Assembly (NCBI GenBank): GCA_028718945.1
Contig: JAQUKT010000003.1
Span: 624 to 64,623, forward strand
Length of the DNA: 64,000 nucleotides
Source of the DNA: Actinomycetota bacterium
Lineage (GTDB): Bacteria > Actinomycetota > Geothermincolia > Fen-727 > JAQUKT01
Reading direction: 5' to 3'
Part shown: piece by piece, positions 1 to 64,000 of the stretch
Position numbering within the stretch: position 1 is the first letter of the stretch
How the letters are laid out: each line of letters opens with the position of its first letter
Notes under the pieces: generated by a model
What the model saw: only the letters and a program-made list of their open reading frames with translations
Told to the model about the DNA's origin: nothing
Database searches by the model: none
Translations under genes and position numbers: made by a program

Positions 1-2558
1 GTTGAGTCATGTCCTCCGAGGCGGTTGTTCCAGTACATTGCCCTTTCAGCGATTATCTCCTTGTTAGAGGTTATTCTTGTTGAGACCTGATAGTTTTCAG
101 GGACCGTGTTTGCAACGGATATGCTCTGTCGGGTCTTTGGGGCAAGGGTGATCTCCGGACCCTTTTTCTCTCCCTCGGCTGTCTGGTAGAAGACACTCAC
201 CTTTGCTGGGGCGTCATTCGGGTTCTGAACAAGGACCCATGTCTCAAATCCACCCCCGGTTGATCCCTCTGCCAAGTACCAGGTCTTCGAGGCGGATGTT
301 ACGCCCGTTGAGTCATGTCCCGCTTTCCTTCCCAACCAGTACATTGCCCTTTCCGCTATCACGGGCTTATCCGATGTTACGACCGTTGAGACTGACATCT
401 CATCAGGAACATAGTCCTTGACATTGAATGTCTGCCTGCTTTTTGGCTTGAGCGTTGTAGATGGCCCATCCTTTTCTCCAGAGGGCGTCTGGAACTTAAG
501 CGAGACCTTTGCCTCCTCATTACCTGGATTCTGAACAAGGATGAATGTCTCAAATCCTCCCCCAGTTGATCCCTCTGCCAAGTACCAGGTCTTTGATGGC
601 TCGGTTGGGACAACGGGGGTCTGCGATGTCACGGTGAACTTGTAAGGATTGCTCTCTCCGTATTCAGTGTGAACCTTCACACCTCCAGTCTTTGCTCCAC
701 TTGGAACTGTACAGACAATCTGGGTATCCGACCAGGAGGAATGGGTTGCCTTTATTCCATTGAAATCCACATAATAACTCTCATCCTTGGGATTGTCCCC
801 GAAGTGCTGCCCGGTAATTGTGACTTCTATTCCGACAGGACCAGAATCGGGGGAAATTGAGGTGATCTTGGGGATATTCTGGGATTCCGTCACGGTAAAT
901 CCTTCTTTGATCATATTCTTGACGCCGTTTGGATTGATTACCGCAAGGTCGTATTTACCGGTTTTAGCATTGGTTAGGTCAAATTTCACATCTATTTTCG
1001 TTGAGCCAGAAACCGTGGTTTCCTTACCGAAGAGATAACCACTGTCATTCTGAAGCCATACTAAAAGACCACTCTTGAATCTTTTTCCCTGAATCTCAAC
1101 CGGGACACTTTTCCCTCTTTCTCCTGATGATGGAGAAACATCATCAATAAGTGGATAATCAAATCTTACTGAGGAGGCGCGATTGTCGAAATCTTTGTCC
1201 GAAAGGCGCTCAATACTAATGCTGGTTTCAAGCACATTTCCGGAACAGAATGTGCCTTCGAAGATCTCAGCAGTTCCACTCCCCCTTATGAGTGCTGATG
1301 AAGCGGTTTTGTTTCCAACCATATTTCCCGAAAGGTCATCTTCGAGAGTGGTGAAGAATTCACCCTTCCCCTTGTACCCTTCATTTTCATATAGAAGCAC
1401 ACCATCCGGAGAGGGAATATCGGTTTTGTCCCATACTTTTACGAGCCTCATGTGTGAAGGGTCATCCTTGACCGCTTGCGTGTGGACGCCAGGGCAGATG
1501 TAATTATCCTGATATTTTATTTCAAACTCAAATTCAGGACCCCAAATCGGGATATGTTCATGCATGTGACCGGCTATCCACAAACCCTGATAGAATTTGT
1601 AGTAGGGAAGCATCTCTCCCACACCACTTTCTGTCCCCTGATATAAGAATTCTGTAACCTCGTCATAGTCCGATTGCGAGAAGCAGAAGCTAAAAATTGC
1701 ACCACCGGTTGTAACGCACAGCGGTTGGTGTGTTAGATTCACGATGTTTCGAGCCGCCTTGAAGTCATAATCCTTAAGGTGGTTTTTGTACCAGTGCCAG
1801 GTTCCTCCCTCAAAGTCATAAAGGTTAGTGTATGGCATTGCGCCCTTCGACCCCGCAAGTGCATGCTGTCTCGTGTTGAAATCGTTGCAGATAAAATGAT
1901 AGCCGGCATAGTCAAAGGCATAATTTTGAAAATAGCTATCGCAACTGAATTCACCATTCCAGATTTTTTCAAGTCTTGTTCCATCATCCCAGTTTGGAAG
2001 GGTGTTTTTTAGTTTTTCGAATTGCTCTGAAAATATGTTCTTGAAGTACTCATCGCCGAATGGGGAAGGGGCCTCGCTGCTTTGAGTATAGGGCCAGATA
2101 TCGTGATTTCCCAAGATTGGAACGTAGGGAATCTGAAGAGAATCAAGAATTTCCTTTGCCTTCATGAATTCTGATTTCTCCGCTGAATCAGTTATGTCCC
2201 CGGTTATTACCACGAGCCTTATGTTCTGGATAGCAGCGTTTGCGTTTACCCAGTTGACCGCTTCCCTCAATCTCTGGGCGGAGGTACCTTCATCCCCTGC
2301 CGGCGGAGAGTCATCATATCCGGCCGTTCCGTAGTCTTCATATCCCTCTCCTATGTGTAGGTCAGAAATTTGGATGAACGACCACTTATTGGAAGTTCCT
2401 TCGAGTTCAGAGTTGAGGTTGAAGCCCTGAGCGGGTTCACCGAGATTAGTGGACGCAAAAGATATTTCCATTGATAGAGGGAAAACAAGCGGAAGCAAAA
2501 TCAAAAGAAATACCGCTCTCTTGATAGTCTTTTTGAGGTCTTTCGTTATTTTTCTCAC
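1..2558 (-). CDS. Partial (3' end outside window) secreted calcineurin-like metallophosphoesterase with IPT/TIG-like domain and tandem ~95-aa C-terminal repeats
   Basis: Reverse-strand reading frame is open from the GTG at 2556-2558 to the window edge. The N-terminus is signal-peptide-like ([29 protein letters not shown]). Phosphoesterase motifs are present: DLHIG, GDITD, GNHD, GHMHEH. Not in the ORF track because no stop lies in the window. Confidence 0.6.
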
Positions 2559-2577
2559 ATAGTCATCTTAAGACAAT

Positions 2578-2604
2578 GGGGTCAGGTCTTGCAATAACAC
2601 ATTT
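2578..2604 (+). repeat. REP-like repeat, arm A (GGGGTCAGGTCTTGCAATAACACATTT), solo copy
   Basis: Same 27-mer recurs at 9842, 15217, 62221 and 63117 on the + strand and at 15275 and 51822 on the - strand. This copy artificially extends the pdxS ORF upstream ([12 protein letters not shown]). Confidence 0.8.
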
Positions 2605-2683
2605 ACGTTATTTTTTGCCCTTCCATTTATTAAGAATTGCAGCTCCCCTCTGGATTCGTTATCATATTAAAGGGGATGATTTT

Positions 2684-3571
2684 ATGAAGTTAGAGAAAGC
2701 TACAGATAGGGTAAAAAGAGGACTTGCTGAGATGCTCAAAGGCGGGGTAATCATGGATGTTACAACGCTTGAGCAGGCAAAAATTGCTGAAGATGCGGGA
2801 GCCGTTGCCGTAATGGCTCTCGAGAGGGTTCCTGCTGACATAAGGGCTTCCGGTGGTGTTGCAAGGATGGCTGACCCTGCAATTATCGAGGCAATAATGG
2901 GTGGGGTAACCATCCCGGTGATGGCGAAGTGCAGAATTGGTCATTTTGCAGAGGCGCAGGTTCTCGAGGCATTGGGGGTTGACTATATTGATGAGAGTGA
3001 GGTGCTCACTCCTGCTGACGAAAGCAATCACATAGACAAGAGAAAGTTCAAAGTTCCATTTGTATGCGGCGCGATAAATCTTGGTGAAGCGCTCAGGAGA
3101 ATCGGCGAAGGTGCTGCAATGATAAGGACTAAGGGTGAGGCTGGAACCGGAAATGTTGTAGAAGCGGTAAAGCACATGAGAAAGATCAATGGAGAGATAA
3201 GATGGCTCAATGGGCTTCCGGAAGACGAGCTCATGGCTGCCGCAAAAGAGCTCAAAGCACCGTATGAACTCGTTGTCGCGGTTGCAAAAAAGGGCAGACT
3301 CCCGGTTGTAAACTTCTCTGCTGGTGGAATTGCGACACCTGCCGACGCGGCGTTGATGATGCAGCTTGGTGCTGATGGAGTTTTCGTTGGCTCGGGTATA
3401 TTTAAATCAGAGGACCCATCCCGCAGGGCGAAAGCGATAGTTGAGGCTACCACTCATTATGAAACCCCCGATTTGGTTGCTAAAGTTTCAAGAGGGCTTG
3501 GCGAAGCAATGTCAGGAATTGAAATAGACAAGATGAGCAAGGAGGAAATGCTTCAGTTTCGTGGCTGGTAA
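2684..3571 (+). CDS. pdxS: Pyridoxal 5'-phosphate synthase lyase subunit PdxS
   Basis: MKLEK...[37 protein letters not shown] matches the PdxS/SNZ family. ATG at 2684 is preceded by AAAGGGGA. Confidence 0.9.
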
Positions 3572-4157
3572 GATTCTCAACATTGGCGTGCTTGCTCTTC
3601 AAGGGGCTTCAAGGGAACATATTACAATGCTCGAAAGGTGTAGAGTCCGGGGGGTTGCCATAAAGAAACCTTCCGGGCTTAAGAATGTTGACGGAATTGT
3701 CATTCCCGGAGGAGAAAGCACCACGATTGGAAAATTAATTGATGAGTATGAATTTATGGATGAAATCCGTGGACTTGCAAATGGTGGTTTTCCAGTTTTT
3801 GGAACCTGTGCTGGAATGGTAGTTCTTGCGAAAAAAGTAAACGGGAGTCACGGTAAACTACTTCGCCTGATTGATATTACGGTCAATCGCAACGCTTTCG
3901 GGCGACAGGTGGATTCGTTTGAGGCTGATATTGAAATAAGGGGGATTGAGAGAGAAGAGATTCCCTTTAGGGCTGTTTTCATTAGGGCTCCTTTTATCGA
4001 GGAGGCTGGAGATGGAGTTCGTGTGATGGCTGAAGTCGAAGGGAAAGAAGTCATGGCGCGACAGGGTAACATCCTGGTTTCCGCGTTTCACCCGGAGCTT
4101 ACGGATGACAGCCGAGTTCATGAGTATTTTCTTCGAATGGTGAGGAATAGCATTTAA
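3561..4157 (+). CDS. pdxT: Pyridoxal 5'-phosphate synthase glutaminase subunit PdxT
   Basis: [19 protein letters not shown] and the GTCAGM catalytic Cys region; overlaps pdxS by 11 nt. Confidence 0.9.
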
Positions 4158-4169
4158 CTGGAGGTCTTC

Positions 4170-4934
4170 ATGTCCGGTCATTCGAAATGGCACTCAATAA
4201 AGCACAAGAAATCGAAAACTGACGCCAAAAGAGGCCAACTTTTCAGCAAACTTTCGCAAAAAATAATGGTCGCTGCCAAGGAGGGTGGTGGGAATCCAGA
4301 AGCGAATCCGACTCTTGCTACTGCTATAGAAACGGCGAAGAGTTACTCAATGCCGGCGGAGAGAATAAAGAGAGCTATTCAGAAGGGAACCGGGGAACTT
4401 TCGGGAGGGAAGCAGCTTGAACACATGAGTTTCGAGGGATACGGCGAAGGTGGCGTGGCGATACTTGTTGAGGTACTTACTGACAACAGGAATAGAGCCT
4501 CGTCCGATGTAAAAAGAGTGTTCACCCGTGCTGGAGCGAAGATTGCGGAGCCTGGTTCTGTTTCCTGGCTTTTTGAAAAAAAGGGAGTTGCTATCGTTCG
4601 GAAAGAGGATGTTTTAGATGAGGATGTGCTGCTTTCTGTTGCGCTCGAGGTTGGCGCTGATGATATAAGGGACGAAGGAGGTGACTGGGAAATAATAAGT
4701 GACGTCGAGCACTTCAAGAACGTAAGAGAAAGTCTTGAAACTAAAGGAATCAAGCTCGATGGGTTCGAACTCACGATGTTTCCCAAAAACAGCGTTCCGC
4801 TCGAGAAGGAGGCTGCGAAAAAGGTTCTGAAGCTTCTTGAGAACTTGGAGGAGCTCGATGACGTTCACGAGGTTTATGCGAATTTCGAAATTCCTGACGA
4901 GGTGATGGAAGAAGTTGCGTCTCTTTCAGACTGA
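4170..4934 (+). CDS. yebC: YebC/PmpR family probable transcriptional regulator
   Basis: N-terminus MSGHSKWHSIKHKKSKTDAKRGQLFSKL is typical of YebC; conserved position upstream of ruvCAB. Confidence 0.9.
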   Translation: MSGHSKWHSIKHKKSKTDAKRGQLFSKLSQKIMVAAKEGGGNPEANPTLATAIETAKSYSMPAERIKRAIQKGTGELSGGKQLEHMSFEGYGEGGVAILVEVLTDNRNRASSDVKRVFTRAGAKIAEPGSVSWLFEKKGVAIVRKEDVLDEDVLLSVALEVGADDIRDEGGDWEIISDVEHFKNVRESLETKGIKLDGFELTMFPKNSVPLEKEAAKKVLKLLENLEELDDVHEVYANFEIPDEVMEEVASLSD

Positions 4935-4997
4935 TGGCAGGTTCCAGTTTTCCATTCATATTCTGCCGATGTTAGAAAGGAAGCGGGGAAAGCGGAA

Positions 4998-5495
4998 TTG
5001 AGAGTGCTTGGAATAGACCCGGGAATCGCAAATACCGGATATGGACTTGTGGAAGCGGAGAATGGAAAGTTGAGCGCTATTTCGTTTGGCTCCATCAGAA
5101 CTGACAGTAAGGATACCAAGGATTTACGCCTCGACAGGTTATATCGAAAGATGATGAACATCATCGAAGAACTTTCGCCCGATGTGGTTGTCTTGGAAAG
5201 CCTTTTCTTCAGTACCAACAGGAAGTCTGCTTCTGCTGTTGGCGAGGCGCGTGGAGTGATTATTCTTGCCTGTTCGCATTCAGGGGTTCCATTTTTCGAG
5301 TATGCCCCGCTCGAAGTGAAAATGACTGTCGCTGGAAACGGAAATGCCGGGAAGGAACAGGTAAAGTATATGGTCGAACATCTTTTGGGCATTACTGAAA
5401 GCCAGATTTCGCTTCATGCAACCGATGCTTTGGCCATGGCAATATGCTACATTCACCGCTCTCGACTTCGCTCATTGTCCGGGAAGGACGGTTGA
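4998..5495 (+). CDS. ruvC: Crossover junction endodeoxyribonuclease RuvC
   Basis: (L/M)RVLGIDPGIANTGYGLVE...DALAMAICYIH; TTG start. Confidence 0.9.
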   Translation: MRVLGIDPGIANTGYGLVEAENGKLSAISFGSIRTDSKDTKDLRLDRLYRKMMNIIEELSPDVVVLESLFFSTNRKSASAVGEARGVIILACSHSGVPFFEYAPLEVKMTVAGNGNAGKEQVKYMVEHLLGITESQISLHATDALAMAICYIHRSRLRSLSGKDG

Positions 5496-5501
5496 GGTCT
5501 A

Positions 5502-6107
5502 TTGATTGGTTACATCGAAGGAAAAGTTACCGCGAAAGATCCGAAGAGATTGCTTCTTGTCGTTCAGATTGGCGGTCTCGGATTTGAAGTTCTTGTTCCT
5601 GCTGGAACTCTTGAAAGAGCCCCCGATATGGGAGAGGATATTTCACTTCATACATTCCTCCATGTTCGCGATGATTTGCTCCAGCTTTTTGGTTTCGATT
5701 CAGTTCGAGCAAGAGACCTCTTTGTCAAACTGATGTCCATCTCAGGATTTGGACCCCAGAAGGCTATTGGTGCGCTTTCAGTTTTTTCTCCCGAGGATTT
5801 TGAGGAAATGATAAGGAATTCAGATATTGAAAGGCTCACCGAAATTCCGGGCATAGGGCGAAAAACAGCCGAGAGAATGGTCTTAGAAATGCGCGATAGA
5901 ATTGAGGAGCCATACCCACGGGCAGAATTGTCCGGAACCGCCTTCAGAGTTATGGAGGAGGCAGTCGAAGCGATGGTCGCGCTTGGGTTTTCATCCTCCG
6001 AGGCAAGAGGGGCATTGAGGGAATTCAAAGGTGATGTTCGAGGAGTAACGGTGGAGGAAATGATTCAATTCGGGCTCAAATTCATAGGAAGTGGAAAGAG
6101 GCACTAA
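5502..6107 (+). CDS. ruvA: Holliday junction branch migration protein RuvA
   Basis: MIGYIEGKV...LVVQIGGLGFEV, HhH motifs IPGIGRKTAERM. Confidence 0.9.
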   Translation: MIGYIEGKVTAKDPKRLLLVVQIGGLGFEVLVPAGTLERAPDMGEDISLHTFLHVRDDLLQLFGFDSVRARDLFVKLMSISGFGPQKAIGALSVFSPEDFEEMIRNSDIERLTEIPGIGRKTAERMVLEMRDRIEEPYPRAELSGTAFRVMEEAVEAMVALGFSSSEARGALREFKGDVRGVTVEEMIQFGLKFIGSGKRH

Positions 6108-7130
6108 TTGAGCACTGGGCATGGCATTGCATCTGAGCTTACACCTGAGGAGAAAGCACTTGACATCTCGCTTAGACCACGAGTTCTTTCAGATTTCATT
6201 GGGCAAGAGCGAATCAAGGAGCAACTTCGAATTTTCATTGAGGCAGCAAAGAATCGGAGTGAGGCTCTCGACCACGTTTTGCTTTCAGGACCACCCGGAC
6301 TCGGGAAAACAACTCTTGCGAACATAATATCTAACGAACTTGCGGTTTTAATTCATCAGACAAGCGGACCTGCTATCGAAAGGCAGGGGGACCTTGCGGC
6401 AATCTTATCGAACCTCCAGCCCGCTGATGTCCTTTTCATAGATGAGATTCACAGGCTTCCACGAACGGTTGAGGAGATACTTTACCCTGCAATGGAAGAT
6501 TTCAAGATTGACATCGTAATTGGCAAGGGTCCAGGAGCTCGTTCCGTCCGGCTCGAACTTCCTCATTTCACCCTGATTGGCGCAACCACACGCGTTGGAC
6601 TAATGAGCTCCCCTCTGCTTTCCCGTTTCGGTGTATCGAGCAGACTGGACTATTATCCACTCGATGAGGTGGTTTCCATCGTAAGGAGGGCTTCGGGGAT
6701 ACTCAAAGTAAAGGTTGATGAGGAGGGTTGCCTCGAGATTGCCAAGCGCTCGAGAGGAACACCGAGGGTTGCGAACCGGCTTTTAAGGAGGGTCAGAGAC
6801 TTTGCTGAGGTAAAGGCTGACAGCGTCGTTACCGGCGAGGTTGCAATTGGGGCGATGAGTTTGTTCGAGGTTGACGAGGCAGGGCTTGATGTTGTTGACC
6901 GTGCCATACTTTCAACCATAATTGACAAATTTTCTGGCGGACCTGTGGGATTGAAAACTATTGCAGCTGCAGTGGGCGAGGAACCTGACACGATCGAAGA
7001 CGTGTACGAACCTTATCTAATGCAACTCGGATTCATGAAAAGAACTCCGCGTGGAAGGGTGGCAACCCCGGGCGGATACAGGCATCTTGGAAGGGAAGGC
7101 CAGCATCGTGATGAGAAAAGCCTTTTTTGA
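6108..7130 (+). CDS. ruvB: Holliday junction DNA helicase RuvB
   Basis: [19 protein letters not shown], Walker [18 protein letters not shown]. Confidence 0.92.
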
Positions 7131-7155
7131 AAAATTTTCAGATTGAGGGATTGAT

Positions 7156-7694
7156 TTGAGAATACTGATTCATACCTGCTGCGCTCCATGTCTCATATAT
7201 CCTTTGGACGTACTAATCTCGAGGGGTTATTTAGTTGTTCCTTTTTTCTACAATCCGAACATACACCCTTTCACCGAGTACAGGAAGAGATATTTTGCTG
7301 CTCTTGATTTTTGTTCCGCTCGAAGTCTCGAATTCCATGCTGGGAAGTATGAGATAGAACGATTTCTACTCGAGGTTTCAGATAAAGTGGAGGAAAGGTG
7401 CAAATACTGTTTCAAGATGAGGCTTGATGCGAGTGCCAGGCAGGCAAGGCTCCTGGATATTGGCGAGTTCACGACCACATTGCTTTCAAGCCCCTATCAG
7501 AATCAGGAACTAATAAAGGAAGCTGGGGAAGAAGCCGCAATCAAGCACGGAGTCATCTTCCTTCAAGAGGACTGGACTTCCGGATATAGTGTGAATGTTC
7601 AGAAATCGCGCTCTCTTGGCATCTACAGGCAGGCTTATTGCGGCTGCGTGTACAGTGAAAAAGAGCGCTATCAAAAGAGTGATCCGCCAGAGCG

Positions 7695-7698
<4 letters not shown>
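7156..7698 (+). CDS. queH: Epoxyqueuosine reductase QueH (DUF208)
   Basis: ILIHTCCAPC...FFYNPNIHP...CKYCFKMRL are hallmark QueH motifs. Confidence 0.85.
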
Positions 7699-9925
<2,227 letters not shown>

Positions 9926-10038
9926 ATGACACATGATCCGGAAAATGTTCTTGAGAGCTTGAGATAAAATGACAAACGGTTTTTCTTCATCTATCATAGT
10001 CGCATGTATTTGATGATTGATGGAAAGGAAGATGAAAC

Positions 10039-10452
10039 ATGAAAGTATTTTTTTATTCGATTGCGGTGCCGGTAATTTATGCCGCTTCAAAGACTACCGA
10101 GAATACCCAGAAGCAGGGAGGGCTTGCAAACTACAGCATGTTCATTCTCATTGCTGCAATGATTGTTATCTTCTATTTCCTTCTCATAAGGCCGCAGCGC
10201 AAACAGGCACAGAAGCACCAGGAGATGATTTCAAAAATTGAGCGAGGTGACAAGGTAGTTACAATTGGTGGCATTCATGGTGAGGTTAAGAAGAAGACCG
10301 AGGATGCGGTTGTCCTTGAGGTTGATAAAGGAGTCAGGATTACGTTTTCGAAGTCTGCAATTGCGAGGAATCTTACCGAGCCCGCAGAAGAGGAAGAAGA
10401 GGAAGGACACGAAGAAGAGGGGGAAAAGGGGAAGGAGGAAGACGAAGCCTGA
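10039..10452 (+). CDS. yajC: Preprotein translocase subunit YajC (true start possibly ATG ~10138) with acidic C-terminal tail
   Basis: MFILIAAMIVIFYFLLIRPQRKQ...VVTIGGIHGEV is the YajC core; position between tgt and secD is conserved. Confidence 0.8.
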   Translation: MKVFFYSIAVPVIYAASKTTENTQKQGGLANYSMFILIAAMIVIFYFLLIRPQRKQAQKHQEMISKIERGDKVVTIGGIHGEVKKKTEDAVVLEVDKGVRITFSKSAIARNLTEPAEEEEEEGHEEEGEKGKEEDEA

Positions 10453-10477
10453 GGTATAGAACGGCGTCGATTGTAAA

Positions 10478-11860
10478 GTGAGCAAAAGAGGAAAATACTG
10501 GCTTTCAATAGGATTCGTTGCCCTCGTTATTGTTTGTCTTTACGGGGCGAGTTTCGGTTTCAAGCTGAAACCAAGACTTGGCCTTGACCTAAAAGGTGGC
10601 ATAAGCCTTGTTTACGAGGCAAAGGGCAAGAAAGTTGATAGTGGAGTTCTCGAGAAAACAGTTGAGAAAATAAGGGAAAGGGTTGACAAGCTCGGGGTCT
10701 CGGAACCAGAGATATCAACCCAGGGCTCGAGAAATGTTTCTGTTCTTCTTCCCGGCATACATGATCCCGAAAGAGCAAAAGAAATTGTTGGCAAGACCGC
10801 TCAGCTTCAATTCAGAATTGTTCTTGACCAAAAGACGGCCAAAGAGGTAAAGAACGACCCTTCCTGGAAAATCTCAACTGGTGATGAATTGAAAGAAGAT
10901 GCTGCTGTTGTTCTTCCCGCCTCTAAAGAAGGCAAATCCAAGGGCGCCTATCTTTTGAAGCTTGATAGAACAATCATGACTGGGGAATACCTGAAGAAGG
11001 CAACTGTTGTGTATGATCAGCAGACCGGAGAGCCAAAGGTTACTTTTGAACTGACCGATGAGGGGACCAAGAAGTTTTCGGATATCACCACGCAGAACAA
11101 GGACAAAAACCTTGCGATCGTTCTGGATTACGCGGTTGAGTCGTATCCAACTATAAAGGAACCGATCACGACTGGAACCGGGGAAATTACCGGTAGCTTC
11201 ACCGACAAAGAGGCAAAGGACCTCGCGATAGTTTTGAACACCGGTGCCTTGCCAGTTGAATTGAAATTGCTTACAGAAGAGGATGTTACCGCTACTTTGG
11301 GGGAAGACTCACTACACAAGGGCATGATTGCTGGAATTGCCGGTCTTATCATTGTCGTGTTTTTCATGTTGGCGTACTACAGAGTTCTCGGGATTGTTAC
11401 CTGCATGGGCCTTGTGGTTTTTGCTGGAATAATGTATGGCTTCATCAGCGTTCTCGGTGAGTTCTGGAGTTTGACTCTGGCCGGAATCGCAGGCTTGATC
11501 GTTTCAGTTGGAATAGCGGCTGACTCGAGCATCGTGTTTTTCGAGCGCCTGAAAGAAGAGGTGAGAGCAGGAAAAACCGCGAGGAGCAGCGTTGAGCGTG
11601 CTTACAAGTCTGCCTTCAGGACGATAATCGCTGCTGATACAGTTTCATTTTCGGCGGCTGCTATCCTCTATTTGACTGCGGTTGGTTCAGTTCGCGGCTT
11701 TGCTTTCACGCTCGGGATGTCAACGCTTTTTGATGTATTTATTTCGTATTTCTTCACAAGACCGGTAACTTCGCTGATTGCAGAAATTCCTGCCTTTACA
11801 TCTCGCGTCGCAATCGGCATGAGAAAGCTACCTGAAGCAGGTTCCGGAGGAGATTCTTAA
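10478..11860 (+). CDS. secD: Protein translocase subunit SecD
   Basis: LDLKGGISLVYEA N-terminus and 6-TM SecD C-terminal domain; GTG start. Confidence 0.9.
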   Translation: MSKRGKYWLSIGFVALVIVCLYGASFGFKLKPRLGLDLKGGISLVYEAKGKKVDSGVLEKTVEKIRERVDKLGVSEPEISTQGSRNVSVLLPGIHDPERAKEIVGKTAQLQFRIVLDQKTAKEVKNDPSWKISTGDELKEDAAVVLPASKEGKSKGAYLLKLDRTIMTGEYLKKATVVYDQQTGEPKVTFELTDEGTKKFSDITTQNKDKNLAIVLDYAVESYPTIKEPITTGTGEITGSFTDKEAKDLAIVLNTGALPVELKLLTEEDVTATLGEDSLHKGMIAGIAGLIIVVFFMLAYYRVLGIVTCMGLVVFAGIMYGFISVLGEFWSLTLAGIAGLIVSVGIAADSSIVFFERLKEEVRAGKTARSSVERAYKSAFRTIIAADTVSFSAAAILYLTAVGSVRGFAFTLGMSTLFDVFISYFFTRPVTSLIAEIPAFTSRVAIGMRKLPEAGSGGDS

Positions 11861-13039
11861 GTGAGACAAGTGCCTGTTCGGCGGAACATTGATTTCGTTG
11901 GAAAGAAATATATCTGGTTTGCGATATCTGGAGTAGCCATACTCGTTTCAATCATTGGACTTTTTACCCGTGGCTTGAATTTCGGAATCGATTTTACTGG
12001 CGGCACTCAGATGGAAATAAGGTGCGACAAGGAAACGACCATTTCCGATATTCGTAAGGTTTTATCGCGCTTCGGTTTCGGAGACGCTCAGATACAGCAG
12101 GGTCAATCAAACACTTTTATCATAAGAACGCCAAATCTGTCGGAGCAAAAAAGAAACGAAATCACTGCCGAATTGAAGAAAAGCGCTAAAATGAAGGATT
12201 TGCTCGGTATTAGTGATGTTGGACCCGGATGGGGCGCTCAGGTCAGCAGGCGGGCTATTATTGGTGTCATTATCTTCCTGGTTGCAGTGGTTTTATATGT
12301 GAGCATTCGCTTTGAGTTCAAGATGGCAATATCTGCAATTGTTGAGATATTTCACGACACTATCATAACGGTTGGAGTCTATGCCCTTATCGGGCGGGAG
12401 GTCACACCTGCTACTATCATCGCATTTCTCACCTTACTTGGATATTCGCTTTATGACGCGATTGTGATTTTCGATAGATTGAAGGAAAACGCGGATGCGC
12501 TCACCAGGCAGAGTAAAAAGACATATAGTGATGTAGTAAATGACTCGGTCAATCAAATTCTCGCAAGGTCTATTAACACCTCTCTTACAACACTTTTTCC
12601 TATTGTTACAATTTTGCTATTTGGTGGCGAGACCCTGAAGGCTTTTGCCTTCGCTCTCTTTCTCGGTGTTTTGACAGGAACGTACTCGAGCATATTCGTA
12701 GCGACGCCAATGCTTGCTATCTGGAAAGAGTCTGAGCCGAAATATGCCACTTTCCGCGAAAAGGTTGAAAAAGAGCGGGTAAGAGAGAGAAGAACAGTCG
12801 AGCAAAATGTTGCTACCAACAGGGTAAGGGTTCAGGAAAAGCAAGCAAAAACAAATGAGGAGCCTTCTGCCATGGAGAAGCCTGCAAAAGAACCTGCAAA
12901 GGTTGTGAGAATAAACGAGGAAAGAGAATCGCGGAAACCCACGCCAAAGCCGAAGCCAAAAGCGAAAAGCAAGCAAACTTCCGCCAAAGCCCGAACGAAG
13001 GGTCCCGGGAGCCGGAAAAAGAAAAAGAAAAAGCGATGA
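11861..13039 (+). CDS. secF: Protein translocase subunit SecF with Lys/Pro-rich C-terminal extension
   Basis: GIDFTGGTQMEIR SecF N-terminus and conserved TM core; tail KPTPKPKPKAKSKQ...RKKKKKKR. Confidence 0.9.
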   Translation: MRQVPVRRNIDFVGKKYIWFAISGVAILVSIIGLFTRGLNFGIDFTGGTQMEIRCDKETTISDIRKVLSRFGFGDAQIQQGQSNTFIIRTPNLSEQKRNEITAELKKSAKMKDLLGISDVGPGWGAQVSRRAIIGVIIFLVAVVLYVSIRFEFKMAISAIVEIFHDTIITVGVYALIGREVTPATIIAFLTLLGYSLYDAIVIFDRLKENADALTRQSKKTYSDVVNDSVNQILARSINTSLTTLFPIVTILLFGGETLKAFAFALFLGVLTGTYSSIFVATPMLAIWKESEPKYATFREKVEKERVRERRTVEQNVATNRVRVQEKQAKTNEEPSAMEKPAKEPAKVVRINEERESRKPTPKPKPKAKSKQTSAKARTKGPGSRKKKKKKR

Positions 13040-15237
13040 AAAGCGATGAAAATGTGAACAGGCTTTTTTCATTGACGAAGAAATTCCTTTCCAAGAGCGA
13101 ACAGAAGAAGCTCGAGAAGGCATACCAGTTCGCTTTTGAATGCCACAAGGACCAGTACAGAAAATCGGGAGAGCATTTCATAGAGCACCCTTTGACTGTC
13201 GCCACCTATCTTGCCCAGTTGAAACTCGATGCCGATACGATCTGCGCCGGGCTTTTGCATGATGTGGTGGAAGATTCAGAACTAACTCTCGATGATGTAA
13301 GAGAAGAGTTTGGCGAAGAAATATCGAGCATAATTGATGGCCTTACAAAACTGGAAAGATTCAGATTCAACTCGAGAGAAGAACAGCAGGCAGAGAACAT
13401 GCGCAGGATGCTGATTGCGGTTGCGAAAGATGTGAGGGTTATTCTTGTCAAACTTGCTGACAGACTCCACAACATGGAGACAATAAGCGCTCTTCCATCT
13501 GACCGCAGGCGTGAGATAGCTGAGGAAACACTCGAGATTTATGCTCCCCTTGCTCACAGGTTTGGAATTTCACAAGTCAAGTGGAGGCTGGAGGACCTTT
13601 CTTTCGAGGTTCTTCACCCGGAAAGATACCGTCAGGTTCAGGAAATGGTTGCAGAGAAGCGCCGGGAGAGGGAAAAGTACTTAGGATCGATCGAGAAGAA
13701 AATAGAGACTGAATTGAGGAGGAACAAAATAAAGGCGAGTGTTAGCGGAAGGGTAAAGCATTTTTTCAGCATATACGAGAAGATGGTCAATCGTGGAATC
13801 GAGTTCGATGAAATAATGGACCTTTCTGCTGTCCGAGTGATAGTTGAGTCAATCAAGGATTGTTATGCTGCTCTTGGGATAATTCATTCAATCTGGAAAC
13901 CGGTTCCGGGTCGGTTCAGGGATTATATCGCCATGCCAAAACTCAACATGTATCAATCTCTTCATACCGTGGTGATGAGCCATGATGGAAAACCGATTGA
14001 AATCCAGATAAGAACGAAGGAAATGCACAGGACAGCTGAGTTTGGGATTGCCGCGCACTGGCTCTACAAGGAACAGAAGAGAGAACACCACGGTAAAGCC
14101 TGGCTGAAACAGGTGATGGACTGGCAGGAGATGAAGGATCCCACCGAGTTCATGCGAACCCTGAAAATAGAGCTTTTCCAGGATGAGGTATTCGTTTTCT
14201 CCCCCCGGGGGAAACTCATTTCGCTGCCCAAGGGAGCAACTCCGATTGATTTTGCGTATCAAATACATACGGAAGTTGGGCACAGTTGCATCGGGGCAAA
14301 GGTGAATGGGAAGATGGTTCCTCTGTCCTATGAACTTCAGAATGGCAATATTGTGGAGATAATTACATCAAAGACGCCTCACGGCCCGAGCATAGACTGG
14401 CTTCAGATTGTTAAGAGCGCCCGGGCAAGATCGAAAATACGGCAGTGGTTCAGCCAAGAGAGACGCGAGGAGGAAAAAGAGGAGGGAAGGGAACTTCTTG
14501 AGCGCTCCTTGCGAAAGACGGGTTTGCCTGTTCACTCCCCTGAAGTCTCCAAGATCCTTTCACAGGTAGCATCTGAGTGCCATGCTGAGAGATTGGAAGA
14601 CCTTTATGTTCTTATCGGGTGTGGTCAGGTCTCAACAAATCAGGTAGCCAGCAAAGTCTCGCAATATCTTGGCGTAGGTAAAAGAGAGACAATCATTCCT
14701 GAAAAGGAAGAGCCAAAAAAACCCCCCGAAAAAGAGAAATTCACCCGCAGAATCATTGTAAACGGAATTGAGAATGCATTGGTTCAGATTGCGCAGTGTT
14801 GCAATCCCGTTCCAGGAGATAAGATAGTTGGATTTGTGACCAGGGGAAGAGGGGTTTCTGTTCATAAGGAAGGCTGCCCTAACTTCAAAGAACTTTCAAT
14901 AGACAGTGAAAGGATATTGGATGTTTCATGGGAGAAGGTTGAACCTGTAAGAGTTGTCGAGATATGCGTAAAGGCAATCGACAGACCCAAACTCGTGCGG
15001 GACATCACAGTTGTCCTTGGTGACCGCAATGTGAACATAATATCGGCGGCTTTCTCGACCAATTACGAAAACCTCGCTGTAAGTAATTTTGTGTTCGAAG
15101 TTGCAAGCGGAGCCCACCTCGACGAGATATTGCGTGAAATAAGAAAGGTTGACTCCGTCTACGATGTTTTCGAGGTTACTGGCGAGAAAGTTGGTGACAA
15201 AGGCGAATCCGGGACAGGGGGTCAGGTCTTGCAATAA
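13036..15237 (+). CDS. rel: Bifunctional (p)ppGpp synthetase/hydrolase RelA/SpoT family
   Basis: HD domain (HPLTVA...LLHDVVED), synthetase domain, TGS and ACT regions; 733 aa. Last codons run into the REP unit at 15217. Confidence 0.9.
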   Translation: MKSDENVNRLFSLTKKFLSKSEQKKLEKAYQFAFECHKDQYRKSGEHFIEHPLTVATYLAQLKLDADTICAGLLHDVVEDSELTLDDVREEFGEEISSIIDGLTKLERFRFNSREEQQAENMRRMLIAVAKDVRVILVKLADRLHNMETISALPSDRRREIAEETLEIYAPLAHRFGISQVKWRLEDLSFEVLHPERYRQVQEMVAEKRREREKYLGSIEKKIETELRRNKIKASVSGRVKHFFSIYEKMVNRGIEFDEIMDLSAVRVIVESIKDCYAALGIIHSIWKPVPGRFRDYIAMPKLNMYQSLHTVVMSHDGKPIEIQIRTKEMHRTAEFGIAAHWLYKEQKREHHGKAWLKQVMDWQEMKDPTEFMRTLKIELFQDEVFVFSPRGKLISLPKGATPIDFAYQIHTEVGHSCIGAKVNGKMVPLSYELQNGNIVEIITSKTPHGPSIDWLQIVKSARARSKIRQWFSQERREEEKEEGRELLERSLRKTGLPVHSPEVSKILSQVASECHAERLEDLYVLIGCGQVSTNQVASKVSQYLGVGKRETIIPEKEEPKKPPEKEKFTRRIIVNGIENALVQIAQCCNPVPGDKIVGFVTRGRGVSVHKEGCPNFKELSIDSERILDVSWEKVEPVRVVEICVKAIDRPKLVRDITVVLGDRNVNIISAAFSTNYENLAVSNFVFEVASGAHLDEILREIRKVDSVYDVFEVTGEKVGDKGESGTGGQVLQ

Positions 15238-15303
15238 CACATTTACCGACCCATTCTTAACAAGGCAGATAGAAAAATGTGTTATTGCAAGACCTGACCC
15301 CCC
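15217..15303. repeat. Complete palindromic REP-like unit: arm A, 30-bp loop, inverted arm A (perfect 27-29 bp inverted repeats)
   Basis: GGGGGTCAGGTCTTGCAATAACACATTT...AAATGTGTTATTGCAAGACCTGACCCCCC read directly; lies between the rel stop and the dtd start. Confidence 0.85.
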
Positions 15304-15403
15304 TTTGTGCGAAAAGGAGTGAAAAACGAAAGCAGTTGTTCAGAGGGTCGGGTGGTGCAGTGTAAGAATCCGGGGAAGTGAAGTCTCGAGAACCGGTCCC
15401 GGT

Positions 15404-15784
15404 TTGCTTGTTTTTCTTGGAGTGGCAAAGGGGGATGCGGAACAAGAAGTTTGTTGGCTTGTTGATAAAATCTTGAACCTGAGAGTTTTCGAGGACGATA
15501 ATGGAAAGATGAACCTTTCTCTTTGCGATACTTCAGGAGAGTTGATGGTTGTGAGCCAGTTCACTCTTGTTGCTGATTTGAGAAAAGGCAGAAGACCCTC
15601 TTTTGAGGAAGCTGCTTCTCCTGATGATGCAAAGAGACTGTATGAATTGTTTGTAAGGTTGGCGCGCGAAAAAGGAGTCGAGGTGAAGGCCGGGGTATTC
15701 GGGGAAACTATGGTGGTTGAACTTCAAAATGATGGACCCGTTACTCTAATTCTTGAAGCTCCTTTGCAGGAAATTTTGGAATAG
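15404..15784 (+). CDS. dtd: D-aminoacyl-tRNA deacylase Dtd (annotated from internal Met; N-terminus likely starts near 15319, see finding)
   Basis: SQFTLVAD...GRRPSF...NDGPVT Dtd motifs. Upstream in-frame peptide KAVVQRV... is the canonical Dtd N-terminus but lacks an in-frame start. Confidence 0.75.
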   Translation: MLVFLGVAKGDAEQEVCWLVDKILNLRVFEDDNGKMNLSLCDTSGELMVVSQFTLVADLRKGRRPSFEEAASPDDAKRLYELFVRLAREKGVEVKAGVFGETMVVELQNDGPVTLILEAPLQEILE

Positions 15785-15787
15785 GGA

Positions 15788-16468
15788 ATGTTTTCTGTCA
15801 TGGATGAGATGAAAGGAATGAGAATCAAGACTTTAACGGTGGGGATGCTTCGAGCCAACTGTTACATTCTTTCCGATAATGAAACAGGCAGGGCTTTCCT
15901 GATTGACCCTGGTGGCGAATATAAGAAAATATTGAGTGAAGTCAAAAACGAGAATGTTTCAGTAGTTAGCATACTTTGCACTCATGGTCATATTGACCAT
16001 ATTGGTTCCGCAGGGAAAATTTCACAGAATCTCGGCGTCCCCATTTTTATTTCGTTCAAAGATAGTAAGAATTTTTCGGCTTCACTTCTTGGAGTGCTTC
16101 ATGGAAATGCATTCTCAAAGCCACGAAACCTTGAATTTTCGGGCGAGAGAGAGGAGCTTCAGCTTGGTGCGAATTCCGTCAGAGTGATTCAAACACCAGG
16201 ACACACACCCGGGTCCTTGAGTTTTCTTGCTGGAAATAATCTTTTCTGTGGAGACCTCATTTTCAAAGGATCGATTGGGAGAACCGACTTTCCAGGTGGT
16301 TCGCTTGATGACCTTATGTCTTCGTTGAGGGATAAGGTATTTGTTCTTCCGGACGAGACGGTGATATTTCCGGGGCATGGTCCTTCGACAAGCGTTGGGG
16401 AGGAAAAAAGGTCCAATCCTTTCATTGTGTCTATTGCGAGAGGTGCGAGGGGTGGAAACAAAATATAG
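15788..16468 (+). CDS. MBL-fold metallo-hydrolase (glyoxalase II-like); start probably MRIKTL ~15818
   Basis: CTHGHIDHIG (HxHxDH) and downstream His/Asp ligands. Confidence 0.7.
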   Translation: MFSVMDEMKGMRIKTLTVGMLRANCYILSDNETGRAFLIDPGGEYKKILSEVKNENVSVVSILCTHGHIDHIGSAGKISQNLGVPIFISFKDSKNFSASLLGVLHGNAFSKPRNLEFSGEREELQLGANSVRVIQTPGHTPGSLSFLAGNNLFCGDLIFKGSIGRTDFPGGSLDDLMSSLRDKVFVLPDETVIFPGHGPSTSVGEEKRSNPFIVSIARGARGGNKI

Positions 16469-17738
16469 CGCGCCAAAGGGAATGAAAGATTACCTTTATC
16501 CCGAATCCTTCGAGATGGAGCGTATTTATTCGACTGCCTCTGAAGTATTGGAAATCCATGGATATAAAAAGATAGAGACACCTGTTCTTGAAAAGGCGGA
16601 ACTCTTTTATCGGGGCGTAGGCGAAGATACTGACATAGTCAAGAAGGAAATGTATTCTTTCAAGGATAAAGATGGGGAATTGCTTTGCTTGAGACCGGAA
16701 GGGACTGCTCCTGTAATAAGAGCCTACCTCGAGAACAGGCTTGATGGTCTGGGATTGCCACTTAAACTGTATTACTCTGGTCCGATGTTCAGGCGGGAAA
16801 GACCACAGGCGGGTCGCTCGAGGGAGTTTCATCAGGTTGGGGCTGAAGCAATAGGCAGCGATGACCCGTTGCTTGACGCTGAAGTCATATCACTATCGTG
16901 CCTTATTTTCGAAAAGCTTGGACTAAGAGATTTCAAACTCTTGATAAACAGCGTCGGTTGTAGCAACTGCAGGCATTCATATACGGGGAAATTGAAGAAA
17001 TTCATTGATGGTATCGAAGGTGATTTGTGTGTGGATTGCAGAGCGAGGAAAAAGACGAATCCTTTGAGGGTGCTTGATTGCAAAAGAGGTTCATGCATGG
17101 AAGCTCTTAAGGATGCTCCGGTGATACGAAACTTTCTCTGTGATGACTGCGAAAGGCATATCAATAAGGTCATCGAAGCTTTGAGAGACATGGAGATAAC
17201 TTTTGAGGAAAACGAAAGACTCGTTCGCGGTATTGATTACTATACCAGAACCGCTTTTGAGTTCGTTTTTGAGGGACTTGGCGCCAAGAATACTGTTTCT
17301 GCTGGCGGCAGATACGACGACCTTGCTGAAACACTCGGAGGTCCGAGGACTCCTGCGGTTGGTTTCTCACTTGGGTTGGAAAGACTCATGCTTGCGCAAA
17401 GGAAGGCTCATGCCTCTTCAGTTTCTTCGAGAACGCTGGATGTTTTTGTGGCAACAGTTGGTCCAGATGCGCGCGAATTTGCGTTTTCGCTTCTGAGAAT
17501 GCTCAGGCGTTCAGGAATAAGCGCGGATATTGATTATCTTTCGCGAAGCCTCAAAAGCCAGATGAAACATGCTGACCGTCTCGGCGCGAAATTAGTGGTA
17601 ATTGCTGGAGGAGAGGAACAGGAAAAAGGGGAAGTGGTTTTGAGGGAACTTGAAACTTCCACTCAAGAAACGGTTTCCGTTGATAGTCTCCCGCATAGTG
17701 TAAAATCTTTGCTTTCGGGAAGTGTTTGCGATGTCTGA
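16452..17738 (+). CDS. hisS: Histidine--tRNA ligase HisS
   Basis: PKGMKDYLYPES, class II aaRS motifs, C-terminal anticodon-binding domain; GTG start inferred. Confidence 0.88.
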   Translation: METKYSAPKGMKDYLYPESFEMERIYSTASEVLEIHGYKKIETPVLEKAELFYRGVGEDTDIVKKEMYSFKDKDGELLCLRPEGTAPVIRAYLENRLDGLGLPLKLYYSGPMFRRERPQAGRSREFHQVGAEAIGSDDPLLDAEVISLSCLIFEKLGLRDFKLLINSVGCSNCRHSYTGKLKKFIDGIEGDLCVDCRARKKTNPLRVLDCKRGSCMEALKDAPVIRNFLCDDCERHINKVIEALRDMEITFEENERLVRGIDYYTRTAFEFVFEGLGAKNTVSAGGRYDDLAETLGGPRTPAVGFSLGLERLMLAQRKAHASSVSSRTLDVFVATVGPDAREFAFSLLRMLRRSGISADIDYLSRSLKSQMKHADRLGAKLVVIAGGEEQEKGEVVLRELETSTQETVSVDSLPHSVKSLLSGSVCDV

Positions 17739-19509
17739 CATGGAACCAATGGTTAGTTTCAGACTGAAAAGAACGTCATACTGTGGGGCTCTTGGTGCTC
17801 GAGAATCGGGAAAGAAAGTAGTACTTGATGGTTGGGTTTCAAGCAGAAGGGACCATGGTGGTTTGATATTCGTGGATTTGAGGGACAGAACTGGCATCGT
17901 CCAGGTTGTCTTTGATCCCGAGGAATCGGAAGAGAGTCACAAAAAGGCGAAGGAGTTGCGACCGGAATATGTGCTTGGAATAAGAGGGGTTGTAAGGATG
18001 AGACCGGAAGGGACGAAAAACCTCTCACTCAAGACCGGTGAAATAGAGGTTGTCGCAGAGGAAGTCGAGGTCCTGAATGCTTCCGTCGTGCCCCCTTTTG
18101 AGATTAAGAATGATGTGAGCGCCGATGAGAAAGTAAGGCTTCGCTATCGCTATCTTGATTTGAGGAGACCTGAACTGAAGGAATGTTTTGAACTCAGGCA
18201 CGAGATTACAAAGGAATCAAGGATGTTTCTCGAGGAAAATGGCTTTATCGAGATTGAGACACCTAATCTCACCAAGAGCACTCCAGAGGGCGCGCGTGAT
18301 TTCCTTGTTCCATCAAGAATTCAAACCGGTCGCTTCTACGCGCTTCCCCAGTCTCCACAGCTTTTCAAGCAGTGCCTCATGATCGCTGGCTTTGAGAGGT
18401 ACTACCAGGTTGCAAGATGTTTCAGGGACGAGGATTTGAGAGCGGATAGACAGCCCGAGTTTACCCAGATTGACCTCGAGATGTCTTTCGTTGATGAGGG
18501 CGATGTGATTGAAATCACCGAGGGGCTGCTTTCAAGAATATTCAAGGTTGTCGGAATCGAGATGAAAACTCCTTTTGAGAGAATGCGTTACGACGATGCG
18601 ATTGAAATTTATGGAACAGACAGGCCCGATATTCGTTATCCGCATTCAATGGTTACACTCGACGAGGTTTTTAGGGAAACCAGTTTCAAAGTTTTTGCTT
18701 CCGAACTTTCGCGAGGAGGAACAATAAGAGCATTGAGGGTTCCTGATGGCGCTGCCCTTTCGCGCGCGGAAATTTCATCTCTCGAGGAAAGGGCAAAAAA
18801 CCTGGGCTCTGCCGGGCTTGTATGGCTTGCCATGGAGGACTCTCCTCACTCGCCGATTCTAAAATTTCTTTCAGGGAAAGAGATTGACATACTTGTTCGC
18901 AAACTGAAGCTTCAAAAGGGAGATGCTGCTTTTTTGATTGCCGGCAAACGTTCACTTTGCGATGATGTTCTTCATGCTCTGCGGGTCTCGCTTACCGAGA
19001 AGAAAGGTTCTCTACGGAATTACGCGCCGGTATGGGTTCTGAATTTTCCGTTGCTCGAGTATGATGACAAGGAAAAGCGCTACAAATCACTTCATCATCC
19101 CTTTACATCTCCGACAGAAGACTCGTTGAGCATTCTTGAAAATGAGCCACTGAATGCGCGTTCGAGAGCCTACGATATTGTCCTCAATGGAGTGGAATTG
19201 GGGGGCGGCTCTATCAGAATTCACAGGAAGGAGATTCAGGAAAAAATGTTCAGGCTTCTTGGCATTCCAGAAAAGGAGTATCTTGAGAAGTTTGGCTTCC
19301 TCCTTGAGGCTTTGGAATATGGAGCGCCTCCGCATGGAGGGATAGCCCTCGGGCTCGATAGATTGGTGATGATACTTGCAGGCAGGGATTCAATTCGGGA
19401 CGTAATAGCGTTTCCAAAGACCCAGTCCGCGTCCGATCTACTCTCCGGGGCTCCTTCAGAGGTTGATGCTGCACAGTTGAAGGAACTTGGATTGAGAATG
19501 GATTTCTGA
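17722..19509 (+). CDS. aspS: Aspartate--tRNA ligase AspS (start uncertain, 17722-17749)
   Basis: OB-fold N-terminus (GWV..RRDHGGLIFVDLRDRTG), FRDEDLRADRQPEFTQIDLEMSF, GGGSIRIH. Confidence 0.9.
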   Translation: MFAMSDMEPMVSFRLKRTSYCGALGARESGKKVVLDGWVSSRRDHGGLIFVDLRDRTGIVQVVFDPEESEESHKKAKELRPEYVLGIRGVVRMRPEGTKNLSLKTGEIEVVAEEVEVLNASVVPPFEIKNDVSADEKVRLRYRYLDLRRPELKECFELRHEITKESRMFLEENGFIEIETPNLTKSTPEGARDFLVPSRIQTGRFYALPQSPQLFKQCLMIAGFERYYQVARCFRDEDLRADRQPEFTQIDLEMSFVDEGDVIEITEGLLSRIFKVVGIEMKTPFERMRYDDAIEIYGTDRPDIRYPHSMVTLDEVFRETSFKVFASELSRGGTIRALRVPDGAALSRAEISSLEERAKNLGSAGLVWLAMEDSPHSPILKFLSGKEIDILVRKLKLQKGDAAFLIAGKRSLCDDVLHALRVSLTEKKGSLRNYAPVWVLNFPLLEYDDKEKRYKSLHHPFTSPTEDSLSILENEPLNARSRAYDIVLNGVELGGGSIRIHRKEIQEKMFRLLGIPEKEYLEKFGFLLEALEYGAPPHGGIALGLDRLVMILAGRDSIRDVIAFPKTQSASDLLSGAPSEVDAAQLKELGLRMDF

Positions 19510-19521
19510 TTTGATTGTTTC

Positions 19522-21000
19522 ATGAAACGAGGAGCCCGTTTCCGCTGGTGGAAGATTCTCATAGTTATCATATTTGCTGCGCTTGTATTCACAGCGGCTT
19601 CAAAGCACGAAGCATTCACGGATGAGGGTCAGGCGTGGCTCATTGCAAGGGACGCACCGGTAGGGGAAATATTTTTCAAGTGGCTTCATTACGAAGGCCA
19701 TCCTTCTCTTTGGTTTGCTTTACTGATAATTCCCGCAAAACTCGGTTTGCCTTTCTATTCGATCAACATCATATCCGCCCTCATAGCCACAATTTCCGTC
19801 TTTCTTTTTCTCATGTATTCACCCCTTCCTTCTTTCATGAACGTTTTGTTCGCGTTTTCATATTTTGTCTCATACCAGTATGCTGTTGTTGCGAGAAACT
19901 ATGTTTTAGCCCTACTTCTCTTGATCGTTCTTGCGATTTTTTACCAGAATCGTTTCTCGAAGCCATATTCTTTTTTTCTCATCCTTGCTCTTCTTGCGAA
20001 TGTGAGTCTTCACTGCACTCTGATTGCAATAGGGATTAGCGTAAATTACCTCCTTGAACTGAAAAAAAGATGGCTCCGTTTTGACAGGGACAGGAAAAGG
20101 CGAATTGCTTTTTCCATGCTGTTCTTCGTATGCGTTCTTCTATTGCTCCCTTTCCAGCTCTGGCCGAGGAGCGACAACAGGCTCATGGGGGGATTTGATT
20201 TTTCTCCTGCACGCTTTGCTTCAACTGGAAATTTCTTGATTTCGGGAACTGGACCTTTCAGCAATTACCTACCGGTCACCGTGATATGCCTTTTGGTTAT
20301 CGCTATATGGTTCTGGAAGCGTGGTAATCTGTTCCTCTATCTTTTTCCATCTTTTCTTCACTTCCTACTTGTTGCGATAAAACCCATTAGCGTATTCAAT
20401 CATGGAATCTTTTTCATTTATCTCGTTTTTGTGGTCTGGGTTTCCTACGAGGGAACGGAACGGGAAAGACTCTTCTCATTTTCAATTAGGAACCTTTCAA
20501 TTCTTGCCCTTTCGGTTCTCTTGGTAATTCAGGTTTTTTGGGGGTTTCAGGCAATAGCATACGATTATTCCCACAGTTATTCTGGAGCCCTTGAGGTCTC
20601 AAACTTCATAAAATCGAACAACTTGGATAAAACGAAAATTTACATGGTCGGAGAATCCTGCACCGGAGTGCTTCCCTATTTCAAGGAAAATATCTTTTCT
20701 AATATGAACGAAGGGGGAAAGCCGTGCTTCTGGGACTATTCAAAGAAGAACAAAACTCCAGAGAGGCTTGATAAGAGCGCTCTCGAGTCCATCAGGAAAG
20801 ATAAACCGGATATTGTTGTTCTATCGCTTTCTGCCGTATCAAAGAAAAAAGAGAAACAAAATCTTAAATCTCTTCTTAGAGAGTATCATCCCGTAGGACC
20901 ATTCACTGGGTTCATAATCTGGAAGGAGCAGAGAGGTCCTCATGAGACATATTCCTACTTTGTTCTTTTGAGTAAAGATAAATTTGTGATGCACAAATGA
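19522..21000 (+). CDS. Polytopic membrane protein, GT-C fold glycosyltransferase-like (family 39/83-like)
   Basis: About 11 predicted TM helices; DE motif in first extracytoplasmic loop (FTDEGQAW). No specific family assignable from sequence alone. Confidence 0.5.
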   Translation: MKRGARFRWWKILIVIIFAALVFTAASKHEAFTDEGQAWLIARDAPVGEIFFKWLHYEGHPSLWFALLIIPAKLGLPFYSINIISALIATISVFLFLMYSPLPSFMNVLFAFSYFVSYQYAVVARNYVLALLLLIVLAIFYQNRFSKPYSFFLILALLANVSLHCTLIAIGISVNYLLELKKRWLRFDRDRKRRIAFSMLFFVCVLLLLPFQLWPRSDNRLMGGFDFSPARFASTGNFLISGTGPFSNYLPVTVICLLVIAIWFWKRGNLFLYLFPSFLHFLLVAIKPISVFNHGIFFIYLVFVVWVSYEGTERERLFSFSIRNLSILALSVLLVIQVFWGFQAIAYDYSHSYSGALEVSNFIKSNNLDKTKIYMVGESCTGVLPYFKENIFSNMNEGGKPCFWDYSKKNKTPERLDKSALESIRKDKPDIVVLSLSAVSKKKEKQNLKSLLREYHPVGPFTGFIIWKEQRGPHETYSYFVLLSKDKFVMHK

Positions 21001-21070
21001 GAATCCCTCATATAAACATGTAAACATGTTTCGCTGATTGAAAGACCACAATTTTTCACGTGCTGGCTTT

Positions 21071-21098
21071 TTGATATGTCAACCTGCTGTGTTATGAT
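21071..21098 (+). promoter_or_regulatory. Sigma70-like promoter candidate (TTGATA, 16-nt spacer, TATGAT) upstream of the DUF948 gene
   Basis: Hexamers read directly in the 150-nt intergenic region. Confidence 0.35.
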
Positions 21099-21152
21099 AT
21101 GTGCTCGATGCATCATGTAATATGTTTGACGGTTTCTTAGAAAGGAGAAGTA

Positions 21153-21509
21153 ATGAGTATAGGAGAAATTTCCGGCTTGATTGCAGCCATAGCATTCGCG
21201 CTTCTGTCGCTTTTCTCAGCCTGGTTGCTTGTTCAACTGGTGAAAACGATGAACATCATGAACAAGTTTCTCGACGAGATCAGAATTGAAACCATGCCCC
21301 TCATGAGCAAGTTTCAGACGAGTATGGACCACGTGAATACTGAACTTGAAAGGGTTGATGGTATTTTGACCGCTGTTGAATCCATGTCCGAGAAGGCTAA
21401 CAACGCGACAAAAGCCGTTCAGGAAATTGTCACATCGCCATATATGAAGGCTGTCGGAATTGGAACCGGAGCCAGCAAAGCATGGAGAAAGTGGAAGAAG
21501 AAATCCTGA
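21153..21509 (+). CDS. DUF948 family membrane-anchored protein
   Basis: Single N-terminal TM helix followed by a coiled-coil region resembling DUF948/YtxG-like proteins. Confidence 0.55.
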   Translation: MSIGEISGLIAAIAFALLSLFSAWLLVQLVKTMNIMNKFLDEIRIETMPLMSKFQTSMDHVNTELERVDGILTAVESMSEKANNATKAVQEIVTSPYMKAVGIGTGASKAWRKWKKKS

Positions 21510-21661
21510 TTCGAAAAAAAGACTCGGAATATAAAACTTTGTTGTTCTCCTGCAATCGCCATTTTCCAAGGACATCCATTAGTTGACCTTTATCGCCGTA
21601 ATTCTTTATTTTGCAAATTCGCTGATTTGTATTTAATGAAAATTGGTGATAAATGAGTTAG

Positions 21662-24325
21662 TTGCTTTCCTTTCAAAAGAGAAAAGTGGAGGGTGATTTG
21701 AAGAGCGCGGAATTGAGAGAAACTTTCTTAGAGTTCTTCGCGGAAAGAAATCACGAGGTGGTCAATAGCTCGTCACTTGTCCCAGATGACCCAACTATCT
21801 TACTGACAACTGCCGGGATGGTTCAGTTCAAGCCCTATTTTCTTGGAGAAAAACCTCCTTCATATAAACGCGCGACATCGGTGCAAAGATGCGTGCGCAC
21901 AACCGATGTGGAATCTGTCGGGAAAACCGCAAGGCACAATACGTTTTTTGAGATGCTTGGAAACTTCTCTTTCGGGGATTACTACAAGGAAAGCGCGATT
22001 CCCTGGGCATGGGAACTTCTGACCGAGGTTTTTGGAATCAACCCCGGGGATTTGTGGATTTCCGTTTTCGAAGAAGACGAGGAGGCAGAGAGAATATGGA
22101 AGCAAATATCTTCTGTTGACCCCGGGCGCGTTATTCGTCTCGGAGCGGAAGACAATTTCTGGGACATGGGAGAGACTGGCCCCTGCGGTCCCTGTTCAGA
22201 GATTCTCCTCGACAGAGGCGAGAAATACTCTTGTGGTCCGGACTGCGCTCCGGGGTGCGACTGCGACAGGTTTCTCGAACTCTGGAATCTTGTCTTCATG
22301 CAATATGACAGGTTGCCGGATGGTAGTTTGAAACCACTTCCACAAAAAAACATTGACACTGGTCTTGGTCTCGAGCGACTTGCTGCAGTCAAACAGAACA
22401 AGGAAAACGTTTTTCAAACAGACCTGTTCTTGCCCATCATGGAGATGATATTCGAAATCTCCGGGGTGAAGATGGGAGAATCCAAAGAATCAGACGTTTC
22501 AATAAAAGTTATCGCTGACCATGCGAGAGCCTCGGCTTTTCTCATTTCCGATGGAGTGATTCCTTCAAACGAGGGCAGAGGATATATTTCAAGACGCCTC
22601 ATCCGAAGGGCTCTCATGCACGCAAGGCTGCTCGGCCTGAACAGGCCATTCCTCGAAAAGCTTGCAATGCTGACAACTGAGATGTTCGGGGATACCTATG
22701 AAGGTTTGAAGGAGAATTCTCGATTGATAAGAGAAGTTGTTGTTGCTGAGGAGAAAAGATTCAGGCAGACGCTTGAGCAGGGTGTTTCCTATCTTACCGG
22801 GCTCATAGCAGATAACAAAAAAGCGGGAAAAAATTTCATTGATGGGGATGCGGCTTTCTACCTTCACGATACACTGGGCTTTCCTTTGGAGCTAACTCGC
22901 GAAATAGCGGAAGAATCAGGTCTTACTGTTGATGAAGGTGGCTTCGCTAAATTGATGAAACTCCAAAAAAGCCGAGCGCGGCTTTCCCGCGAGCATGATT
23001 CGCTTATCGAAGAGGAAGTGTTTTCGAGCATTTTGTTGGAGCACGGTACCACGGATTTTCAAGGATATAACTCTACGGAGCTTGAGACTCGCATTTGTGC
23101 GATCGTATCTGAGGGAAGCGAGAAGGTTGAAATTGCTGGTGGTTCTCTGATGGCGGAAATAGTCCTTGAAAATTCTCCGTTTTATGCCGAGTCTGGTGGG
23201 CAAATAGGTGATACCGGGGAAATAGAATCACCGTCGGGAATATTCGATGTGAAAGAGACTTATTACGGAGCGCCCGGACTCATAGTGCACAGGGGCGTCC
23301 TTTCCGGACAGATGACCCGTGGCCAGAATGTAGTTGCTCGAGTTGATTCGAGAAGGCGAATGGATATAGCGAAAAACCATTCCGCCACGCATCTTCTCCA
23401 CTGGGCCCTCAGGGATGTTCTCGGACCTCATGCAAAACAGGCAGGGTCGCTGGTTGCTCCGGATATCTTACGCTTCGATTTCACGCACTTCAAACCATTG
23501 ACAGAACAGGAGATAAAAAAAATCGAAAACCTGGCAAATGAGAAGGTGCTCGAGGATGTTCCCGTGAGTACTTGTCTAACCACACAAAAAAAGGCTTCCG
23601 AGGAAGGCGCAGTTGCGCTCTTTGGAGAGAAATATGGTGATGAGGTAAGGGTGGTTGATATTGGTGGTTTTTCAAAAGAACTCTGCGGAGGCATTCATGT
23701 GACAAGAACCGGTCAGATTGGGCTCATAAAGATAGTTCAGGAAAGTGGTATTGGTGCGGGTTTGAGAAGAATCGAGGCTACAAGTGGCATGCGTAGCGCA
23801 GAGCTTTTCAGACAAACAGAGGAGACTTTAGAGAAAGCAGCCTCATTGCTAAAGTGTTCAAAGGATGAGATTCCTTACCTAATTGAGAGTTTGACTTCTC
23901 GTCTTAGGGAACTCGAGCGTCTTGAGGAAAAAGAGAGGAAAGGCAAAGCAAAGGAAGAGGCTTCACGTATCCTGAAGAAAAAGGGCGCTCTCGAGTCGAA
24001 AGCGGATTTTGTTTTTGAACATGTTCGGAGCCGGGACCTTGATTTCTTGAGAGAACTTGCGGATACCCTAATAGAAGCAGGAGCTCAATTGGTTGCTCTT
24101 GGCTCAGAAGTTGGCGAAAGGGCGAACCTTGTCGTGAAGATTTCAAGAGACCTTGCGAGAAAAGGATTTGATGCCCGCGAGCTTGCAAGGTCCGGTGGTG
24201 AGATTCTTGGCGGCGGAGGCGGGGGTAGAAAAGATATGGCGCAAGCGGGAGGCGGAAGGGTTGATATGGTTGACGAAGCCCTTCAAAGAATCGAGTCAAT
24301 TGTTAGAGAAGGCAGAAAAGTTTGA
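21662..24325 (+). CDS. alaS: Alanine--tRNA ligase AlaS (start may be TTG ~21698)
   Basis: FLEFF..HEVV.SSSLVP..DPT N-terminus, WNLVFMQYD, editing domain and C-terminal DHHA1-like region; 887 aa. Confidence 0.92.
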   Translation: MLSFQKRKVEGDLKSAELRETFLEFFAERNHEVVNSSSLVPDDPTILLTTAGMVQFKPYFLGEKPPSYKRATSVQRCVRTTDVESVGKTARHNTFFEMLGNFSFGDYYKESAIPWAWELLTEVFGINPGDLWISVFEEDEEAERIWKQISSVDPGRVIRLGAEDNFWDMGETGPCGPCSEILLDRGEKYSCGPDCAPGCDCDRFLELWNLVFMQYDRLPDGSLKPLPQKNIDTGLGLERLAAVKQNKENVFQTDLFLPIMEMIFEISGVKMGESKESDVSIKVIADHARASAFLISDGVIPSNEGRGYISRRLIRRALMHARLLGLNRPFLEKLAMLTTEMFGDTYEGLKENSRLIREVVVAEEKRFRQTLEQGVSYLTGLIADNKKAGKNFIDGDAAFYLHDTLGFPLELTREIAEESGLTVDEGGFAKLMKLQKSRARLSREHDSLIEEEVFSSILLEHGTTDFQGYNSTELETRICAIVSEGSEKVEIAGGSLMAEIVLENSPFYAESGGQIGDTGEIESPSGIFDVKETYYGAPGLIVHRGVLSGQMTRGQNVVARVDSRRRMDIAKNHSATHLLHWALRDVLGPHAKQAGSLVAPDILRFDFTHFKPLTEQEIKKIENLANEKVLEDVPVSTCLTTQKKASEEGAVALFGEKYGDEVRVVDIGGFSKELCGGIHVTRTGQIGLIKIVQESGIGAGLRRIEATSGMRSAELFRQTEETLEKAASLLKCSKDEIPYLIESLTSRLRELERLEEKERKGKAKEEASRILKKKGALESKADFVFEHVRSRDLDFLRELADTLIEAGAQLVALGSEVGERANLVVKISRDLARKGFDARELARSGGEILGGGGGGRKDMAQAGGGRVDMVDEALQRIESIVREGRKV

Positions 24326-24326
24326 A

Positions 24327-24734
24327 ATGAGAATAGCTGGCTTGGATGTTGGTGAGAAGATGATTGGAGTCGCAATAAGCGATGAATCCGGTGCAATAGC
24401 ACAACCTTTTAAGAGCATCGAAAGAGATTCAGGCGTTTTGGAGTGTCTTCGAGAGTTTTTTCGCGAATACGGAGTCGAAAAAATAATTGTTGGCATGCCT
24501 TTTCTTCTGAACGGCACAGAGGGCAGTGAGTCTCGCAAGACAAGGGAATTTGCCCGCGAGGTCGAGCAGGCTTGTGGTCTTTCCGTAGAGTTTCAGGATG
24601 AGAGACTTTCAACAAGGGAAGCGGAAGTTGTCCTCAAGAATGCGGCAATAAACAGGGATAAGAAACGAAGAGCAGGTCACAGTATTGCGGCTGCGCTGAT
24701 TCTTCAAAAATACCTCGAATCGTACAGGCGGTGA
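24327..24734 (+). CDS. ruvX: Putative pre-16S rRNA nuclease / Holliday junction resolvase-like YqgF (RuvX)
   Basis: MRIAGLDVGEKMIGVAISD; conserved position after alaS. Confidence 0.85.
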   Translation: MRIAGLDVGEKMIGVAISDESGAIAQPFKSIERDSGVLECLREFFREYGVEKIIVGMPFLLNGTEGSESRKTREFAREVEQACGLSVEFQDERLSTREAEVVLKNAAINRDKKRRAGHSIAAALILQKYLESYRR

Positions 24735-25591
24735 GGATGCACGATTATCCAGAATACGAAAGCAGGCTCGCCAAGAGAAGGGCAATTTCAAGGGAGAGAA
24801 AACGAAGAAAAATTACTTTTCTTGTTAGTTTTTTTCTCATAATTGTCATTGTGCCATTTTTTTTCTGGCTCGGGTGGCATTACCTCAAACCTGAAGAGAA
24901 GAGGCCTCTAAAAACATACAGAGTTGTAGTACCTGAGGGGCTTGATACAAGGCAAACTGCGCGTAAGGTTGCCTCGCAATGTGAAATAACTTATGACGAA
25001 TTCATGGCAGCAACGAACGATGATTACAGCAAAAAAAGTTTTCTGAAGGGTTCAAATGGGACGCTCGAAGGGTTCTTATTTCCGAAAACTTATGATGTGG
25101 ATTCAAAAACAACCGCGAAGGGACTAATATTGAGAATGCTTGACCAGTTTGAAACAGAAACATCCCCCCTCGACTGGTCAAAAGCTTCCTCTATGGGAAT
25201 GAGTAAGTATCAGATTCTCACAATCGCTTCTCTTATTGAGAAAGAGGCAAAGTTTTCTGATGAGAGACCGATCATCTCTTCCGTTGTCTATAACAGAATA
25301 AAGAAAAACATGAAACTTCAGATTGACGCGACCGTTCAATACTCTTTAGGTGAGTGGAAACCCTCATTGACTTACGATGACTTGAAGGTAGATTCTCCAT
25401 ATAATACTTACCTTTATTCCGGTCTACCACCCGGTCCAATTTGCAATCCAGGGATAGATTCCATCAGGTCGGCGCTAAACCCAGCGCAAACCGATTACAT
25501 TTATTATATTGTTACTTCTTCGGAGGGAAGACATAGTTTCACTGCGGACTATCAGCAATTCTTGAATTGGAAGAAAAGCAAAAGTGGTTAG
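24731..25591 (+). CDS. mltG: Endolytic murein transglycosylase MltG (YceG family)
   Basis: N-terminal TM helix and YceG motif GLPPGPICNPG. Confidence 0.85.
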   Translation: MRMHDYPEYESRLAKRRAISRERKRRKITFLVSFFLIIVIVPFFFWLGWHYLKPEEKRPLKTYRVVVPEGLDTRQTARKVASQCEITYDEFMAATNDDYSKKSFLKGSNGTLEGFLFPKTYDVDSKTTAKGLILRMLDQFETETSPLDWSKASSMGMSKYQILTIASLIEKEAKFSDERPIISSVVYNRIKKNMKLQIDATVQYSLGEWKPSLTYDDLKVDSPYNTYLYSGLPPGPICNPGIDSIRSALNPAQTDYIYYIVTSSEGRHSFTADYQQFLNWKKSKSG

Positions 25592-26072
25592 AAAAGGAGA
25601 GGTTTTGCTCGAGACTGAAGAGTCAATGCTACTTCAATTGAAAGCTCTCATGCGGATAGCCTCGATTCTTGATTCGGCTGGCGAAAGGGTTCTTGGAAAG
25701 GGAGCGGGGGCGATCATGTATCAGGCGGGTAAGGAAGAAGGGCGTGAACAGGGAAGAAAACTTGAACCTGCCTCGAATTTCAATGCCGCTTTGGCTTCGC
25801 TTCTTTTAGAAGGAAACACAATCTGCGATTTCGATTATTTTGAGGGCGAGAGTGCTTCACGGACAAAAGAAATCAGCGTAGTTGTTTTCAGGAGATGTCC
25901 GCTCAATGCGCTATCTCGCTCCACTGGTTCAAATTTAGGCGGATTTCTCTGTCAGGCATTGCATGGATACCTTGCTGGCTCAATTGAAGAAATGCTTGGG
26001 AAAAAGGTTGATTTGAGGACCCTGCACTCAGGGCCTCGTGCATGCAAGATTCGCGTTGAGATGGTGAAATGA
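25584..26072 (+). CDS. V4R (4-vinyl reductase-like) domain protein
   Basis: VVVFRRCPLNA...GFLCQALHGYLAGSIEEMLGKKVDL...GPRACKIRVE fits the V4R domain Cys pattern. Confidence 0.55.
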   Translation: MVRKGEVLLETEESMLLQLKALMRIASILDSAGERVLGKGAGAIMYQAGKEEGREQGRKLEPASNFNAALASLLLEGNTICDFDYFEGESASRTKEISVVVFRRCPLNALSRSTGSNLGGFLCQALHGYLAGSIEEMLGKKVDLRTLHSGPRACKIRVEMVK

Positions 26073-26917
26073 TGTTTGTTTCAACTGCGGAGTTCACTTC
26101 CTGTTGTGGTTGTCTTTCCTCTCTTCTCGAGGTGGGAGAACCTCTTGTTTCGCTCTTGAGTGAGCACAGTGTCTCTTTTTCGGAACTTGTAGATTTTCAA
26201 GACATTTCTCCTTCGGATGTCACTATTGTTTGGGGCTGCATTGGAGATGAAGAAGACGAAAGAATTGCCAATGAGGTTTCGAGGATGAGCAAGAAGATCA
26301 TCGCAGCTGGTTCTTGCGCTGTCTATGGTGGGATATCAGCAAGAATGCAGCAACTACCTTCGAAGGAACGGGTTCCTTCTTCACTCAGTAGATTTGAGCC
26401 AGTTGATGCCTACATTCCGGTTGACCTTTACGTTCCGGGTTGCCCTCCACCAGGCCGCATTCTGTTCGAAGCACTCAAAGGAACGCTTGAAGACTATACT
26501 CCGATTCATTATGACTATACAGTTTGTTCGGAGTGCAAACGGAAATGCGAGAAAAAGCACACGGGCAGGTGGTTCAAGAGAAACGAGCGGATACCTGTTG
26601 AAGGTATTTGTTTTCTCGATCAGGGATTTCTATGTATGGGACCAGTAACTCGTGGAGGATGTCATGCATCCTGTACTTCAAGAGGCGCAGCATGTATTGG
26701 GTGCAGGGGGCCATCCGATACTGTTCTTTTGTCTCATCTACATTCCCTTTATTCCGACATGCTTCACTATATTTCAATTTCCACTACTGGCAAGAGGGCG
26801 AAGCCGGAAAAGACACTCGAGGAATATATTGACCTACTTTACTTGTTTACACTTCGCGACCCGGTGACGAAAGAAAGACCAAGGGAAAGACTTCCGAGAA
26901 CAAAGGAAGAAAAGTAA
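26069..26917 (+). CDS. [NiFe]-hydrogenase small subunit-like (NuoB fold) with C-terminal Cys-rich FeS extension
   Basis: SCCGC...GSCAVYGG...PVDLYVPGCPPPG proximal-cluster motifs plus CSECKRKC...GFLCMGPVTRGGCHASC...ACIGCRGP. Confidence 0.7.
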   Translation: MMFVSTAEFTSCCGCLSSLLEVGEPLVSLLSEHSVSFSELVDFQDISPSDVTIVWGCIGDEEDERIANEVSRMSKKIIAAGSCAVYGGISARMQQLPSKERVPSSLSRFEPVDAYIPVDLYVPGCPPPGRILFEALKGTLEDYTPIHYDYTVCSECKRKCEKKHTGRWFKRNERIPVEGICFLDQGFLCMGPVTRGGCHASCTSRGAACIGCRGPSDTVLLSHLHSLYSDMLHYISISTTGKRAKPEKTLEEYIDLLYLFTLRDPVTKERPRERLPRTKEEK

Positions 26918-26918
26918 G

Positions 26919-28244
26919 ATGGATGAAACAGAAAGTGGCCGGACCGTAAGAATTTATCCTCTGACGAGAATACCCGGAAGAGCCGATATTCAAATACTTT
27001 TCTCACATAATGAAGAAGTAGAGGAAGCCAGATTCAGGGTTCTCAAATCAAGGAAACTTGAGAATATTGTAAGGGGAATGCCATGCTCTTACGCGCCACT
27101 AATTCTTTCAAGGTCTTGTGCTTCATGTGGACTGATGCACGCTCTTGCGAGCTCGATTGCGATTGAGCAAGCTTGTGGGGTTCAAGTTCCTCCTGCGGCG
27201 AAGGCTTTGCGGGAACTTGTTTCATCACTTTTTTTTGCATCAACGCATATCACTAACATGCTCTACTTCATGCTTCCAGATTACGCGCTCCCGATGTCAG
27301 ACTCAAAGGTCAGGAACGTGTTTGGAATATACAATGTCGAGCCGGAAATAATTAGCCGAATTGCACGTGTTCAATCCTCCTTTGTCAAGGCGATTTCAAA
27401 GGTTGCCGGAAAGTCCATTAACTCTTCCTTCTTCATTCCGGGCGGAGTATCCACCGGCGTGGATGAAAAATTGGTTTCAGATTTATTTCTTCTTGAAGGG
27501 TTGAAAGAGGACCTTGGCGAGATTCTGAACTTTTTGAGAACGCTTTTGAAAGGATGTTCAAGCGTTATGGATGCGGGAAGACCTTTGAGAGGCTTCTATT
27601 TTGGAGTCACCGATGATGATTACCCTTCTTTTTGCGGTGACTCTTTAACATTTGCCTCATTTTCAGGTGAAGAAAAAATCACCCTCGACAAGAGTCATTT
27701 CATTTCAGCAATAAAGAACACTCAGTCCGAATGGACGTGCGCTGAATCTATTTCGGTTGGAGAGTATGCGCCTGCTCTCACCGGTGCTCTGGCAAGAGCG
27801 AACCTTGGATTTGATTCGGCCTCTTTTGCGGGTGCTGAATCAAGCAAATGTTTCGAGATTTGGGGTCATCCCTTTTCGCGTGATTCCCTTTCAATTCTTG
27901 CGAAAGGTCTTGAAGTTATAAGAGCGTGGGAAAGAGCAATCGAAATAATAAAAAGCGAAAGCATCGTGGGCGAGGAAGTATTTGTTCCCTTCTCTTTTTC
28001 GCAGGGAACCGGTTGCTCTATTGTCGAGTCTCCAGCGGGAGTTATCGTTCACGAAGTCGCACTGGATGATGAGGGGTTTATTAGAGATTACCGAATTGCA
28101 ACTCCGCTTGATTTCAATTACCAGATGTTGAACGAGTGTCTTTCCAATGTGGCAAGAGATGTCGTTTCCGGGATCGACATAGATGATAAAGAGTCCATGA
28201 GATTGATGTTGTGTGTTAGGGCATTGAATTCATGTATGGTTTGA
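26919..28244 (+). CDS. [NiFe]-hydrogenase large-subunit homologue with non-canonical C-terminal metal-binding motif
   Basis: L1 motif RSCASCGLMH (RxCGxCxxxH with G to A) and THITNMLYF present. Expected C-terminal DPCxxCxxH is replaced by LCVRALNSCMV-stop, with no maturation extension. Confidence 0.65.
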   Translation: MDETESGRTVRIYPLTRIPGRADIQILFSHNEEVEEARFRVLKSRKLENIVRGMPCSYAPLILSRSCASCGLMHALASSIAIEQACGVQVPPAAKALRELVSSLFFASTHITNMLYFMLPDYALPMSDSKVRNVFGIYNVEPEIISRIARVQSSFVKAISKVAGKSINSSFFIPGGVSTGVDEKLVSDLFLLEGLKEDLGEILNFLRTLLKGCSSVMDAGRPLRGFYFGVTDDDYPSFCGDSLTFASFSGEEKITLDKSHFISAIKNTQSEWTCAESISVGEYAPALTGALARANLGFDSASFAGAESSKCFEIWGHPFSRDSLSILAKGLEVIRAWERAIEIIKSESIVGEEVFVPFSFSQGTGCSIVESPAGVIVHEVALDDEGFIRDYRIATPLDFNYQMLNECLSNVARDVVSGIDIDDKESMRLMLCVRALNSCMV

Positions 28245-28253
28245 CAGGCGGAA

Positions 28254-28523
28254 ATGGAAATCTATGAAATAAAGATTCTAAGAGAAAGATGTAAGGATTG
28301 CGGAAATTGCCTTGAGCTATGCCCTCAAAGCAAAGCAACCGAGACCCCCCCTGTTTTCCTCGAGGATGATGGAGTTGTGAGAGTAGGAAACCCGGCTTCT
28401 TGCATTGGTTGCTTTACGTGTGTGGAATTCTGTCGGGCATCTGCGGTTCGCGTCCTTCCAGCAGAGGGTTTTCCTCTGCTTCCCGATATATTCGTCTCGA
28501 GACCGACTTCGAGGATTTTCTAA
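28254..28523 (+). CDS. 2x[4Fe-4S] ferredoxin
   Basis: CKDCGNCLELCP and CIGCFTCVEFC cluster motifs. Confidence 0.7.
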   Translation: MEIYEIKILRERCKDCGNCLELCPQSKATETPPVFLEDDGVVRVGNPASCIGCFTCVEFCRASAVRVLPAEGFPLLPDIFVSRPTSRIF

Positions 28524-28574
28524 CCGACTGCCGACCTTCACCTTGAATCAATGTGATGAATGGTTGAATTCTTA

Positions 28575-28602
28575 TTCAATCAAAGATATTTCTCGATATA
28601 AT
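28575..28602 (+). promoter_or_regulatory. Weak promoter candidate (TTCAAT, 16-nt spacer, TATAAT) upstream of the first Roadblock gene
   Basis: Perfect -10 hexamer at 28597-28602, poor -35; SD GAGGAGG at 28629-28635. Confidence 0.3.
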
Positions 28603-28642
28603 AAAAGAAGAAAAAAATATTTCTAACTATGAGGAGGTTGTT

Positions 28643-29011
28643 TTGGCATCAACTCGTGAACAGCAAATGAAAGATTACCTTGAGGAACTGAAGGAAGCAG
28701 GCACAGGAATACTTTCTGCTGTACTTGTCAGCTCCGATGCTATGCCAATTGCGTCTGTTGGAGGCGAAGTTCAAGAGGAACTTATGAGCGCAATGGCTTT
28801 TTCTCTTTTGCAGGCAGGCGAACGGGTTGCAGCTGATTTGAACTGCGGAAATGTTGAGCAGCTTTATTTGAAGGGGGAGGGATGTGACTTTGTCATCCTC
28901 AGGGTAAATGATAATGCTGTTCTTGCCTGTACTGTTGACCATGATGCGAGGATGGGAATCATCCTTCTCGAGGTAAACAGGTGCGGCCAGAAACTTGTCG
29001 AAATCATATAG
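28643..29011 (+). CDS. Roadblock/LC7 (MglB-like) domain protein
   Basis: About 120 aa, SAVLVSSDAMPIAS...AFSLL pattern typical of Roadblock/LC7. Confidence 0.7.
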   Translation: MASTREQQMKDYLEELKEAGTGILSAVLVSSDAMPIASVGGEVQEELMSAMAFSLLQAGERVAADLNCGNVEQLYLKGEGCDFVILRVNDNAVLACTVDHDARMGIILLEVNRCGQKLVEII

Positions 29012-29056
29012 CGTGTCATATTGTCGAGGGTTTTTTGAAGAAAGGAAGAATGTCCT

Positions 29057-29593
29057 GTGGTAGAATTAAACGACGAGGGGAAAATAATCGGTGTTGTATC
29101 CTCTGAAGAAAAGGGAAAAGAGCTGGTTTCTGGTAATTCTGCTTTTGATTCTATGGAAAGCAGCAATAATAATACAGCTGGGGAGAAACATTTGGAGGAA
29201 CGGGAAACTCTACTTAGGAAGGAACTTGAGGGGCTCATTGAAAAATCCCCTGACATCGATGCCGCTGCGATTGTCAGTATGGATGGTTTTGTTATGGCGT
29301 CTATTCTTCCCCCGGAATACGAGGAAGACAGACTCGGCGCAATGACCGCTGCTTTGTTGAGTCTTGGTGAAAGAACAGCACTGGAACTCGGAAGGGGAGA
29401 GCTTGCTCAGGTATTTGTTGAGGGAACCAAGGGATATGTTTTTCTTCTTTCTGCCGGAGAGGATGCGGTTCTTGCCGCAATCGTTCGCAGGGGCAGTAAA
29501 CTCGGGCTCGTTTTGTATGATATCAGGAATGCGGCAACCAAGATCGCATCGATTTTTCAGACTGAATCAGAAATAGAAAATAGTTCTGAGTAG
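29057..29593 (+). CDS. Roadblock/LC7 domain protein with N-terminal extension
   Basis: C-terminal 120 aa (AAAIVSMDGFVMAS...AALLSLGER...FLLSAGEDAVLAAIV) matches Roadblock/LC7. Confidence 0.65.
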   Translation: MVELNDEGKIIGVVSSEEKGKELVSGNSAFDSMESSNNNTAGEKHLEERETLLRKELEGLIEKSPDIDAAAIVSMDGFVMASILPPEYEEDRLGAMTAALLSLGERTALELGRGELAQVFVEGTKGYVFLLSAGEDAVLAAIVRRGSKLGLVLYDIRNAATKIASIFQTESEIENSSE

Positions 29594-29607
29594 TGTGGTG
29601 ATATACT

Positions 29608-32382
29608 TTGCCGCCAGAGAAAGAGCTCAAGGGAAGTCTCAGAGATTTCAGTCTTCCAGATTTGTTTCAGTTGATACATTATGGAAGGAAAAGCGGTACC
29701 CTTAATTTAAGATACAATGATTTAAGGGGCTACGTTTGCTTCAGAAATGGCAAAGTTTTTTTTGCCACTCATAACTGGAAGCGACTTCCTCTCGGTAGAA
29801 GGCTCATCGAGTCCGAAACAATAACCGAAGACCAACTGGAGGAAGCCTTAGACCTCCAGAAGACAACACGAAGAGGTCAGCGTATTGGGGATATTCTCGT
29901 TGAGCTTGGATATTTGAGTCGAGAGTCCCTTGAGGTGTTTGTGGAAGAACAGATACGCGAGGCAGTTTTTCACCTCCTAAGATGGACCGAGGGGGAGTTC
30001 GAGTTCGACCCAAAACAGATTTTTCCGGAGGAGGACATTGGACTTTCAATGACTACTGAGGAACTGATAATGGAAGGCAGTCGCCGGCTTGATGAATGGG
30101 CAAAAATAGAAAAGAAGGTTCCTTCGCTCGAATCCATGTTTGAGTTGACCGGGATTGCGAAAAAAGATGAAGCCAATGAAAACCTGACCGACGAGGAGCG
30201 CCTTGTGCTCAACCATGTTAATGGTGAAAGCACTGTGCGGGATATGATCCAGAAATCCGGTTTAAGTGCACTGGCAACCTGCAAGGCTCTTTACGGGCTT
30301 GTGACAGCGGGTCTAATTTCGCTGAAGGGACAGAGGGCGCAAAGGGCGGCTCAAAGTGGTGGTCTGGAAGGTGAAATTGATAGATTCCAGGAGGAAACAA
30401 GAAGACCATCACCCGAAATTACCGAAAAGGCCAAAATCAGTTCGGAGACACGGATAGAAGAAAACGAAGAGATCCTTGAGGGGAAATCTGGTGTCGAAGA
30501 AATCGTGATAGGTGATGAAGAAATACATGTTGACAGAAGACGAAAAAGGTGGAAGAAAAAGCATGAGAAAGAGCCTGAAGTTGAGGTTGTAGAGGTTGAG
30601 GGTGGAGAGGAACCGGAGGAGGCGGAAGTCGGGAGTGAGGAAAAGTCATTGGAGAAAGTCAAGGAAGAAGAAGCTCCAGTAATTGTTCATGACGAGACAC
30701 TCGTTCCGGAACAGGTAGAAGAGAGTAAACCCTCTTCGGAGCAGAGCCTGGTTGACTACTACAAATCCCTGGCGATAAAAGAGGCATCTGATACTGAAAA
30801 GCTTGTTGCATTTCGCGAAACGGAGGAAAAATCAGAGAAAGAAAAGGTGGAAAGTAAACCGACTATTGAAGAGGAAGCCGCTCCCGTCAAGGAGATAGAG
30901 ATCCCAGAGTTTGAGGAACCAGAGGATGTTCCAATCGAATGGGCAAGTCATCTTTCAAGGTTGAAGGGAACAAGGGGAGTGAAATCAAAGGAAGTTCAAA
31001 AACCTATTGAGGTTGAGGCTTTGAAAGAAGAAGCGAAAGAGGAAGTAAACGAGGAGGTAGCTGAATCAAGAACAGAAGAGGCGCAAGAGGTTCCTGAAGC
31101 TGTTTCACGTTTCATGACTATAGAGCAGGAAGTGGAGGCACAGGCAACCGAGGAAGAAGGAATTTTCGGAGAGGTCACCGAGCTCGAGGAACCTTCGAAA
31201 ATCGAGACATCAAAACTGGAGCTGGCGTTAGGTGCCGAGGAAGTTTCGGGAATATCCGAAGAAGTCGAGGAAACAGCCTCAATGACTGCAATTGATGAGA
31301 TCGAGAGGTTAGTTGAGGGAGTGAAGGAAGGCAGGGGAGAAATTTCGCGCGAGGAACTTCTTACTTATGACCAGCCAACTTATCCTGATATTGGGGTTCG
31401 GCATGCTGAACCTATTGGGGAGGAAGAAAAGCCTTCGAAAGAAGTAGAAGTCGAAGAAGAACATGAGCGCATTGGAGGCAAGAAGAAAAAGCGGCTCGGA
31501 AAAGTTCTGAAATTTGTAAAGCCTGAGGAGGCTGAATTAGAGGAACATGAGTTAGAGGAACCTCTTATGTTTTCTGATGTCGAGCAGGTTGTCTTGTCTT
31601 CCAAGGAAGTGCTGGCATCTGCGCCTGTTCTCGACTTACCAATTATTGCTGAGCCAGAGGCAGGTTCCGAAGAGTCGCTTATTTCCGGAGGGGAGGTTAT
31701 CGAGGAGGAAGCCATTCCGCTTGTTGAGTCAGAATATGTGGTGGAGCCTTCAAGAGAGGTGATTGAAGAAACTCCTTCTGTTCCAGCCGAGATGATTGTG
31801 AGCGAAGAGCCTATGGAGGCTTCTATTCTTGAAGAAGAAGCAATCTCTGTCGAGGAAGTTTCAGAAGAGCAGGTTGAAGTAGCAAGGCCTTCCAGTGAGG
31901 TCAGGGTTGAAGAAGCCGAGACTGCCAGCGAGCAGTTTGATCTCGAAATGGAGGGAATGTCAGCGCTGAGAGAGCTATCGAGTGATAAGGCAGTCTTAGG
32001 GGGGGCAAAGCCCCTAATAGAGGAAGAAGAGGAAGAGCCTCCGCCGGAACCCGAAGTTTTAGAGAAGCCTATATCCGGACCCATGGAGGAAGAAGAGGAG
32101 GAGGAAGAAGAGGAAGAGGGTGTTTTCTCTCTCCAGGTTGGAGGGAGAAGGGGTGCGGGGACAAGCTTGATCGACCTTGAGACACTTGAACTCGAACAGG
32201 AACTTCTTGAGATTGCTGGCAGAAACAAAAAAAAGGAAGAAAGAAGACCTGTTCCAAAGGAGGTCAAGGAAGCGGAAGTGAAGAAGAAGGCAAAGAGAGG
32301 AGATCAAAACCTTAAGAAGCGGGGGGAAGAGAGTAACAAGGGTTCCATCAAGAAGGCGATTGACGACCTGAAAAAGAAATAG
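29608..32382 (+). CDS. DUF4388 domain protein with MshEN/T2SSE_N-like motif and ~600-aa polyacidic (Glu-rich) disordered C-terminus
   Basis: N-terminus FSLPDLFQLIHYGRKSGTLNL...GKVFFA...GEFEF (DUF4388) and ITEDQLEEALDLQKTTRRGQRIGDILVELGYLS (MshEN-like), then E/V/K low-complexity to residue 924. Confidence 0.7.
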   Translation: MPPEKELKGSLRDFSLPDLFQLIHYGRKSGTLNLRYNDLRGYVCFRNGKVFFATHNWKRLPLGRRLIESETITEDQLEEALDLQKTTRRGQRIGDILVELGYLSRESLEVFVEEQIREAVFHLLRWTEGEFEFDPKQIFPEEDIGLSMTTEELIMEGSRRLDEWAKIEKKVPSLESMFELTGIAKKDEANENLTDEERLVLNHVNGESTVRDMIQKSGLSALATCKALYGLVTAGLISLKGQRAQRAAQSGGLEGEIDRFQEETRRPSPEITEKAKISSETRIEENEEILEGKSGVEEIVIGDEEIHVDRRRKRWKKKHEKEPEVEVVEVEGGEEPEEAEVGSEEKSLEKVKEEEAPVIVHDETLVPEQVEESKPSSEQSLVDYYKSLAIKEASDTEKLVAFRETEEKSEKEKVESKPTIEEEAAPVKEIEIPEFEEPEDVPIEWASHLSRLKGTRGVKSKEVQKPIEVEALKEEAKEEVNEEVAESRTEEAQEVPEAVSRFMTIEQEVEAQATEEEGIFGEVTELEEPSKIETSKLELALGAEEVSGISEEVEETASMTAIDEIERLVEGVKEGRGEISREELLTYDQPTYPDIGVRHAEPIGEEEKPSKEVEVEEEHERIGGKKKKRLGKVLKFVKPEEAELEEHELEEPLMFSDVEQVVLSSKEVLASAPVLDLPIIAEPEAGSEESLISGGEVIEEEAIPLVESEYVVEPSREVIEETPSVPAEMIVSEEPMEASILEEEAISVEEVSEEQVEVARPSSEVRVEEAETASEQFDLEMEGMSALRELSSDKAVLGGAKPLIEEEEEEPPPEPEVLEKPISGPMEEEEEEEEEEEGVFSLQVGGRRGAGTSLIDLETLELEQELLEIAGRNKKKEERRPVPKEVKEAEVKKKAKRGDQNLKKRGEESNKGSIKKAIDDLKKK

Positions 32383-32388
32383 GAGGGT

Positions 32389-32931
32389 TTGATTTTGAAC
32401 AACAAGTTCAAAATTCTTGTGACGGGACCATATAACTCGGGGAAGACAACATTCATAGGAACAATAAGCGAAATTCAGGTTGTATCTACCGAAAAAAAAT
32501 TGAGGAGTGCTCAAGGAACTACAACTGTGGCAATGGACTATGGAAGAATAACGTTGAGTGATGGAGATGTTATTCACCTTTATGGGACACCGGGTCAGGA
32601 AAGATTTGATTTCATGTGGAGAATTCTTTCAAGGGGGATTCTCGGTTACGTTGTGCTTGTTGATGGAAGCGATCCGGGGGCTTTCGCTCAAGTCTCAAAA
32701 ATTATTGATGTTTTTTCTAAGATGACTGATGCCCCGTACGTTTTATGTTTGACCCGTGCCGATCTTAGGGATTGCGTCTCTTCGGAAGAGGCAAGAAGGT
32801 TTATTAGGGCTTCCGCTGATGTAGATATCCTCGAATGCAATGCGAAGAGTAGAGAGGATGTGAGGGATGTCATAGTGTCTCTTCTTGAAAGAGTCATTGA
32901 GAGTATGGAGGCTAAGTGTTTCGTTCCATAG
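32389..32931 (+). CDS. Small Ras-like GTPase, COG2229 (CvnD/MglA-related) type
   Basis: P-loop GPYNSGKTT, TTVAMDYGRI, LYGTPGQERFDFMW and VVLVD match Roadblock-associated COG2229 GTPases. Confidence 0.75.
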   Translation: MILNNKFKILVTGPYNSGKTTFIGTISEIQVVSTEKKLRSAQGTTTVAMDYGRITLSDGDVIHLYGTPGQERFDFMWRILSRGILGYVVLVDGSDPGAFAQVSKIIDVFSKMTDAPYVLCLTRADLRDCVSSEEARRFIRASADVDILECNAKSREDVRDVIVSLLERVIESMEAKCFVP

Positions 32932-33076
32932 ATACGGTGTCGTATAGAGAGAGCGTCGAGGTGCCGCTCCCGCAAGGCGCGCGACCAACGCGTACTTCTG
33001 TTGTACTCGGAGGGAGCGGAACGCTCTTCTGTGGATAGATCGGCGATTGAATGCAACCGTATTTATGGAATGGAGC
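32914..33076 (-). repeat. ~160-bp GC-rich element with 18-bp terminal inverted repeats, copy 1 (minus orientation)
   Basis: About 90% identical to the reverse complement of 48908-49067; TIR CCGTTCCATAAATACGGT / ACCGTATCTATGGAACGG. Confidence 0.8.
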
Positions 33077-33131
33077 ACTAAGGAAAACAGGATGACTTCA
33101 CTTCACGCTTGAATTCATAAAGAGGTGGAAG

Positions 33132-33998
33132 ATGAGGATCGATGGAAATACGAGACTTGTTGGTATCATAGGCAATCCTTTAGAGCACACCCTGTCGCCC
33201 GTGATACATAATGCAGCTTTCGACTACATGGGATTGAACTGGTGCTATGTCCCGCTTCCAGTTGAACATGATGAGATCGAGAAAGCGCTTGAAGGTATCA
33301 AGGTTTTTAGGTTTGCGGGTGTAAATGTGACAATGCCGTTCAAGACCGCGGTTCTTCCTTTTCTTGACGAGGTTGCAATGTTTGCTGAATCCGTCGGTGC
33401 GGTGAACACTATATTATTCGATAAGGACAAACTCATAGGTTACAACACGGATGGGCGCGGTTTCTATACTGCTTTGAGCCGCGATTTAGGTTATGATGTA
33501 AGGGGAAAGAAGGTCTTGATTCTCGGTGCTGGAGGAGCCGCAAGGAGCGTAACTATTTCACTCGCTGTTGCTGGTTGCTCGAGAATGGTCATTGTGAATC
33601 GCTCGAGCGAAAGGGCGAGGAGTCTTAAGGAAATAATAAGAAGAAGTTCTTCTGATGTTGAGGTGCAGTGTCTCACTCCCGAGGAAGACTATGACGTTCT
33701 TCTTGCAGATTCGGATTTGATAATAAACGCGACACCTGTTTTTTCTTTCGGGAAGTCTGGGTTGAGAATTCCTGTTGCCATGCTGAACAAAAGTCAGGTT
33801 GTGTGTGACCTCAATTATTCATCATACTATTCCCCTCTCCTCGAGGAAGCAGAGGCACGAGGCGCTACCGTCATGGATGGGAAAGGAATGTTGCTTTATC
33901 AGGCAGCGACAGCTTTTGAGATATGGACGGGGCTCGAGGCACCCGTTGAAGTAATGAGAGTAGCGCTTCTGAGGGCGCTCGATGAAGCACGTATTTGA
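33132..33998 (+). CDS. aroE: Shikimate dehydrogenase AroE
   Basis: LVGIIGNPLEHTLSP...NVTMPFK...GAGGAARS. Confidence 0.88.
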   Translation: MRIDGNTRLVGIIGNPLEHTLSPVIHNAAFDYMGLNWCYVPLPVEHDEIEKALEGIKVFRFAGVNVTMPFKTAVLPFLDEVAMFAESVGAVNTILFDKDKLIGYNTDGRGFYTALSRDLGYDVRGKKVLILGAGGAARSVTISLAVAGCSRMVIVNRSSERARSLKEIIRRSSSDVEVQCLTPEEDYDVLLADSDLIINATPVFSFGKSGLRIPVAMLNKSQVVCDLNYSSYYSPLLEEAEARGATVMDGKGMLLYQAATAFEIWTGLEAPVEVMRVALLRALDEARI

Positions 33999-34034
33999 TG
34001 GATCATGAGCATTTAGGCATGGATTTCAGGTGAC

Positions 34035-35732
34035 ATGATGGAAAAACCAAGGCAGGAAAGGCTCGGTCAACTCCTTCTGGAAAAGAACCTGATAACTGAT
34101 GATCAATTGAAGGAGGCATTGTCCGAGCACGAAGATACAGGAAAATCACTTGGAAGGGTTCTTATAGAAAAGGGAATGCTTACCGAAGGCCAACTTACAA
34201 GCGTTCTTGCTGAGCAGATTGGAATCAAATATATAGACCTCGATTCGTACCAGATTGACCCGGCTGCGGCTGTCCTGGTAGATGGAAATCTTGCGAGAAG
34301 ATACTCGGTTATGCCAATCGAGTTCGAAGACGGGAAATTAGTGGTCGCAATGTCCGACCCCACAAACGTTTTCGCACTCGACGATCTTCGGATAATGACC
34401 GGGATGGAGATTTTGCCTGTTGTGAGCACGAGGGACGAAATAAATGCGGCTATAGATAGATACATACATACGGATGTTGACCTCGAGGAAGTTCTCGAGG
34501 AAGTGCCTCTTCCGGAGGAGGTTGAGGAAGGCGAAACGGAGGAATTGAAGGAGGCAGCTGGGGAAGCTCCGATTGTCAAGTATGTCAATCTGATAATTGA
34601 TGAGGCTGTGAATGAAAACGCGAGCGATGTTCACATAGAACCCGGGGAGAAGGATGTGCGAATAAGATATCGCGTTGACGGCGTTCTTCATGAGGTTCGA
34701 AAGTCACCGAAGAGAATTCACCCAGGGCTTGTATCTCGAATCAAAATTCTTGCGAATATGAATATCGCTGAAAGGAGAGTCCCACAAGATGGTCGCTTTG
34801 CGATGACGGTGGGTAGCAAATTCATTGACTTGAGAGTGGCGAGTTTGCCAACTGTTTACGGAGAGAAAATCGTGCTTCGAATCCTTGACAGATCATCAAT
34901 ACTTATGAAACTCGAAGACCTTGGGATGGAGCCCGAGCCGCTGGAGGTATTTAAAAACGCTTTCAGGAGGCCATACGGAACGGTTATTGTTACCGGACCA
35001 ACAGGGTGTGGAAAAACAACCACTCTTTATGCGGCGCTTGCCGAACTCAACAAGCGCGAGGTGAACGTTATCACTGTTGAAGATCCGGTTGAATATCAGA
35101 TGGCTGGTTGCAATCAGGTTCAGGTGAACGCGAAAGTCGGGCTCACTTTCGCTGCGAGTTTGAGGTCTATTCTGAGGTGCGACCCCGACATAGTGATGAT
35201 TGGCGAGGTGCGTGACCCTGAGAGTGCCAAGATGGCAATCGAGTCAGCGCTTACAGGACACATGGTTCTCTGTACGCTGCACACAAATGACGCTCCCGCG
35301 GCGATGACAAGAATGACCGAGATGGGCGTTGAACCCTTCCTGATTTCTTCTGCGGTGGATGCCGTGGTCAGCCAGAGGCTTGCAAGGAAGCTGTGCAAGA
35401 GGTGCAAGGAAGAGACGACATATGACGCGGAATATCTCGAGAGCGTAGGGTTTCCGGTTGATGAAATGAAAGATGAAAAGGTTGTGCTTTACAGGGCGAA
35501 AAAGGGAGGTTGTCCTTTCTGCGCCGGGACCGGTTTCAGGGGAAGAATAGGGGTTTTCGAGGTTCTGCATGTAGATGAGGAAATAGAAAAACTTGTAGTC
35601 AGTCTTGCCACCGCGCGTGAAATAGGAAATGAAGCGCGAAAGAGGGGAATGAAGACTCTGAGGCAGGATGGTTTTATAAAGGTCAAGAATGGGATAACTT
35701 CCATTGAGGAAATCCTGCGTGTTATCATGTAG
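34035..35732 (+). CDS. pilB: Type IV pilus assembly ATPase PilB (GspE family) with tandem MshEN-type N-terminal motifs
   Basis: LGQLLLEKNLITDDQLKEAL and SLGRVLIEKGMLTEGQL N-terminal motifs, Walker A GPTGCGKTTTL, tetracysteine CKRCK...CPFCAGTG. Confidence 0.92.
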   Translation: MMEKPRQERLGQLLLEKNLITDDQLKEALSEHEDTGKSLGRVLIEKGMLTEGQLTSVLAEQIGIKYIDLDSYQIDPAAAVLVDGNLARRYSVMPIEFEDGKLVVAMSDPTNVFALDDLRIMTGMEILPVVSTRDEINAAIDRYIHTDVDLEEVLEEVPLPEEVEEGETEELKEAAGEAPIVKYVNLIIDEAVNENASDVHIEPGEKDVRIRYRVDGVLHEVRKSPKRIHPGLVSRIKILANMNIAERRVPQDGRFAMTVGSKFIDLRVASLPTVYGEKIVLRILDRSSILMKLEDLGMEPEPLEVFKNAFRRPYGTVIVTGPTGCGKTTTLYAALAELNKREVNVITVEDPVEYQMAGCNQVQVNAKVGLTFAASLRSILRCDPDIVMIGEVRDPESAKMAIESALTGHMVLCTLHTNDAPAAMTRMTEMGVEPFLISSAVDAVVSQRLARKLCKRCKEETTYDAEYLESVGFPVDEMKDEKVVLYRAKKGGCPFCAGTGFRGRIGVFEVLHVDEEIEKLVVSLATAREIGNEARKRGMKTLRQDGFIKVKNGITSIEEILRVIM

Positions 35733-35761
35733 AAGGTTTTATTGAGAAGCGGAGGTGAAAT

Positions 35762-36838
35762 GTGGCAAAGCAAGCGCTAAAAATTGATATCAATGAACTC
35801 TTGGAGGAGGTCATAAAAAGGGGTGCTTCCGACCTTCACGTTACGGTGGGCGTACCGCCCGTTCTTCGGATAAACGGTGTTCTTCAGAGGATGGACCTTC
35901 CCAAACTGACGAGTAACGATACAAGGGAGATGGTATATTCTATTCTTACCGCTCGTCAGAGAGAACAACTCGAGAGCAACCTCGAGTTTGACCTTTCCTA
36001 CTCGGTTCCTGGTAGCGCTCGCTTTCGCGTCAATGCATTCTTTCAGAGGAACTCTGTCGGAGCGGCATTCAGGATTATTCCCTACCGTATCAAGACCATC
36101 GAGGAGTTGAAACTGCCGCTCGTGATAAAAGAGTTTGCTCGCCTCCCAAGGGGGTTTGTGCTTGTTACCGGACCAACCGGTCAGGGGAAATCCACCACTC
36201 TTGCGGCGATAATTGACCTCATAAACTCAATCCGTGAAGAGCATATCATAACCATTGAGGACCCCATAGAATTCTTGCATCTTCACAAAAAGTGTATTGT
36301 CAACCAGCGGGAGGTCGGCTCTGATACGCACTCGTTCGCAAATGCCTTGAAATATGCCTTGCGTCAGGACCCTGATGTAATTCTCGTTGGTGAGATGAGA
36401 GACCTCGAGACGATTTCAACGGCTCTTACTGCCGCCGAGACAGGACACCTTGTCTTTGCGACTCTCCATACACAGGATTCTCCCCAGAGTATTGATCGAA
36501 TTGTTGATGTTTTCCCAACCTACCAGCAGTCGCAGGTACGGCTGCAGCTCGCGTCAACGATTCAGGCGATTGTTTCCCAGCAACTCGTTCCCACAAAGGA
36601 CAGACGCTCGAGAATCCCTGCGGTGGAGGTTATGATAGCGACTTCAGCAATCAGAAACATGATAAGGGATGCAAGGGTTCATCAGATATATTCCGCAATG
36701 CAGGCAGGCGGACAGCTCAGGATGCAGACAATGGACGCGTCTCTGGCAGCGCTATATCGGGCAGGCCAGATAGTATATGAGACGGGGCTTGCCAGGGCGC
36801 ACAACAAGGATGATTTCAGAAGATTGGTAGGTAGATAG
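35762..36838 (+). CDS. pilT: Twitching motility ATPase PilT
   Basis: ASDLHVTVGVPP, GPTGQGKSTT, AIRNMIRD; 358 aa. Confidence 0.9.
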   Translation: MAKQALKIDINELLEEVIKRGASDLHVTVGVPPVLRINGVLQRMDLPKLTSNDTREMVYSILTARQREQLESNLEFDLSYSVPGSARFRVNAFFQRNSVGAAFRIIPYRIKTIEELKLPLVIKEFARLPRGFVLVTGPTGQGKSTTLAAIIDLINSIREEHIITIEDPIEFLHLHKKCIVNQREVGSDTHSFANALKYALRQDPDVILVGEMRDLETISTALTAAETGHLVFATLHTQDSPQSIDRIVDVFPTYQQSQVRLQLASTIQAIVSQQLVPTKDRRSRIPAVEVMIATSAIRNMIRDARVHQIYSAMQAGGQLRMQTMDASLAALYRAGQIVYETGLARAHNKDDFRRLVGR

Positions 36839-36959
36839 ATAGGAATACTCATAAAATTTTGCTGCGTGGATTTTTTGAAATTTTTGTTACATTTGTAAAG
36901 AATTGATGTTATTATTAAGATCAAGGTAAAGAGTTCGATGATTTCGGGAGGTATGAGAG

Positions 36960-38177
36960 TTGGCAGAGTCTTTTACCTACACTGTAAGAGATAAGGCAGG
37001 CAGGGAAGTAACCGGCTCGCTCGAGGCAGAGTCAGCGGAAGTTCTTGCCGCGAAGCTCCGCCAAATGGGATATTTTGTTGTTTCGGTTGAACAGGTTAGA
37101 AAATCAATCGCGAAAAAGGAAATACACATCTTCGGCGTAAAGGTGAAAAGCGATGATTTGACCATATTCACCCGCCAGTTTGCCACCATGATAAACGCCG
37201 GTCTTCCACTCATAAAGTGCTTGAGCATACTTGCCCAGCAGACGGAATCATCAGCTCTTGCTGATATCATCATGGATTGCCAGAAAGAAGTGGAAGCGGG
37301 TCGTTCGTTATCAGAAGCTCTTGCCAAGCATCCGGAGGCATTTACTGACCTTTATGTGAGCATGGTTCGCGCGGGTGAACTTGGTGGTATGCTTGATGAT
37401 GTTCTCCTGAGAGTTGCAAATCAGCTCGAGCGTGACGCTGAAATCAAACGCAAGATAAAGTCAGCGATGACCTATCCAGTTGCCGTTCTTGGAATTTCCG
37501 TTCTGCTACTTACAATTATGATTATTTTTGTTGTCCCGAAATTTTCTTCAATGTTTGAGAACCTCGGCGCGAAACTACCGGGGTTCACACAGATGCTCGT
37601 TAATGTAAGCCACTTCGTGGGTGGATATGGAGGCTTGATAATACTTGCCTTCATTATTGGCTTTGTGATTGTCTATCGCAGATTCAAGGCGACCGAGCGG
37701 GGGAAGCTCACTTTAGATAGAATCAAACTACACCTTCCAGTTGTTGGAAATCTCTTTCACAAGACAGCAATGTCAAAGTTCTCGAGAACTCTTGGAACTC
37801 TGATTTCATCGGGTGTTCCGATACTCGGTGCTCTCGAGATAACGGGAGAAACAACAGGGAATATGGTTATTACCAAGGCGCTGGAGGAAGTGAGGTCTGG
37901 TGTCAAGGAAGGCGAAACAATAGCCGCTCCACTTGCTCAGGCTGAAGTCTTCCCGCCGATGGTCACCCAGATGATAGCGATTGGTGAGGAAACAGGAGCG
38001 CTTGATGTTATGCTCAGCAAGGTTAGCGATTTCTATGACAGTGAGGTGAACACGGCGGTTGACGGTCTCACATCAATGCTCGAGCCAGTACTCATAGTTT
38101 TCCTTGGTGGCACGGTTGGAACCGTTGTTGTTGCTCTATATATGCCGATATTCAGTATTGTCACCAAGATCAAATAG
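36960..38177 (+). CDS. pilC: Type IV pilus platform protein PilC (GspF family)
   Basis: Two GspF-type repeats with three TM segments; TTG start with SD GGGAGG. Confidence 0.9.
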   Translation: MAESFTYTVRDKAGREVTGSLEAESAEVLAAKLRQMGYFVVSVEQVRKSIAKKEIHIFGVKVKSDDLTIFTRQFATMINAGLPLIKCLSILAQQTESSALADIIMDCQKEVEAGRSLSEALAKHPEAFTDLYVSMVRAGELGGMLDDVLLRVANQLERDAEIKRKIKSAMTYPVAVLGISVLLLTIMIIFVVPKFSSMFENLGAKLPGFTQMLVNVSHFVGGYGGLIILAFIIGFVIVYRRFKATERGKLTLDRIKLHLPVVGNLFHKTAMSKFSRTLGTLISSGVPILGALEITGETTGNMVITKALEEVRSGVKEGETIAAPLAQAEVFPPMVTQMIAIGEETGALDVMLSKVSDFYDSEVNTAVDGLTSMLEPVLIVFLGGTVGTVVVALYMPIFSIVTKIK

Positions 38178-38251
38178 TGTTAAAGTGTTTTCGACTATTT
38201 GCCGAATATTAGAAAGAAATAAAGTTAGGATTGAAAGGAGGTGAAAGTCAA

Positions 38252-38596
38252 ATGAAGGTTATTCGCAGTAATAAAGGCTTCACGCTTATTGAACTTATGA
38301 TTGTAGTTCTTATCATTGCCATCCTGGTTGCGATAGCTGTGCCTGTCTATATAAACACTCAGGAAAACGCAAAGAAGAGAGCCTGTCAGGACAATGTGAG
38401 AACGGTGGACGGGCAGATACAGGCGTATCAGGCAAGTGAGCCAAATCAATCATATCCAGCCAATCTTGCCGCTCTTGTCACTGGTAAGTTCCTGAAAAGT
38501 ACTCCAATGTGCTCGAAGTCGGCGAGTGGAACATACGCTTGGATAACTGGTACTCCCCCTTACATATCCTGCACAGTCCATCCTCCGGTAGATTGA
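38252..38596 (+). CDS. pilA: Type IV (major) pilin PilA
   Basis: Class III signal MKVIRSNKG|FTLIELMIVVLIIAIL with Glu+5; SD AAAGGAGG. Confidence 0.85.
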   Translation: MKVIRSNKGFTLIELMIVVLIIAILVAIAVPVYINTQENAKKRACQDNVRTVDGQIQAYQASEPNQSYPANLAALVTGKFLKSTPMCSKSASGTYAWITGTPPYISCTVHPPVD

Positions 38597-38621
38597 TTAT
38601 TTTTGGTTCAGGCTTGAAGCT

Positions 38622-38652
38622 GGAGTCCTCAGATTTGAGGGCTCCTTTTTCA
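38622..38652. terminator. Bidirectional rho-independent terminator between pilA (+) and the convergent DUF2723 gene (-)
   Basis: Hairpin GGAGTCCTCA-gattt-GAGGGCTCC followed by TTTTT. Confidence 0.6.
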
Positions 38653-38654
38653 TA

Positions 38655-40886
38655 TTACTTTAATATCTCAAGCTGTTTTCTCGATTCAGAGGCAAGGCTT
38701 CCCGAGGGTTCGATTTCTATTACCGCTTCGAATTCCTTTTTTGCTTCTCTCATACGACCGAGCGGCATATATGATTTTCCAAGAAGATATCTCAAGCGCG
38801 CGTTCTTTGAATCAATACTGACGCATTCTTCAAAAACGCGGGCCGCTTCCTCGTATTGCTCCGACATGAGGTAGAGCTCTCCCTTTATTATTCTTGCCTC
38901 GACTTCATCGGGATTGAATGCTATGTATTTATCGAGTTCAATGAGGGCGTCTCCGATGTGACCAAGCCTCATATATGCTTCCACCATAGCTGGTGAGGCA
39001 AAATCCGAATCTATTCGAGTCGCGCCTTTTAGTTTTCTCAAAGTTTCTCTGTATCGACTTTCCGCATTGAGGCACTCCCCCCAGAGTTCATAGAGACCAC
39101 TCATGGTTGCGCATCCATAAAGAGTTGGCACATACATTTTGTCTTCGAATTCGCTTTTGATTTCCTCATAAAGCAGTGATGCTCTTTTATATTCTTTTTT
39201 CGAATAGTGGTAGTTTGCGAGAAGCGCGCGCGGCATTAGCACTGCTTCTCTTGCGTCACTATCCATGTAGGGGACTCCTTTTCTTATGGAAGTGTTTGCT
39301 TTCCTTTCCGGTATCTCCGCGTCCATTGGAACCACTCTCAGGGCGTATCCAAGCCAGTATTCCTTTGCGTCTTTGAATACACAGAGGGAATGTGTCGAAT
39401 ATACGGGTTTCTCCCGGAAGTTCTTGAGCGCGACTTCTGTCAAATTATTCTGTGTTTTTGTTTCCTGAGATGGTTCGAGAGGTTTGGCAAGCAAATCAAG
39501 CCCCTCGAACCCGAATGCTCCGATTGATTCAGCGTTTATCACCCTTATATCGGTGCGAATTCCTTCCACGATTTGCATGTAACGGCATGGAAAAAAAACA
39601 TTGTCACTTTCAGTGAGGACAATTGATTCCGGTTCCGTAATTTCAAGTATTCTTCTTGCCATATCCTCGGCAAAATGGTAATTGCTCTTGTCAACTTTTT
39701 CGTAATGTATGATTCCCGCTGGAACAATTGTAAGAAGCGCAACGGCAAAACCAACTGAAAGAGACGCAATTTCAACAATCCGGTCCTGGTTCCTTGACCA
39801 TGAGCGAAGGACTCTGCCAAAATAAGCAACACCAATACCAATCCAGATTGAAAAGATCAGATAACTTGGATAATAAAAGTGCGCACGGAGAACCGGTTCT
39901 ATTTGTGTGTATGTCATTACTGGTAGAAGTGAAAGAAGGAAAAGCAGAACTAAGAACAGTGGAATCTTCTTTGACCGCTTCCTGAAAGAAAAAACAACAC
40001 CAAAAAGTCCAATCCAGGCAACATAGGGAAATTCCGTATTCAAGGTTCCAAAGTACCTCGAGAATCTGCCTGCAAAGTAGGCTGAAGGATATGTGAAAAG
40101 TCCGCCTCGCTGGTAATAGAGAGTTATATGTCTGAACCACCTGAGAAGCGTCGAGGGATCTCCGTAGTTATAGCCCGGACCCCTGAATGCGGCTACAGGC
40201 TGGTAGATGTATGGAAGCGCTCCAAGAATCATGAAAACAATTATTCTAAGCAAATTCTTAGGAGCGAGAATTGATTTCCAGTCTGTATCAACTATGAAGA
40301 AGATGAATGCGGGAAGCAGAAAAACAATGGTTATGTGGTTTGCCAGAGCGAGCCCGTATATGAATGCCATGAGGCAGAGAGTGTTCGTTGCTTTCTTTTC
40401 CCCTCCCTCATAAAAAAGCCTTTCCCATCTCAAAGTCAACAATATGAGGAGAGCTATGAAAAAAGCGTTCAGGCTGTACGTTTCAGGTATGACGGATTGA
40501 TACCAGAAAGTATATGAAAATGAATAGACGAGTGCGGCGACAAGACTACCCACCTTGCTTCTTGTTATTCTCAAAACTATGTGATAAATCAGGCAGGCGG
40601 TTAATGCGGCAAATATTCCAGAATATATGCTTGTCCTGAAAGCAAGGGTTCCAAAAGGAAAAATCCATGAAAATATTTTCGCGGTCAATAGAAACAACGG
40701 ATAACCAGGTCCATGCACATTTCCCATGGTTGCTATTCCCATGAGGAAGTCACCAGAATCAGCGAATGTGACGGTTCTTGCCGCGCAGGTTATATGAGTC
40801 AGAAGCACAAGAAAAAAGATAAATATTGATATCAAAAAATCGGGGTTTTTGACCGTTCCTTTTTGGATTGATATTTCTTTTTCCAT
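38655..40886 (-). CDS. DUF2723/GT-C (family 39-like) membrane glycosyltransferase-like protein with C-terminal TPR repeats (TMTC-like)
   Basis: About 11 TM helices with FADSGDF loop motif, then TPR-like C-terminal third; 743 aa. Confidence 0.65.
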   Translation of the reverse strand: MEKEISIQKGTVKNPDFLISIFIFFLVLLTHITCAARTVTFADSGDFLMGIATMGNVHGPGYPLFLLTAKIFSWIFPFGTLAFRTSIYSGIFAALTACLIYHIVLRITRSKVGSLVAALVYSFSYTFWYQSVIPETYSLNAFFIALLILLTLRWERLFYEGGEKKATNTLCLMAFIYGLALANHITIVFLLPAFIFFIVDTDWKSILAPKNLLRIIVFMILGALPYIYQPVAAFRGPGYNYGDPSTLLRWFRHITLYYQRGGLFTYPSAYFAGRFSRYFGTLNTEFPYVAWIGLFGVVFSFRKRSKKIPLFLVLLFLLSLLPVMTYTQIEPVLRAHFYYPSYLIFSIWIGIGVAYFGRVLRSWSRNQDRIVEIASLSVGFAVALLTIVPAGIIHYEKVDKSNYHFAEDMARRILEITEPESIVLTESDNVFFPCRYMQIVEGIRTDIRVINAESIGAFGFEGLDLLAKPLEPSQETKTQNNLTEVALKNFREKPVYSTHSLCVFKDAKEYWLGYALRVVPMDAEIPERKANTSIRKGVPYMDSDAREAVLMPRALLANYHYSKKEYKRASLLYEEIKSEFEDKMYVPTLYGCATMSGLYELWGECLNAESRYRETLRKLKGATRIDSDFASPAMVEAYMRLGHIGDALIELDKYIAFNPDEVEARIIKGELYLMSEQYEEAARVFEECVSIDSKNARLRYLLGKSYMPLGRMREAKKEFEAVIEIEPSGSLASESRKQLEILK

Positions 40887-40935
40887 GGCTAAATTATAGA
40901 CTTGGTTTTCAGGTTCTTCAAAAAATGGAGGCAGA

Positions 40936-41844
40936 ATGACCTGGTTTTATTATTTTGTTTCATTTTGTTTCGGGCTGATATTTGGAAGTTTTTTCAATGT
41001 TTGCATTTATAGGATTCCCAAGAAGGGATCGCTCGGAGAAAGGTCGAGGTGTCCTTTTTGCGGGGAGATAATACGTTGGTATGACAACATTCCGCTGTTG
41101 AGTTTCGCATTACTGAGAGCGAAATGCAGGCATTGCCATTCTCCCATTTCAATACAATATCCGATTGTCGAAGCTCTCACCGGTTCCTTGTTCGTTCTTG
41201 CTTACTGGTGGAGCACCGAATTTGTTCCTAAGGAATTGCACATAGAACAACAAGTTATTATCCCTGAACTCTTTCTCGGCCTTATTCTTGTCTCGATTCT
41301 CATTATCATCTCTGTGATTGATATTCAAAAGATGATTATCCCAAACATTGTAATCGGTCCGGGGATAGCCTTATCCTTTCTTTTGGTTGTCGCGTTTAGC
41401 CTTTCGAGGAGCCAACCAGGGCGTATCTCCCTTTCTCTTCTTTCAGGCACGATAGGGAGTGGATTCCTTCTAATTGTGGGGTTGCTTTACGGATATCTCT
41501 TCACGGAGAAATCCCCGCCTTCGGTGGAGGGGGATAAGGGAGAATCCGGGGAAGAAGAAATCAATGACGAAGGTGAAGGGATAAGAACGGGAGTGGGATT
41601 TGGTGATATCAAACTTGTTTTCTTCACCGGTCTCGTTCTTGGGTATTTTCACTGGTATTTGATCCTTGTTCAGTTGTTTTTTGGTTTCCTTATTGGCTCA
41701 CTGGTATCTATTGCACTTATGTTGATTTTCCATATTGGCAGAAAAGAACATGTTCCGTTTGGTCCATTTCTTGCTGCGGGTGCGGTAATCTCACTTGTAT
41801 TCGGTAGCAATCTTGTGGAGTTTTACCTGAAGATGTTTAGGTAA
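40936..41844 (+). CDS. pilD: Prepilin peptidase PilD (A24 family) with ~30-aa acidic loop insertion
   Basis: N-terminal tetracysteine CPFCG...CRHC, catalytic-Asp region GFGDIKL; insertion SVEGDKGESGEEEINDEGEG. Confidence 0.88.
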   Translation: MTWFYYFVSFCFGLIFGSFFNVCIYRIPKKGSLGERSRCPFCGEIIRWYDNIPLLSFALLRAKCRHCHSPISIQYPIVEALTGSLFVLAYWWSTEFVPKELHIEQQVIIPELFLGLILVSILIIISVIDIQKMIIPNIVIGPGIALSFLLVVAFSLSRSQPGRISLSLLSGTIGSGFLLIVGLLYGYLFTEKSPPSVEGDKGESGEEEINDEGEGIRTGVGFGDIKLVFFTGLVLGYFHWYLILVQLFFGFLIGSLVSIALMLIFHIGRKEHVPFGPFLAAGAVISLVFGSNLVEFYLKMFR

Positions 41845-41992
41845 GATTCATACTGGACCCTAAACTCTGAAGACAGAATCATATATAGAAAACTTTCGGC
41901 TCGTTCCTTTGAAACGTTTTACAAACCGATAAAATTTTATTAAACTGATAATAACTGCTATAGTTTGTTGAAAAAGTTGACGAATTAAAGTA

Positions 41993-42028
41993 TTGACAAC
42001 TTAGGTTGAAATGATACATAATTTTAGT
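41993..42028 (+). promoter_or_regulatory. Sigma70-like promoter candidate (TTGACA, 17/18-nt spacer, CATAAT) followed by palindrome CTCAAGTTGAG
   Basis: In 265-nt AT-rich intergenic region upstream of the small HTH gene and pilMNO; perfect palindrome at ~42036-42046 with a half-site repeat GTCTCAAC at ~42053. Confidence 0.4.
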
Positions 42029-42109
42029 CTCAAGTTGAGATAGATTGAAACAGTCTCAACCAGAGAATAAGATTTAAGCTCTTCGCCTTTACGATGGAAG
42101 TGAGCAAAA

Positions 42110-42277
42110 TTGAGCAAAAAGTTACTTACAGTTAATGAAGTGGCTCAGATACTTCGCGTTTCGAATATGACCGTATATCGCCTTGTTAAAAGCAAACAGA
42201 TTCCAGCCATTAAGGTTGGAAAGAATTATCGCATAAAAGAAAGCGATGTGGATGACTACTTGAAAAGGGGCTCATGA
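42110..42277 (+). CDS. Small (55 aa) helix-turn-helix DNA-binding protein, excisionase/MerR-like family
   Basis: TTG-initiated ORF LSKKLLTVNEVAQILRVSNMTVYRLVKSKQIPAIKVGKNYRIKESDVDDYL. Below the 60-aa cut-off, so absent from the ORF track. Confidence 0.5.
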   Translation: MSKKLLTVNEVAQILRVSNMTVYRLVKSKQIPAIKVGKNYRIKESDVDDYLKRGS

Positions 42278-42309
42278 TAGGTCAAGACAGGATGTTTTAG
42301 GTGATGTGA

Positions 42310-43371
42310 TTGGCAAGGACAGGAACTTCTATAGGAGTGGACATAAGCACCGGGTCGGTTAAGGTTGCCGAGGTGAATATAACGAGGGCAGAGCCGGTTC
42401 TGAACAAGTTGGGCATAATAATGCTTCCCGAAGGCGTAGTAAGGGATGGAGAGATCGAAGACCCGGCAAGTATTGCAGGTTACCTGAAGGAACTCTGGAA
42501 GACAAATCGATTCTCAAGACGGAAGGTCATTTTGGGTGTTTCAAATCAGAAAGTCATAGTAAGGTCAATGGACCTTCCATACATGGCTGAAGAGGAACTC
42601 GATAGTGCTGTTAGATATCAGGTGCAGGAGTTCATACCGATACCAATAGAAGATGCGATCATCGACTTTGAGGTCGTTGACGAATTCATGACCGGTGAGG
42701 AAGAAAGGATGCAGACAGTTCTCTTGGCGGCAGCTCACCGCGAAATGATTCAGAACTTTGTTGATGCTCTGCTTGGCGCCGGTCTTAATCCTGTGGCAGT
42801 TGAACTAAAAGCATTCGCGATGACTCGTTCCCTTCTAAAAAGAGAGTATCAGTTTCTCGAGGAGGAGGGCGAGGCGCCTGGAAGCGTTTGCCTCATAAAC
42901 ATTGGATCTGGAATATCCAATATTTGTGTTGTCAAGGAACAAACTCCCAGGTTCGTCAGGATGCTTATGAGGGGTGGCGATTACTTCACAAAATTGCTTT
43001 CAGACAAGTTGAAGCTATCGCCTGTTGATGCCGAGGAGATAAAGCAAGGAAGAAGCACTGATAAGGAAGCGAATGCCCTTCTCCAGCGCGAAATCCAGGC
43101 ATTCGTTGGGGAGATTCGCAGGTCGTTGGAATTCTACATTTCCCAGACTCAGGAGAGAGATTTGAAGAAGGTCATAATTTCTGGTAGCGGCTCGAGAATA
43201 ATCAATCTGCCGCTCGAGTTGAACAGGGCTTTGAGGCTTCCGATAGAGATAGGTCATCCACTTCAGAATGTTCAACTTGGAAAACTTCCCTACACTCCCG
43301 AGGAACTTGCTGAAATGGAAGCTTCTATTGCCGTATGTGTGGGACTTGCTTTGAGGGACTTGGAGGAATGA
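42310..43371 (+). CDS. pilM: Type IV pilus assembly protein PilM (actin-like ATPase)
   Basis: SIGVDISTGSVKVAEV N-terminus, FtsA/actin fold length; TTG start. Confidence 0.88.
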   Translation: MARTGTSIGVDISTGSVKVAEVNITRAEPVLNKLGIIMLPEGVVRDGEIEDPASIAGYLKELWKTNRFSRRKVILGVSNQKVIVRSMDLPYMAEEELDSAVRYQVQEFIPIPIEDAIIDFEVVDEFMTGEEERMQTVLLAAAHREMIQNFVDALLGAGLNPVAVELKAFAMTRSLLKREYQFLEEEGEAPGSVCLINIGSGISNICVVKEQTPRFVRMLMRGGDYFTKLLSDKLKLSPVDAEEIKQGRSTDKEANALLQREIQAFVGEIRRSLEFYISQTQERDLKKVIISGSGSRIINLPLELNRALRLPIEIGHPLQNVQLGKLPYTPEELAEMEASIAVCVGLALRDLEE

Positions 43372-43372
43372 A

Positions 43373-44119
43373 TTGACAAGGATAAACCTCCTGCCACCGG
43401 AAAGGGTAAAGGAAAAAAGGCGGGTAGCCCCGGCGAGATCATACGTCTGGCTTTTGATAGTGCTTCCACTCATTGCTATTGTAATTGTTGTTTTTTGGTT
43501 CATGAGTATGAATGGAAAGATTTCTGAGAAAACAAAGTTGAGGGATGAAGCAAATCAGGAGCTTTCCGAATGGCAGGCAAAGGTCAGCAGTTACAAGAAA
43601 TACGAGGAAATGGAAACCGGAATCAAGACCAAAACTACGAACGCATTGGGTGCTCTTAAGGGAAGGGTTTACTGGGCGAGAATCCTAAACGAAGTTGCGA
43701 TAATGTGTCCTACGGATATATGGCTTACATCACTTACTGGGACATCCCAGCAGGGGCAATCTGGGACGGTTCAGTTCGCGGGTTATGCCCTTCAATGTTC
43801 GAGCAGAATAGTTCCTGGTAGGTCATATCCTTATCTTCCCGACTACAGACCCATTGCAAGCTGGCTTGAGAGGATGGCACAAATAGCGGAGTTCCAGAAG
43901 ATATGGTTATCTAATGCTGCTCCGACTCAGGTGGGGGTAAATCCAGCAGTGGTAGCCACAACAACAGAAACCACGACAACTCAAACGACAGGGTACTGGG
44001 TCATCAGTTTCGGTTCTACTGCGACTCTCAACATGAATACCGCTATTGTTGGTCCACAATCAAGCTCACCTTCCTCACCCGCTCCCGCCACGCCTCCAAC
44101 GGGGGGTGGTGCAGAGTGA
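43373..44119 (+). CDS. pilN: Type IV pilus assembly protein PilN with Thr/Pro-rich C-terminal extension
   Basis: MTRINLLPPER + single TM + coiled coil. Confidence 0.8.
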   Translation: MTRINLLPPERVKEKRRVAPARSYVWLLIVLPLIAIVIVVFWFMSMNGKISEKTKLRDEANQELSEWQAKVSSYKKYEEMETGIKTKTTNALGALKGRVYWARILNEVAIMCPTDIWLTSLTGTSQQGQSGTVQFAGYALQCSSRIVPGRSYPYLPDYRPIASWLERMAQIAEFQKIWLSNAAPTQVGVNPAVVATTTETTTTQTTGYWVISFGSTATLNMNTAIVGPQSSSPSSPAPATPPTGGGAE

Positions 44120-44781
44120 TGAAGAGACCGGCAGTCGCGCTCCTCATAGGAATTTTCCTGTTTGTCGTTGTTCTTGGGGCGGGCTATTTTCTGCTTGTTG
44201 GTCCAAAAAACAAGGATATCGATAAGCTTGCAAAGGAAATAGAGGATATTGACACAAAGGTAAATGAAGAAAAAAGCAAGTACTCAAAACTTATTGACAT
44301 AAAGAATCGCCTTCCTGAGTATGAAGCAAAGCTCGCTGCTGTTGAAGCAATGATACCGGCCGAGCCTGAGCTTCCTTCACTTATAAGGAACATACAGGCG
44401 GCAGCTGACCCTGGAACCGGCGCGGGGATTCCATGGGTTTCTTTTACGCCCGGTGAAGTCGCTGCTGGACAGGCGGCAGCCGGACAACCTGCAGCTGGAC
44501 AGAAGACAGGAGCAGGGTTCTCTTCATACAGTCTTTCGATATCATGCGCTGGATGCTATTCGCAGGTAGTTGATTTCATTTACCGGCTTGAACGTATGCA
44601 AAGGGCAATTGTTATCGACGGTGTTACTCTCACACCAACAAGCGCGATTTTCAACACGAGCTACAGTCAGAATCTTGGACTTGTTAGTTGCCAGTTGACC
44701 GCAAAAACGTTTACATTTGCTGCGCCTGCTGGGGGGGCTGCGACAACCGCTCCAGCGGCTACGCCGGAGACTAAAAAGTAA
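44116..44781 (+). CDS. pilO: Type IV pilus assembly protein PilO
   Basis: N-terminal TM, coiled coil, position after pilN with 4-nt overlap. Confidence 0.75.
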   Translation: MMKRPAVALLIGIFLFVVVLGAGYFLLVGPKNKDIDKLAKEIEDIDTKVNEEKSKYSKLIDIKNRLPEYEAKLAAVEAMIPAEPELPSLIRNIQAAADPGTGAGIPWVSFTPGEVAAGQAAAGQPAAGQKTGAGFSSYSLSISCAGCYSQVVDFIYRLERMQRAIVIDGVTLTPTSAIFNTSYSQNLGLVSCQLTAKTFTFAAPAGGAATTAPAATPETKK

Positions 44782-44797
44782 TATCGGATGGTGAGAG

Positions 44798-45400
44798 ATG
44801 CCTGAGAGTATCAAGAAAATGAAGCCAAAAAAAAGTGATTCAATGTCAAAAAGAAAGAAGAACATAATTCTTGTTTCTTCGGTTTTGATTGCTGTTCTCG
44901 CACTCGGTCTTCTATTTATTGGCTCAGGGGGAGAGAAAAACAGGGGCAATATTACTGCTCAGACAAGTGCCCCCCAGACTTCCGGAGCCCAGACGCCTGC
45001 TACAACTCAGGAAACCAATGTGGAAGATATAATAGTTCCTCCGCTTTCGATATACAGGCGAAGGAATCCATTCAAACCGCTTGTGAATATGGAAGCCCCC
45101 GAGGCCGCCGCTACAACTCCTACAGGTACGGGCGGAGTTGTTGTTATTCCTCCGGAGATTGAGGCGGGTCTTTCAAATCCAGTTGTATCGCGCGCCATTA
45201 CTCTCGGGGGCATAACAAGGGAAAAGGGAAAAACATACGCGAGCATTCGTGTAAGTGATTCGGTTTTCGATAAAGTCGGAGTCGGCGATGTATTTGCGGA
45301 TAATTATAAATTGATTTCTCTTGGCAATGATGGGACTGCGACCATTTTGTATGGTGATGAGCGGTTTACGATTTCTGTTGGTCAGTCAGTCTATTGGTAA
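44798..45400 (+). CDS. Membrane-anchored hypothetical protein, PilP-like position in pilus operon
   Basis: Lys-rich N-terminus + TM + Thr/Ala-rich linker + C-terminal beta-rich domain; no family recognised. Confidence 0.4.
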   Translation: MPESIKKMKPKKSDSMSKRKKNIILVSSVLIAVLALGLLFIGSGGEKNRGNITAQTSAPQTSGAQTPATTQETNVEDIIVPPLSIYRRRNPFKPLVNMEAPEAAATTPTGTGGVVVIPPEIEAGLSNPVVSRAITLGGITREKGKTYASIRVSDSVFDKVGVGDVFADNYKLISLGNDGTATILYGDERFTISVGQSVYW

Positions 45401-45409
45401 TTGGTAATT

Positions 45410-45433
45410 GGGGTCAGACCTTCATTTTTGGTG
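45410..45433 (-). repeat. REP-like repeat arm B, minus orientation (GGGGTCAGACCTTCATTTTTGGTG on + strand)
   Basis: Reverse complement of arm B at 9903 and 55246. Confidence 0.75.
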
Positions 45434-45520
45434 TTTTTCCATCTAATCGGCGCGTTTTGCTATAGCGTTAGTGTTATCTCGAAGATTTTTTTGAGAAGAC
45501 CTTGAATGTTCAAGGGAGTT

Positions 45521-45556
45521 GGGCGGCACCATTTGCGGGTGCCGCAACTTTTTGTT
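45521..45556 (+). terminator. Rho-independent terminator after the pilus operon
   Basis: Perfect 8-bp stem GCGGCACC-atttgc-GGTGCCGC followed by AACTTTTTGTT. Confidence 0.65.
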
Positions 45557-45579
45557 GAATTTCTGTTTGAGGAGATAAG

Positions 45580-46752
45580 ATGAGACTGAGATTTCTTTCC
45601 GCTGGAGAGTCCCATGGTCAGAGAATCTGCGTGATTGTGGAAGGATTGCCTGCCGGCCTTGCGGTTAATCCGGATGAGATAAATCGCGAGCTTTCAAGAA
45701 GACAGGGTGGATACGGCAGGGGCGGAAGAATGGAGATAGAAAAAGACAGAGCGTTGATTGTTTCTGGTGTGAGGTACGGGGTTACCACCGGGGCTCCGGT
45801 CTCTGTTGAAATAGAAAATCTTGATTACAAGAACTGGGCTGATGTAATGGCAGTCGAGGAGCCCCGAGAGAAAGCAAAGCCGGTTACCAGACCAAGACCG
45901 GGTCACGTAGACCTCGCTGGAATGCTCAAAACCGCATCCATGGACGCAAGAGATGTTATGGAACGAGCGAGCGCAAGGGAAACCGCCTCAAGGGTCGCTG
46001 CCGGTTCGATTGCCAAACTTCTGCTTTCTGAAATTGGCGTTCGTGTCATGGGGATGGTTGTTCAGATAGGAAGCGTGAAGGTAAGCGGTGGAGAAGCAGA
46101 ACTCCATTCGTTTGAGAGGGCGTTTTCCGACCCGCTTCTTTGTTGCGATCCAGCAGTTTCAAAGAACATGATGGAAGAGATAGATAGCGCCAGGGAAGAT
46201 GGCGATACGCTCGGTGGCGTCTTCGAGGTTGCCGCGTTCGGAGTCGTCCCAGGTCTTGGCTCGCATACACAATGGGATAGAAGGCTTGACGGAAAACTTG
46301 CTTGTGCGCTTATGTCGATACCTGGAATAAAGGGAGTTGAGATAGGAGGTGGGTTTTCACTTTCCGCTTCAAAAGGCTCATCCGTTCACGATGAGATTAT
46401 ACTCCGCGAAGATGAATGTATCGGGCGCAGGACAAATCGCGCTGGTGGAATAGAGGCGGGAATAACGAATGGGGAAACCATTTTGGTTCGTGCCGCAATG
46501 AAGCCCATACCAACACTTCAAAAGCCGCTAAAAACGGTTGACCTTGCTACCATGAAAGAGGCATCTGCCTCGGTCGAAAGGTCTGATATTTGTGCGGTTC
46601 CATCAGCCTGTGTTATTGGCGAAGCGGTTGTCGCGCTGACTCTTGCTGATGCCGCACTTGAAAAGTTCGGTGGAGATTCATTGAAGGAATTCAAGCGAAA
46701 CTATGAGGGGTATGTCGAACAGATATCGCGTTTCTGGAAAATCGAAAGGTGA
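45580..46752 (+). CDS. aroC: Chorismate synthase AroC
   Basis: AGESHG, GGRSSARET-like motifs; 390 aa. Confidence 0.92.
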   Translation: MRLRFLSAGESHGQRICVIVEGLPAGLAVNPDEINRELSRRQGGYGRGGRMEIEKDRALIVSGVRYGVTTGAPVSVEIENLDYKNWADVMAVEEPREKAKPVTRPRPGHVDLAGMLKTASMDARDVMERASARETASRVAAGSIAKLLLSEIGVRVMGMVVQIGSVKVSGGEAELHSFERAFSDPLLCCDPAVSKNMMEEIDSAREDGDTLGGVFEVAAFGVVPGLGSHTQWDRRLDGKLACALMSIPGIKGVEIGGGFSLSASKGSSVHDEIILREDECIGRRTNRAGGIEAGITNGETILVRAAMKPIPTLQKPLKTVDLATMKEASASVERSDICAVPSACVIGEAVVALTLADAALEKFGGDSLKEFKRNYEGYVEQISRFWKIER

Positions 46753-47303
46753 CCCCCGTGAAAACAAACATAGTTCTCTGTGGATTCATGGCATCCGGCA
46801 AGACGACCGTTGGAAGGATTCTTTCGCAGTTGACTGGAAAAGGATTCGTTGATACCGATTCGATAATCGAAGAAAGAATGGGAATGAACATAAGGCAAAT
46901 ATTCTCCGAATTGGGGGAGAGATATTTCCGCGGTCTCGAGCGCGACATTGTTATCGAGGCATCGGGCAGGAAAAACATTGTGATTGCCCTCGGGGGCGGG
47001 GCAGTTCTTGACCCCGAAAATGTGAAGGACATTAGAAAAGAGGGCATTGTCTATCTTCTCAAGGTAAGTCCAGAGGAAGCTGTGAGAAGGTCAAAGGAAA
47101 GCCTCGAGGAGAGACCTCTGATGGGCGACCAGGCGGAGGATGCCGAAATTCTCATGCGCGCAAGGGAGGATGCGTACCTGAGGGCTGCCGATGTTGTGAT
47201 AGAAACAGACGACCGAAAACCAGAAGAACTCGCGAAACAGATTGCAAATGATTTCAAGGATAAGACACAAACAAATTCTTCCCTGCAAAACCCGGGATTA
47301 TGA
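46749..47303 (+). CDS. aroK: Shikimate kinase AroK
   Basis: Walker A GFMASGKTTVG, overlaps aroC stop. Confidence 0.85.
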   Translation: MTPVKTNIVLCGFMASGKTTVGRILSQLTGKGFVDTDSIIEERMGMNIRQIFSELGERYFRGLERDIVIEASGRKNIVIALGGGAVLDPENVKDIRKEGIVYLLKVSPEEAVRRSKESLEERPLMGDQAEDAEILMRAREDAYLRAADVVIETDDRKPEELAKQIANDFKDKTQTNSSLQNPGL

Positions 47304-47337
47304 TTGAAACTAACCCCAAAAAGGAAAGGCAATTCAA

Positions 47338-48429
47338 GTGGAACGCGCTTCTGTTACTGTTAGATTAAAAAGAGGACCATCGAGGATATTCATTGGAAGA
47401 GGCATCCTCGGGCAAGCGGGTAAACTTGCAGGGGGAAATAAGGGGAAGAAGGCATTTGTAATAACGGATTCAAACATTGAACCACTATACCTCGACGAAC
47501 TCCTCGATGGATTAGGCTCTTGTGGCATCTCGACATCCGTAAAGATTATCAAGCCGGGGGAGCAATCAAAGGACCTTTCGGTTGCAGAAGAAATTCTTTC
47601 TCTCATGATAGGAGAAAATCTCTCGAGGGACGACATGGTGGTTGCCTTGGGAGGCGGAGTTGTTGGAGACCTTTCAGGGTTTGTCGCCTCAATATACAAA
47701 AGGGGAATTTCTCTTCTTGCTGTTCCAACCACGCTCATTGCTCAGGTAGATTCTTCCATCGGGGGGAAAACCGCGGTGAATCTCAAAGAGGGCAAAAACA
47801 TGGTTGGAACTTTTCACCAACCCCTTTGCGTGATTTGTGATGTCAAAACTATTTTGACTCTTCCCGAAAGAGAATTCCGTTCGGGGATTGCCGAGGTTGT
47901 GAAATACTATTTTTTGAGCAAAAGTTTTCCCGACTTGAGGGGAATTGGAAAGGAATTACTTTCGAGAAAAGAGGATGCGCTTCTTGATATTGTTCACGCG
48001 TCTGCTTCTCTAAAGGCAAGAGTTGTCTCAAAGGATGAGTTTGACAGGAAGGGGTTGCGAGTTTTTCTAAATTATGGGCATACCCTCGGTCATGCTCTCG
48101 AGGCTGCTTGCGGCTACGGTGATGAATACACCCATGGCGAGGCTATATCTATCGGGATGGTTTTTGCGGCAATGCTTTCCGAAGAGCACCGAATCGCACA
48201 AAAAGGACTTGTGGATGAACACAGGGATATGATTTCTCCCTTTGGTCTTCCGGTGAATCCTCATGAACCCTTCCCTTCATTTGAGGAGTTATTATCATTC
48301 ATGGAAAGGGACAAGAAGAACAAGGATGAGATAGACATGGTTCTTTTGAGGAAGCGCGCAAGACCGTTACTTTCAAATGGAATCGAGGCTGAAAAACTGA
48401 AACTCGCATACGAACGTTTGTTGATGTAG
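47338..48429 (+). CDS. aroB: 3-dehydroquinate synthase AroB
   Basis: GGGVVGDLSGFVASIYKRGI, NYGHTLGHALE. Confidence 0.88.
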   Translation: MERASVTVRLKRGPSRIFIGRGILGQAGKLAGGNKGKKAFVITDSNIEPLYLDELLDGLGSCGISTSVKIIKPGEQSKDLSVAEEILSLMIGENLSRDDMVVALGGGVVGDLSGFVASIYKRGISLLAVPTTLIAQVDSSIGGKTAVNLKEGKNMVGTFHQPLCVICDVKTILTLPEREFRSGIAEVVKYYFLSKSFPDLRGIGKELLSRKEDALLDIVHASASLKARVVSKDEFDRKGLRVFLNYGHTLGHALEAACGYGDEYTHGEAISIGMVFAAMLSEEHRIAQKGLVDEHRDMISPFGLPVNPHEPFPSFEELLSFMERDKKNKDEIDMVLLRKRARPLLSNGIEAEKLKLAYERLLM

Positions 48430-48456
48430 AAAAGGGATCAGGCAGAGGAGGCTTTT

Positions 48457-48897
48457 TTGGAGAGGATACTCATCATAAATGGTCCGAATCTGAATCTCTT
48501 GGGAGAGAGAGACCGAAAAGCCTACGGTCAAAAGACGCTCGAGGAGATAAATACTTTAATCAAAGGAGTGGCGGACGAACTTTCCGTGGAGGTGGAGTTT
48601 TTTCAGTCGAATCATGAGGGAGACCTTATTGACAAGATTCACGAGGAGAGAAAAAAAGCGGATGGAATAATAATCAATCCAGGCGCGCTAACGCACTACA
48701 GTTTCGCTCTTCATGACGCGCTCGAAGCGGTTGGCTTGCCGACGGTCGAGGTGCACATAAGTGATATAGACAAAAGGGAAGAGTGGCGCAGGCATTCGGT
48801 CATAACGCCGGTCGCCTGGAAGGTAATCAAAGGAAAAGGATTCGAAGGATACCTTGTTGCTTTGCGCGAACTGGTAAATCATATTCGCGCGCAGTAG
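48457..48897 (+). CDS. aroQ: Type II 3-dehydroquinate dehydratase AroQ
   Basis: ILIINGPNLNLLGERD...QSNHEG...IINPGALTHYS. Confidence 0.88.
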   Translation: MERILIINGPNLNLLGERDRKAYGQKTLEEINTLIKGVADELSVEVEFFQSNHEGDLIDKIHEERKKADGIIINPGALTHYSFALHDALEAVGLPTVEVHISDIDKREEWRRHSVITPVAWKVIKGKGFEGYLVALRELVNHIRAQ

Positions 48898-48907
48898 GCT
48901 TGCTGCC

Positions 48908-49067
48908 CCGTTCCATAAATACGGTTGCATTCTATCGCCGATCCATCCACAAAAGAGCGTTCCGTTCCCTCCGAGTACAACAGAAGTACGCGTCGGTCGT
49001 GCGCCTTGCGAAAGCGGCGCCTCGACGCTCTTGGTACGATACCGTATCTATGGAACGGAACACTTGA
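48908..49067 (+). repeat. ~160-bp GC-rich TIR element, copy 2 (plus orientation)
   Basis: See copy 1 at 32914-33076; ORFs predicted through both copies give similar peptides only because the DNA is repeated. Confidence 0.8.
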
Positions 49068-49076
49068 GTTTAGGAA

Positions 49077-51074
49077 TCAATTTCCATTATCGAAGACGGT
49101 GGAATAATTCTTATAGACGATGATGCTAACACGCGTCATTTTGTCTTGAAGTTTACGGGAATCGGGGTTTAGCTTTACGGTAAAACCCTCATTCATGTTT
49201 GAAAGTTTTGCGTCTTCGATCAATGCCCCTCTTGATGCTTTCTCCGCCATTGCCCCGGCAGTCTCGCCTTTAGTAATCCCGACCATGAGAGTCATCGTTC
49301 CCTTACTTGCGGAAGATTCAACGCCAATGCTATTTCTTGTTATGCTCCATGAATCGGGATAGAGTTCCGAGTTGAGAAGGCAGGCGAAGAAAACCTTCTC
49401 TTCTCCTCCTGCAAGCAGGAATGGTTTCGCTACATTGAAGGGCGAAGAAATGGTTTCGGAAGCCCTTGGCATTGGAATTTTGCCTTCAGGAATGATTACT
49501 TCTCCTGATGGAGAAATTTCCAACTTCAGGAAGTCTTGTTTGAACGCCATGCCATTGCTTTCCTGCTCTCCTTCGCATTTCACATATACGAAGGGCTCTC
49601 CACGTGCAAGAATAATGGTGTATCTCCACCTTTGACCGGAGGAGTCGAAGACAACCTGGCATGCCACCTGGTCATTGCCGGAGAAGATAATTTTTGGCCC
49701 ATCAAATATCTTTGAGTTTTCTAAGGGGCTCAAAAGTGGACCTGCCTCCCCTCCGTCGGATAGACTGGTGATTTTTGAAAGGATTTGCCCGGGAATTTTG
49801 CCAATGCGCACACTTATAATCCCATTTGAAAGTTCAATTACATTTTTTGAAGTGTTGAACTCGGGTGGAGCGCCCGCAGCCTCGCTTAAGGTTTCAAGTC
49901 CTCCCAAGGTGAGGACATCTCCAAGGTCATGAAAAACACCGTTTTGCAAAACGGAAAGAGAAATTCTCGAAGTTACCCTTGCGAATTTCTTCTCGACTTC
50001 AAATCTACACATTCCGCTGCTATCGGTTTTGAGGTAAGCATCCCCGAGCATCCCGTTGATTGTTGAAGTGCCGGTTCTGTCAGAAATCCTGACCTGCGCA
50101 TTCTCAACGGGCATTCCATCTTTTCGCCTGAGTTGCAGTTCAAAATCCTGCGGTGTGTTGAGTGGCAAAACTTCCAGGGATGGTTCGATAGTGGCTTCAT
50201 ACTGAGGAGAGAATGCGGAAGAGACGGGTGCAATTGGGGCAATTTGCTTTCTACCATCGAGCTCCACGACAACATCGAGGTTTCTCAATAGTTCTTTTGG
50301 ATCAGTGTTTCTCGCGTCAATGTCAAACTCGAATACCCCATTCCTGTCTGCCATTCCCTCAATCGCTGTCTTTCCGCAGAGAGCCTTTGTTCCTCCTTTG
50401 GAATCAACAACTTCTATTCTTGCCCCGCTCGCGCGTTTCAAAAGAATTTCCGGCTCGCTCGAGGCAAGAGTTCTTTCGATGTTGCTTTGCTTCGTCTTCA
50501 GGTTCTTTATCTCGCCTGTTAATTCAAAACCTCCCGCGAAATCTCTTTTGCCCATGATTTCACTGGCGGATTTCAGTTTGCTGTTGTAGTCAATACTTGC
50601 AAGCTCAATGTTTTCATGCTCAGCCTCTTTGGATTCAATGAGTTTTTGAACCTCTGAAAGCCTGACGTTTGCAAGTTCGAGATATTTTTTTGCCTTATTC
50701 TTCTGATTGAACGTAAAGGCAAGGGACACATTTTCTCCTGCCTTCTTGAATGTATATAAAGGGTCTCCAGGTTTCGTGTTTCGCGCAGCAACTGTAAGTC
50801 CCCCGAAAATCGCGAAAAGAAGAACAAGTGAAATACCCGCACTGACCGCTATTTTGAAGGGCAAACTTCTCTTGAGCGCTCGATGCTCTTCTCCTGCGCG
50901 CCTCTCAGTAGCCGGTATGAAAATGGAAGGAAAAAGTGAAGCAAAAAATATCTTTACCTTGAATGCCAACCCCGCTTTTGCTTTTGGGATAGCCTTCAAT
51001 CTTTGGACTATCGCGAGCAAATCCTCGTATTGTTTCATATTACTTTTACTATTCAGGTTTCTTTTGTTTCTCAT
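49077..51074 (-). CDS. Membrane-anchored anti-sigma factor-like protein with DUF5667-like extracytoplasmic domain
   Basis: Overlaps and follows the ECF sigma gene; single TM (AVSAGISLVLLFAIFGG), then PGDPLYTFKKAGENV...LELANVRLSEVQKL, DUF5667-like. Confidence 0.55.
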   Translation of the reverse strand: MRNKRNLNSKSNMKQYEDLLAIVQRLKAIPKAKAGLAFKVKIFFASLFPSIFIPATERRAGEEHRALKRSLPFKIAVSAGISLVLLFAIFGGLTVAARNTKPGDPLYTFKKAGENVSLAFTFNQKNKAKKYLELANVRLSEVQKLIESKEAEHENIELASIDYNSKLKSASEIMGKRDFAGGFELTGEIKNLKTKQSNIERTLASSEPEILLKRASGARIEVVDSKGGTKALCGKTAIEGMADRNGVFEFDIDARNTDPKELLRNLDVVVELDGRKQIAPIAPVSSAFSPQYEATIEPSLEVLPLNTPQDFELQLRRKDGMPVENAQVRISDRTGTSTINGMLGDAYLKTDSSGMCRFEVEKKFARVTSRISLSVLQNGVFHDLGDVLTLGGLETLSEAAGAPPEFNTSKNVIELSNGIISVRIGKIPGQILSKITSLSDGGEAGPLLSPLENSKIFDGPKIIFSGNDQVACQVVFDSSGQRWRYTIILARGEPFVYVKCEGEQESNGMAFKQDFLKLEISPSGEVIIPEGKIPMPRASETISSPFNVAKPFLLAGGEEKVFFACLLNSELYPDSWSITRNSIGVESSASKGTMTLMVGITKGETAGAMAEKASRGALIEDAKLSNMNEGFTVKLNPDSRKLQDKMTRVSIIVYKNYSTVFDNGN

Positions 51075-51663
51075 GATTCAGGTCTTCTTGTTTTCCTTCC
51101 TCGAGACCGGAAGCTTTTTCTGATTCACCAAGTTTTTCTCTTAAGTTCTTTATTCCCTTGAACTGAAGCGCTCTTACTGTCACCTCTTTCTTACCCAGGA
51201 TATATGCAGTTTCCGCGACGCTTCTATCCTCAATAAACCTCAATATCAGAACCTCTGCTTGTGCCTTTGGCAATTCAGTCACATTTCCATATAGAGTTTT
51301 CAAATCATCTTTCTTCTGAATGTCCTCTTCAATCCTGTTTTCAACCGGTATATCCGCTACTTCATCAATGTCCAAAGATCCCTTTTGTTTCCTGAAATTG
51401 TCGACCACCTCGTTATGCGCAATCTTGAAGAGCCATGCTTTTACAGAATATCCCCTCTCCTCATAGGACTCCACGGTTCTCAGCCCATGCATGAAGACCT
51501 GCATCGTAAGGTCTTCCGCGTCGCTTCTGTTTCCGGTTCTTCTGTATATGTAGTCATAAATTTCCTCATAACACAGCTTGAAGAGCCTCCCATACGCTCT
51601 CCTGTCACCTTTTCTCGCCATTTCTACGAGACTTCTTAGCAAGTCTTCCTGGCTTTTCGCCAT
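51049..51663 (-). CDS. ECF (sigma-70 region 2/4) RNA polymerase sigma factor
   Basis: Region 2 (YRRTGNRSDAEDLTMQVF) and region 4 HTH (AEVLILRFIEDRSVAETAYILGKKEVTV). Confidence 0.85.
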   Translation of the reverse strand: MAKSQEDLLRSLVEMARKGDRRAYGRLFKLCYEEIYDYIYRRTGNRSDAEDLTMQVFMHGLRTVESYEERGYSVKAWLFKIAHNEVVDNFRKQKGSLDIDEVADIPVENRIEEDIQKKDDLKTLYGNVTELPKAQAEVLILRFIEDRSVAETAYILGKKEVTVRALQFKGIKNLREKLGESEKASGLEEGKQEDLNHEKQKKPE

Positions 51664-51821
51664 TACCTTCTATCCTTTGAAACGAATGACAGCTTATTTT
51701 GTTAACTCTTACATTTCGAGGTCGGCATAACCTTTGGGCCCTGTCATATTATAATGCGCCTGGCAATTCTTGAGCTTCGGGGCTGCTATAAATCAGATTG
51801 GAACATTTTTTATCTAACCGC

Positions 51822-51848
51822 AAATGTGTCATTGCAAGACCTGACCCC
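51822..51848 (-). repeat. REP-like repeat arm A, solo, minus orientation
   Basis: CAAATGTGTCATTGCAAGACCTGACCCC is the reverse complement of arm A. Confidence 0.8.
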
Positions 51849-51869
51849 ATGTTGTAAGGTAAGGGTGTG

Positions 51870-52445
51870 ATGGAAAAAATTTCGATTTCTGGTTTCTCCA
51901 CATTCGAGATGTTTTTTCTCGTTTTCGTGCTGTGCGTTTTCTTTCTCGGGGTTGTTCTCGTTCCCGCCCGCCTGCCAGAGGGGAATTTCAGGAAAAGTTC
52001 AGAACTTGAAAATCAAGCAAGGGTCCTGGTTGGGAAAATTGAAAAAATCCTCGAAGGGGCTTTAAGAGTTGAACTGAAAGAGGGCGGCAGCTCTGATTGT
52101 ATTGTTGTATTTCAGAATCTCGATGGTGATGCAGGTACAGGTGGCTTCAGAGCAGATGAGGAAAGGGGATTAGAGCGGGTTGTCATTCGAAGGGAAAGTC
52201 ATAATAGCCGGAAACTCGGGGCATTAGTCTATTCAAAGCCAGGCATTTTGAAGGGGAGGGTTACTTTGACCGAATTCCTCGATGTCAAAAAGGGATTACC
52301 TTTTGAATTGAGGTATAAATTCATGAATCGAAAAGCGAACCTGAAAGAAATTTCGGTTCGTGTAAGATTGAGGAAAGGGGAAAGTGCATTTGCGTTTGAA
52401 AAAATTGTTAGATTGAAGAGAAATCCCGGGGTATTTTTCTTTTGA
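51870..52445 (+). CDS. Pseudopilin / minor pilin (prepilin-type N-terminal domain)
   Basis: MEKISISG|FSTFEMFFLVFVLCVFFLGVV class III leader with Glu+5. Confidence 0.6.
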   Translation: MEKISISGFSTFEMFFLVFVLCVFFLGVVLVPARLPEGNFRKSSELENQARVLVGKIEKILEGALRVELKEGGSSDCIVVFQNLDGDAGTGGFRADEERGLERVVIRRESHNSRKLGALVYSKPGILKGRVTLTEFLDVKKGLPFELRYKFMNRKANLKEISVRVRLRKGESAFAFEKIVRLKRNPGVFFF

Positions 52446-52528
52446 AGATATGGATTCTCGAATGTAAACCTTGTGCATGAAAAAGCGTTATAATAAATAA
52501 AGGAAGCTGGTAAAAAGGGAAGGAAGGC

Positions 52529-53119
52529 ATGAACAAGAAGGATAATTTGAGATGTCTCAATCAAGATAGCTTTACCATAGCAGAACTCCTTATTGTTATT
52601 GGTTTGATAGGGATTTTGCTCACTGTTACGGTTATTTCTTATGCGGTTTCGAACAGGTCAACAGACCAGAGGGCTGGCGTAGAGATGCTCAAAGAAGAGA
52701 TAAGAAGAGTGTATTCTCTTGCTAATTCTGCGGTTAAGACAAACGGACAGAGAGACAGGTATAGAATTGAGTTCCGTCGCCTCGGTGAGGGTAGTGACCC
52801 AAAAAACTGCTACAGGGTTCTAAAACTTACGTGGAATGGCTCGTCATGGGTTCCAGGTGTTGTTCCGGCAATGAGACAGACCTCGGTAAAGATTGTTGAC
52901 GAGGCAAACGGATGGGTGAGGCCATTTTCCTCTGGTGAGCCGTACATAAATGCATATACCGGCATGTCCACGCTTTCTGGATACAATGGGGTAACTTTTG
53001 TTTCAAAGGGCTCAATAGTTGAGACAGACACCGCTGGCGAAAAAACGGTTATCGTGAGGGTTCCCCCAAATAGCGACATCACCATAAGAATTTCACAGTA
53101 CGGATCAGTTTCAGAATAG
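52529..53119 (+). CDS. Pseudopilin / minor pilin
   Basis: ...NQDS|FTIAELLIVIGLIGILLTV hydrophobic N-terminal helix with Glu+5 (Ser at -1). Confidence 0.6.
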   Translation: MNKKDNLRCLNQDSFTIAELLIVIGLIGILLTVTVISYAVSNRSTDQRAGVEMLKEEIRRVYSLANSAVKTNGQRDRYRIEFRRLGEGSDPKNCYRVLKLTWNGSSWVPGVVPAMRQTSVKIVDEANGWVRPFSSGEPYINAYTGMSTLSGYNGVTFVSKGSIVETDTAGEKTVIVRVPPNSDITIRISQYGSVSE

Positions 53120-53122
53120 CTC

Positions 53123-53650
53123 TTATCTTTGATATTTGCCGGTTACCCAGTCAAAATCGTTCTGCCAGTTTCTCCCAGGGGTACTAAATCCAGGGCTATC
53201 GGGATGAGGATTCCCACTTTTTTCCATGTCCCTTATGCCAAACACATAAAAACATCCTCTTGAGGAATCAGCACCATAAGAGCCAGCCCCGTACCTGTAA
53301 TAGTGCATGTTCCCGCTTGCATGATAAAGCCTCCCGGTAGGGTCCTTGAACATTTTTGAGATGAATCCCTCATCCTTAAGCGGTTTGATAAATATACCGT
53401 CTGCATCACCATCCCAGCCACCCCAGTCATTATCGGTGTTTGCAGGGTAATTACCTTTGGCGTCCTTGTATCTTTCGAGAGCCTCGGGAATTGCTTTAGC
53501 GTATGAAAGTCGGGTGGCATCCGCGGTGTCTTTCGTGTTTGCAATATAAACGGGAACCGCAATTCCCACAAGAACTCCAATAATGCCGATCACCATCATC
53601 AGTTCGACTATCGTAAATCCTTTGTTTTTCGCACCAAGTACACTCCTCAA
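53123..53650 (-). CDS. Type IV pilin (second pilin gene)
   Basis: MRSVLGAKNKG|FTIVELMMVIGIIGVLVGIAVP canonical prepilin leader. Confidence 0.75.
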   Translation of the reverse strand: MRSVLGAKNKGFTIVELMMVIGIIGVLVGIAVPVYIANTKDTADATRLSYAKAIPEALERYKDAKGNYPANTDNDWGGWDGDADGIFIKPLKDEGFISKMFKDPTGRLYHASGNMHYYRYGAGSYGADSSRGCFYVFGIRDMEKSGNPHPDSPGFSTPGRNWQNDFDWVTGKYQR

Positions 53651-53724
53651 TTTAGACCTCCAATTTGTTATTATACAATATATAAAACGATAAATCTCCT
53701 CTTTCGTTTATATGGGGTCGCCCA

Positions 53725-55110
53725 CTAAATTGAAGGGTCGCCGATGAGAGTCATGCCGAGAACGACTCTCCTTTGGTCTGAATTTTTCATGAGGGAGGAG
53801 TTCCTGACAGTGTATTCGTCAATAGCCCGCGCAAGCGCGTCTCCAAATGTCATTTTCTTGTTGATGAAATTCTCGAGAACGTCCTCTCCAATCTCAAAGT
53901 GCAGCCCTCCGGTTTTTTCAAGCGCGGCTTTGTAGTCATCCCTTGTGAAAGAGAAGAAATCCCTTGACATTCCGCAGGCAGAAATTGCACCACCCTCTTG
54001 CATCACGAGCGCTTCTGTAATCGAATAGTCCGGTTCATAATCGAAAGCCGAAATAACGCACCCGAAACCGAGGAAGAAAAAGGGCGTTTTGTTCCTGAGG
54101 TTTTTAACCTTCTCCGAATCAAGAACCGCCTCAGAAAGTTCTTTTTCATACCATTTTGAATATCTTATATCCCGGCAGGCTTCAAGGACATTTTTCTCAT
54201 CTTGGGGCGAGATTCCCCGCGATTGGAGGCTTTTCAGCCTCTTTATTGAATTTACCACCAGACCGAATGGAAAACCGTGGGTTATTCCTACAACGACAGA
54301 GTAATTCCCGCTGTTGATTTCTCTTATTACCTCGGAAGGAGTTATTTTCCCCTCACGTAGTATTTTCCCTTCCCATCCTTGAAAGATAGACCTGAGGCGC
54401 TTTGAGAAATCATACCCTTTCAAGATTTGTCCCATGTCCTTCAGGGCTTCTATCAAAAGGTATCTTTCTTCCCCGGGTTTTCTGTAATCCATGATTTTTT
54501 CAATAACCGGTTTCAGGTCACGGGCAGATTTTGCTGGGATCCTTCCAACTGAAATATCATGGGAATATCCACCTTCAAGCAGGTTGCCGGTGATTTCCCC
54601 GTATATGCCGTTTCTATTTATATCCCAGTTGTCAGAAAGATTCGCGAAATAAAGGTCAGATGGCACGTAGTATCTTTCATACTCGAGCGGGTTTCCTCTT
54701 CTGGCTTTTTCTCTTTCCCGTTCCCTTCCCGGAACCACTCCCTCGAATGGGCAGTAAACATATCTAACCGGAACCAATTTCTCATCGCCGAGTAGAAGAA
54801 GGTATTTTATCTTTTTTCGCCTGTGATATTCGCGCACGAGTTCTCTCATTTTTTCTGGTAGGTCTTTCCCCTCAAAGTTCTTCTCTATGTGCGATGTTGT
54901 TACAACGGCTGCTGGAATACCATTCTTCGTCTTGAACCTTGCGAGTTTTTGAGCGTCCTCGAAAAACTCTTTATGAGTGATAATCAGGAGGTCTATTTTC
55001 TTGCCCTGCTCTTTGGGATATATTTCCACCTGATTTGCGCAACCAGCAGAAAACACGCAAATTACCATTAAGGTAGATATTAGAGTAAGCGCAAACCTTA
55101 AATATTTCAC
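53725..55110 (-). CDS. Lipoprotein, clan CD (C25 gingipain/C11/caspase-like) cysteine peptidase-like
   Basis: Lipobox LMVICVFSAGC; hydrophobic strand + His-Gly (VVVGITHGF) and hydrophobic strand + small-Cys (FFFLGFGCV) as in clan CD catalytic dyads. Confidence 0.5.
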   Translation of the reverse strand: MKYLRFALTLISTLMVICVFSAGCANQVEIYPKEQGKKIDLLIITHKEFFEDAQKLARFKTKNGIPAAVVTTSHIEKNFEGKDLPEKMRELVREYHRRKKIKYLLLLGDEKLVPVRYVYCPFEGVVPGREREREKARRGNPLEYERYYVPSDLYFANLSDNWDINRNGIYGEITGNLLEGGYSHDISVGRIPAKSARDLKPVIEKIMDYRKPGEERYLLIEALKDMGQILKGYDFSKRLRSIFQGWEGKILREGKITPSEVIREINSGNYSVVVGITHGFPFGLVVNSIKRLKSLQSRGISPQDEKNVLEACRDIRYSKWYEKELSEAVLDSEKVKNLRNKTPFFFLGFGCVISAFDYEPDYSITEALVMQEGGAISACGMSRDFFSFTRDDYKAALEKTGGLHFEIGEDVLENFINKKMTFGDALARAIDEYTVRNSSLMKNSDQRRVVLGMTLIGDPSI

Positions 55111-55245
55111 GATGACCTTTCTTGACTTACATTTGAAATGTTAACATTCTGCTGGGACATTTATTTTTCAACTTTCTTCTGTTTTCCTCCGAATACTCGA
55201 ACAAAGGCAAATAAAGGCAAAAAAGAGTATAATTCAAAAGAGAAA

Positions 55246-55269
55246 CACCAAAAATGAAGGTCTGACCCC
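55246..55269 (+). repeat. REP-like repeat arm B
   Basis: CACCAAAAATGAAGGTCTGACCCCC is identical to 9903-9925. Confidence 0.75.
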
Positions 55270-55365
55270 CGCGTAAACGATGAAGGGTGTTTTTCGTTAT
55301 AAATATTGGAGTTCTGGTAAAATAATATCGTGAATATATGCTTTCCCTTGGGGAAAGGAGGAAAG

Positions 55366-58086
55366 GTGAATAAGCGGGTGAATAAGCGGGTAAGGGCAGT
55401 TTTTCTTTCGCAGCAAGGTTTTTCGCTTGCAGAGGTTCTGGTGGCTTTTGTTCTGTTTACCACATCCGTCTTGGGCATATCAGTGATGCTTACAAGTGGT
55501 GGCGCGAATGTCATGCGTGGCGCGATGGAAAGCAAAGCGTCCGAACTTGCCGCGAAGAAAATTGAGGAAGTAAAGTCGCTTCGATATTATGCTCCATATT
55601 CAAGTGAAGACAATGACATTGATGACTACTATTACAATGCGTCCTACTCAAATGCGGAGCAGTTCGACCACCCGGTTGCAATTGAGGACTATGGAACAAT
55701 TTCTGGTTACGAGGACTACAAAAGAACAACAGCGGTTCAATACCAGTATGTAAGTGGCGGGGCTCTTACTCCCGCGGTGATGGATCCTTTGTGGAAACCA
55801 AAGAATGCTACCACTCCATACTTCGACAGACCAAAAGGTGGTCCAGCCGGTGGACCCTATGATTATCTGCACGTTATCGTAATTCAGGTCAAGGTTTATT
55901 ATCACCATGAAACTGCCCCTTCGGGTTCGGAGTTATGCTACACGGCACAGGGAATTTCAGGAGACATACTTGTAACTGGCGGAACGAATCAGCCTTTGCT
56001 TGTAATAAACTCGATTAGCCCCGTGACGGGTGCTCTCGGGGATACAAACATGCAGATGAAAATATATGTGACCTCAGCAGGGATGAATGACACATCTCAA
56101 CTCGAGGTATATCTGTGGTATCCGGGGCTTGCTGATTATTCAGCAAAATCAAGCCCTGCTCCGCAGTCAAATGCGGCTGGAACTGAGATAACCTGCTATT
56201 TTGACCTTTCTTCAGCGAGCGTAAGACCGGGATATTACAATATTGCGGTTTACTGGAAGGACAGAGGCGTAAAGGCAAAGTACAGGGATAATGTATTCAC
56301 GGTCATACAGCCTCCACCAGTAATAACGGGAATCTCAAATTTCAACTGGGGCTACAGGGGTCAGAATTCTCGGCAGGTAACCATTACCGGAAACTATCTT
56401 AAGAATCCGGACTCGGTGAAACTCAAAGGTCCTAACCCTGGCGATACATATTCAATTAACGGTGGGATTGTTTCCTCTACAATTAATCAGATTGTCGTGA
56501 AATTCGATCTTACCGGCGATTCAACAACAAGACCGCCAAACTCAAAGTGGAATGTTGAGGTAACAACGGGTGGAGGAACTGATACTTCTTCAAGCGATTC
56601 TGAAAGGGTCTGGATGAACCCTCCGCCAAACATAACCGCTGTTACTGGAAGCAGCCCGCCAAACTACTATAACTGGGCGTACAGGTCACTGACAACGAGA
56701 AAGGTTAGAGTTGAGGGAACATATCTTTACGGAATGAACGATGCAGCAAGCTCCGCAAAACTCAAATTCGGCTCGTTCTCTACTGGAAATGCGGCTTTCG
56801 TTTCTGGTCCTTACGGGAACAACTGTAATCACACCGACCCAATAATAATGAATTTCAATCCGAATTCAGCGGGAGCGGATTCAACCACAAACAACACTCA
56901 ATGGAAAGTGAGCATAACAAATCATGGTGGAACAAACGAATCCGATGATGTGGGGTCTGAAAGGGTCTTGATGAACCCACCACCCACCTTGAGTTCGCTT
57001 TCAGGCTTCCCGAGCCCCGCATATACGGGCTCGAGGGGTGGAAGCATCTACAATAACCTGACTGTAAATGGCACATACATCCAGAATAATTATTCGGGCG
57101 TTTATCTCACGAGAAACAGTGGTTCAGCCCCTGTTTCTGGAACGACGTACGTGAGGCTAACAGGCGGTTCATTGAACGATGCTGGAACACAGATAACGGG
57201 CTGTCAGGCAAAGGTTTATGTCAATCCAATGAGTGACTCATTCGACCAGTGGTCCGGGACAACTGACGCGACAAATGCCAACATCGGTGGTAATTACTAT
57301 CTGTACCTTGTGAATGGAGACAGTCAGGCGGGCATTCTTGGAACCGCGTATCCAATTACGCATGCCACTTATTCGATATCCTGCACGGCAACTCCATCGG
57401 GATGGGGAAGCGTATCAGGACCGGGAACATATTATCAGGATCAATCATACAGTCTTACCGCAAACCCGGTCAGTTCTTCGGGAAATTATCTTGGTGCTTT
57501 CAGGGTTTGGCAGGAGCCTCCAGGGACAGACCAGTGGAGTTATGCATATCCGCTTACCGGAACCGCAACCGCGTCGAGGAGCCTCAACTGCAGGTTCTGT
57601 AAATGGTTCTATCATGGAGACCTTGGTAACCCGGGCGCTAACATAGCAACCTGGCAGCAAACTGTGAATGATTCGCCTTATGACAATAACAATTACTTCT
57701 ATGACAACGGTGGATACTACGTTATGAAAATAAGGTCAAAAGCCAGCATCTCATTCCTATCCGCAAATTCTGGAGAAGTGGGGGCAAGGACGAACGCTCA
57801 GGTTGACTACACAGGCGCGACGACCCTCTGGTTCTACATGCAGCAGCAGGATGGAAATAACAACGGTGCTGCAAACAGGTCATATATCTGTTCATCTACC
57901 GGAACGGGCGATAGATGGAATGTTGGTTCACTCTGGGGTAGTGATGATGTTTACGATTTTGGCTGGAGACCCGTAAGCGTTTCTGGAAGAGCAGCCGGAT
58001 ATATCCACGTGAACTCCCAGACCGATTATTCAGTTCTTGGTGGGAACTCTACTGATACCCGGGTGAGGTATATTTTCATAGAGTAG
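55366..58086 (+). CDS. Large (~907 aa) prepilin-leader protein, Thr/Ser/Gly/Asn-rich adhesin-like minor pilin
   Basis: GTG start after AGGAGG; leader MNKRVNKRVRAVFLSQQG|FSLAEVLVAFVLF; extended -10 TGGTAAAAT at 55316-55324. Confidence 0.65.
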   Translation: MNKRVNKRVRAVFLSQQGFSLAEVLVAFVLFTTSVLGISVMLTSGGANVMRGAMESKASELAAKKIEEVKSLRYYAPYSSEDNDIDDYYYNASYSNAEQFDHPVAIEDYGTISGYEDYKRTTAVQYQYVSGGALTPAVMDPLWKPKNATTPYFDRPKGGPAGGPYDYLHVIVIQVKVYYHHETAPSGSELCYTAQGISGDILVTGGTNQPLLVINSISPVTGALGDTNMQMKIYVTSAGMNDTSQLEVYLWYPGLADYSAKSSPAPQSNAAGTEITCYFDLSSASVRPGYYNIAVYWKDRGVKAKYRDNVFTVIQPPPVITGISNFNWGYRGQNSRQVTITGNYLKNPDSVKLKGPNPGDTYSINGGIVSSTINQIVVKFDLTGDSTTRPPNSKWNVEVTTGGGTDTSSSDSERVWMNPPPNITAVTGSSPPNYYNWAYRSLTTRKVRVEGTYLYGMNDAASSAKLKFGSFSTGNAAFVSGPYGNNCNHTDPIIMNFNPNSAGADSTTNNTQWKVSITNHGGTNESDDVGSERVLMNPPPTLSSLSGFPSPAYTGSRGGSIYNNLTVNGTYIQNNYSGVYLTRNSGSAPVSGTTYVRLTGGSLNDAGTQITGCQAKVYVNPMSDSFDQWSGTTDATNANIGGNYYLYLVNGDSQAGILGTAYPITHATYSISCTATPSGWGSVSGPGTYYQDQSYSLTANPVSSSGNYLGAFRVWQEPPGTDQWSYAYPLTGTATASRSLNCRFCKWFYHGDLGNPGANIATWQQTVNDSPYDNNNYFYDNGGYYVMKIRSKASISFLSANSGEVGARTNAQVDYTGATTLWFYMQQQDGNNNGAANRSYICSSTGTGDRWNVGSLWGSDDVYDFGWRPVSVSGRAAGYIHVNSQTDYSVLGGNSTDTRVRYIFIE

Positions 58087-58098
58087 AGGGGAAGAGAT

Positions 58099-58722
58099 TT
58101 GAAGCAAAGAAAAGCTGAAGAAAACAAAAAGCAATGCGAGGGTTTCACGCTCGTGGAACTTCTCATTGTTGTTGTGCTTTCGTTCATAATGATTTTTGGA
58201 ATGGTTGGTCTCATCGAGATGGCATTCGGGACTTTCCGGTCGAGGCGCGATGTTCAGCAGGTTACAGATACCGCGAGAACGGCGCTCTCCACCATGGAAA
58301 GACAGCTCAAAGGTGCTCTGTACTTTAATGACGATGATTGTACAGCCTCACAGGTTTCCTTCTATGCTGACGTAGATAACGACAACCCGTCCGCGAATTC
58401 GAACAACTGGACCGAAGGGGAAAAGGTGGTTTTCTCAAAAAGTGGGGCAAATGTCGTTCAGACTACCACGCAACCAACATCGGAAGGAGGCGGTGTTACG
58501 ACCGCGAACCTCGGTGGTTACTGTAGCAACTTGCAGTTATTCTACTTCGCGTCAGGAGTGAAGCCTCACTGGAATGGTTCCACTTACGATAACGCGATAA
58601 CCCTTCCGGGTGACGTTAACAAAAACTGCGGGATGGTAAAGGTAAGGCTTACACTCACGAGCGGAAAGATTATGAGGTATTTTGAAAGAGACTGTTTTTT
58701 GAGAATACTCAAACGCGGGTGA
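58099..58722 (+). CDS. Pseudopilin (PilW/GspJ-like)
   Basis: ...QCEG|FTLVELLIVVVLSFIMIFGMVGL prepilin N-terminal domain. Confidence 0.65.
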   Translation: MKQRKAEENKKQCEGFTLVELLIVVVLSFIMIFGMVGLIEMAFGTFRSRRDVQQVTDTARTALSTMERQLKGALYFNDDDCTASQVSFYADVDNDNPSANSNNWTEGEKVVFSKSGANVVQTTTQPTSEGGGVTTANLGGYCSNLQLFYFASGVKPHWNGSTYDNAITLPGDVNKNCGMVKVRLTLTSGKIMRYFERDCFLRILKRG

Positions 58723-58723
58723 T

Positions 58724-61639
58724 GTGGAGGTAGGAAAGATGAGGAAAATCTGGGATTTCAAATGGGGAAGGATAAAGGACGAATCGGGGTATGTTCTCAT
58801 CATGGCTCTTTTTGTCATTCTCATTCTTTCCCTTATTGGAGTTGCTCTTACGGTTGTTGGGATCCAGGAATATACGATTTCTTCGCTTACAAAACTGATG
58901 GACCAGTCTTATGCCATTGCTGACGCGGGGGTGAACCGCGCGGCTGTTCACATTCAGTTGAACCCGGACCTCACGAAGACAACTTCTCCCGCATACCCCA
59001 CAGCCCAGTACGGACCCGCCTCGGAAAACTTCGGTGGTGGTCAGTTCACATATTCGATTTATCAGAGCAACATATATCCAAGCGACCCCACAATGAAGAT
59101 AATAAGGTCAACCGGAAAAATAACCAGGGGCGGTAAGACCTCCGAGAGAACGATTGAGGCTCAAATCCAGATTGGAGCGGGTAGCGAAGAATACGACGCC
59201 TCGTTTGACTACTGCATATACAACGGGAACTCCGATTCGGGCGGAACCGGAACATGGCCATCGGTTCTTAGATTTGGTGGATATATTTCTGGAAACTATT
59301 ATTTCGATGGTCTTACACCTTATGAGGGAAGGTCTCCAAAAGGCGCTGTCTATACAAAGGGAAGCATTCAGATTCCGGTATGGCTTCTTGGTGACATAAT
59401 ATACAAGGGAAATATTGTTGCTACCGATAACATTGAGATACGAAATACCTGGCACGCTGACTGGAATGATCCGGGAATCCAAATCCAGAACGGCAGAGCA
59501 ATCGCAGGTCTTGACGGAACTGGAAATCTTTCGGTAAAAGTTGCGGAATGTATTGCCGCGACTAAGCCGGCATTAAGTATTCCTTCACCGAGCAGAGTTG
59601 TTGCCGCTGGAGACATAACAATTGATACATTGGTAAATGCCTCACTTTCAAATGTTCTTGAAATCGGTGATGTGAAGGCTGGCGGAAATGTAAGAATATC
59701 GGGTACTTTCAATATAAGCCAGGCAATGCAGATTGGGAATGTTATTTCGGGTGGGAAAACAACTGTTGAGAGTCGCTGGCTTAACGGAATAAACGTTGGG
59801 AACATCTGGGCTGGGCAGGCAGCGGATGGTCTTGGTGTTGACCTTGATACCGAGGCGGCGTCTAAGATTACCGTCGCGGGAATAACATCCAGAGGAAAGG
59901 TCAATGCCGAGGCGGACGTAGCAGGAATTTCTACCGCGAACATAATTGCCGGAAATGACATAACTGGTTCAACGGGAGGTATTGGTGTTCGCTTCAAGAT
60001 TGCGTGGCTTTCAGGCACGAGTGTTGGAACTATTATTTCTACGGGAAGAGTTAACCTGGAGGCAGTGAACATCTCAAACATTACAACCGGTTCAATATAT
60101 GCTGGAGCCGATGCAGGTGGAACGGGCGTTTATTGGCAGGGTAATGTTTTATCATCTATAGACTGCGGTGACGTGTATTCTGTTGGGTGCGTATATGCAA
60201 ATTTGGCTTCGGGTTCCGACATTTCGATTGGTTTAATTAATTGCGAGTCCTATGTTTACTTGACGGGGAAGGAGTGGTCGTCTGTTAGCGACGACATCAT
60301 TGTGGATGGAGCAATAAAGGCAAAAGATTATGTGAAGATAACAGGCTATGACGACATAATGGTTTATGGTGCCATAACAACGGAGTCATGGGTTTGGATA
60401 AAGGATTACTATGGGTCATTTTCACTTGGGAACGTCCGAATTTATGGTAACGTATGGGCGGATACCGAGATCTGCCCCGATACTGGTTATACAATCAGGA
60501 TTGAAAACGAATTGTGGCAGGACTGCGATGTTCATGGTTCTATTATGGCAAGGGGTCCGATACGTTATTTGTCAACTCAACCAGGAGTTACAGGTGAGGG
60601 TGATACCTACATTGATGGCGGATTATGGGGAACATCCGTGAAGGTTACCCGAGATTGGGGTGGAGGTTATGGTGACCTCTATGTAGGGAAAATTTCTGGC
60701 AGTAATGATTCGATAAGGTCTACCGGGAATGTTGAATGCAAAGGCGCGGGCGACGTCTTTGATGATGATATAATCTTGGGAGGCGGTTCAGGGGACATAC
60801 GCTACAACGGCTCGACTGACATCGATGATACCGATTACGGTTCGACGTTCGGTGGATATACAAGCCTTCCAGATGCTCCCAACCTTGGGAATCTTGTAAC
60901 GACTCCAGCGAAGCCGAATCCGGTATATGTTGACAGGAATGGCGTATTTGATGAGCCGGGACCTGCTGGTCAGAACAAAAACGTTGATGTTCTCGCGGAA
61001 GCGGGACTTCACGGAACCGTTGATTTGCTTGAGCCAAACTGGGAATACTTTGAGACAATGGCAAAGCAGGATGACGCGAGCAATCCCGGTGCCCCGCACA
61101 TGATTTATGATGGTGGAGCGGGAGATAAAGATGGGGTTGTGAACGATGAGATTAAATTCCAGTGGGATACAACCACCCCTTACTCCACTAATGAAACTGT
61201 CTACAATGGAGACCCTGATGTCAGCATAGTCATCAACAAGCTGGACTGGACTGGAAGGGGACCGAAGTTCACAGGGACGCTTGTTTCAAGAGGAAGTATT
61301 TACATGTCTTGTAGTAGTACAGACTGGACTATGGAACAAGAAGAGACTTTGAACCTTGTTTCCGGTTACGACATATCCTCGAAGACTGCGGGTCTTACGG
61401 TCTGGGAAAACCCCAACTGCCATTACCACTGGTGGGCGGAGCACAACATTGACATATCAAACATGAGGTTTTCACTCGGCGGAGGTCAAACCTACTACGG
61501 TTCATTCACCGCTGGAAATACAGTCATGTACGCGGATAACTCCTTCTGGCCTGATAGCACTTTCAGGTGGTCAAGGTGGGAACTCGATCCTGTTGCATGG
61601 GCTCCGCCATTTGATATTCTCGTCTGGAAGGAGATTTGA
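58724..61639 (+). CDS. Giant PilX-N-like pilus-associated protein with beta-helical Gly/Asn-rich repeats (971 aa)
   Basis: N-terminus GYVLIMALFVILILSLIGVALTVVG resembles the PilX N-terminal domain; ~600 aa of repeated GN(I/V)..G..(V/I) units typical of beta-helix/solenoid. Confidence 0.6.
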   Translation: MEVGKMRKIWDFKWGRIKDESGYVLIMALFVILILSLIGVALTVVGIQEYTISSLTKLMDQSYAIADAGVNRAAVHIQLNPDLTKTTSPAYPTAQYGPASENFGGGQFTYSIYQSNIYPSDPTMKIIRSTGKITRGGKTSERTIEAQIQIGAGSEEYDASFDYCIYNGNSDSGGTGTWPSVLRFGGYISGNYYFDGLTPYEGRSPKGAVYTKGSIQIPVWLLGDIIYKGNIVATDNIEIRNTWHADWNDPGIQIQNGRAIAGLDGTGNLSVKVAECIAATKPALSIPSPSRVVAAGDITIDTLVNASLSNVLEIGDVKAGGNVRISGTFNISQAMQIGNVISGGKTTVESRWLNGINVGNIWAGQAADGLGVDLDTEAASKITVAGITSRGKVNAEADVAGISTANIIAGNDITGSTGGIGVRFKIAWLSGTSVGTIISTGRVNLEAVNISNITTGSIYAGADAGGTGVYWQGNVLSSIDCGDVYSVGCVYANLASGSDISIGLINCESYVYLTGKEWSSVSDDIIVDGAIKAKDYVKITGYDDIMVYGAITTESWVWIKDYYGSFSLGNVRIYGNVWADTEICPDTGYTIRIENELWQDCDVHGSIMARGPIRYLSTQPGVTGEGDTYIDGGLWGTSVKVTRDWGGGYGDLYVGKISGSNDSIRSTGNVECKGAGDVFDDDIILGGGSGDIRYNGSTDIDDTDYGSTFGGYTSLPDAPNLGNLVTTPAKPNPVYVDRNGVFDEPGPAGQNKNVDVLAEAGLHGTVDLLEPNWEYFETMAKQDDASNPGAPHMIYDGGAGDKDGVVNDEIKFQWDTTTPYSTNETVYNGDPDVSIVINKLDWTGRGPKFTGTLVSRGSIYMSCSSTDWTMEQEETLNLVSGYDISSKTAGLTVWENPNCHYHWWAEHNIDISNMRFSLGGGQTYYGSFTAGNTVMYADNSFWPDSTFRWSRWELDPVAWAPPFDILVWKEI

Positions 61640-61657
61640 CATTTGATGTATCTTAAA

Positions 61658-61688
61658 AGGACCGGCTCAGAGCCGGTCTTTTTTATAT
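61658..61688 (+). terminator. Rho-independent terminator after the minor-pilin operon
   Basis: GACCGGC-tcaga-GCCGGTC followed by TTTTTTATATT, directly after the 61639 stop. Confidence 0.65.
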
Positions 61689-61735
61689 TGGTTGTTTTTT
61701 TGATAATATCTACATGTTTGAAAAGGAGGCGGAAG

Positions 61736-62221
61736 TTGAGATTTTTTGCATTAAGGAAAGGGCTTGCGTTTCTGCTCGTTTTTCTCTTCATTGCTGGATT
61801 TTCGGGTTGCGGGCGGAGTGTGGATTCCTACAAGGCGGAATACAAAAAAAGGCTCGATTCTTTCGAGGATAGAGTCACGAAGGACGACAAAAAAGTTGGA
61901 GGGCTGATTTCGAAAAATGACATAGCGGGGGCTTTGAAGGAAATAAGAAGGAGAGTGCGTGATGTTGATTCCTTTACCACTAAGATGATTGACATGCTTC
62001 CGCCGGATGAGCTTCAAAGAGTCTATATCCTTACCCTCTATTACCTCTCCTGCCTTGCCAGTCAACTCGAGGCGCAGGAAAGCTGGCTTGACGCCGCAAT
62101 TGCGGGAAAGCCAACCAATGATTTGCAGGAAATCGTGAAGAAAGAAGCGGGAAAAACAAAGTTTGCCGGTTCTGAACTTGCCATTGAACTTCAAAAGCAG
62201 GGAATCACCCTCAACAAGTAG
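61736..62221 (+). CDS. Hypothetical lipoprotein
   Basis: TTG start after AGGAGG; signal MRFFALRKGLAFLLVFLFIAGFSGC (lipobox). The longer ORF from 61643 merely translates the terminator hairpin. Confidence 0.5.
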   Translation: MRFFALRKGLAFLLVFLFIAGFSGCGRSVDSYKAEYKKRLDSFEDRVTKDDKKVGGLISKNDIAGALKEIRRRVRDVDSFTTKMIDMLPPDELQRVYILTLYYLSCLASQLEAQESWLDAAIAGKPTNDLQEIVKKEAGKTKFAGSELAIELQKQGITLNK

Positions 62222-62246
62222 GGGTCAGGTCTTGCAATACGACAAT
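62221..62246 (+). repeat. REP-like repeat arm A, solo
   Basis: GGGGTCAGGTCTTGCAATACGACA immediately after the lipoprotein stop. Confidence 0.8.
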
Positions 62247-62291
62247 TTTATGTAAACCAAGTCATTATTTTGAAAGAGAGCAGAGAAAAGC

Positions 62292-63149
62292 ATGAATCGC
62301 TGCGAAAAACACCCCGATGAAGATTCAATGGTTACCTGCATGAGTTGTGGAAGGAACTTCTGCAGAATCTGCCACCCGCTCCTCGGTGCCGGTCAGTATT
62401 GCCCGAGGTGCCATGAGGAATACATCGAGAAGCTCGGGAAGGGCGCCGAAGCGATTCCAGTCGAGCAAAAAGGCAAGTCAAAATCTCTATTGAAATCTCT
62501 TGTCGAGAAAATCAAAAGATTTTTCAGCGCCGTGCCGAACGCGATTCTTTCCGCTTTGAGGAAATGCGCGAAGTTCTTTGTTTTTATTGCTCACCTTCCG
62601 GTAAGGATTTTCAGAAGAGTCGCAAGCGAAATCAAAGAACACTTCCCGTTTTCTCTCGCTGAAAGAAAGGATTTATCAGATATATCAGTTTTTCAAAAAA
62701 TCTGGTGGAAGCTCGTCATCTCTCTTTTTTCGGGTCTTATTCTATGGGTTATTGTGGTTATGATTTTCCACCAGAGGAATCCAGCCTTTTCGCTTGTAGT
62801 TTCAGCCATTGTTGCTTTTTTTGTTTCCTTCTTTTTTGGCTGGGAATTCGGGGTTCCAGTCGGAATACTTTCATGCCTCGTTGTGCTTGGAGCGCTTTCG
62901 CTTGGTGAAGTAGTGGCACAGGTCTTGTGCAGGGCGAAAATATTGAGACTAAACGATGTTCAAACCATAGGTATCGTTCAGCTTGGGAGCAAGGAAACAT
63001 TTGGATTTTCGTTTGTCATCAAGGTAATTCTTCAAAGGCTTCTTCCCTCGGCAGCGCTTGCCTTCCTGATAGGCTACTGGCCGCTTCCCAAGCGCCCTGC
63101 CTGGCGCGGCTGGCATGGGGTCAGGTCTTGCAATACGACAAAATCTTGA
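62292..63149 (+). CDS. Zinc-ribbon/B-box-like N-terminal domain membrane protein (hypothetical); 3' end overlaps a REP copy
   Basis: CEKHPDE...CMSCGRNFCRICHP...YCPRCH Cys/His pattern followed by ~4 TM helices; last 11 codons (WHGVRSCNTTKS) lie in the repeat. Confidence 0.5.
   Translation: MNRCEKHPDEDSMVTCMSCGRNFCRICHPLLGAGQYCPRCHEEYIEKLGKGAEAIPVEQKGKSKSLLKSLVEKIKRFFSAVPNAILSALRKCAKFFVFIAHLPVRIFRRVASEIKEHFPFSLAERKDLSDISVFQKIWWKLVISLFSGLILWVIVVMIFHQRNPAFSLVVSAIVAFFVSFFFGWEFGVPVGILSCLVVLGALSLGEVVAQVLCRAKILRLNDVQTIGIVQLGSKETFGFSFVIKVILQRLLPSAALAFLIGYWPLPKRPAWRGWHGVRSCNTTKS
63117..63143 (+). repeat. REP-like repeat arm A, 20 nt upstream of the RAYT start
   Basis: GGGGTCAGGTCTTGCAATACGACAAAA. Confidence 0.8.
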
Positions 63150-63162
63150 TTATGATGTATGC

Positions 63163-64000
63163 ATGGCGAGACCATTAAGAATAGAATTTCCCGGTGCTGT
63201 TTATCACATTACTGCGAGGGGAAACGCGAAGCAGGACATTTTTCTCGATAATAAAGACTTCCTTGATTTTCTTTATATCCTATGTTCTGTGGTCAAGAGA
63301 TATAACTGGATTTTGCATGCATACTGCCTCATGAGCAACCATTATCACCTTCTGGTAGAGACTCCCGAGGGAAATCTTTCAATAGGAATGAGGCAACTGA
63401 ATGGAACATTCACCCAGCAGTTCAACCGAAGACACAAGAGGGTTGGGCACCTTTTCCAGGGCAGATACAAAGCGATTCTCGTGGATAAGGATAGTTACCT
63501 GCTTGAACTTTGCAGGTATATTGTGTTGAACCCTGTAAGGGCTGGAATCGTAAGAAGCCCAAAGTATTGGCAATGGAGCAACTATAGAGAAACAGCCGGG
63601 TACGGGAGAGAGATTCTCTGCCTGACGAGAGAGTGGACACTTCTTCAATTTGGCAGAAAAAGAGAAGGGGCTGAGGAGCAATACAGGCAGTTTGTGCATG
63701 AAGGGTTGAAGGAAGGTGCGCCCTGGGAAGGAGTAAAGGGGCAAATATATCTCGGGAATGATGAATTTCTCAAGCGGATAGACACGTTGATAAAAGGCGG
63801 AGAGACCTTGAAGGAGGTGCCAAAAGCGCAGCGATATATAACAAAGCCGGAACTCAAGGATATATTCAAACATAAAGGGGGTAAGGTAGATCCGCTTGAA
63901 GCGTACGAAGCTCATGTTCGATATGGATACACGTTAAAAGAGATAGCCGAACACCTCGGTGTGCATTACGCCACAATCAGCAGGGCTTTGAAGAGGTTGG
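63163..64000 (+). mobile_element. REP-associated tyrosine transposase (RAYT, IS200/IS605 Y1-HuH family) with C-terminal DnaA-C-like HTH; partial, continues beyond window
   Basis: Own translation: MARPLRIEFPGAVYHITARGN...MSNHYHLLVETPEGNLS (HuH motif) ...YKAILVDKDSYLLELCRYIVLNPVRAGIV (catalytic Tyr helix, RAYT signature) ...GYTLKEIAEHLGVHYATISRALKRL. Open to window end, hence absent from the ORF track. Confidence 0.8.

Follow-up and report, generated by a model that had tools for sequence, protein, structure and literature searches.

The window analysed here, a single stretch of 64,000 nucleotides from an Actinomycetota bacterium, carries two families of short repeats, arm A and arm B, and ends within the gene for a RAYT-like Y1/HUH protein that adjoins one of the repeats (Table 1). 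Arm A, with the core GGGGTCAGGTCTTGCAAT, is present seven times and arm B (GGGGTCAGACCTTCATTTTTGGTG) three times, which gives a local density of 10 arms in 64 kb, or 1 arm per 6.4 kb, and bears out a preliminary description that had put at least 10 copies in the window. The arms occupy eight sites, namely six single arms (including the one beside the RAYT-like gene), one A/A doublet and one A/B pair. All eight are intergenic or overlap at most 27 terminal codons of an ORF, as that description had also held, in a window that is ~89% ORF. The arm at 62221 shares its first G with the stop codon of ORF 61643-62221, of which it is the final base, and relA/spoT takes its 6 terminal codons and its TAA stop from the left arm of the doublet.

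Table 1. Repeat arms and associated features of the window (positions counted from its first nucleotide).
Feature	Position	Strand	Context
Arm A (A1), solo	2578-2606	+	106 nt upstream of pdxS (start 2684)
Head-side tandem duplication, AAAGATGGGGG x2	9824-9845	+	Second unit overlaps the start of arm A by four bases
Arm A (A2)	9842-9868	+	Left half of chimeric head-out A/B pair; last 27 codons of tgt
Arm B (head TGGGTCAG)	9903-9926	-	Right half of chimeric pair; tgt stop codon inside
A/A head-out doublet, REPIN/MITE-like	15217-15302	.	Perfect 28-nt arms, 30-nt loop
Head-side duplication, ATTGGTA x2.7, then solo arm B (45410-45439)	45393-45439	+	Flanked by a gene end (45400) and aroC (45580)
Arm A (A2), solo	51820-51848	-	Divergent intergenic, ECF sigma gene (51049-51663, minus) / ORF 51867
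Arm B, solo	55240-55269	-	Divergent intergenic, C25 peptidase gene (53725-55110, minus) / ORF 55330
Arm A (A3), solo	62221-62247	+	71 nt upstream of ORF 62292
Arm A (A3), left TIR of TIRtron	63117-63143	+	Begins 46 nt upstream of ATG
Promoter-like TTGCAA-17 nt-TATGAT	63128-63156	+	-35 in the TIR; -10 ends 6 nt upstream of ATG
TIRYT gene, RAYT-like Y1/HUH + C-terminal HTH	63163-64000	+	Cut by the window end

Arm A was searched as a 27-mer with up to 3 mismatches over the whole window, with 100 shuffles as the control. The search returned the copies at 2578+, 9842+, 15218+, 15275-15301(-), 51822-51848(-) and 62221+, and none of the 100 shuffles contained any match. The 63117+ copy falls outside this search because it has only the first 25 nt in common, and it contains the exact 18-mer core. 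An nhmmer profile built from 141 arms of other genomes recovered all seven A copies in the window and no further, degenerate ones. Arm B matches lie at 9903-9926 (head TGGG, 1 mismatch), 45410-45433 and 55246-55269. The head GGGGTCAG occurs 10 times in the window against 1.75 expected; its occurrence at 56357 was set aside as a chance match, being within a long ORF and losing all similarity after the head. No Rfam family was found in the whole window at the gathering threshold, and searching the literature by sequence found the 17-mer in no paper and only unrelated matches to a reverse-complement 11-mer.

The A copies fall into three subtypes: A1 (..AATAACACATTT; 2578, 15218 and 15301), A2 (..AATGACACATTT; 9842 and 51848) and A3 (..AATACGACAA; 62221 and 63117). 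The identity over 27-29 nt of copies 12-49 kb apart in these subtypes points to recent copying of arms in the window. The facing pair of arm A around a 30-nt loop, reported as perfect in the preliminary description, is indeed so (15217-15244 / 15275-15302), and the folding check proposed there, run on the doublet as single-stranded DNA, gave -34.4 kcal/mol (z = -9.9). No T-run follows the doublet and a simple terminator scan was negative there, so a role as terminator was rejected.

The complete protein (P0001) has 282 aa. It matches Y1_Tnp in Pfam (1.3e-12) and NCBIfam NF047646 REP_Tyr_transpos with 88.1 bits (cut-off 80). Sixteen homologues all preserve the motif HYH at aa 60-62 (H60-Y-H62) and Y119 in RYIVLNPV without change. 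In the C-terminus HTH_38, HTH_23, HTH_28 and Sigma70_r4_2 match at aa 246-279, all below their gathering cut-offs, with the weak HTH_38/HTH_23 matches at aa 253-278. A search of the PDB with the single sequence found no match; the profile reached E. coli TnpArep (4ER8, E = 0.0075) with both motifs aligned and also matched the HTH of the Lac repressor. An AlphaFold model from 16 sequences was not used for a fold search because its mean pLDDT of 48.9 was too poor. On its sequence, the gene is classed as a TIRYT, a predicted Y1/HUH enzyme of the RAYT kind with an added C-terminal HTH.

Positions 12-17 of the arm (TTGCAA) form the -35 box of a predicted promoter 6-9 nt upstream of the ATG, and this geometry is conserved in TIRtrons of both the A and the B type. 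A -10 box ending 6 nt before the ATG suggests that the TIRYT mRNA is leaderless.

Relatives of the protein share 41-75% identity and come from ~14 phylum-level groups in all. At least 17 of them have the 18-mer 45-50 nt upstream of the ATG together with an inverted copy just after the stop codon, and the left-arm position of 45-50 nt before the ATG recurs in >20. The exact 18-mer was found at >115 loci of ~14 phylum-level groups, a conservation that is partly ascertainment because the search required an exact match. The converse check, which started from the protein and is free of this bias but covers a small sample only, comprises three independent elements (P0002, P0055 and P0098/P0100): all have the 18-mer 46 nt upstream of the ATG, and in all the stop is accompanied by an inverted copy, which in L151 has decayed to TATTGCAAAACTGACCCC. 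Among the loci fetched by the 18-mer there are 13 convergent arm pairs of TIRtron size. At the locus L154 a TIRtron is rearranged into tandem genes with shared arms. The other genomes contain 81 solo arms, 40 doublets and 33 tandem pairs, and the arm pairs within 150 nt are head-out in 40 cases and tail-out in 0. Dispersed arms were absent from three independent 20-kb loci of relatives, and therefore possession of a TIRYT alone does not cause spread; the apparent arm density in the window is higher than in these three. The 285-aa zinc-ribbon membrane ORF between the arms at 62221 and 63117 was considered as a passenger gene and rejected, as its homologues are absent from all other fetched loci.

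The idea that arm A and arm B are the two halves of one element does not hold. TIR type follows protein clade, each element being A/A or B/B and never mixed across its sides, and elements of a second TIRYT clade are flanked by arm B on both sides. Arm B is thus, on this sequence comparison, the TIR of the second clade and not the partner of arm A. Because arm B belongs to a different TIRYT clade, the A/B pair at 9842-9926 is a chimera, and the TIRYT of arm B must be elsewhere in the genome or have been lost.

About a quarter of the arms have head-side tandem duplications, which are present in every arm category. GGGGTCA lies up to 40 nt upstream of the arm in 35 of 148 A arms, and in 21 of the 148 a piece of flank and the adjoining arm prefix are exactly duplicated in tandem. 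For 9-12 of these 21 the prefix so repeated is the 7-nt GGGGTCA, the commonest end point, and this end may mark a site of cleavage or joining. Target-site duplications were absent from 29 of 44 pairs, the rest showing matches of 1-3 nt and one 7-nt case; this lack is as expected for Y1 enzymes.

What, then, are the repeats? TIRYTs and TIRtrons were named by Di Nocera, De Gregorio and Rocco (2013, BMC Genomics 14:522, PMC3733652), who gave the TIR head as GGGGWSAS. TIRYTs correspond to TnpA_REP subclass 2.1, whose members end in an HTH and lack a classical REP; it is the second-largest TnpA_REP subclass, found in 14.9% of strains (Quentin, Siguier, Chandler and Fichant 2018, BMC Genomics 19:475, PMC6006769). 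A TIRtron is a TIRYT gene between two inverted 25-30-nt arms with this head, and GGGGTCAG fits it. Like a TIRYT, the protein of the window is a RAYT-like Y1/HUH protein longer than RAYTs, with a C-terminal HTH (in the class, of Bac_DnaA_C, HTH_23 or HTH_28 type). As in TIRtrons, a long, non-self-complementary repeat lies at a fixed short distance from the gene (here seen on the left side, and in relatives inverted on both), and copies of the TIR are dispersed as singles, dimers and groups. There is no essential difference. We therefore consider it likely that the repeats are the terminal inverted repeats of TIRtrons together with solo and doublet copies derived from them. The window contains one A-type TIRtron from its left arm at 63117 through the gene to the window end, the right side lying beyond, and further arms at seven other sites. 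The claim that the repeats are independent short repeats and not the termini of an insertion sequence has thus to be divided: the arms are the TIRs of a transposase unit, and they also occur as solo and doublet copies.

The nearest alternative, which we regard as improbable, is that of classical REP/BIME elements or REPINs, palindromic stem-loop units that are recognised by a RAYT and specific to one genome. A REP/BIME unit is a 20-40-nt imperfect palindrome or stem-loop with a GTAG or CGTC end, extragenic and present in tens to hundreds of copies per genome. In REPINs, the inverted doublet is the replicating unit and singlets are decayed remnants. The repeats of the window are likewise short, extragenic, dense and free of target-site duplications, a RAYT-family gene adjoins them, and one perfect doublet looks like a REPIN. 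The likeness to REP/REPIN systems with their RAYTs (E. coli TnpA_REP, 4ER8; the REPINs of Pseudomonas, Bertels and Rainey 2011) extends to the homologous HUH/Tyr catalytic core, to a gene bracketed by inverted repeat copies (both sides seen in relatives) and to dispersed extragenic copies with long-hairpin doublets. However, the unit here is non-palindromic, and the single arms at 2578, 62221, 63117 and 45410 show no folding beyond that of shuffles (z = -0.02, +1.57, -0.24 and +0.12). The head is GGGGTCAG (TGGGTCAG at 9903-9926) with no GTAG or CGTC tag, and the protein has an extra HTH. Six solo arms stand against two doublets in the window. That all six singlets are intact and non-degenerate while one doublet is perfect fits a REPIN poorly, although the sample from the window is small. 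The repeat core is common to ~14 phylum-level groups, whereas REP families are species-specific, and Quentin et al. (2018, PMC6006769) describe no REP-like sequences beside subclass 2.1.

Because single arms lack the palindrome, the fold and the GTAG/CGTC tag that define REP/BIME elements, they lie outside that class, and strict REP membership is already contradicted. Of the earlier assignment to REP elements there remain the dispersed extragenic family tied to a RAYT-family Y1/HUH gene and the REPIN-like doublet; what falls is the assignment of the unfolded, untagged single arms with their cross-phylum core (>115 loci). The labels REP and RAYT are accordingly replaced by TIRtron and TIRYT for the repeats and the adjoining gene.

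Two further systems share single features with the repeats. IS200/IS605 elements (IS608, ISDra2) have an enzyme of the same Y1 HUH superfamily (Pfam Y1_Tnp), no target-site duplications and possible cleavage beside a short conserved end sequence, but their ends are dissimilar with subterminal hairpins, whereas here inverted repeats lack hairpins, and their transposases have ~150 aa and no HTH. MITEs of DDE transposases are short, non-coding and built from the TIR pair of an autonomous element, like the doublet at 15217-15302; unlike them, the repeats show no consistent target-site duplication in 44 pairs, many single arms and a Y1 nuclease.

It is also unlikely that solo arms and doublets are nothing but scars, that is, leftovers of internally deleted TIRtrons whose arms are immobile by themselves. 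The exclusive head-out orientation is the expected product of internal deletion, and the rearrangement in L154 points the same way. Internal deletion should, however, leave two arms with variable inner remnants, and at 6 of the window's 8 sites there is one arm alone, which breaks off sharply on its inner side at 25-30 nt. The abundance of solo arms in other genomes argues against scars as well, the loops of the doublets are unlike the inner sequence of TIRtrons, and an A/B chimera is impossible from one element. Least probable is that the arms are operators or portable promoters for the HTH of a domesticated TIRYT with a regulon of pdxS, aroC, the ECF sigma and C25 peptidase genes and others: the -35-like TTGCAA is in use upstream of the TIRYT gene and the window's three solo arms between co-directional genes all face the next gene start, but across genomes such arms are aligned with the genes in a ratio of only 19:9, convergent genes, which need no promoter between them, enclose 16 arms and divergent ones 5, inspection of the window's solo arms shows no -10 box 17 nt away as in the conserved arrangement, and doublets face their own loop. 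A promoter or regulon role of solo arms is thus unsupported by the orientation statistics.

How might TIR-derived arms spread? Given the association of arms and gene, TIRYT would bind the arm, probably as duplex DNA via its HTH, and the HUH/Tyr centre would then cut and rejoin one strand, in the manner of the related E. coli TnpA_REP and IS608 TnpA. Arms would be copied in trans into new gene-poor positions without target-site duplications. Head-out doublets may be internally deleted TIRtrons or paired arms, and as single-stranded DNA or RNA they could fold into long hairpins. Head duplications of 5-12 nt of flank plus GGGGTCA point to breakage and joining after GGGGTCA. We tentatively hypothesize, while regarding it as rather doubtful, that TIRYT and TIR represent a distinct Y1 mechanism, in which the HTH guides the HUH Tyr enzyme to a hairpin-less duplex 18-nt site and the nick falls after GGGGTCA; the cross-phylum duplications of flank plus GGGGTCA would then be the footprint of nicking and rejoining in vivo, at a site that also provides the -35 box of the promoter from which a leaderless transposase mRNA would start. 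This dual use of TTGCAA, as arm core and as -35 box, may contribute to the identity of the 18 nt across ~14 phylum-level groups while the proteins diverge to ~41-50% identity.

Four observations are absent from Di Nocera 2013 and Quentin 2018, the two papers of the searched library in which TIRYTs are mentioned: the invariance of the 18-nt core over ~14 phylum-level groups, the residence of two TIR families side by side together with an A/B chimera, a -35 box within the TIR with leaderless geometry, and GGGGTCA tandem duplications at the head side. TIRYTs have barely been studied, neither paper reporting experiments on them, and the family now offers as handles an 18-nt site that is defined, a cut position and a leaderless promoter that are predicted, and hosts in culture. 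The motif is present in cultured Methylomonas subterranea SURF-2, Thiorhodococcus mannitoliphagus DSM 18266 and Arsukibacterium ikkense GCM72.

The 18-mer had no match in viral contigs, and homologues are rare on plasmids, in 30 of 72,556 records, with only one of full length. A Logan contig that includes aroC shows no difference from the window (100% identity) and therefore gives no empty-site comparison; the region is there on a 5.6-kb contig only. Arms may contribute to such fragmented assemblies, and they provide stop codons and C-terminal tails to the housekeeping genes tgt and relA/spoT, both of which matter for the annotation of MAGs.

The short repeats of the window are best filed as the terminal inverted repeats (TIRs) of a TIRtron, a TIRYT gene bounded by such repeats, together with solo and doublet derivatives, and they represent two co-resident families. 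The dispersed family noticed in a preliminary description is real and non-random: there are seven copies of arm A and three of arm B, and arm A had no match in 100 shuffles of the window. Searching the window with a profile of 141 arms taken from other genomes gave the seven A copies and nothing else; degenerate A copies were absent. An eleventh GGGGTCAG head, at 56357, is a chance occurrence within a 918-aa open reading frame (ORF) and has no further similarity. This stretch is chromosomal and rich in housekeeping genes (pdxS, tgt, yajC, relA/spoT, dtd, aspS, alaS, pilB, aroC, aroQ, and aroE), and at 8 of 8 sites the repeats are intergenic or cover just the last few codons of an ORF, as first described. 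The relA/spoT stop codon is supplied by an arm, and the last 27 codons and the stop of tgt come from arms. The inverted doublet described at 15217-15303 was likewise borne out, with 28-nt arms around a 30-nt loop, and folding of the unit as single-stranded DNA gave -34.4 kcal/mol (z = -9.9).

Repeats and associated features of the window
Feature	Position	Strand	Remark
Arm A, 27 nt	2578, 9842, 15218, 62221	+	Motif scan
Arm A, 27 nt	15275-15301, 51822-51848	-	Motif scan
Arm A, seventh copy	63117		Exact 18-nt core GGGGTCAGGTCTTGCAAT; 25 nt in common with copy 62221
Arm B	9903-9926, 45410-45433, 55246-55269		Three copies; reverse complement GGGGTCAGACCTTCATTTTTGGTG
Doublet	15217-15244 / 15275-15302		Perfect inverted repeat
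A/B pair	9842-9926		
Head-side duplications	9824-9845, 45393-45411		Two small examples
Promoter-like site	63128-63156		TTGCAA-17-TATGAT; layout spans 63128-63163
TIRYT gene	63163 to window end	+	Protein P0001
285-aa ORF	62292-63149		Between same-orientation A3-subtype arms 62221 and 63117
~165-nt repeat	32914-33082	+	
~165-nt repeat	48899-49065	-	
Tandem repeat	30-596		Window start

The TIRYT gene starts (MARPLRIEFPGAVYHITARGN...) 46 nt downstream of the last arm A and runs past the window end. Its full protein, P0001, has 282 aa and is named 'transposase [Actinomycetota bacterium]' at NCBI (contig of 64,695 nt). The protein matches Pfam Y1_Tnp and exceeds the NCBIfam cut-off for REP-associated tyrosine transposase; its C-terminus weakly matches several helix-turn-helix (HTH) families, all below the Pfam cut-offs. 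Among 16 homologues, neither the HUH motif (H60-Y-H62) nor the Tyr of RYIVLNPV varies, and a profile of these 16 found E. coli TnpArep (4ER8) with both motifs aligned. We expect the right TIR to be TATTGCAAGACCTGACCCC-like and to lie about 40 nt or less past the TIRYT stop (~64,012), beyond the window. Several close homologues (P0025, P0054, P0055, and P0062) carry the NCBI/UniRef name 'addiction module toxin RelE,' which looks like a propagated mis-annotation because they have Y1_Tnp and no RelE domain.

How widespread is this arrangement? An exact-match search with the 18-nt core of arm A in one genome per species (596 Gb) found at least 115 loci, about 17 matches being expected by chance. 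Judged by record titles, the matches listed cover about 14 phylum-level groups, including Pseudomonadota (beta, gamma, and zeta), Nitrospirota, Desulfobacterota-type 'delta' lineages, Methylomirabilota/Rokubacteria, Acidobacteriota, Gemmatimonadota, Actinomycetota, Elusimicrobiota, Planctomycetota, Nitrospinota, Bipolaricaulota, Parcubacteria, Poribacteria, and Eisenbacteria. Nearly all listed matches continue to a 25-26-nt consensus (GGGGTCAGGTCTTGCAAT-NNN-RCAT) or possess an inverted partner. Full-length homologues of the window protein in these loci (45-57% identity) have inverted arms on both sides, the left arm starting 45-50 nt (occasionally about 105 nt) before the ATG and the right arm ending 4-79 nt beyond the stop. 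As a guard against ascertainment bias, homologues were also picked by protein similarity only (P0002, P0055, and P0098/P0100); in all of them the 18-mer again lies 46 nt upstream, and a copy in inverted orientation stands at the stop, which in one locus (L151) has decayed to TATTGCAAAACTGACCCC. The A-type proteins share only 41-69% identity with one another (median, 50%) and the 18-mer is kept, which indicates that the DNA site is conserved far better than its gene. In locus L154 (9955-11800), on a 177-kb contig, the whole TIRtron unit has been duplicated in tandem: the genes for P0098 and P0100 stand one behind the other, each preceded by a left arm, and one right arm follows the second gene. 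Dense arrays of arms and arm fragments adjoin TIRYT genes in three further loci (L108, 424-1177; L112, 2834-2935; L106, 5967-6110), with as many as 11 same-strand copies packed into about 750 nt and, on the right side, repeats of the unit ...GCAAGACCTGACCCC+flank.

Arm B had been grouped with arm A in one family. A metagenome scan with GGGGTCAGACCTTCATTTTT yielded 34 loci, in which a TIRYT gene (MARPLRLEYEG...) has arm B 49 nt ahead of its ATG and an inverted copy behind its stop; the TIR type is the same on both sides within each element. Because B-type TIRYTs have B arms on both sides and most of their proteins cluster apart from the A-type proteins, arm B is the TIR of a second element family and does not form one element with arm A. 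In the window, the A/B pair folds weakly (z = -1.7) and is a chimera. A B-type TIRYT should be present, or have once been present, elsewhere in the genome, outside the window.

The fetched loci contain 40 head-out pairs less than 150 nt apart, 13 TIRtron-sized head-out pairs, 33 tandem pairs, and 81 solo arms, and no tail-out pairs. Positions 12-17 of the arm read TTGCAA (TTCATT in type B); a TAnnnT lies 16-18 nt further on, and the ATG comes 6-9 nt later, with no Shine-Dalgarno sequence. More than 20 relatives, A-type and B-type alike, share this geometry with the window (among them L017, L045, L075, L097, L100, L102, L103, L109, L112, L118, L120, L138, and L152). From this spacing we infer a TIRYT promoter whose -35 box lies within the TIR, and a leaderless TIRYT mRNA. 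Such dual use may add to the invariance of the core.

Among the A arms, 35 of 148 have a second GGGGTCA within 40 nt outside the head, as do 9 of 42 B arms; chance would give well under 1%. An exact tandem duplication of a segment made up of 5-12 nt of flank plus an arm prefix is seen 24 times (21 A and 3 B); the prefix is most often the 7-nt GGGGTCA and sometimes the whole arm, giving 33-35-nt tandem arrays. Head-side duplications affect about a quarter of the arms, in many phyla and both TIR families, and are found at solo arms, doublets, and both TIRtron ends (19-35% per category); examples are in L048, L049, L060, L076, L085, L103, L109, L112, L132, L138, and L149. They may be the footprint of the enzyme's cut-and-rejoin site: arms would repeatedly break and rejoin after GGGGTCA, the part of the arm common to all TIR types.

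The repeats had been classed as REP elements, and the REP/RAYT system is alike in outline, a Y1 enzyme with cognate short repeats. However, the window family is not a REP/BIME member: single arms show no folding beyond that of shuffles (z = -0.02, +1.57, -0.24, and +0.12), the GTAG/CGTC tag is absent from them, and their core is common to many phyla. Membership in IS200/IS605 is rejected because the arms are inverted repeats without hairpins; the window protein, moreover, is twice as long as the proteins of that family and has an HTH in addition. A DDE-type MITE does not fit 44 head-out pairs without a consistent target-site duplication, a lack that is likewise predicted for Y1 enzymes.

The TIRtron class accommodates the repeats. 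Di Nocera et al. (2013; PMC3733652) described RAYT-like genes flanked by long TIRs and not by REPs, coined the names TIRYT for the genes and TIRtron for the units, and noted that many such TIRs begin with GGGGWSAS at a constant distance from the gene and that some genomes hold moderately abundant single, dimeric, and grouped TIR families. Quentin et al. (2018; PMC6006769) assigned 20 of the 26 Di Nocera proteins to TnpA_REP subclass 2.1, defined by a C-terminal HTH (Bac_DnaA_C, HTH_23, or HTH_28), and did not find REP-like sequences beside subclass 2.1 genes. The window head agrees with GGGGWSAS, and all defining features that can be tested within the window are present. In the literature searched, only these two papers mention TIRYTs, both without experiments on them. 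The window TIRtron is an added case of a known, experimentally untouched class; as far as that literature shows, the invariant 18-nt core, the putative leaderless promoter inside the TIR, and the duplication footprint at GGGGTCA are new details.

A role of the arms as a regulon or portable promoter is unsupported: across genomes, solo arms between codirectional genes point with the genes in a ratio of only 19:9, and 16 lie between convergent genes versus 5 between divergent ones. No T-run follows the doublet behind relA/spoT. Arm dispersal is lineage specific: three independent 20-kb loci of relatives have no arms besides those of the TIRtron, against eight extra ones in the 64-kb window. Plasmids seldom carry TIRYT homologues (30 of 72,556 records), and the 18-mer had no match in 2.9 million viral contigs. 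The patchy cross-phylum distribution implies horizontal spread.

The 285-aa ORF between the two A3 arms encodes a zinc-ribbon (CxxC...CxxC) at the N-terminus, with several membrane helices predicted as well; an arm provides the final 11 codons of the ORF, and no homologue lies beside TIRYTs in the other loci. A second, noncoding repeat family of about 165 nt has two intergenic copies in inverted orientation (89-90% identity) beside the shikimate-pathway genes aroE (33132-33998) and aroQ (48457-48897). Both copies are bounded by 24-nt terminal inverted repeats of their own (AGTGTTTCGTTCCATAGATACGGT ... ACCGTATTTATGGAATGGAGCACT), and Rfam gave no match; the family may represent a MITE or a small RNA gene. 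The tandem repeat at the window start has a period of about 306 nt and units 72-90% identical, and probably reflects a repeating protein domain in a gene truncated by the window edge.

Follow-up and report, generated by a model that had tools for sequence, protein, structure and literature searches.

Four adjacent genes in the window (the 64,000-nucleotide stretch of Actinomycetota DNA that we analyzed) encode a soluble [NiFe]-hydrogenase-like unit derived from groups 3c and 3d. Our preferred reading, to which we give a probability of about one half, is that this module is a hydrogenase-derived Fe-S redox sensor (possibly an H2 sensor) coupled to a GTPase switch. A first-pass annotation made from the letters alone had proposed either a hydrogenase with an unusual Ni-Fe site or a sensory/redox module. 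Its underlying observation, a divergent [NiFe]-hydrogenase homologue whose ligand set is incomplete, was confirmed by alignment and by a DNA comparison of 14 loci, and its interpretation was partly supported: the sensory option fits the data better, because in the clade the proton gate has lost its Glu and the DPC motif its Asp, ligand cysteines are lost or replaced in four lineages, and the Fe-S cysteines are invariant.

The hydrogenase-like unit and its gene block

The four ORFs lie where they had first been placed, at 25584–28523, all on the forward strand. The first (25584..26072, +; 162 amino acids, or 155 from an alternative start at 25605) had been called a V4R-domain protein with four cysteines. 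It had no match in Pfam (PF02830 included) or NCBIfam, and the V4R assignment is supported instead by its predicted fold, as an AF2 model (pLDDT 79) matched the sensor domains of PoxR, MopR and DmpR as well as MJ1460 and TRAPPC3 (TPC6/Bet3) with E ~2e-4. The protein has 24 homologue clusters, some of which JGI names 'predicted hydrocarbon binding protein'; conserved residues are C105, C123, H148 and C154, and the usual fourth cysteine, C149, is a serine in the window, which leaves three conserved cysteines there. V4R/TRAPPC3 proteins bind ligands and contain a Cys-Zn site (PMC10933270). The window protein resembles known members (PoxR, MopR, DmpR, MJ1460, Thor-TRAPPC3) in its predicted fold and in having a conserved Cys/His cluster at their Zn-binding place, and differs from them in lying beyond PF02830 detection, in being a stand-alone 160-amino-acid protein, and in that serine.

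The second gene (26069..26917, +; 282 amino acids) encodes an MvhG/VhuG-type small subunit, which matched Oxidored_q6 (E 2.9e-21) and VhuG (122 bits, under the cut-off of 450). It aligns with MvhG (5odc_E) across both halves, and the Cys-rich extension previously regarded as extra is the standard MvhG/VhuG C-terminal domain, with the medial and distal clusters. Its 12 cysteines correspond to the proximal cluster (C12, C15, C83 and C125) and to the medial and distal clusters (C153, C156, C181, C189, C198, C202, C209 and C212), making three predicted [4Fe-4S] sites. The fourth gene (28254..28523, +; 89 amino acids; Fer4_10 and Fer4_7 matches) encodes, as annotated, a 2x[4Fe-4S] ferredoxin, with eight cysteines in two CxxCxxCxxxC motifs. 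All 12 small-subunit and all 8 ferredoxin cysteines were invariant in 11/11 loci, the most divergent included, and in a second set the same 20 Fe-S cysteines were invariant in the ligand-deficient loci L024 and L052.

Between these two lies the gene for the group 3c/3d-type large-subunit homologue (26919..28244, +; 441 amino acids). Its Pfam match to NiFeSe_Hases was restricted to the N terminus, its top NCBIfam match was VhuA (127 bits, with a cut-off of 800), and its PDB profile matches were 7t2r_D, 5odc_F and 5xf9_D; against the NuoD model it reached only E 4.7e-5. An AF2 model (pTM 0.82) gave a TM score of 0.84 to MvhA (5odc_F).

A 120-nucleotide AT-rich gap separates the ferredoxin gene from two Roadblock/LC7 genes. 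The first (28643..29011, +; 122 amino acids; Robl_LC7 E 1.8e-10) is syntenic in all loci, and the second, Robl2 (29057..29593, +; 178 amino acids; Robl_LC7 E 1e-17; PDB matches 7f8m, CvnB5 3leq and MglB), is the best-conserved member of the block. They are followed by a gene for a 924-amino-acid PATAN (DUF4388/PatA_N) protein (29608..32382, +; DUF4388 E 2.1e-37, NF053729 E 3.9e-15), which has an MshEN-like c-di-GMP-binding motif at residues 61–115 and a long Glu-rich tail, and by a gene for a 180-amino-acid Ras-superfamily small GTPase of the MglA/CvnD type (32389..32931, +). The GTPase, annotated 'ATP/GTP-binding protein', has ATP_bind_1, Ras and Arf matches, PDB matches to Rab/Sec4 and MglA (E 1e-6 to 6e-5), and more than 7900 homologues. 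Housekeeping and type IV pilus genes make up the other window ORFs, with pilB, pilT, pilC, pilD, pilM and pilO coming after aroE. Consistent with what had been noted before, we detected no hyp or hyc maturation genes among the ~62 window ORFs, 38 of which were scanned against Pfam and the remainder read by eye.

Active-site residues and the C terminus of the large subunit

We scored active-site residues in an alignment anchored on E. coli HyaB, comparing 27 cassette members with nine canonical group-3 references; the functions of the HyaB residues have been described (PMC8020662), that of R509 also in PMC10430524. As annotated, the window protein keeps the N-terminal L1 motif, R65-S-C67-A-S-C70-G-L-M-H74 (27111..27140, +), in which C67 and C70 correspond to HyaB C76 and C79. 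The proton-gate Glu (HyaB E28), present in 9/9 references, is replaced in the window by Pro19 (26973..26975, +; motif TRI-P-GRAD) and is absent from 24 of the 27 clade members; two members have Glu at this position and one more has Asp. The Asp of the DPC motif (HyaB D574) likewise occurs in 9/9 references and in 0/27 clade members. The pendant Arg of the 'PRG' motif (HyaB R509), which is Ala373 in the S-P-A-G of the window (28035..28037, +), is lost in 6/27 (the window, L001, L019, L022, L024 and P0034). The catalytic second shell is thus dismantled in the clade. Loss or replacement has affected Ni/Fe cysteines in four lineages, the window included: C79 is Asp in L022 and L024, and in L052 C576 is His and C579 is Asp. 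All four cysteines and the terminal His are kept in 23/27 members, and in C-terminal fragments as well, and most members could for this reason still mature a Ni-Fe site.

At its C terminus the window protein reads LCVRALNSCMV and then TGA, with neither the His/Arg nor a C-terminal extension, just as the first-pass annotation had reported. Alignment and DNA comparison of the window with 13 other loci define the truncation. The motif remnant R434-A-L-N-S-C439-M-V441 and its stop codon (28218..28244, +; TGA at 28242–28244) align with R-x-F-x-P-C-x-x in the ...RxFxPCVxCGTH* of the relatives, and C439 corresponds to HyaB C576. Three of the ligand cysteines (C67, C70 and C439) are therefore present, and the bridging Cys (HyaB C579) and the His (HyaB H582) are absent; no canonical DPCxxCxxH emerges from the alignment of the window, and the relatives carry xPCxxCGTH. 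The window protein is four residues (C-G-T-H) short of every other full-length relative, and all 13 other loci read as DNA end TGY-GGN-ACN/GTG-CAY-stop. These last four residues are the real loss; the CX6C proposed as a motif remnant begins at C432, which is a non-conserved position. The difference amounts to an apparent 12-nucleotide in-frame loss with the spacing to the next gene preserved.

A clade of one lineage and its likeness to known systems

The window belongs to a previously undescribed clade, monophyletic in a neighbor-joining tree and derived from group 3c/3d, of which it is the extreme member. The clade is confined to Ca. Geothermincolia-type Actinomycetota. The adjacency to a GTPase cassette, already pointed out from the window, extends to every locus long enough among ~35 related loci, in each of which the hydrogenase-like unit forms the upstream half of a block of eight to nine genes (V4R–small–large–ferredoxin–Roadblock (two to three copies)–PATAN–GTPase). 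This order is unchanged in the deep branches P0037, P0038, P0058, P0062 and P0129 and holds down to 28% large-subunit identity. The block is inserted between mltG and aroE, with type IV pilus genes on the far side of aroE, and the flanking housekeeping genes are equally syntenic.

In sequence and fold, both subunits are closest to group 3c MvhAG/VhuAG (PDB 5ODC) and group 3d/HydSL (7T2R, 5XF9). Like MvhAG, the unit is soluble (no Tat signal and no membrane partner), has small-subunit cysteines for proximal, medial and distal clusters, and retains the L1 motif in the large subunit. Unlike MvhAG/VhuAG, it scores far under the family cut-offs for both subunits, its partners are the V4R protein and the small ferredoxin rather than MvhD, HdrABC or a diaphorase, and the residues lost throughout the clade are joined in the window by the Arg, the fourth Cys and the His. 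Regulatory hydrogenases of group 2b (HoxBC/HupUV) are H2 sensors with a complete, active Ni-Fe site that signal to a histidine kinase. The clade shares with them the concept of a hydrogenase as sensor, a cytosolic location, adjoining signaling genes, and a large subunit that stops at the His with no cleavable extension, but it belongs to group 3, has an eroded site, and neighbors Roadblock, PATAN and Ras-like GTPase genes. Ehr and the NuoB/NuoD subunits of complex I derive from group 4; they belong to membrane-bound complexes that contain antiporter-like subunits, and the proximal cluster is the only one they have kept. The likeness to Ehr that had been suggested is an analogy only: there too a large-subunit fold has lost its Ni/Fe ligands beside a small-subunit homologue that retains Fe-S function, whereas the clade is soluble and group 3-derived, keeps three clusters and the ferredoxin, and shows a ligand loss that is partial and lineage-specific.

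The downstream genes recall MglA/MglB systems and the conservons (CvnA-D), which also hold Ras-like GTPase, Roadblock/LC7 and PATAN genes in one neighborhood (PMC4316618). In conservons the upstream place is taken by a sensor gene, and here it is taken by the hydrogenase-like Fe-S module and the V4R protein; unlike conservons, the block has no histidine kinase or DUF742 gene. We found no description of such a module upstream of a GTPase cassette in the literature searched.

Alternative explanations and a possible sensory role

The large-subunit TGA shares its reading frame with the ferredoxin ORF, which raised the question of whether it encodes selenocysteine at the bridging-Cys position, creating a CxxU site and fusing large subunit and ferredoxin by read-through. 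In the alignment the TGA falls precisely on the second Cys of CxxC, and purported cases in which Sec naturally replaces the bridging Cys have been mentioned (PMC8020662). Against this, no Rfam SECIS or other RNA family matched 27900–28700 even at E up to 10, and the 69 nucleotides that start at the TGA have a folding energy of only -3.1 kcal/mol (z = +1.35; 185/200 shuffles at least as stable). The codons that follow, CAG GCG GAA (Q-A-E), hold no trace of the GGN-ACN-CAY that encodes the invariant G-T-H; the 9 nucleotides from TGA to the ferredoxin ATG are normal intergenic spacing (stop to start ~7–12 nucleotides in L001, L002, L009 and L011); and the ferredoxin of the sister locus L001 is out of frame. 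TGA also ends the AlaRS, V4R and AroE genes of the window, in which tRNA and sel genes are absent. We therefore reject this highly improbable reading and regard the TGA as an ordinary stop. It is just as hard to credit that the truncation arose as an error of assembly or sequencing, even though the sequence comes from a MAG and related assemblies (L007, L026, L034, L043 and L046) have frameshifts in the large subunit and other genes: a 7107-bp contig that Logan assembled from run SRR22315506 matches window 25008–32114 with 100% identity, so that two assemblers agree, and the four codons are lost cleanly and in frame, ahead of a proper stop that lies at the usual distance from the next gene.

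A more serious rival, although we think it unlikely, is that the clade consists of genuine ferredoxin-coupled cytosolic [NiFe]-hydrogenases of a divergent group 3c/3d type, with an inherited GTPase adjacency and a nascent pseudogene in the window. The 23/27 members with all four cysteines and the terminal His speak for it, as do the intact small subunit and ferredoxin, the predicted MvhA-like fold of the large subunit, the truncation seen in one population only, and reports of hyp genes and group 3b, 3c and 3d hydrogenases in genomes of related Actinomycetota classes (PMC7325909). However, an otherwise universal proton-gate Glu and DPC Asp are missing from nearly all and all members, respectively, a strictly conserved Arg is missing from six, ligand Cys has become Asp or His in three lineages besides the window, and no locus inspected has an MvhD, Hdr or diaphorase partner. 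The large subunit also outpaces all other block genes in divergence except the equally divergent ferredoxin (between L006 and L017, identity is 52% for the large subunit, 70% for AlaRS and 92% for Robl2). Nor does the window copy look like decay: its ORF is intact over 441 codons, of the 78 positions with at least 90% conservation across the clade it keeps 63, and its branch length (0.263) is like that of its sister L001 (0.245). Still, the truncation could be a recent loss-of-function allele.

In the redox-sensor reading that we prefer, the window large subunit would be unable to hold a canonical Ni-Fe(CN)2CO center and would not be an H2-turnover enzyme, and selection would maintain a five-cluster electron relay with the large subunit as structural partner. 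With the relay maintained and the Ni-Fe site lost, the unit would act as a sensor of redox state; its Cys-complete relatives may be slow H2 sensors, and the V4R protein may bind a small ligand that modulates the state of the unit. The signal would pass to the Roadblock/PATAN/GTPase switch by protein–protein contact. We infer this coupling from conserved gene order in one lineage and at one chromosomal position, which vertically inherited synteny could also produce in the absence of a functional link. The equal synteny of the flanking housekeeping genes and the AT-rich gap ahead of the first Roadblock gene also weigh against it. MglA-type GTPases neighbor MglB/Roadblock and PATAN genes (PMC4316618), and a preprint reports an interaction between PATAN regulators and the type IV pilus motor. 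If MglA/MglB and such PATAN regulators serve as the model, the GTPase switch would control the neighboring type IV pilus machinery. The window carries a hydrogenase look-alike in which part of the Ni-Fe site is gone and all of the Fe-S wiring is kept, and which may be a sensor of redox state or hydrogen rather than an enzyme.

A hydrogenase-like cassette with a truncated large subunit

Four tightly packed ORFs occupy positions 25584–28523 on the forward strand of the window. A V4R-fold protein of 162 amino acids (25584–26072) overlaps by 4 nt the gene for a small subunit of 282 amino acids (26069–26917), which is followed 1 nt later by a large subunit of 441 amino acids (26919–28244) and then by the fourth ORF, a ferredoxin of 89 amino acids (28254–28523). 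The fold of the large subunit was that of hydrogenase large subunits: its AF2 model (pTM 0.82) reached a TM of 0.84 on MvhA (5odc_F), and the profile of its clade of homologues matched 7t2r_D, MvhA 5odc_F and HoxH 5xf9_D in the PDB. The NiFeSe hydrogenase Pfam model covered only its N terminus, and its top NCBIfam match, VhuA, scored 127 bits against a cut-off of 800. Comparison with relatives places the window protein in a new clade that derives from group 3 and is restricted to one lineage; within this clade it is truncated and deficient in ligands, and its predicted second-shell catalytic residues are gone.

As the first-pass annotation had reported, the N-terminal L1 motif was retained with both Ni ligands (R65-S-C67-A-S-C70-G-L-M-H74) and the C-terminal DPCxxCxxH/R motif was not present: the protein ends N-S-C439-M-V-stop, with the Asp, the second Cys and the His all gone. 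That annotation had also read the C terminus (...L-C-V-R-A-L-N-S-C-M-V, then TGA) as CX6C, which alignment to relatives showed to be wrong, as it couples a non-conserved Cys with the ligand Cys3. When the clade was aligned with E. coli HyaB as the anchor, C67, C70 and C439 fell on C76, C79 and C576, respectively, and C579 and H582 were absent from the window protein; the absent Cys, C579, belongs to the pair of cysteines bridging Ni and Fe (PMC8020662). Full-length relatives end ...R-x-F-x-P-C-V-x-C-G-T-H-stop, except that the large subunit of the related locus L052 (P0062) reads N-P-H-F-H-D-A-V-F, with Cys3 replaced by His and Cys4 by Asp. All 13 other loci that we read as DNA end TGY GGN ACN/GTG CAY stop, and TGT ATG GTT TGA was found in the window alone. 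What is left of the motif there is R434...C439-M-V441, without the four residues C-G-T-H, and the simplest history would be that the final four codons were lost in frame and the natural stop was kept.

The small subunit matched Oxidored_q6 and had VhuG as its top NCBIfam match (122 bits against a cut-off of 450). It is of the MvhG type with three clusters, aligning to 5odc_E of the Mvh–Hdr complex with 12 conserved Cys, both across the proximal-cluster half and across the C-terminal half with the medial and distal clusters. Because the alignment to MvhG covers that C-terminal half, the supposed extra Cys-rich extension of this subunit is the normal group-3c C-terminal domain.

The V4R assignment of the upstream partner held by fold but not by Pfam family, since Pfam V4R gave no match with E values up to 10. 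Pfam and NCBIfam searches of the 162-amino-acid protein both returned nothing, so that a fold search was needed: its model (pLDDT 79) matched the V4R sensor domains of PoxR, MopR and DmpR, the V4R protein MJ1460 and TRAPPC3/Bet3 in Foldseek (probability 1.0, TM about 0.5), and JGI names its homologues 'predicted hydrocarbon binding protein'. V4R/TRAPPC3 proteins coordinate Zn through Cys residues (PMC10933270), and C105, C123, H148 and C154 were conserved in the V4R-fold protein. Within its motif H-C-G-P-R-A-C-K, position 149, usually Cys, carries Ser in the window and in some relatives Ala or Met; as His148 never varies, the candidate V4R metal site may be Cys3His.

A TGA in the Cys4 column

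We tested for selenocysteine because the TGA sits exactly in the Cys4 column, the ferredoxin ORF is in frame with it, and purported natural Sec substitutions at the bridging-Cys position have been mentioned (PMC8020662). No RNA family, SECIS included, matched positions 27900–28700 even with E values up to 10, and the 69 nt from the TGA onward folded at −3.1 kcal/mol, compared with a shuffle mean of −5.4 (z = +1.35; 185 of 200 shuffles were at least as stable). The codons after the TGA read Q-A-E, versus the invariant G-T-H of relatives, and the gap of 9 nt from the TGA to the ferredoxin ATG is what normally separates stop and start codons in relatives; in the sister locus L001, large subunit and ferredoxin are read in different frames. 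Given the missing SECIS, the missing downstream G-T-H and the normal 9-nt spacing, we rejected selenocysteine, and with it a [NiFeSe] hydrogenase. An alternative genetic code was likewise rejected, as TGA terminates several other ordinary genes in the window. Nor is the truncation an assembler artefact, because a Logan contig from run SRR22315506 was identical to the window over 7107 bp.

A clade with eroded Ni–Fe ligands and invariant cluster cysteines

Among 1.84 billion representative proteins searched, there were a handful of close relatives and, beyond them, ordinary group-3 enzymes. Using an alignment of the V4R-fold protein as the probe, we recovered 13 loci from GTDB genomes and 23 from JGI metagenomes, whereas a profile scan of genome contigs with the large-subunit alignment and a metagenome scan with a single protein both found nothing. 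The loci were labelled Ca. Anoxymicrobiaceae, Ca. Geothermincolia or Actinomycetota. Three MAGs (L017, L009 and L012) labelled 'Acidimicrobium ferrooxidans' or 'uncultured Acidimicrobiales' carry the Geothermincolia-type cassette in full synteny, and these labels look wrong. Every sufficiently long locus had the order AlaRS, RuvX, MltG, V4R, small subunit, large subunit, ferredoxin, Roadblock, Roadblock, PATAN, GTPase, AroE. The more distant large subunits P0037, P0038, P0058, P0062 and P0129 also lie in this block, there with three Roadblock genes; one of these subunits, that of L019, is 28% identical to that of L006. Judging from gene order, the clade protein is always embedded in a V4R/Fe-S/Roadblock/PATAN/GTPase block. 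No description of this clade came up in the literature that we searched.

All cassette proteins grouped into a single clade when 165 sequences were placed in a neighbour-joining tree, and the window protein and L001 were sisters with equal branch lengths. HMM scores favour a VhuA-like ancestry (P0037 scored 240 bits to VhuA) and point to a 3c/3d origin, whereas the tree instead puts the clade beside sulfhydrogenase-like sequences. The cassette resembles group 3c Mvh/Vhu in its MvhG-type three-cluster small subunit but differs in scoring below the VhuA and VhuG cut-offs and in lacking MvhD and HdrABC partners, none of which occurred in the window or in any related locus examined. The cassette did not fit the regulatory (group 2b) hydrogenases or the Ehr and complex I-like (group 4-derived) proteins: the best matches were to group 3, the ligand set is incomplete, no kinase gene, HoxJ/HupT or other, lies near the cassette, NuoD matched at an E value of 4.7e-5 compared with 7e-37 for VhuA, and no membrane subunit genes adjoin. 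The large subunit of the window shares the fold and L1 motif of catalytic [NiFe] large subunits but lacks their C-terminal motif, proton-gate Glu and pendant Arg.

We compared 27 cassette large subunits with nine canonical group-3 references, all nine of which had E28, R509, D574, the four Cys and H/R582 (HyaB numbering). Among the cassette sequences, D574 was found in none and E28 in two, with Asp in one more and Gln in most; R509 was replaced in six (Ala in the window, Ser in L001, Glu in L019, L022 and L024, and Gln in P0034). The window has Pro19 in the column of the proton-gate Glu and Ala373 in that of the pendant Arg, and C79 is Asp in L022 and L024. E28 is described as a universal proton gate, and R509 as a strictly conserved residue that fast H2 oxidation requires (PMC8020662; PMC10430524). 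The replacements in L052 (8017–9339), L022 (7132–8451) and L024 (1637–2944) could still ligate metal, which hints at a site remodelled rather than empty.

The cysteines of the Fe-S clusters behaved differently, with 12 in the small subunit and 8 in the ferredoxin invariant across all 11 loci compared, and again in a second set that included the other ligand-deficient members L024 and L052. The large subunit was the fastest-evolving gene of the block (10% invariant columns, versus 33% for AlaRS and 58% for Robl2), with the ferredoxin equally divergent. We infer that the window protein would lack a canonical Ni–Fe centre and that the conserved part would be a five-cluster relay. Frameshifts split the large subunit in L007 (2628–4005), L026 and L034 (7300–8669); because similar assemblies split other genes too (the small subunit in L043, the V4R gene in L046), these are probably assembly noise and not pseudogenisation.

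Linkage to a GTPase switch and type IV pilus genes

As the first reading had it, the cassette adjoins a GTPase cassette: two Roadblock/LC7 genes, a PATAN (DUF4388) gene and a Ras-superfamily GTPase lie downstream of the ferredoxin. Pfam matches (Ras/ATP_bind_1, Robl_LC7 twice, DUF4388) and PDB matches (MglA, CvnB5, MglB) mark an MglA/MglB/PATAN-type module, and neighbourhoods of GTPase, Roadblock and PATAN genes are already known (PMC4316618). The literature that we searched contained no link between hydrogenases and Roadblock, PATAN, MglA, V4R or small GTPases. In a Chloroflexota locus (Ca. Promineifilaceae; L049, 8032–9543), a PATAN–GTPase pair, its GTPase 47% identical, stands without Roadblock or hydrogenase-like genes, which indicates that PATAN–GTPase is the minimal conserved pair and that the hydrogenase-like half is therefore an add-on. 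The PATAN/DUF4388 protein (29608–32382) carries an MshEN-related c-di-GMP-binding motif at residues 61–115 (about 29788–29952; NF053729, E 3.9e-15), which falls inside the PATAN domain and is followed by a Glu-rich low-complexity tail of roughly 650 amino acids; among relatives the protein ranges from 450 to 1347 amino acids. A Ser-rich antisense ORF of 295 amino acids within this gene (31380–32267, reverse strand) most likely just reflects the forward-strand Glu-rich repeat and is not a gene.

The eight genes lie between mltG and aroE (window 24731–25591 and 33132–48897). Beyond the GTPase come aroE, pilB, pilT, pilC, a pilin gene, pilD, pilM and pilO, so that a type IV pilus cluster sits between aroE and aroC, aroK, aroB and aroQ (the last four assigned by eye). 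In actinobacterial genomes such as that of M. tuberculosis, mltG and aroE are normally neighbours, and if this applies, the eight genes resemble a single insertion. Two insertions appear to split the arrangement alaS-ruvX-mltG-aroE...aroCKBQ, which we presume to be ancestral. A scan for promoters and terminators gave the same result as shuffled sequence. Further along, positions 51867–62221 hold a run of proteins of 192–971 amino acids, most with prepilin-type N-terminal motifs by eye and mostly without Pfam matches. A Peptidase_C25 (gingipain-family) gene (53725–55110, reverse strand) adjoins this run, and an ECF-type sigma factor (by eye) and a DUF5667 protein (49077–51663, reverse strand) lie beside it.

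From sequence, the most likely function of the module is redox sensing, possibly with H2 sensing in its Cys-complete relatives. We hypothesize, from the conserved gene order of one lineage and by analogy, that the signal would pass to the GTPase switch and then to type IV pili; a preprint reports an interaction of PATAN regulators with the type IV pilus motor. A bolder reading, to which we give a probability of roughly 0.3, sees a soluble hydrogenase turned into the sensor that feeds a prokaryotic Ras-like GTPase switch. On this reading, H2 or the cellular redox state of anaerobic Geothermincolia-type Actinomycetota would be relayed to the Roadblock/PATAN/GTPase polarity switch by the module of V4R, HydS-like, HydL-like and ferredoxin proteins, by way of five Fe-S clusters and a Ni–Fe pocket under repurposing (either truncated or with Asp or His in place of Cys). 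That switch would in turn direct the adjoining type IV pili in H2 or redox taxis, and the window organism would represent an end state in which the Ni–Fe site is no longer needed.

The main rival, plausible if on balance doubtful, holds that the clade is a real but odd ferredoxin-coupled hydrogenase and that the window allele is a recent knockout. We recovered no close relative of the window's own sub-lineage. The 441-codon ORF is intact and keeps 63 of 78 clade-conserved positions; its 15 changes there, compared with 10 in the sister L001, and the equal branch lengths do not support general decay, and by these measures the window protein is maintained. As had been noted, the 64-kb window showed no hyp maturation gene, with 38 of its roughly 62 ORFs scanned against Pfam and the others read by eye. 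Related Actinomycetota classes are reported to carry hyp genes and other hydrogenases (PMC7325909), and the 'group 3c' calls of that study may include the present clade.

Transitions from hydrogenase to non-hydrogenase are known in the membrane-bound group 4 lineage, which led to complex I and Ehr. A soluble group-3 lineage caught at several stages of losing its Ni–Fe site, with the Fe-S relay whole, would be a second, independent transition, and its members would form a natural series that could show what residues the Ni–Fe site truly needs. Metabolic reconstructions of Wood–Ljungdahl Actinomycetota have probably listed such proteins as 'group 3c hydrogenases', and H2 metabolism may be over-called in them. 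Should the link to the GTPase prove functional, an Fe-S or H2 sensor would be a new kind of input for bacterial small Ras-like GTPases, and redox sensing would be joined to the control of type IV pili.

Follow-up and report, generated by a model that had tools for sequence, protein, structure and literature searches.

The window (the whole 64-kb stretch of DNA analysed here) contains a block of pilus and shikimate genes that lies between two inverted copies, A and B, of a short repeat. The copies are 15.8 kb apart and enclose aroE, two T2SSE genes, T2SSF, a pilin, TMEM260/TPR, a prepilin peptidase and the genes from PilM onward, including those for chorismate synthase, shikimate kinase, DHQ synthase and DHQase II; this content (aroE, pil genes, aro genes) is as listed in the preliminary description of this DNA. 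Copy A overlaps the 3' end of a gene for a small Ras/MglA-like GTPase (32389..32931, + strand, stop codon TAG at 32929-32931), and copy B is located between aroQ and a DUF5667 gene (49077-51074, - strand), which is convergent toward it. Aligned with MAFFT, 32900-33090(-) and 48895-49080(+) share 90% column identity over ~165 nt, and a repeat search of the window returns inverted arms at 32950-33082/48899-49031 (133 nt, 90%) and a second arm pair at 32914-32951/49028-49065. The family profile detects exactly two copies in the 64-kb window, at E ~3e-37 each, so the repeat is far beyond chance. Alignment, repeat search and profile thus bear out two inverted copies of ~160 bp that are ~90% identical, as first described, and the motifs quoted at that time (CCGTTCCATAAATACGGT...ACCGTATCTATGGAACGG, AGAGCGT/ACGCTCT and the self-complementary GTAC-AACAGAA-GTAC) are all present in the window sequence. 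The G+C content of the elements is 55%, against 46% for the window.

The presence of both copies stands, with boundaries refined to 32916-33078 (A) and 48903-49063 (B), and their termini are indeed inverted, over 23 bp (22-23 pairs including G·U) instead of the 18 first given. Copy A (32916..33078, 163 bp, GTG...CAC) has its folding ('F') strand on +. Its left terminal inverted repeat (TIR), the 5' arm of the terminal stem (GTGTTTCGTTCCATAGATACGGT), occupies 32916..32938 (+) and its right TIR, the 3' arm (ACCGTATTTATGGAATGGAGCAC), 33056..33078 (+); the arms form 23 pairs, four of which are G·U. Direct reading of the sequence places a target-site duplication (TSD) TAA at 32913..32915, within cTAAg, and its partner TAA at 33079..33081. 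Copy B (48903..49063, 161 bp) has its F strand on - and is bordered by TTG on + (CAA on the F strand) at 48900..48902, 3 nt past the aroQ stop codon, and by a second TTG at 49064..49066, 10 nt from the stop codon of the DUF5667 gene; these too are direct sequence readings. The last five codons and the stop codon of the GTPase gene come from the duplication and copy A: translation from 32914 onward yields the tail KCFVP*, and homologues end otherwise (…EALEKAG). Judging from the sequence, copy A has therefore landed in the 3' end of the GTPase gene and remodelled the C-terminus of its product. Logan contigs end ~30 nt inside each copy, as expected of a repeat. The element thus accounts for two assembly breakpoints in the window as well as for the altered GTPase.

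Further copies, which the preliminary description had proposed to count, are plentiful in many taxa. More than 200 were fetched from MAGs of Acidobacteriota, Nitrospirota, Desulfobacterota-like "Deltaproteobacteria" and Actinomycetota and from soil/sediment metagenomes. Exact patterns match species-representative genomes more than 115 times, with several matches per genome; a core-only pattern adds 120 metagenome loci, and a profile search marks 257 places in 1.5 Mb. The family sits singly at hundreds of unrelated loci, is intergenic and occurs in both orientations. With genes called by crude ORF and GC3 heuristics, 26 copies lie in the same direction as their flanking genes and 25 in the opposite one, and 17 are between convergent and 13 between divergent genes; relative to GC skew the counts are 78 and 93. 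An orientation bias, as might come with a host function at the RNA level or with IS200/IS605-like insertion into ssDNA, is thus seen relative neither to flanking genes nor to GC skew. Signs of mobility are a nested insertion at locus L205, a cluster of 6-7 copies within 12 kb at locus L161, and deletion derivatives, including mini-derivatives that lack most of the core.

All family copies carry 23-bp TIRs (GTG...CAC), and the terminal stem (helix 1) is 98.3% paired over 98 copies. The element is 161-168 bp long and bounded by G...C. Its lengths fall into every residue class modulo 3 (41/30/27), which leaves no conserved reading frame, and the element is non-coding. The target is C-TWA-G, in which the 3-bp TWA is duplicated as a direct, not an inverted, repeat; where TWA is present on both sides, W is the same in 59 of 61 copies. 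The inner G/C is invariant (98/98) and the outer C/G is found in only 77-80 of 98, and on these counts a 5-bp (CTWAG) duplication, or a 4-bp one with TG...CA ends, was rejected. Sister families duplicate TA within CTAG: an intact TA...TA is present in 43 of 102 copies, 35 of these 43 in C-TA-G context. The duplicated TAA or TA+G often doubles as the stop codon of the neighbouring gene, which stays intact; ~40% of family copies (by the same heuristic gene calls) abut a stop codon, an adjacency explained by the TAA/TAG within CTWAG. In one copy (L036) family termini surround an unrelated interior.

The element appears to be undescribed. Rfam (15), searched at gathering and at permissive thresholds (E <=1-10) with the window and 24 family-carrying loci, holds no family that matches it, and the covariance-model search proposed at the outset therefore names no known RNA; a weak Ref68 hit (32841-32945) falls for the most part outside the element and far short of threshold. 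The consensus has no blastn match in PLSDB plasmids or INPHARED phages, a pattern scan of IMG/VR returns 0 matches, and the element was not found in the searchable literature. What is documented here is a very abundant mobile-element family of uncultured soil and sediment bacteria. Its annotation would keep small RNAs, CRISPR-like repeats or operon structures from being called in error, help to account for contig breaks in MAGs, and provide insertion markers for strain tracking.

The entire element folds as a rod-like hairpin of 50 pairs, 33 of which show compensatory changes on both sides. Paired cells amount to 97.2%; sliding the partner columns lowers this to 30-43%, and none of 500 shuffles attains what is observed. 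Fold energies range from -57 to -74 kcal/mol; copy A folds at -73.7 kcal/mol (z -5.2) and copy B at -68.7 kcal/mol (z -4.6), in line with the structure first suspected. The fold is specific to one strand. G·U pairs outnumber A·C pairs by 310 to 18 (51 to 9 in distinct outer arms), and the reverse-complemented alignment folds at -33 instead of -68 kcal/mol. In the sister families, an independent set analysed with an unbiased stem finder, the counts are 164 G·U and 63 A·C. G·U (G·T) wobble is thus tolerated on one strand only, whatever the orientation of the copy to host genes or GC skew, and a G·U at columns 61/144 is conserved in 87 of 98 copies. The internal core is better conserved than the termini, is kept across families whose termini have diverged, and contains the near-invariant unpaired motifs CCGAG, GCAAGGCG, GCAACG, GGAUGCA and CGAAUGC. 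In an Acidobacteria subfamily the purine-rich strands of the internal loop are swapped between sides and the helices are kept. An ordinary MITE would not be expected to have a strand-specific, covarying core that persists while the termini change.

The inverted arrangement invites the reading, put forward in the preliminary description, that the two copies are a functional pair for inversion or excision of the 16-kb pilus/shikimate segment, i.e. for phase variation. Homologous recombination between two inverted, ~90% identical copies 15.8 kb apart is physically possible, but an inversion would exchange their duplications, and each copy retains a matched pair (TAA/TAA for A, TTG/TTG for B), so there is no sign of an inversion between them. 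In two relatives that carry no element within about 20 kb, the PatA_N-GTPase-aroE-pilB-pilT-pilC order and orientation are the same, and the GTPase-aroE spacer measures 48 or 94 nt, compared with 200 nt here (= 34 + 166). These relatives are distant (~55-60% protein identity; the next GTPase homologue is at ~60%), which makes the comparison something other than a population-level polymorphism; only the same sample turns up when close relatives of the window organism are sought through identical proteins. No recombinase is found among the called genes of the segment or the four flanking proteins (DUF4388/PatA_N, small GTPase, ECF sigma factor, DUF5667), the segment holds essential aromatic-amino-acid genes, and the family occurs singly at hundreds of other loci. 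An invertible or excisable unit is therefore extremely improbable, and the tempting story of a pilus phase-variation cassette is removed from this window as unsupported. Nearly as improbable is that the hairpins serve mainly as terminators, insulators or mRNA-stabilizing 3' structures of the flanking operons. The great stability of the folds, the frequent adjacency to stop codons and the position of copy B between convergent genes would suit such a role. The adjacency is nevertheless accounted for by the target, no U tract follows the terminal stem, a terminator scan gives the element nothing beyond chance, and neither window copy has a promoter-like site above chance. Orientation is random though only one strand folds well, and the same site works in the relatives in which the element is absent.

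The features of the core speak for a further reading, in which the element is above all a small structured RNA, or an ssDNA module, with a function of its own (e.g., a scaffold or guide acting in cis or trans for transposition, or a riboregulator that benefits the host) and the TIR/TSD mobility is only its vehicle. The retention of the core across diverged termini, the near-invariant unpaired motifs with 33 compensatory pairs, the excess of G·U over A·C on one strand, the conserved G·U at columns 61/144 and the swapped loop strands of the Acidobacteria subfamily all fit this reading. Against it, promoter-like or terminator-like sites in the element do not exceed chance, and the 5' arm of the terminal stem begins at the first base, so that a full-length RNA would need an outside promoter; yet there is no preferred orientation relative to host genes. 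The failure to match an Rfam family, the copy with the same termini around an unrelated interior and the mini-derivatives that lack most of the core argue in the same direction, and a module of this kind is distinctly unlikely.

The two repeats are most probably independent insertions of a non-autonomous, non-coding, MITE-like element, mobilized in trans most likely by a DDE transposase, and their position around the pilus and shikimate genes is coincidental. The MITE-like and structured character first proposed is confirmed by the TIRs, the target-site duplications, the dispersed copies and the fold supported by covariation. The element belongs to a large, apparently undescribed superfamily in uncultured Acidobacteriota, Nitrospirota, "Deltaproteobacteria"/Desulfobacterota, Actinomycetota and others. 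It inserts at the palindrome C-TWA-G, and its sister families at TA in CTAG. A staggered cut of 2-3 nt at such a palindromic, TA-centred target is a DDE signature and makes mobilization in trans by an enzyme of the IS5/PIF-Harbinger or IS630/Tc1-mariner kind most likely, the enzyme family being assigned from target and duplication signature alone. Searches for orphan half-sites, orphan arms and halves split around an ORF revealed no autonomous partner (a transposase with the same termini) in ~1.5 Mb of fetched loci, and the whole-genome pattern searches reach ends <=600 bp apart. The single split case, a duplication/deletion derivative around a HAD hydrolase, was rejected as a partner. No neighbouring protein recurs in the fetched loci.

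Cut-and-paste of dsDNA by itself leaves the one-strand G·U asymmetry and the conservation of the core over the termini unexplained, which points to the involvement of something beyond a textbook MITE. From the wobble tolerated on one strand, the compensatory changes and the conserved core, we infer selection, in lineages that keep proliferating, for one specific strand that folds on its own, as RNA or as ssDNA. What lies behind this folding could be a propagation step, or an RNA that the element, or its parent, produces. The hairpin core may even be indispensable, as RNA or ssDNA, to the transposition of the element itself (e.g., as a folded donor strand or as a scaffold RNA that the transposase recognizes), a proposal that is tentative and rather unlikely; if true, TIR/TSD elements that depend on a structured nucleic acid would form a new class across several phyla, and the element would not be a passive deletion derivative of an IS. 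The covarying, strand-specific core in any case makes it a testable idea that single-strand folding matters to the spread of a TIR/TSD element. Within the window, any effect of the MITE-like insertions would be incidental: a very stable hairpin in the GTPase-aroE transcript, and another where the convergent transcripts of aroQ and DUF5667 have their 3' ends.

The target sites link the element to well-known transposons. TWA is the target of PIF/Harbinger and C-TNA-G that of NuwaII (PMC4482050), and IS630 uses TA in CTAG (as cited in PMC2170065). The plant MITEs Tourist (PIF/Harbinger, TSD TWA) and Stowaway (Tc1/mariner, TSD TA), whose bacterial relatives are the IS5 and IS630 families, are likewise small, non-coding, hairpin-forming and present in high copy, with TIRs and a TWA or TA duplication at a palindrome (PMC4482050; PMC2170065). 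In contrast to Tourist, Stowaway, IS5 and IS630, the present family has termini (GTG...AAATA...) that matched no known IS, an interior that is conserved and covarying across phyla and terminus types, and a strand-asymmetric fold. REPIN/REP (RAYT) and the palindromes derived from IS200/IS605 are also hairpin repeats that preserve strand-specific single-strand folding, but they have neither target-site duplications nor long TIRs, carry GTAG/CGTC tags and insert into ssDNA with a replication-strand bias. Membership in either group was rejected given the TSD, the G...C termini with 23-bp TIRs, the palindromic, dsDNA-like target and the lack of a GC-skew bias.

Bacterial MITEs provide the closest parallels in size. 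Correia/NEMIS (Neisseria) and ERIC (Enterobacteria) are 100-160-bp MITEs with TIRs and TA-containing flanks, are intergenic and co-transcribed, and form long hairpins in their transcripts (PMC3184786). They are lineage-restricted and unrelated in sequence, and Correia carries promoters and IHF sites, whereas the present element has no promoter-like sites and is found in several phyla of uncultured bacteria. Chunjie of Geobacter uraniireducens, a stably folding deltaproteobacterial MITE of 178-235 bp (PMC3184786, PMC10969869), was rejected as a relative: its direct repeats are 9 bp and its TIRs 21 bp long, and it is A+T-rich, compared with a 3-bp TSD and a G+C-rich sequence here. Finally, bcr1 of the Bacillus cereus group is a non-autonomous mobile repeat of ~155 bp with short flanking direct repeats and shows no sequence relation. 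It has 5-bp direct repeats, forms a cruciform with two stem-loops and is confined to one genus group, whereas the present family makes a 3-bp TWA or 2-bp TA duplication, folds into a single rod-like hairpin and extends across phyla.

Copies A and B, the inverted repeats that bracket the 16-kb pilus/shikimate segment, are 90% identical over ~165 nt when the reverse strand of 32900-33090 is aligned with 48895-49080, and a repeat finder recovers the same inverted arms; the preliminary description had likewise reported two inverted copies of ~90% identity, and the motifs it quoted are present in both sequences. With boundaries refined by comparing their ends with those of 98 relatives, copy A occupies 32916-33078, with the better-folding (F) strand on the + strand and TAA on both flanks (32913-32915 and 33079-33081), and copy B occupies 48903-49063, with the F strand on the - strand and TTG (+ strand) at 48900-48902 and 49064-49066. 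Terminal inverted repeats (TIRs) of 18 bp had been claimed; they are present, but the terminal stem extends over 22-23 bp. A family profile has exactly these two matches in the 64-kb window (E ~3e-37 each), and the elements have a G+C content of 55% vs 46% for the window. The enclosed genes, from gene calls, are as originally listed: aroE, two T2SSE ATPases, T2SSF, a pilin, a TMEM260/TPR protein, a prepilin peptidase, PilM and the genes following it, then chorismate synthase, shikimate kinase, DHQ synthase and type II dehydroquinase. Among independent Logan contigs of run SRR22315506, one (L001) starts at ~33050 and another (L237) ends at ~48933, ~30 nt inside copies A and B respectively; assembly on a k-mer graph is expected to break at repeats in this way. 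The copies have no identical 31-mers in common at these break ends, an indication that the sample has other copies or variants.

Both copies belong to a widely dispersed family. An exact-pattern scan (CATARATACGG-N105-135-CCGTATYTATG, one genome per species) returned at least 115 loci, with ~102 clear relatives among the matches listed, where several copies per genome are frequent. The hosts are MAGs labelled Deltaproteobacteria/Deferrimicrobia, Thermodesulfobacteriota, Acidobacteriota, Nitrospirota, Actinomycetota and others; PLSDB plasmids, phage records and IMG/VR gave no match to the element. A contig of a Vicinamibacterales MAG (L061, CBDANA010000008.1) carries five copies in 2.5 kb (349-2861) from two sister families, with CATAAATACGG-type and AGCAGCCCGTGGTGAAAGTCC-type termini, and was the first sign of a core common to families with different termini. 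Since copies on this contig match in their interior but not in their termini, metagenome contigs were scanned by a core-only pattern, excluding the first family, which returned at least 120 loci. These sister families have their core in common with the first family; their terminal stems (GTGTAGCGTCTCGCAAATAGCCTG..., GCAGCCCGTGGTGCAAGTCC... and GGGTCTGCGGCGAAACAAACAG..., for example) have diverged, yet are alignable and paired.

Oriented copies of the first family read 5' C-TWA-GTG-N8-CATAAATACGG ... CCGTATTTATG-N8-CAC-TWA-G 3' (W, A or T). Where TWA is found on both flanks, W is the same on both sides in 59 of 61 copies (32 TAA/TAA, 27 TTA/TTA, 2 discordant); being identical and not complementary, the flanks form a direct repeat instead of a stem extension, and hence a target-site duplication (TSD). 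All 98 copies have the inner G and the inner C, but only 77/98 and 80/98 have the outer C and the outer G, which delimits the element as GTG...CAC with a TSD of 3 bp and makes C...G a target preference; the same counts run counter to a TSD of 4 or 5 bp around an element ending in TG...CA. Both window copies obey the family rule: copy A has TAA/TAA within cTAAg, and copy B, with CAA/CAA on the F strand, lies in a non-canonical target that was still duplicated. Most sister-family copies among the matches listed have TA flanks within CTAG, and a few have TTA/TTA; of 102 copies, 43 have an intact TA/TA pair, in 35 cases within C-TA-G, and many of the rest have a one-sided TA. The 3-bp TWA duplication is a hallmark of PIF/Harbinger elements, a C|TNA|G target being described for the related NuwaII group (PMC4482050), and TA duplication with CTAG preference is, as cited in PMC2170065, a hallmark of IS630 (Tenzen and Ohtsubo, 1991). 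By analogy, insertion resembles the work of a DDE transposase that cuts a palindromic target with a stagger of 2-3 nt.

According to crude ORF calls, the stop codon of a neighbouring gene coincides with the TSD in ~40% of first-family copies (20 upstream on the sense side, 21 downstream on the antisense side). This coincidence arises because CTAAG/CTTAG hold TAA or TAG on both strands, so that a stop is regenerated on duplication. G+C-rich genomes tolerate a CTWAG-type pentamer at few places, stop codons being one of them. Orientation is random with respect to flanking genes, by the same crude calls (26 same/same, 25 opposite/opposite, 17 convergent, 13 divergent), and to local GC skew (78 vs 93, p = 0.28).

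Copy A was inserted in the last codons of a GTPase gene, whose tail KCFVP and stop TAG (32929-32931) are now encoded by the TSD and the element; homologues end ...EALEKAG. The window's MAG is an actinomycetote by its NCBI label, and the nearest GTPase homologues, ~60% identical, come from Geothermincolia-like MAGs. In relatives with the order PatA_N/DUF4388 - GTPase - aroE - pilB - pilT - pilC, the spacer between GTPase and aroE measures 48 and 94 nt, and no element lies anywhere in ~20 kb; the 200-nt spacer of the window equals 34 nt plus 166 nt of element and duplication. Element lengths of 162-168 bp fall in all residues modulo 3, so there is no conserved reading frame. No recurrent protein family was found among the neighbours examined beside copies, nor any orphan terminus adjoining an ORF in the fetched loci. 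Partial matches considered as ends of an autonomous partner proved instead to be deletion derivatives, internal duplications or nested insertions. Metagenome contig Ga0180014_1000066 (L161) holds 6-7 copies in 12 kb (3578-10940), in nearly every intergenic gap; they sit just downstream of a 23S-5S rRNA end, are close in sequence to the window's subfamily, and include one that is partly duplicated internally (9707-9966) and a shortened one that lacks the apical hairpin (10822-10940). Other fetched loci show family termini around an unrelated interior with discordant flanks, TTA vs TAA (L036, 431-608), one member nested inside another (L205, 2920-3340) and a ~55-nt mini-derivative consisting of the terminal stem only (L226, 2405-2460).

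The element is therefore MITE-like by every feature testable (TIRs, TSD, small size, non-coding sequence, dispersal and orthologous sites that are empty); the one thing missing is a cognate transposase. The closest described analogues are the Tourist/Stowaway classes and their IS5/IS630 relatives, whose duplication signatures are the same, together with bcr1, Correia and ERIC; none is related to it in sequence. The ~155-bp mobile repeat bcr1 of the Bacillus cereus group has an RNA structure maintained by compensatory changes (PMC3184786). Chunjie of Geobacter was ruled out as a relative by its 9-bp repeats and A+T richness, and a literature search found no such family in these phyla. Two features, a core better conserved than the termini and a one-strand fold, are not explained by the ordinary MITE model.

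RNA folding energies are -73.7 kcal/mol for copy A on the + strand (z -5.2) vs -54.2 on the -, and -68.7 kcal/mol for copy B on the - strand (z -4.6) vs -56.9 on the +; the strand difference is due to G·U pairs in the 22-23-bp terminal stem. RNAalifold on 98 aligned copies gives a rod-like structure built of a terminal stem of 23 bp, an apical hairpin, three other helices with small internal loops between them, and an internal loop rich in purines. Of its 50 pairs, 33 have changes on both sides; 97.2% of cells are paired, vs 30-43% when partners are slid by 1-3 columns, 544 cells are doubly changed, and none of 500 shuffles reaches any of these measures. Columns 87/117 of alignment A2 covary strongly (UA 32, CG 31, GC 28). 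The purine-rich loop strands, GACYGAGG and GNGARGGAG in other subfamilies, are swapped 5'/3' in the Acidobacteria subfamily (columns ~80-92 and ~112-125) with the flanking helices kept, as if an asymmetric motif had been flipped.

Covariation between TIR halves alone is insufficient to establish single-strand folding, since co-evolving protein-binding ends could give the same result. Recognition of duplex DNA, however, predicts symmetry between G·U and A·C, and the counts are asymmetric: G·U-type cells outnumber A·C-type cells by 310 to 18, 14 columns have at least three G·U while no column has as many A·C, and 62 distinct outer-arm pairs comprise 51 G·U vs 9 A·C, at several positions and in different subfamilies. 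When the alignment is reverse-complemented, its folding energy is only -33 kcal/mol, vs -68, and an independent sister-family set gives G·U 164 vs A·C 63 with a stem finder that treats both alike. The asymmetry, unlike covariation alone, is taken as proof of single-strand folding, and implies that the spreading lineages tolerated wobble on the F strand only. Because copies lie in either orientation relative to transcription and GC skew, selection (or a strand-specific mutation bias) acts in the element's own life cycle, where its target would be an RNA or single-stranded DNA form. Of the earlier suggestion of a MITE or a structured small RNA, the MITE-like and structured parts stand; the window and 24 loci with relatives gave no Rfam 15 match at curated or permissive thresholds. 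Two observations speak against an RNA made from the element's own promoter: the element has no promoter-like or terminator-like sites, and its stem begins at the first base. Against an IS200/IS605-like mechanism are the existence of a TSD, the palindromic target and the absence of replication-strand bias. It is improbable that transposition requires single-strand folding; if it does, the element would be a novel and interesting variant.

The two copies had also been proposed as a working pair that inverts or excises the 16-kb segment, as in phase variation. Recombination between 160-bp, 90%-identical repeats is physically possible, but nothing observed points to its occurrence or use. An inversion by this route would have given both copies mixed flanks, one TSD from either site, and the matched TSDs (TAA/TAA at A, TTG/TTG at B) show no such exchange. 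Gene order and orientation are also equal in relatives that lack the element, no recombinase occurs among the called segment genes or the proteins examined beside copies, and family members are scattered singly over hundreds of unrelated loci, so that the pair does not stand as a unit. Local effects of the insertions are plausible but incidental: the predicted -74 kcal/mol hairpin of copy A could act in the GTPase-aroE transcript, and copy B could place hairpins a few nt past the stops of the convergent aroQ and DUF5667 genes.

The window contains other repeats. A separate 27-nt motif, GGGGTCAGGTCTTGCAATAACACATTT, has seven occurrences in the 64 kb, never within long ORFs (2578, 9842, 15218, 62221 and 63117 on the + strand; 15285 and 51832 on the - strand), and may represent a further family of small repeats or a regulatory site used in common; an inverted pair at 15214-15308 makes up a nearly perfect hairpin of ~95 nt (-56 kcal/mol). 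Two inverted copies (97%) of the 30-nt GGGGTCAGACCTTCATTTTTGGTGTTTTTC, which has the start GGGGTCAG in common with this motif, lie at 45410-45439 and 55240-55269. Direct repeats at the window start (30-86/336-392, 72%; 220-290/526-596, 90%), both spaced 306 nt, suggest that ~102 codons were duplicated in tandem, probably as a protein domain repeat. At 29608-33998, two Roadblock/LC7 (MglB-like) genes, a PatA_N/DUF4388 protein and a small Ras-like GTPase directly precede aroE and the type IV pilus genes. This Roadblock/LC7 - PatA_N/DUF4388 - GTPase string is conserved in Geothermincolia-like MAGs (loci L238, L240 and L241, 5750-11500) and resembles a polarity module of the MglA/MglB type with a link to the pilus locus.

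Follow-up and report, generated by a model that had tools for sequence, protein, structure and literature searches.

A minor-pilin island of uncultured Actinomycetota, apparently controlled by its own ECF sigma/anti-sigma pair, with an inserted C25 peptidase gene

A 64 kb stretch of actinobacterial DNA (hereafter the window) encodes, downstream of a type IV pilus cluster, a sigma/anti-sigma pair, a series of pilin-like proteins and a gingipain-like peptidase, which raises the question of how the tip of such a pilus is controlled and whether a protease takes part in its formation. An earlier note on this DNA had read the locus as a regulated, proteolytically matured tip-adhesin system. To our knowledge, little is understood about type IV pili in monoderm bacteria, especially in Actinomycetota, and most of what is known about the regulation of tip (minor-pilin) composition comes from a small number of proteobacteria. 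The host lineage is a deep-branching one within Actinomycetota, related to 'Ca. Geothermincolia'.

The core pilus cluster is complete upstream of the island and comprises pilB, pilT, pilC, a 121-aa major pilin, pilD (40936-41844, matching A24_N_bact and Peptidase_A24) and pilMNO, interleaved with aro genes. The island itself consists of genes for a BldN-like ECF sigma factor and a DUF5667 membrane anti-sigma factor, five prepilin-type genes on the plus strand, and a probable C25 lipoprotein and a GspG-like pilin encoded on the minus strand; an ORF check found all genes described in the earlier note in place. A terminator-like hairpin (61655-61683, plus strand; a 13-bp stem followed by a T run) ends the operon, and apart from this hairpin our scan for sigma-70 promoters and terminators returned nothing better than shuffled sequence did. 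Overall, we consider it probable that the plus-strand genes form the minor-pilin operon, encoding the priming or tip complex, of the type IVa-like pilus whose genes lie immediately upstream, that the C25 protein is not a core component of this pilus, and that the ECF-type promoters of the island are most likely read by the island sigma factor.

In their order on the plus strand, the five genes would encode an extra pilin-like protein (192 aa), a GspH/FimU-like (196 aa), a PilV-like (918 aa), a PilW-class (207 aa) and a PilX/GspK-like subunit (971 aa). The class III leader motif with Gly at -1 and Glu5 is readable in the 192-, 918- and 207-aa proteins and in the 175-aa pilin of the minus strand, and only the 175- and 207-aa proteins score above the Pfam N_methyl threshold. 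The 192-aa protein (51867-52445; G↓FSTFE, read from the sequence) has no Pfam N_methyl match and has weak orthologues at the same position in related loci. Its neighbour of 196 aa (52529-53119; S↓FTIAE) carries Ser at -1, reaches 17.4 bits against N_methyl (cut-off 21.2), matches the GspH model TIGR01708 at a sub-threshold E = 1.2e-4, and is 38-41% identical to its orthologues. The 207-aa protein (58099-58722; G↓FTLVE; N_methyl 22.4 bits), a minor pilin of the PilW/GspJ/ComGD class, weakly matches the NCBIfam models of HpsC, ComGD and GspH and shares 37-44% identity with its orthologues.

The PilV-like and PilX-like subunits appear to have grown into giant modular pilins, and the prepilin-type N-termini that the earlier note had given to both find support. 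The PilV-like ORF of 918 codons (55330-58086, plus strand; G↓FSLAE) likely has its true start at GTG 55366, just behind AAGGAGG, which gives a protein of 906 aa. It scores 18.5 bits against N_methyl, under the cut-off, and matches the PilV model TIGR02523 over residues 28-96 (E = 1.5e-5). Orthologues are 42-48% identical to it over residues 27-690, with no conservation in the C-terminal 230 aa; self-BLAST detected no internal repeats, and a sequence search of the PDB gave chance-level matches only. The 971-aa protein (58724-61639, plus strand) is PilX_N-like with a sub-threshold score (PF14341, 19.7 bits; cut-off 25.5), and has a Gly (G22) and Tyr (Y23) that are invariant in 22 homologues but no Glu5; NCBI annotates this ORF as 966 aa. 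Its AlphaFold2 (AF2) model (pLDDT 81) comprises a helix (residues 20-79), a four-stranded sheet (96-150), a solenoid (~160-710) and a C-terminal beta domain, and agrees with the earlier description of a protein made largely of beta-helical repeats. A Foldseek search of this model against the PDB yielded nothing at E < 0.1, with beta-helix autotransporters and ComZ as weak matches, and we predict from the model that the protein combines a pilin fold with a long beta-solenoid. Both giants are presumably located at the pilus tip, where, judging by their architecture, the beta-solenoid and other beta-rich modules would serve adhesion.

The order GspH/FimU, PilV, PilW, PilX/GspK is the same as in the fimU-pilV-pilW-pilX(-pilY1-pilE) clusters of Pseudomonas aeruginosa and Myxococcus and in GspH-I-J-K of type II secretion systems, as is a last subunit without Glu5; in all of these, the genes lie apart from that of the major pilin, and the expected role of their products is in priming assembly and capping the filament. 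However, unlike those of P. aeruginosa and Myxococcus, the island belongs to a monoderm host with no secretin gene seen in the cluster, and it has no PilY1, its PilV-like and PilX-like subunits being themselves 900-970 aa long and scoring below the family thresholds. The Pseudomonas minor-pilin operon is controlled by the two-component system FimS-AlgR, whereas control of the island apparently lies with the adjacent ECF sigma/anti-sigma pair. An N-terminal pilin helix and sheet joined to a large extra module is also found in ComZ of Thermus thermophilus, which bears a beta-solenoid on a pilin, and in PilB/PilC of Streptococcus sanguinis. ComZ (6qvi) was among the top Foldseek matches of the 971-aa model but not significantly so (E = 0.38, TM 0.08-0.15); it shows no sequence similarity to the island protein, in which a solenoid of ~550 residues precedes another beta domain.

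Both members of the putative regulatory pair are encoded on the minus strand, and Pfam profile search upholds the ECF sigma factor and the DUF5667 domain of the presumed anti-sigma factor given in the earlier note. The sigma factor (51049-51663; ECF, group 4) has only the sigma2 and sigma4 domains (Sigma70_r2, r4 and r4_2) and scores 88.8 bits against the ECF superfamily model TIGR02937 (cut-off 42.9). Its best NCBIfam model is that of the BldN family (TIGR02952; 141.5 bits, under the equivalog cut-off of 206.45) and its best PDB match is the BldN chain 6dxo_A (E = 1.4e-23); by these scores the protein is BldN-like only, not a BldN equivalog. The anti-sigma gene (49077-51074) adjoins or overlaps the sigma gene, an adjacency kept in all relatives. 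Its product consists of ~70 cytoplasmic residues, one transmembrane helix, DUF5667 (E = 6.2e-16, residues 100-188) and an extracytoplasmic domain of ~470 aa. Orthologues of the sigma factor are 62-64% identical and those of the anti-sigma factor, in the same position in relatives, 28-31%. Neither Pfam profiles nor a PDB sequence search revealed a known anti-sigma domain in the DUF5667 protein, the PDB matches being at chance level with no homologue of solved structure, and a literature search for 'DUF5667' found nothing. The DUF5667 protein would probably keep the sigma factor inactive until the large extracytoplasmic domain senses a signal.

In Streptomyces, BldN is an ECF sigma factor with an adjacent single-pass anti-sigma factor and drives genes for surface structures, the chaplins and rodlins (PMC6101532, PMC4255298). 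The island pair resembles BldN/RsbN in the adjacent single-pass anti-sigma factor with a large, fast-diverging extracytoplasmic domain and in a regulon, here a predicted one, of cell-surface structures, but its anti-sigma factor carries DUF5667 and is not detectably similar to the RsbN chain of the PDB, and its predicted targets are pilins rather than chaplins.

To place the island in context, we compared about ten related loci, all from metagenome genomes. The order aroQ, anti-sigma, ECF sigma, five pilin genes, a lipoprotein gene and a Zn-ribbon membrane protein gene is kept in seven independent relatives, all Actinomycetota (L003, L005/L006, the P0062 contig, L012, L024, L025 and L027), and the giants of these orthologous islands are 34-52% identical. 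Together with the ECF-type promoter motifs shared by those with available DNA, this conserved synteny substantiates the link between the ECF pair and the pilin island that had been proposed earlier.

Upstream of island genes, the window and 6/6 orthologous loci with available DNA carry an ECF-type promoter, GTAAAC-N16-CGTTATAAT. GTAAAC-N16-CGTTAT has exactly two matches in the window against 0.15 expected, both intergenic and upstream of island genes: P1 (52464-52491, plus strand; GTAAAC-N16-CGTTAT(AAT)), before the GspH/FimU-like gene, and P2 (55273-55300, plus strand), before the PilV-like gene. P1 is found at the orthologous position in L003, L005, L012, L024, L025 and L027. A related motif, GTTAAC-N16-CGTTTC, lies ~20 nt before the ATG of the sigma gene (51679-51706, minus strand) as a candidate autoregulatory promoter; it recurs at the same position in L005, L012, L023, L024, L025 and L027, and L003 has the variant GGAAC...CGTTTC. 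An AAC/CGT-type motif of this kind precedes the sigma gene in seven loci. ECF-dependent promoters are marked by an AAC -35 element, a CGT -10 element and a spacer of 16-17 nt, as in those of Bacillus subtilis SigW and SigX, and this architecture is present upstream of the sigma gene (51706, minus strand) as well as of the putative targets (52464 and 55273). We propose that the island is transcribed from the GTAAAC-N16-CGTTATAAT promoters, most likely by the divergently encoded BldN-like sigma factor, which appears to autoregulate from GTTAAC-N16/17-CGTTT.

Alternatively, the island motif could be a housekeeping-sigma promoter combined with an upstream activator or repressor site GTAAAC, in which case the ECF pair would stand beside the island by synteny only and control other genes. 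A perfect TATAAT is present in the -10 region, the motif of the sigma gene (GTTAAC...CGTTTC) differs from that of the island (GTAAAC...CGTTAT) at both elements, and the first island gene, encoding the 192-aa protein, has no ECF-type motif, all of which would fit such a promoter. However, the AAC and CGT elements and their spacing are ECF hallmarks, every site has CG before TTATAAT, and the 19 nt between GTAAAC and TATAAT are more than a sigma-70 -35 element would allow. The AAC/CGTT architecture recurring before the sigma gene, and a paralogous type of island that also has its own ECF sigma factor, likewise argue against housekeeping control, which we regard as unlikely. Judging by synteny and motifs, it is apparently the island's own adjacent sigma/anti-sigma pair that turns it on.

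The peptidase gene (53725-55110, minus strand) encodes a genuine C25 (clan CD) member with, by alignment, an intact catalytic dyad, as the earlier note had supposed. The protein matches PF01364 at 146.4 bits (cut-off 23; E = 1.8e-42) over profile positions 2-372 of 374, and a family-profile alignment to 1cvr/4ief places its H278 and C351 on H211 and C244 of RgpB, both at least 90% conserved in 34 homologues. D225 aligns with the Asp of the family GDT motif and approximately with RgpB E152, the alignment being uncertain in this segment. The AF2 model (pLDDT 78, pTM 0.81) has a gingipain-like fold, with 1cvr, 4ief, 6i9a and 4rbm as top Foldseek matches (RgpB and Kgp first; E = 1e-13 to 4e-15). 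With RgpB, Kgp and PorU the protein shares the two-subdomain catalytic fold and the aligned His-Gly and Gly-Cys dyad, with D225 as a candidate for the acidic third residue. However, it consists of the catalytic domain only: unlike Bacteroidota matches it contains neither PF08126 nor PF18962 (prodomain and T9SS C-terminal sorting domain), and it also differs from gingipains and PorU in having no Ig-like/haemagglutinin domains, in its lipoprotein signal and in its monoderm phylum. The 'GDTYP...EGE' segment, which holds the S1 residue Asp163 of RgpB, is absent as well, and against the PorU model the protein reaches 79 bits (cut-off 420). The signal peptide ends in ...SAGC24, and the protein is probably a lipoprotein; from these sequence features, it is most likely anchored in the membrane and active outside the cytoplasm as a cysteine protease.

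Does this protease belong to the pilus? The C25 gene and the adjoining gene of the 175-aa GspG-like pilin (53123-53650, minus strand; G↓FTIVE; N_methyl 27 bits; TIGR01710 (GspG), E = 1.9e-12) are absent from 7/7 orthologous islands examined. Only two relatives of the C25 protein with >40% identity were found; these, 44-47% identical, lie in unrelated contexts, next to a PMT_2 glycosyltransferase gene between nusB and pyrR or to sugar-metabolism genes, and homologues of the 175-aa pilin occur in scattered contexts but never beside a C25 gene. Because the C25 gene is missing from the orthologous islands and has its relatives elsewhere, the pair is, on comparative grounds, an insertion specific to this lineage, placed on the opposite strand at a variable accessory slot. 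An extra gene of ~500 aa in L003 and L005 was considered as a C25 counterpart and rejected, as it encodes a thioredoxin/CcdA-type membrane oxidoreductase. Searches for direct or inverted repeats flanking the insertion gave short, chance-level matches only, and GC and GC3 of the two genes are not anomalous and bear no compositional sign of recent transfer.

The insertion would split the operon, and P2, downstream of it, would allow the three distal genes to be expressed again. Two copies of the island motif are found only in loci with an extra gene interrupting the operon, namely the window, L003 and L005, and in the latter two the second copy follows their own inserted gene.

The C25 lipoprotein could instead be a dedicated maturation protease that, under ECF control, trims or activates the giants or the 175-aa pilin after PilD cleavage. 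In this genome its gene is located within the island, is transcribed divergently from the giant-pilin operon and has the same orientation as the pilin gene 74 bp downstream, and the enzyme looks, from its sequence, catalytically competent and extracytoplasmic. The 74-bp gap also contains a weak ECF-like site before the pilin gene (ATAAAC-N16-CGTTTT; 53684-53711, minus strand), which ranks third among the position-weight-matrix matches of the window but scores no better than shuffled controls, whereas neither motif nor position-weight-matrix scans detected an ECF-type motif upstream of the C25 gene itself. The giants of the seven islands evidently function without C25, and neither the neighbours of its nearest relatives nor those of the 175-aa pilin homologues tie the two together, which makes a maturation role improbable and runs against the proteolytic maturation of the tip adhesin proposed earlier.

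A role as a site-1 protease that cuts the extracytoplasmic domain of the DUF5667 anti-sigma factor and thereby frees the ECF sigma factor appears more improbable still, to a marked degree. ECF sigma factors are commonly activated by regulated proteolysis, and here a membrane-anchored protease is encoded 2 kb from a single-pass anti-sigma factor with a large external domain; however, the pair is kept in seven relatives without a nearby C25 gene, and no ECF pair is encoded near the C25 homologues of L001 and L014. Only its position links the C25 protein functionally to the pilus, and we retain the reading of an insertion into an accessory slot.

A bolder proposal, which we regard as speculative and doubtful, is that C25 was recruited to the ECF-controlled tip island to act on pilus components, either trimming the non-conserved C-terminal modules of the giants or acting as a PorU-like transpeptidase, and that, independently, the BldN-like sigma/DUF5667 anti-sigma pair serves monoderm bacteria as a dedicated, surface-sensing switch that sets the composition of the pilus tip. 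Literature searches found no relevant precedent for C25 or gingipains with type IV pili, or for an ECF sigma factor with pilins; if C25 did act on the pilus, this would be the first link of the gingipain family to a type IV pilus.

For the biology of this clade of uncultured Actinomycetota, the analysis points to a fixed module made up of a minor-pilin operon and, next to it, a dedicated ECF sigma/anti-sigma pair; the operon has a recognisable upstream promoter motif, and two giant modular pilins take the place of a PilY1-type adhesin. The operon appears to tolerate insertions by promoter duplication, and the unsupported idea of a gingipain-like protease maturing type IV pilins can be set aside. 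What the module offers is a concrete, testable regulon of one sigma factor, one motif and about five genes.

In the window, part of a metagenome genome that NCBI labels 'Actinomycetota bacterium', the minor-pilin island lies 3' of a complete type IVa-like pilus cluster in which shikimate-pathway genes are interleaved. This cluster comprises a first block of aroE, pilB, pilT and pilC, the gene for a 121-aa major pilin (38231-38596), a later block of pilD, a small helix-turn-helix gene, pilM, pilN and pilO, and finally aroC, aroK, aroB and aroQ. The island region holds exactly the genes that the earlier note had listed, namely a DUF5667 protein (49077-51074, minus strand; Pfam E = 6.2e-16), an ECF sigma factor (51049-51663, minus strand), plus-strand prepilin-type genes for proteins of 192, 196, 918, 207 and 971 aa and, between the 196-aa and 918-aa genes, minus-strand genes for a canonical 175-aa pilin (53123-53650) and a 461-aa Peptidase_C25 protein (53725-55110). 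The likely start of the 918-aa giant is a GTG at 55366 with a strong AAGGAGG ahead of it, giving 906 aa, and the second giant (971-aa ORF) has 966 aa in the NCBI annotation. Several N_methyl and PilX_N scores were below Pfam thresholds, and the pilin assignment of these genes is based on directly read motifs and orthology, together with structure prediction for the 971-aa protein. A strong hairpin (61655-61683) follows the 971-aa gene.

Further genes in the upstream cluster include a membrane glycosyltransferase of the TMEM260/PMT_2 type with C-terminal TPR repeats (38655-40886, minus strand), which adjoins both the major pilin gene and pilD and, given this position between them, may have a role in pilin glycosylation. 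The helix-turn-helix ORF directly 5' of pilM (42110-42277, 55 aa) is of the excisionase/MerR type. Immediately 5' of the aroE-pilB side is a three-gene set (29057-32931). Its first gene (29057-29593) encodes a Roadblock/LC7 protein and its last (32389-32931) a small GTPase of the Ras-like type, while the product of the gene between them (29608-32382) is a DUF4388 protein of 924 aa in which a Glu-rich stretch is very long. The trio looks like an MglB/MglA-type polarity module beside an actinobacterial pilus cluster.

The 971-aa protein family yielded 36 hits in Actinomycetota metagenomes, and we compared the neighbourhoods of seven independent orthologues of its gene, comprising loci L003/L007 (labelled 'Acidimicrobiales'), L005/L006/L008, L012, L024 (labelled 'Ca. 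Geothermincolia'), L025 and L027 and a JGI contig with protein P0062. Gene order is identical in all seven, running from aroC, aroK, aroB and aroQ to minus-strand DUF5667 and ECF sigma genes and then to the pilin genes, whose plus-strand products follow as ~210 aa, ~195 aa, a giant of ~800-950 aa, ~210 aa (N_methyl) and a PilX-like giant of ~980 aa. The 3' end is equally constant (7/7), with a lipoprotein of ~190 aa followed by a Zn-ribbon membrane protein of ~300 aa, which may be further components of the system. In the window, the membrane protein (62292-63149, ~290 aa) has an N-terminal double CxxC zinc-ribbon and a weak DUF7564 match. The listed start of the lipoprotein ORF (61643-62221, 192 aa) overlaps the hairpin and its orthologues align only from residue 49-62, so translation probably begins further 3', shortly before the ...FSGC lipobox.

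Two of these relatives, L003 (7376-8971) and L005 (7745-9202), have an inserted gene of ~500 aa that separates the PilV-like giant from the pilin gene after it, and the inserted product fuses two thioredoxin-like CxxC domains to a CcdA/DsbD-like membrane domain. This oxidoreductase insertion follows the PilV-like giant, whereas the C25/pilin insertion of the window precedes it, and these differing positions indicate that accessory genes can be accommodated at more than one site in the operon. A paralogous type of giant-pilin island was found in loci L009, L010 and L026, and co-occurs with the first type in one genome (JAHJCO01). It encodes its own ECF sigma factor (32-34% identical), an Fn3-containing putative anti-sigma factor and a response regulator, co-directional with PilV-like and PilX-like giants. 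Since its ECF sigma factor is a different one, the coupling of such factors to these islands is recurrent.

The island products correspond to recognisable minor-pilin classes. The 196-aa protein has a weak match to GspH, PilV is matched by the N-terminal part of the 918-aa protein, and for the 207-aa protein the matching classes are ComGD, HpsC and GspH. The N-terminus of the 971-aa protein is of the PilX_N type, with an invariant Gly22-Tyr23 and no Glu5. The resulting order of FimU/GspH, PilV, PilW and PilX is that of minor-pilin operons in proteobacteria. For the 971-aa protein, AlphaFold predicts (pLDDT 81) a long helix at the N-terminus (20-79), then a sheet of four strands (96-150), a beta-solenoid some 550 residues long and a C-terminal beta domain. 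This model has no significant PDB match; ComZ, a pilin bearing a solenoid, and autotransporters of the beta-helical type are no more than weak matches. Residues 27-690 of the 918-aa protein are conserved among orthologues, in contrast to the last 230, and neither a self-comparison for internal repeats nor PDB sequence searches gave a domain assignment for this protein. The leader of this prepilin contains a perfect 12-nt tandem duplication (GTGAATAAGCGG x2, 55366-55389), which is read as VNKR-VNKR.

ECF promoters are characterised by an AAC-containing -35 element, a CGT-containing -10 element and a spacer of 16-17 nt. The element GTTAAC-N16/17-CGTTT is located ~20 nt before the sigma start codon in the window (51706, minus strand) and likewise in L005, L012, L023, L024, L025 and L027, with a GGAAC variant in L003. 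A close variant of this element, GTAAAC-N16-CGTTAT(AAT), has exactly two sites in the 64-kb window, where 0.15 occurrences are expected by chance with one mismatch allowed. The two sites lie in intergenic DNA of the plus strand, P1 (52464) 5' of the 196-aa gene and P2 (55273) 5' of the 918-aa gene. The motif is found at the orthologous position 5' of the second island gene in 6/6 relatives with DNA, with CGTTTT as the -10 element in L012. A second copy is confined to interrupted operons, namely the window (after C25/pilin) and L003 and L005 (after the oxidoreductase), and the uninterrupted operons of L024, L025 and L027 have a single one. The main rival for regulation is a housekeeping promoter with an activator site and no ECF link, which would fit the TATAAT contained in the motif; we consider it unlikely. 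The ECF-regulated tip-adhesin island proposed in the earlier note is supported, and broadens into a module that the whole clade shares and whose promoter motif is defined. In addition, a bipartite element, CTGACCCC-N12-15-AGGGTG, is present solely at 51841-51867 and 55262-55289 (plus strand; 0 expected), the latter copy overlapping P2, and L012 has AGACCTGACTCC 5' of the first island gene. This element may serve a regulator, or may be left over from a duplication of the promoter.

The window sigma factor is nearest to Streptomyces BldN (best NCBIfam model at 141.5 bits, under the equivalog cut-off), and its best PDB match is 6dxo_A (E = 1.4e-23). BldN is an ECF sigma factor with an adjacent single-pass anti-sigma factor, RsbN, and drives surface-structure genes (PMC6101532, PMC4255298). 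In the DUF5667 protein, ~70 cytoplasmic residues and a single transmembrane helix are followed by ~570 external residues, a predicted layout that fits an anti-sigma sensor; Pfam and PDB sequence searches detected no known anti-sigma domain in it.

The C25 protein matches Peptidase_C25 over the full model length (146 bits), and His278-Gly279 and Cys351 are conserved to at least 90% in an alignment of 34 homologues. The profile from this alignment retrieves RgpB (E = 4.5e-33), Kgp (~1e-17) and PorU (1.8e-14). The earlier note had made the peptidase assignment depend on the catalytic residues, and it is upheld, as His278 and Cys351 align with RgpB His211 and Cys244 (numbers counted off the printed profile alignment). 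Asp225 falls on the conserved 'GDT' Asp of the family, at or beside RgpB Glu152, and RgpB and Kgp are the PDB structures that the AlphaFold model (pLDDT 78, pTM 0.81) matches best (E = 4e-15 to 1e-13). At its N-terminus the C25 protein has a putative lipoprotein signal, MKYLRF...VFSAGC24, whose Gly23-Cys24 also occurs in the closest homologue. The protein is probably catalytically active as a protease on the cell surface. It has no prodomain, Ig or haemagglutinin domain, or T9SS C-terminal domain. The 'GDTYP...EGE' segment that holds the RgpB S1 residue Asp163 is also missing, so that specificity cannot be inferred.

BLAST found orthologues in the seven neighbourhoods for all window island genes except the C25 gene and that of the 175-aa pilin. 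Close relatives of C25 number only two, both in non-island contexts: P0002 (44% identity), flanked by nusB and pyrR and next to a PMT_2 glycosyltransferase, and a copy in L014 (47% identity) beside GH3 and MFS genes that appears frameshifted. The L014 homologue (417-1840) is split over two overlapping frames (417-995 and 782-1840), a split that could come from a frameshift or from pseudogene status, or else from misassembly. The PMT_2 enzyme (L001 6082-7593) adjoining the closest C25 homologue differs from the TMEM260/PMT_2 enzyme of the window. Homologues of the 175-aa pilin globular domain lie among metabolic genes in L020-L022 and, in L023, have a further DUF5667/ECF pair and more pilin-like genes nearby, and no C25 gene adjoins them in these contexts. 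Because the pair has no orthologues in related islands, and its relatives are placed elsewhere and never together, we interpret it as a lineage-specific insertion. GC and GC3 of both genes are unremarkable, and no flanking repeats were found around the insertion.

The minus strand 5' of the C25 gene has no ECF-type element, and the weak ATAAAC-N16-CGTTTT site in the 74-bp gap 5' of the 175-aa pilin gene, third-ranked in the window, is not significant against shuffles. Gene position is the sole argument for a pilus-related role of C25. The observations of the earlier note are confirmed, and its interpretation is supported in part: the ECF-linked tip-adhesin island has support, but the maturation of type IV pilins by a gingipain-like protease does not, as C25 is without an orthologue in the seven orthologous islands. 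A role for C25 in maturing pilus proteins here seems improbable, and a role as site-1 protease for the anti-sigma factor very improbable indeed.

Gene content, conserved synteny, conserved promoter-like motifs, the C25 catalytic residues and predicted folds are what the analysis shows, and we propose the following mechanism. The anti-sigma factor would sequester the BldN-like sigma factor until an extracytoplasmic cue frees it, and the freed factor would drive transcription of the sigma gene itself and, from P1 and in this genome also from P2, of the minor-pilin operon. PilD would process the prepilin products, and four or five minor pilins would form a priming and tip complex in which the two giants display adhesive modules. 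The minor-pilin operon is a known kind of system and the island a variant of it, of moderate interest to the fields of type IV pili of monoderm bacteria and ECF sigma factors.
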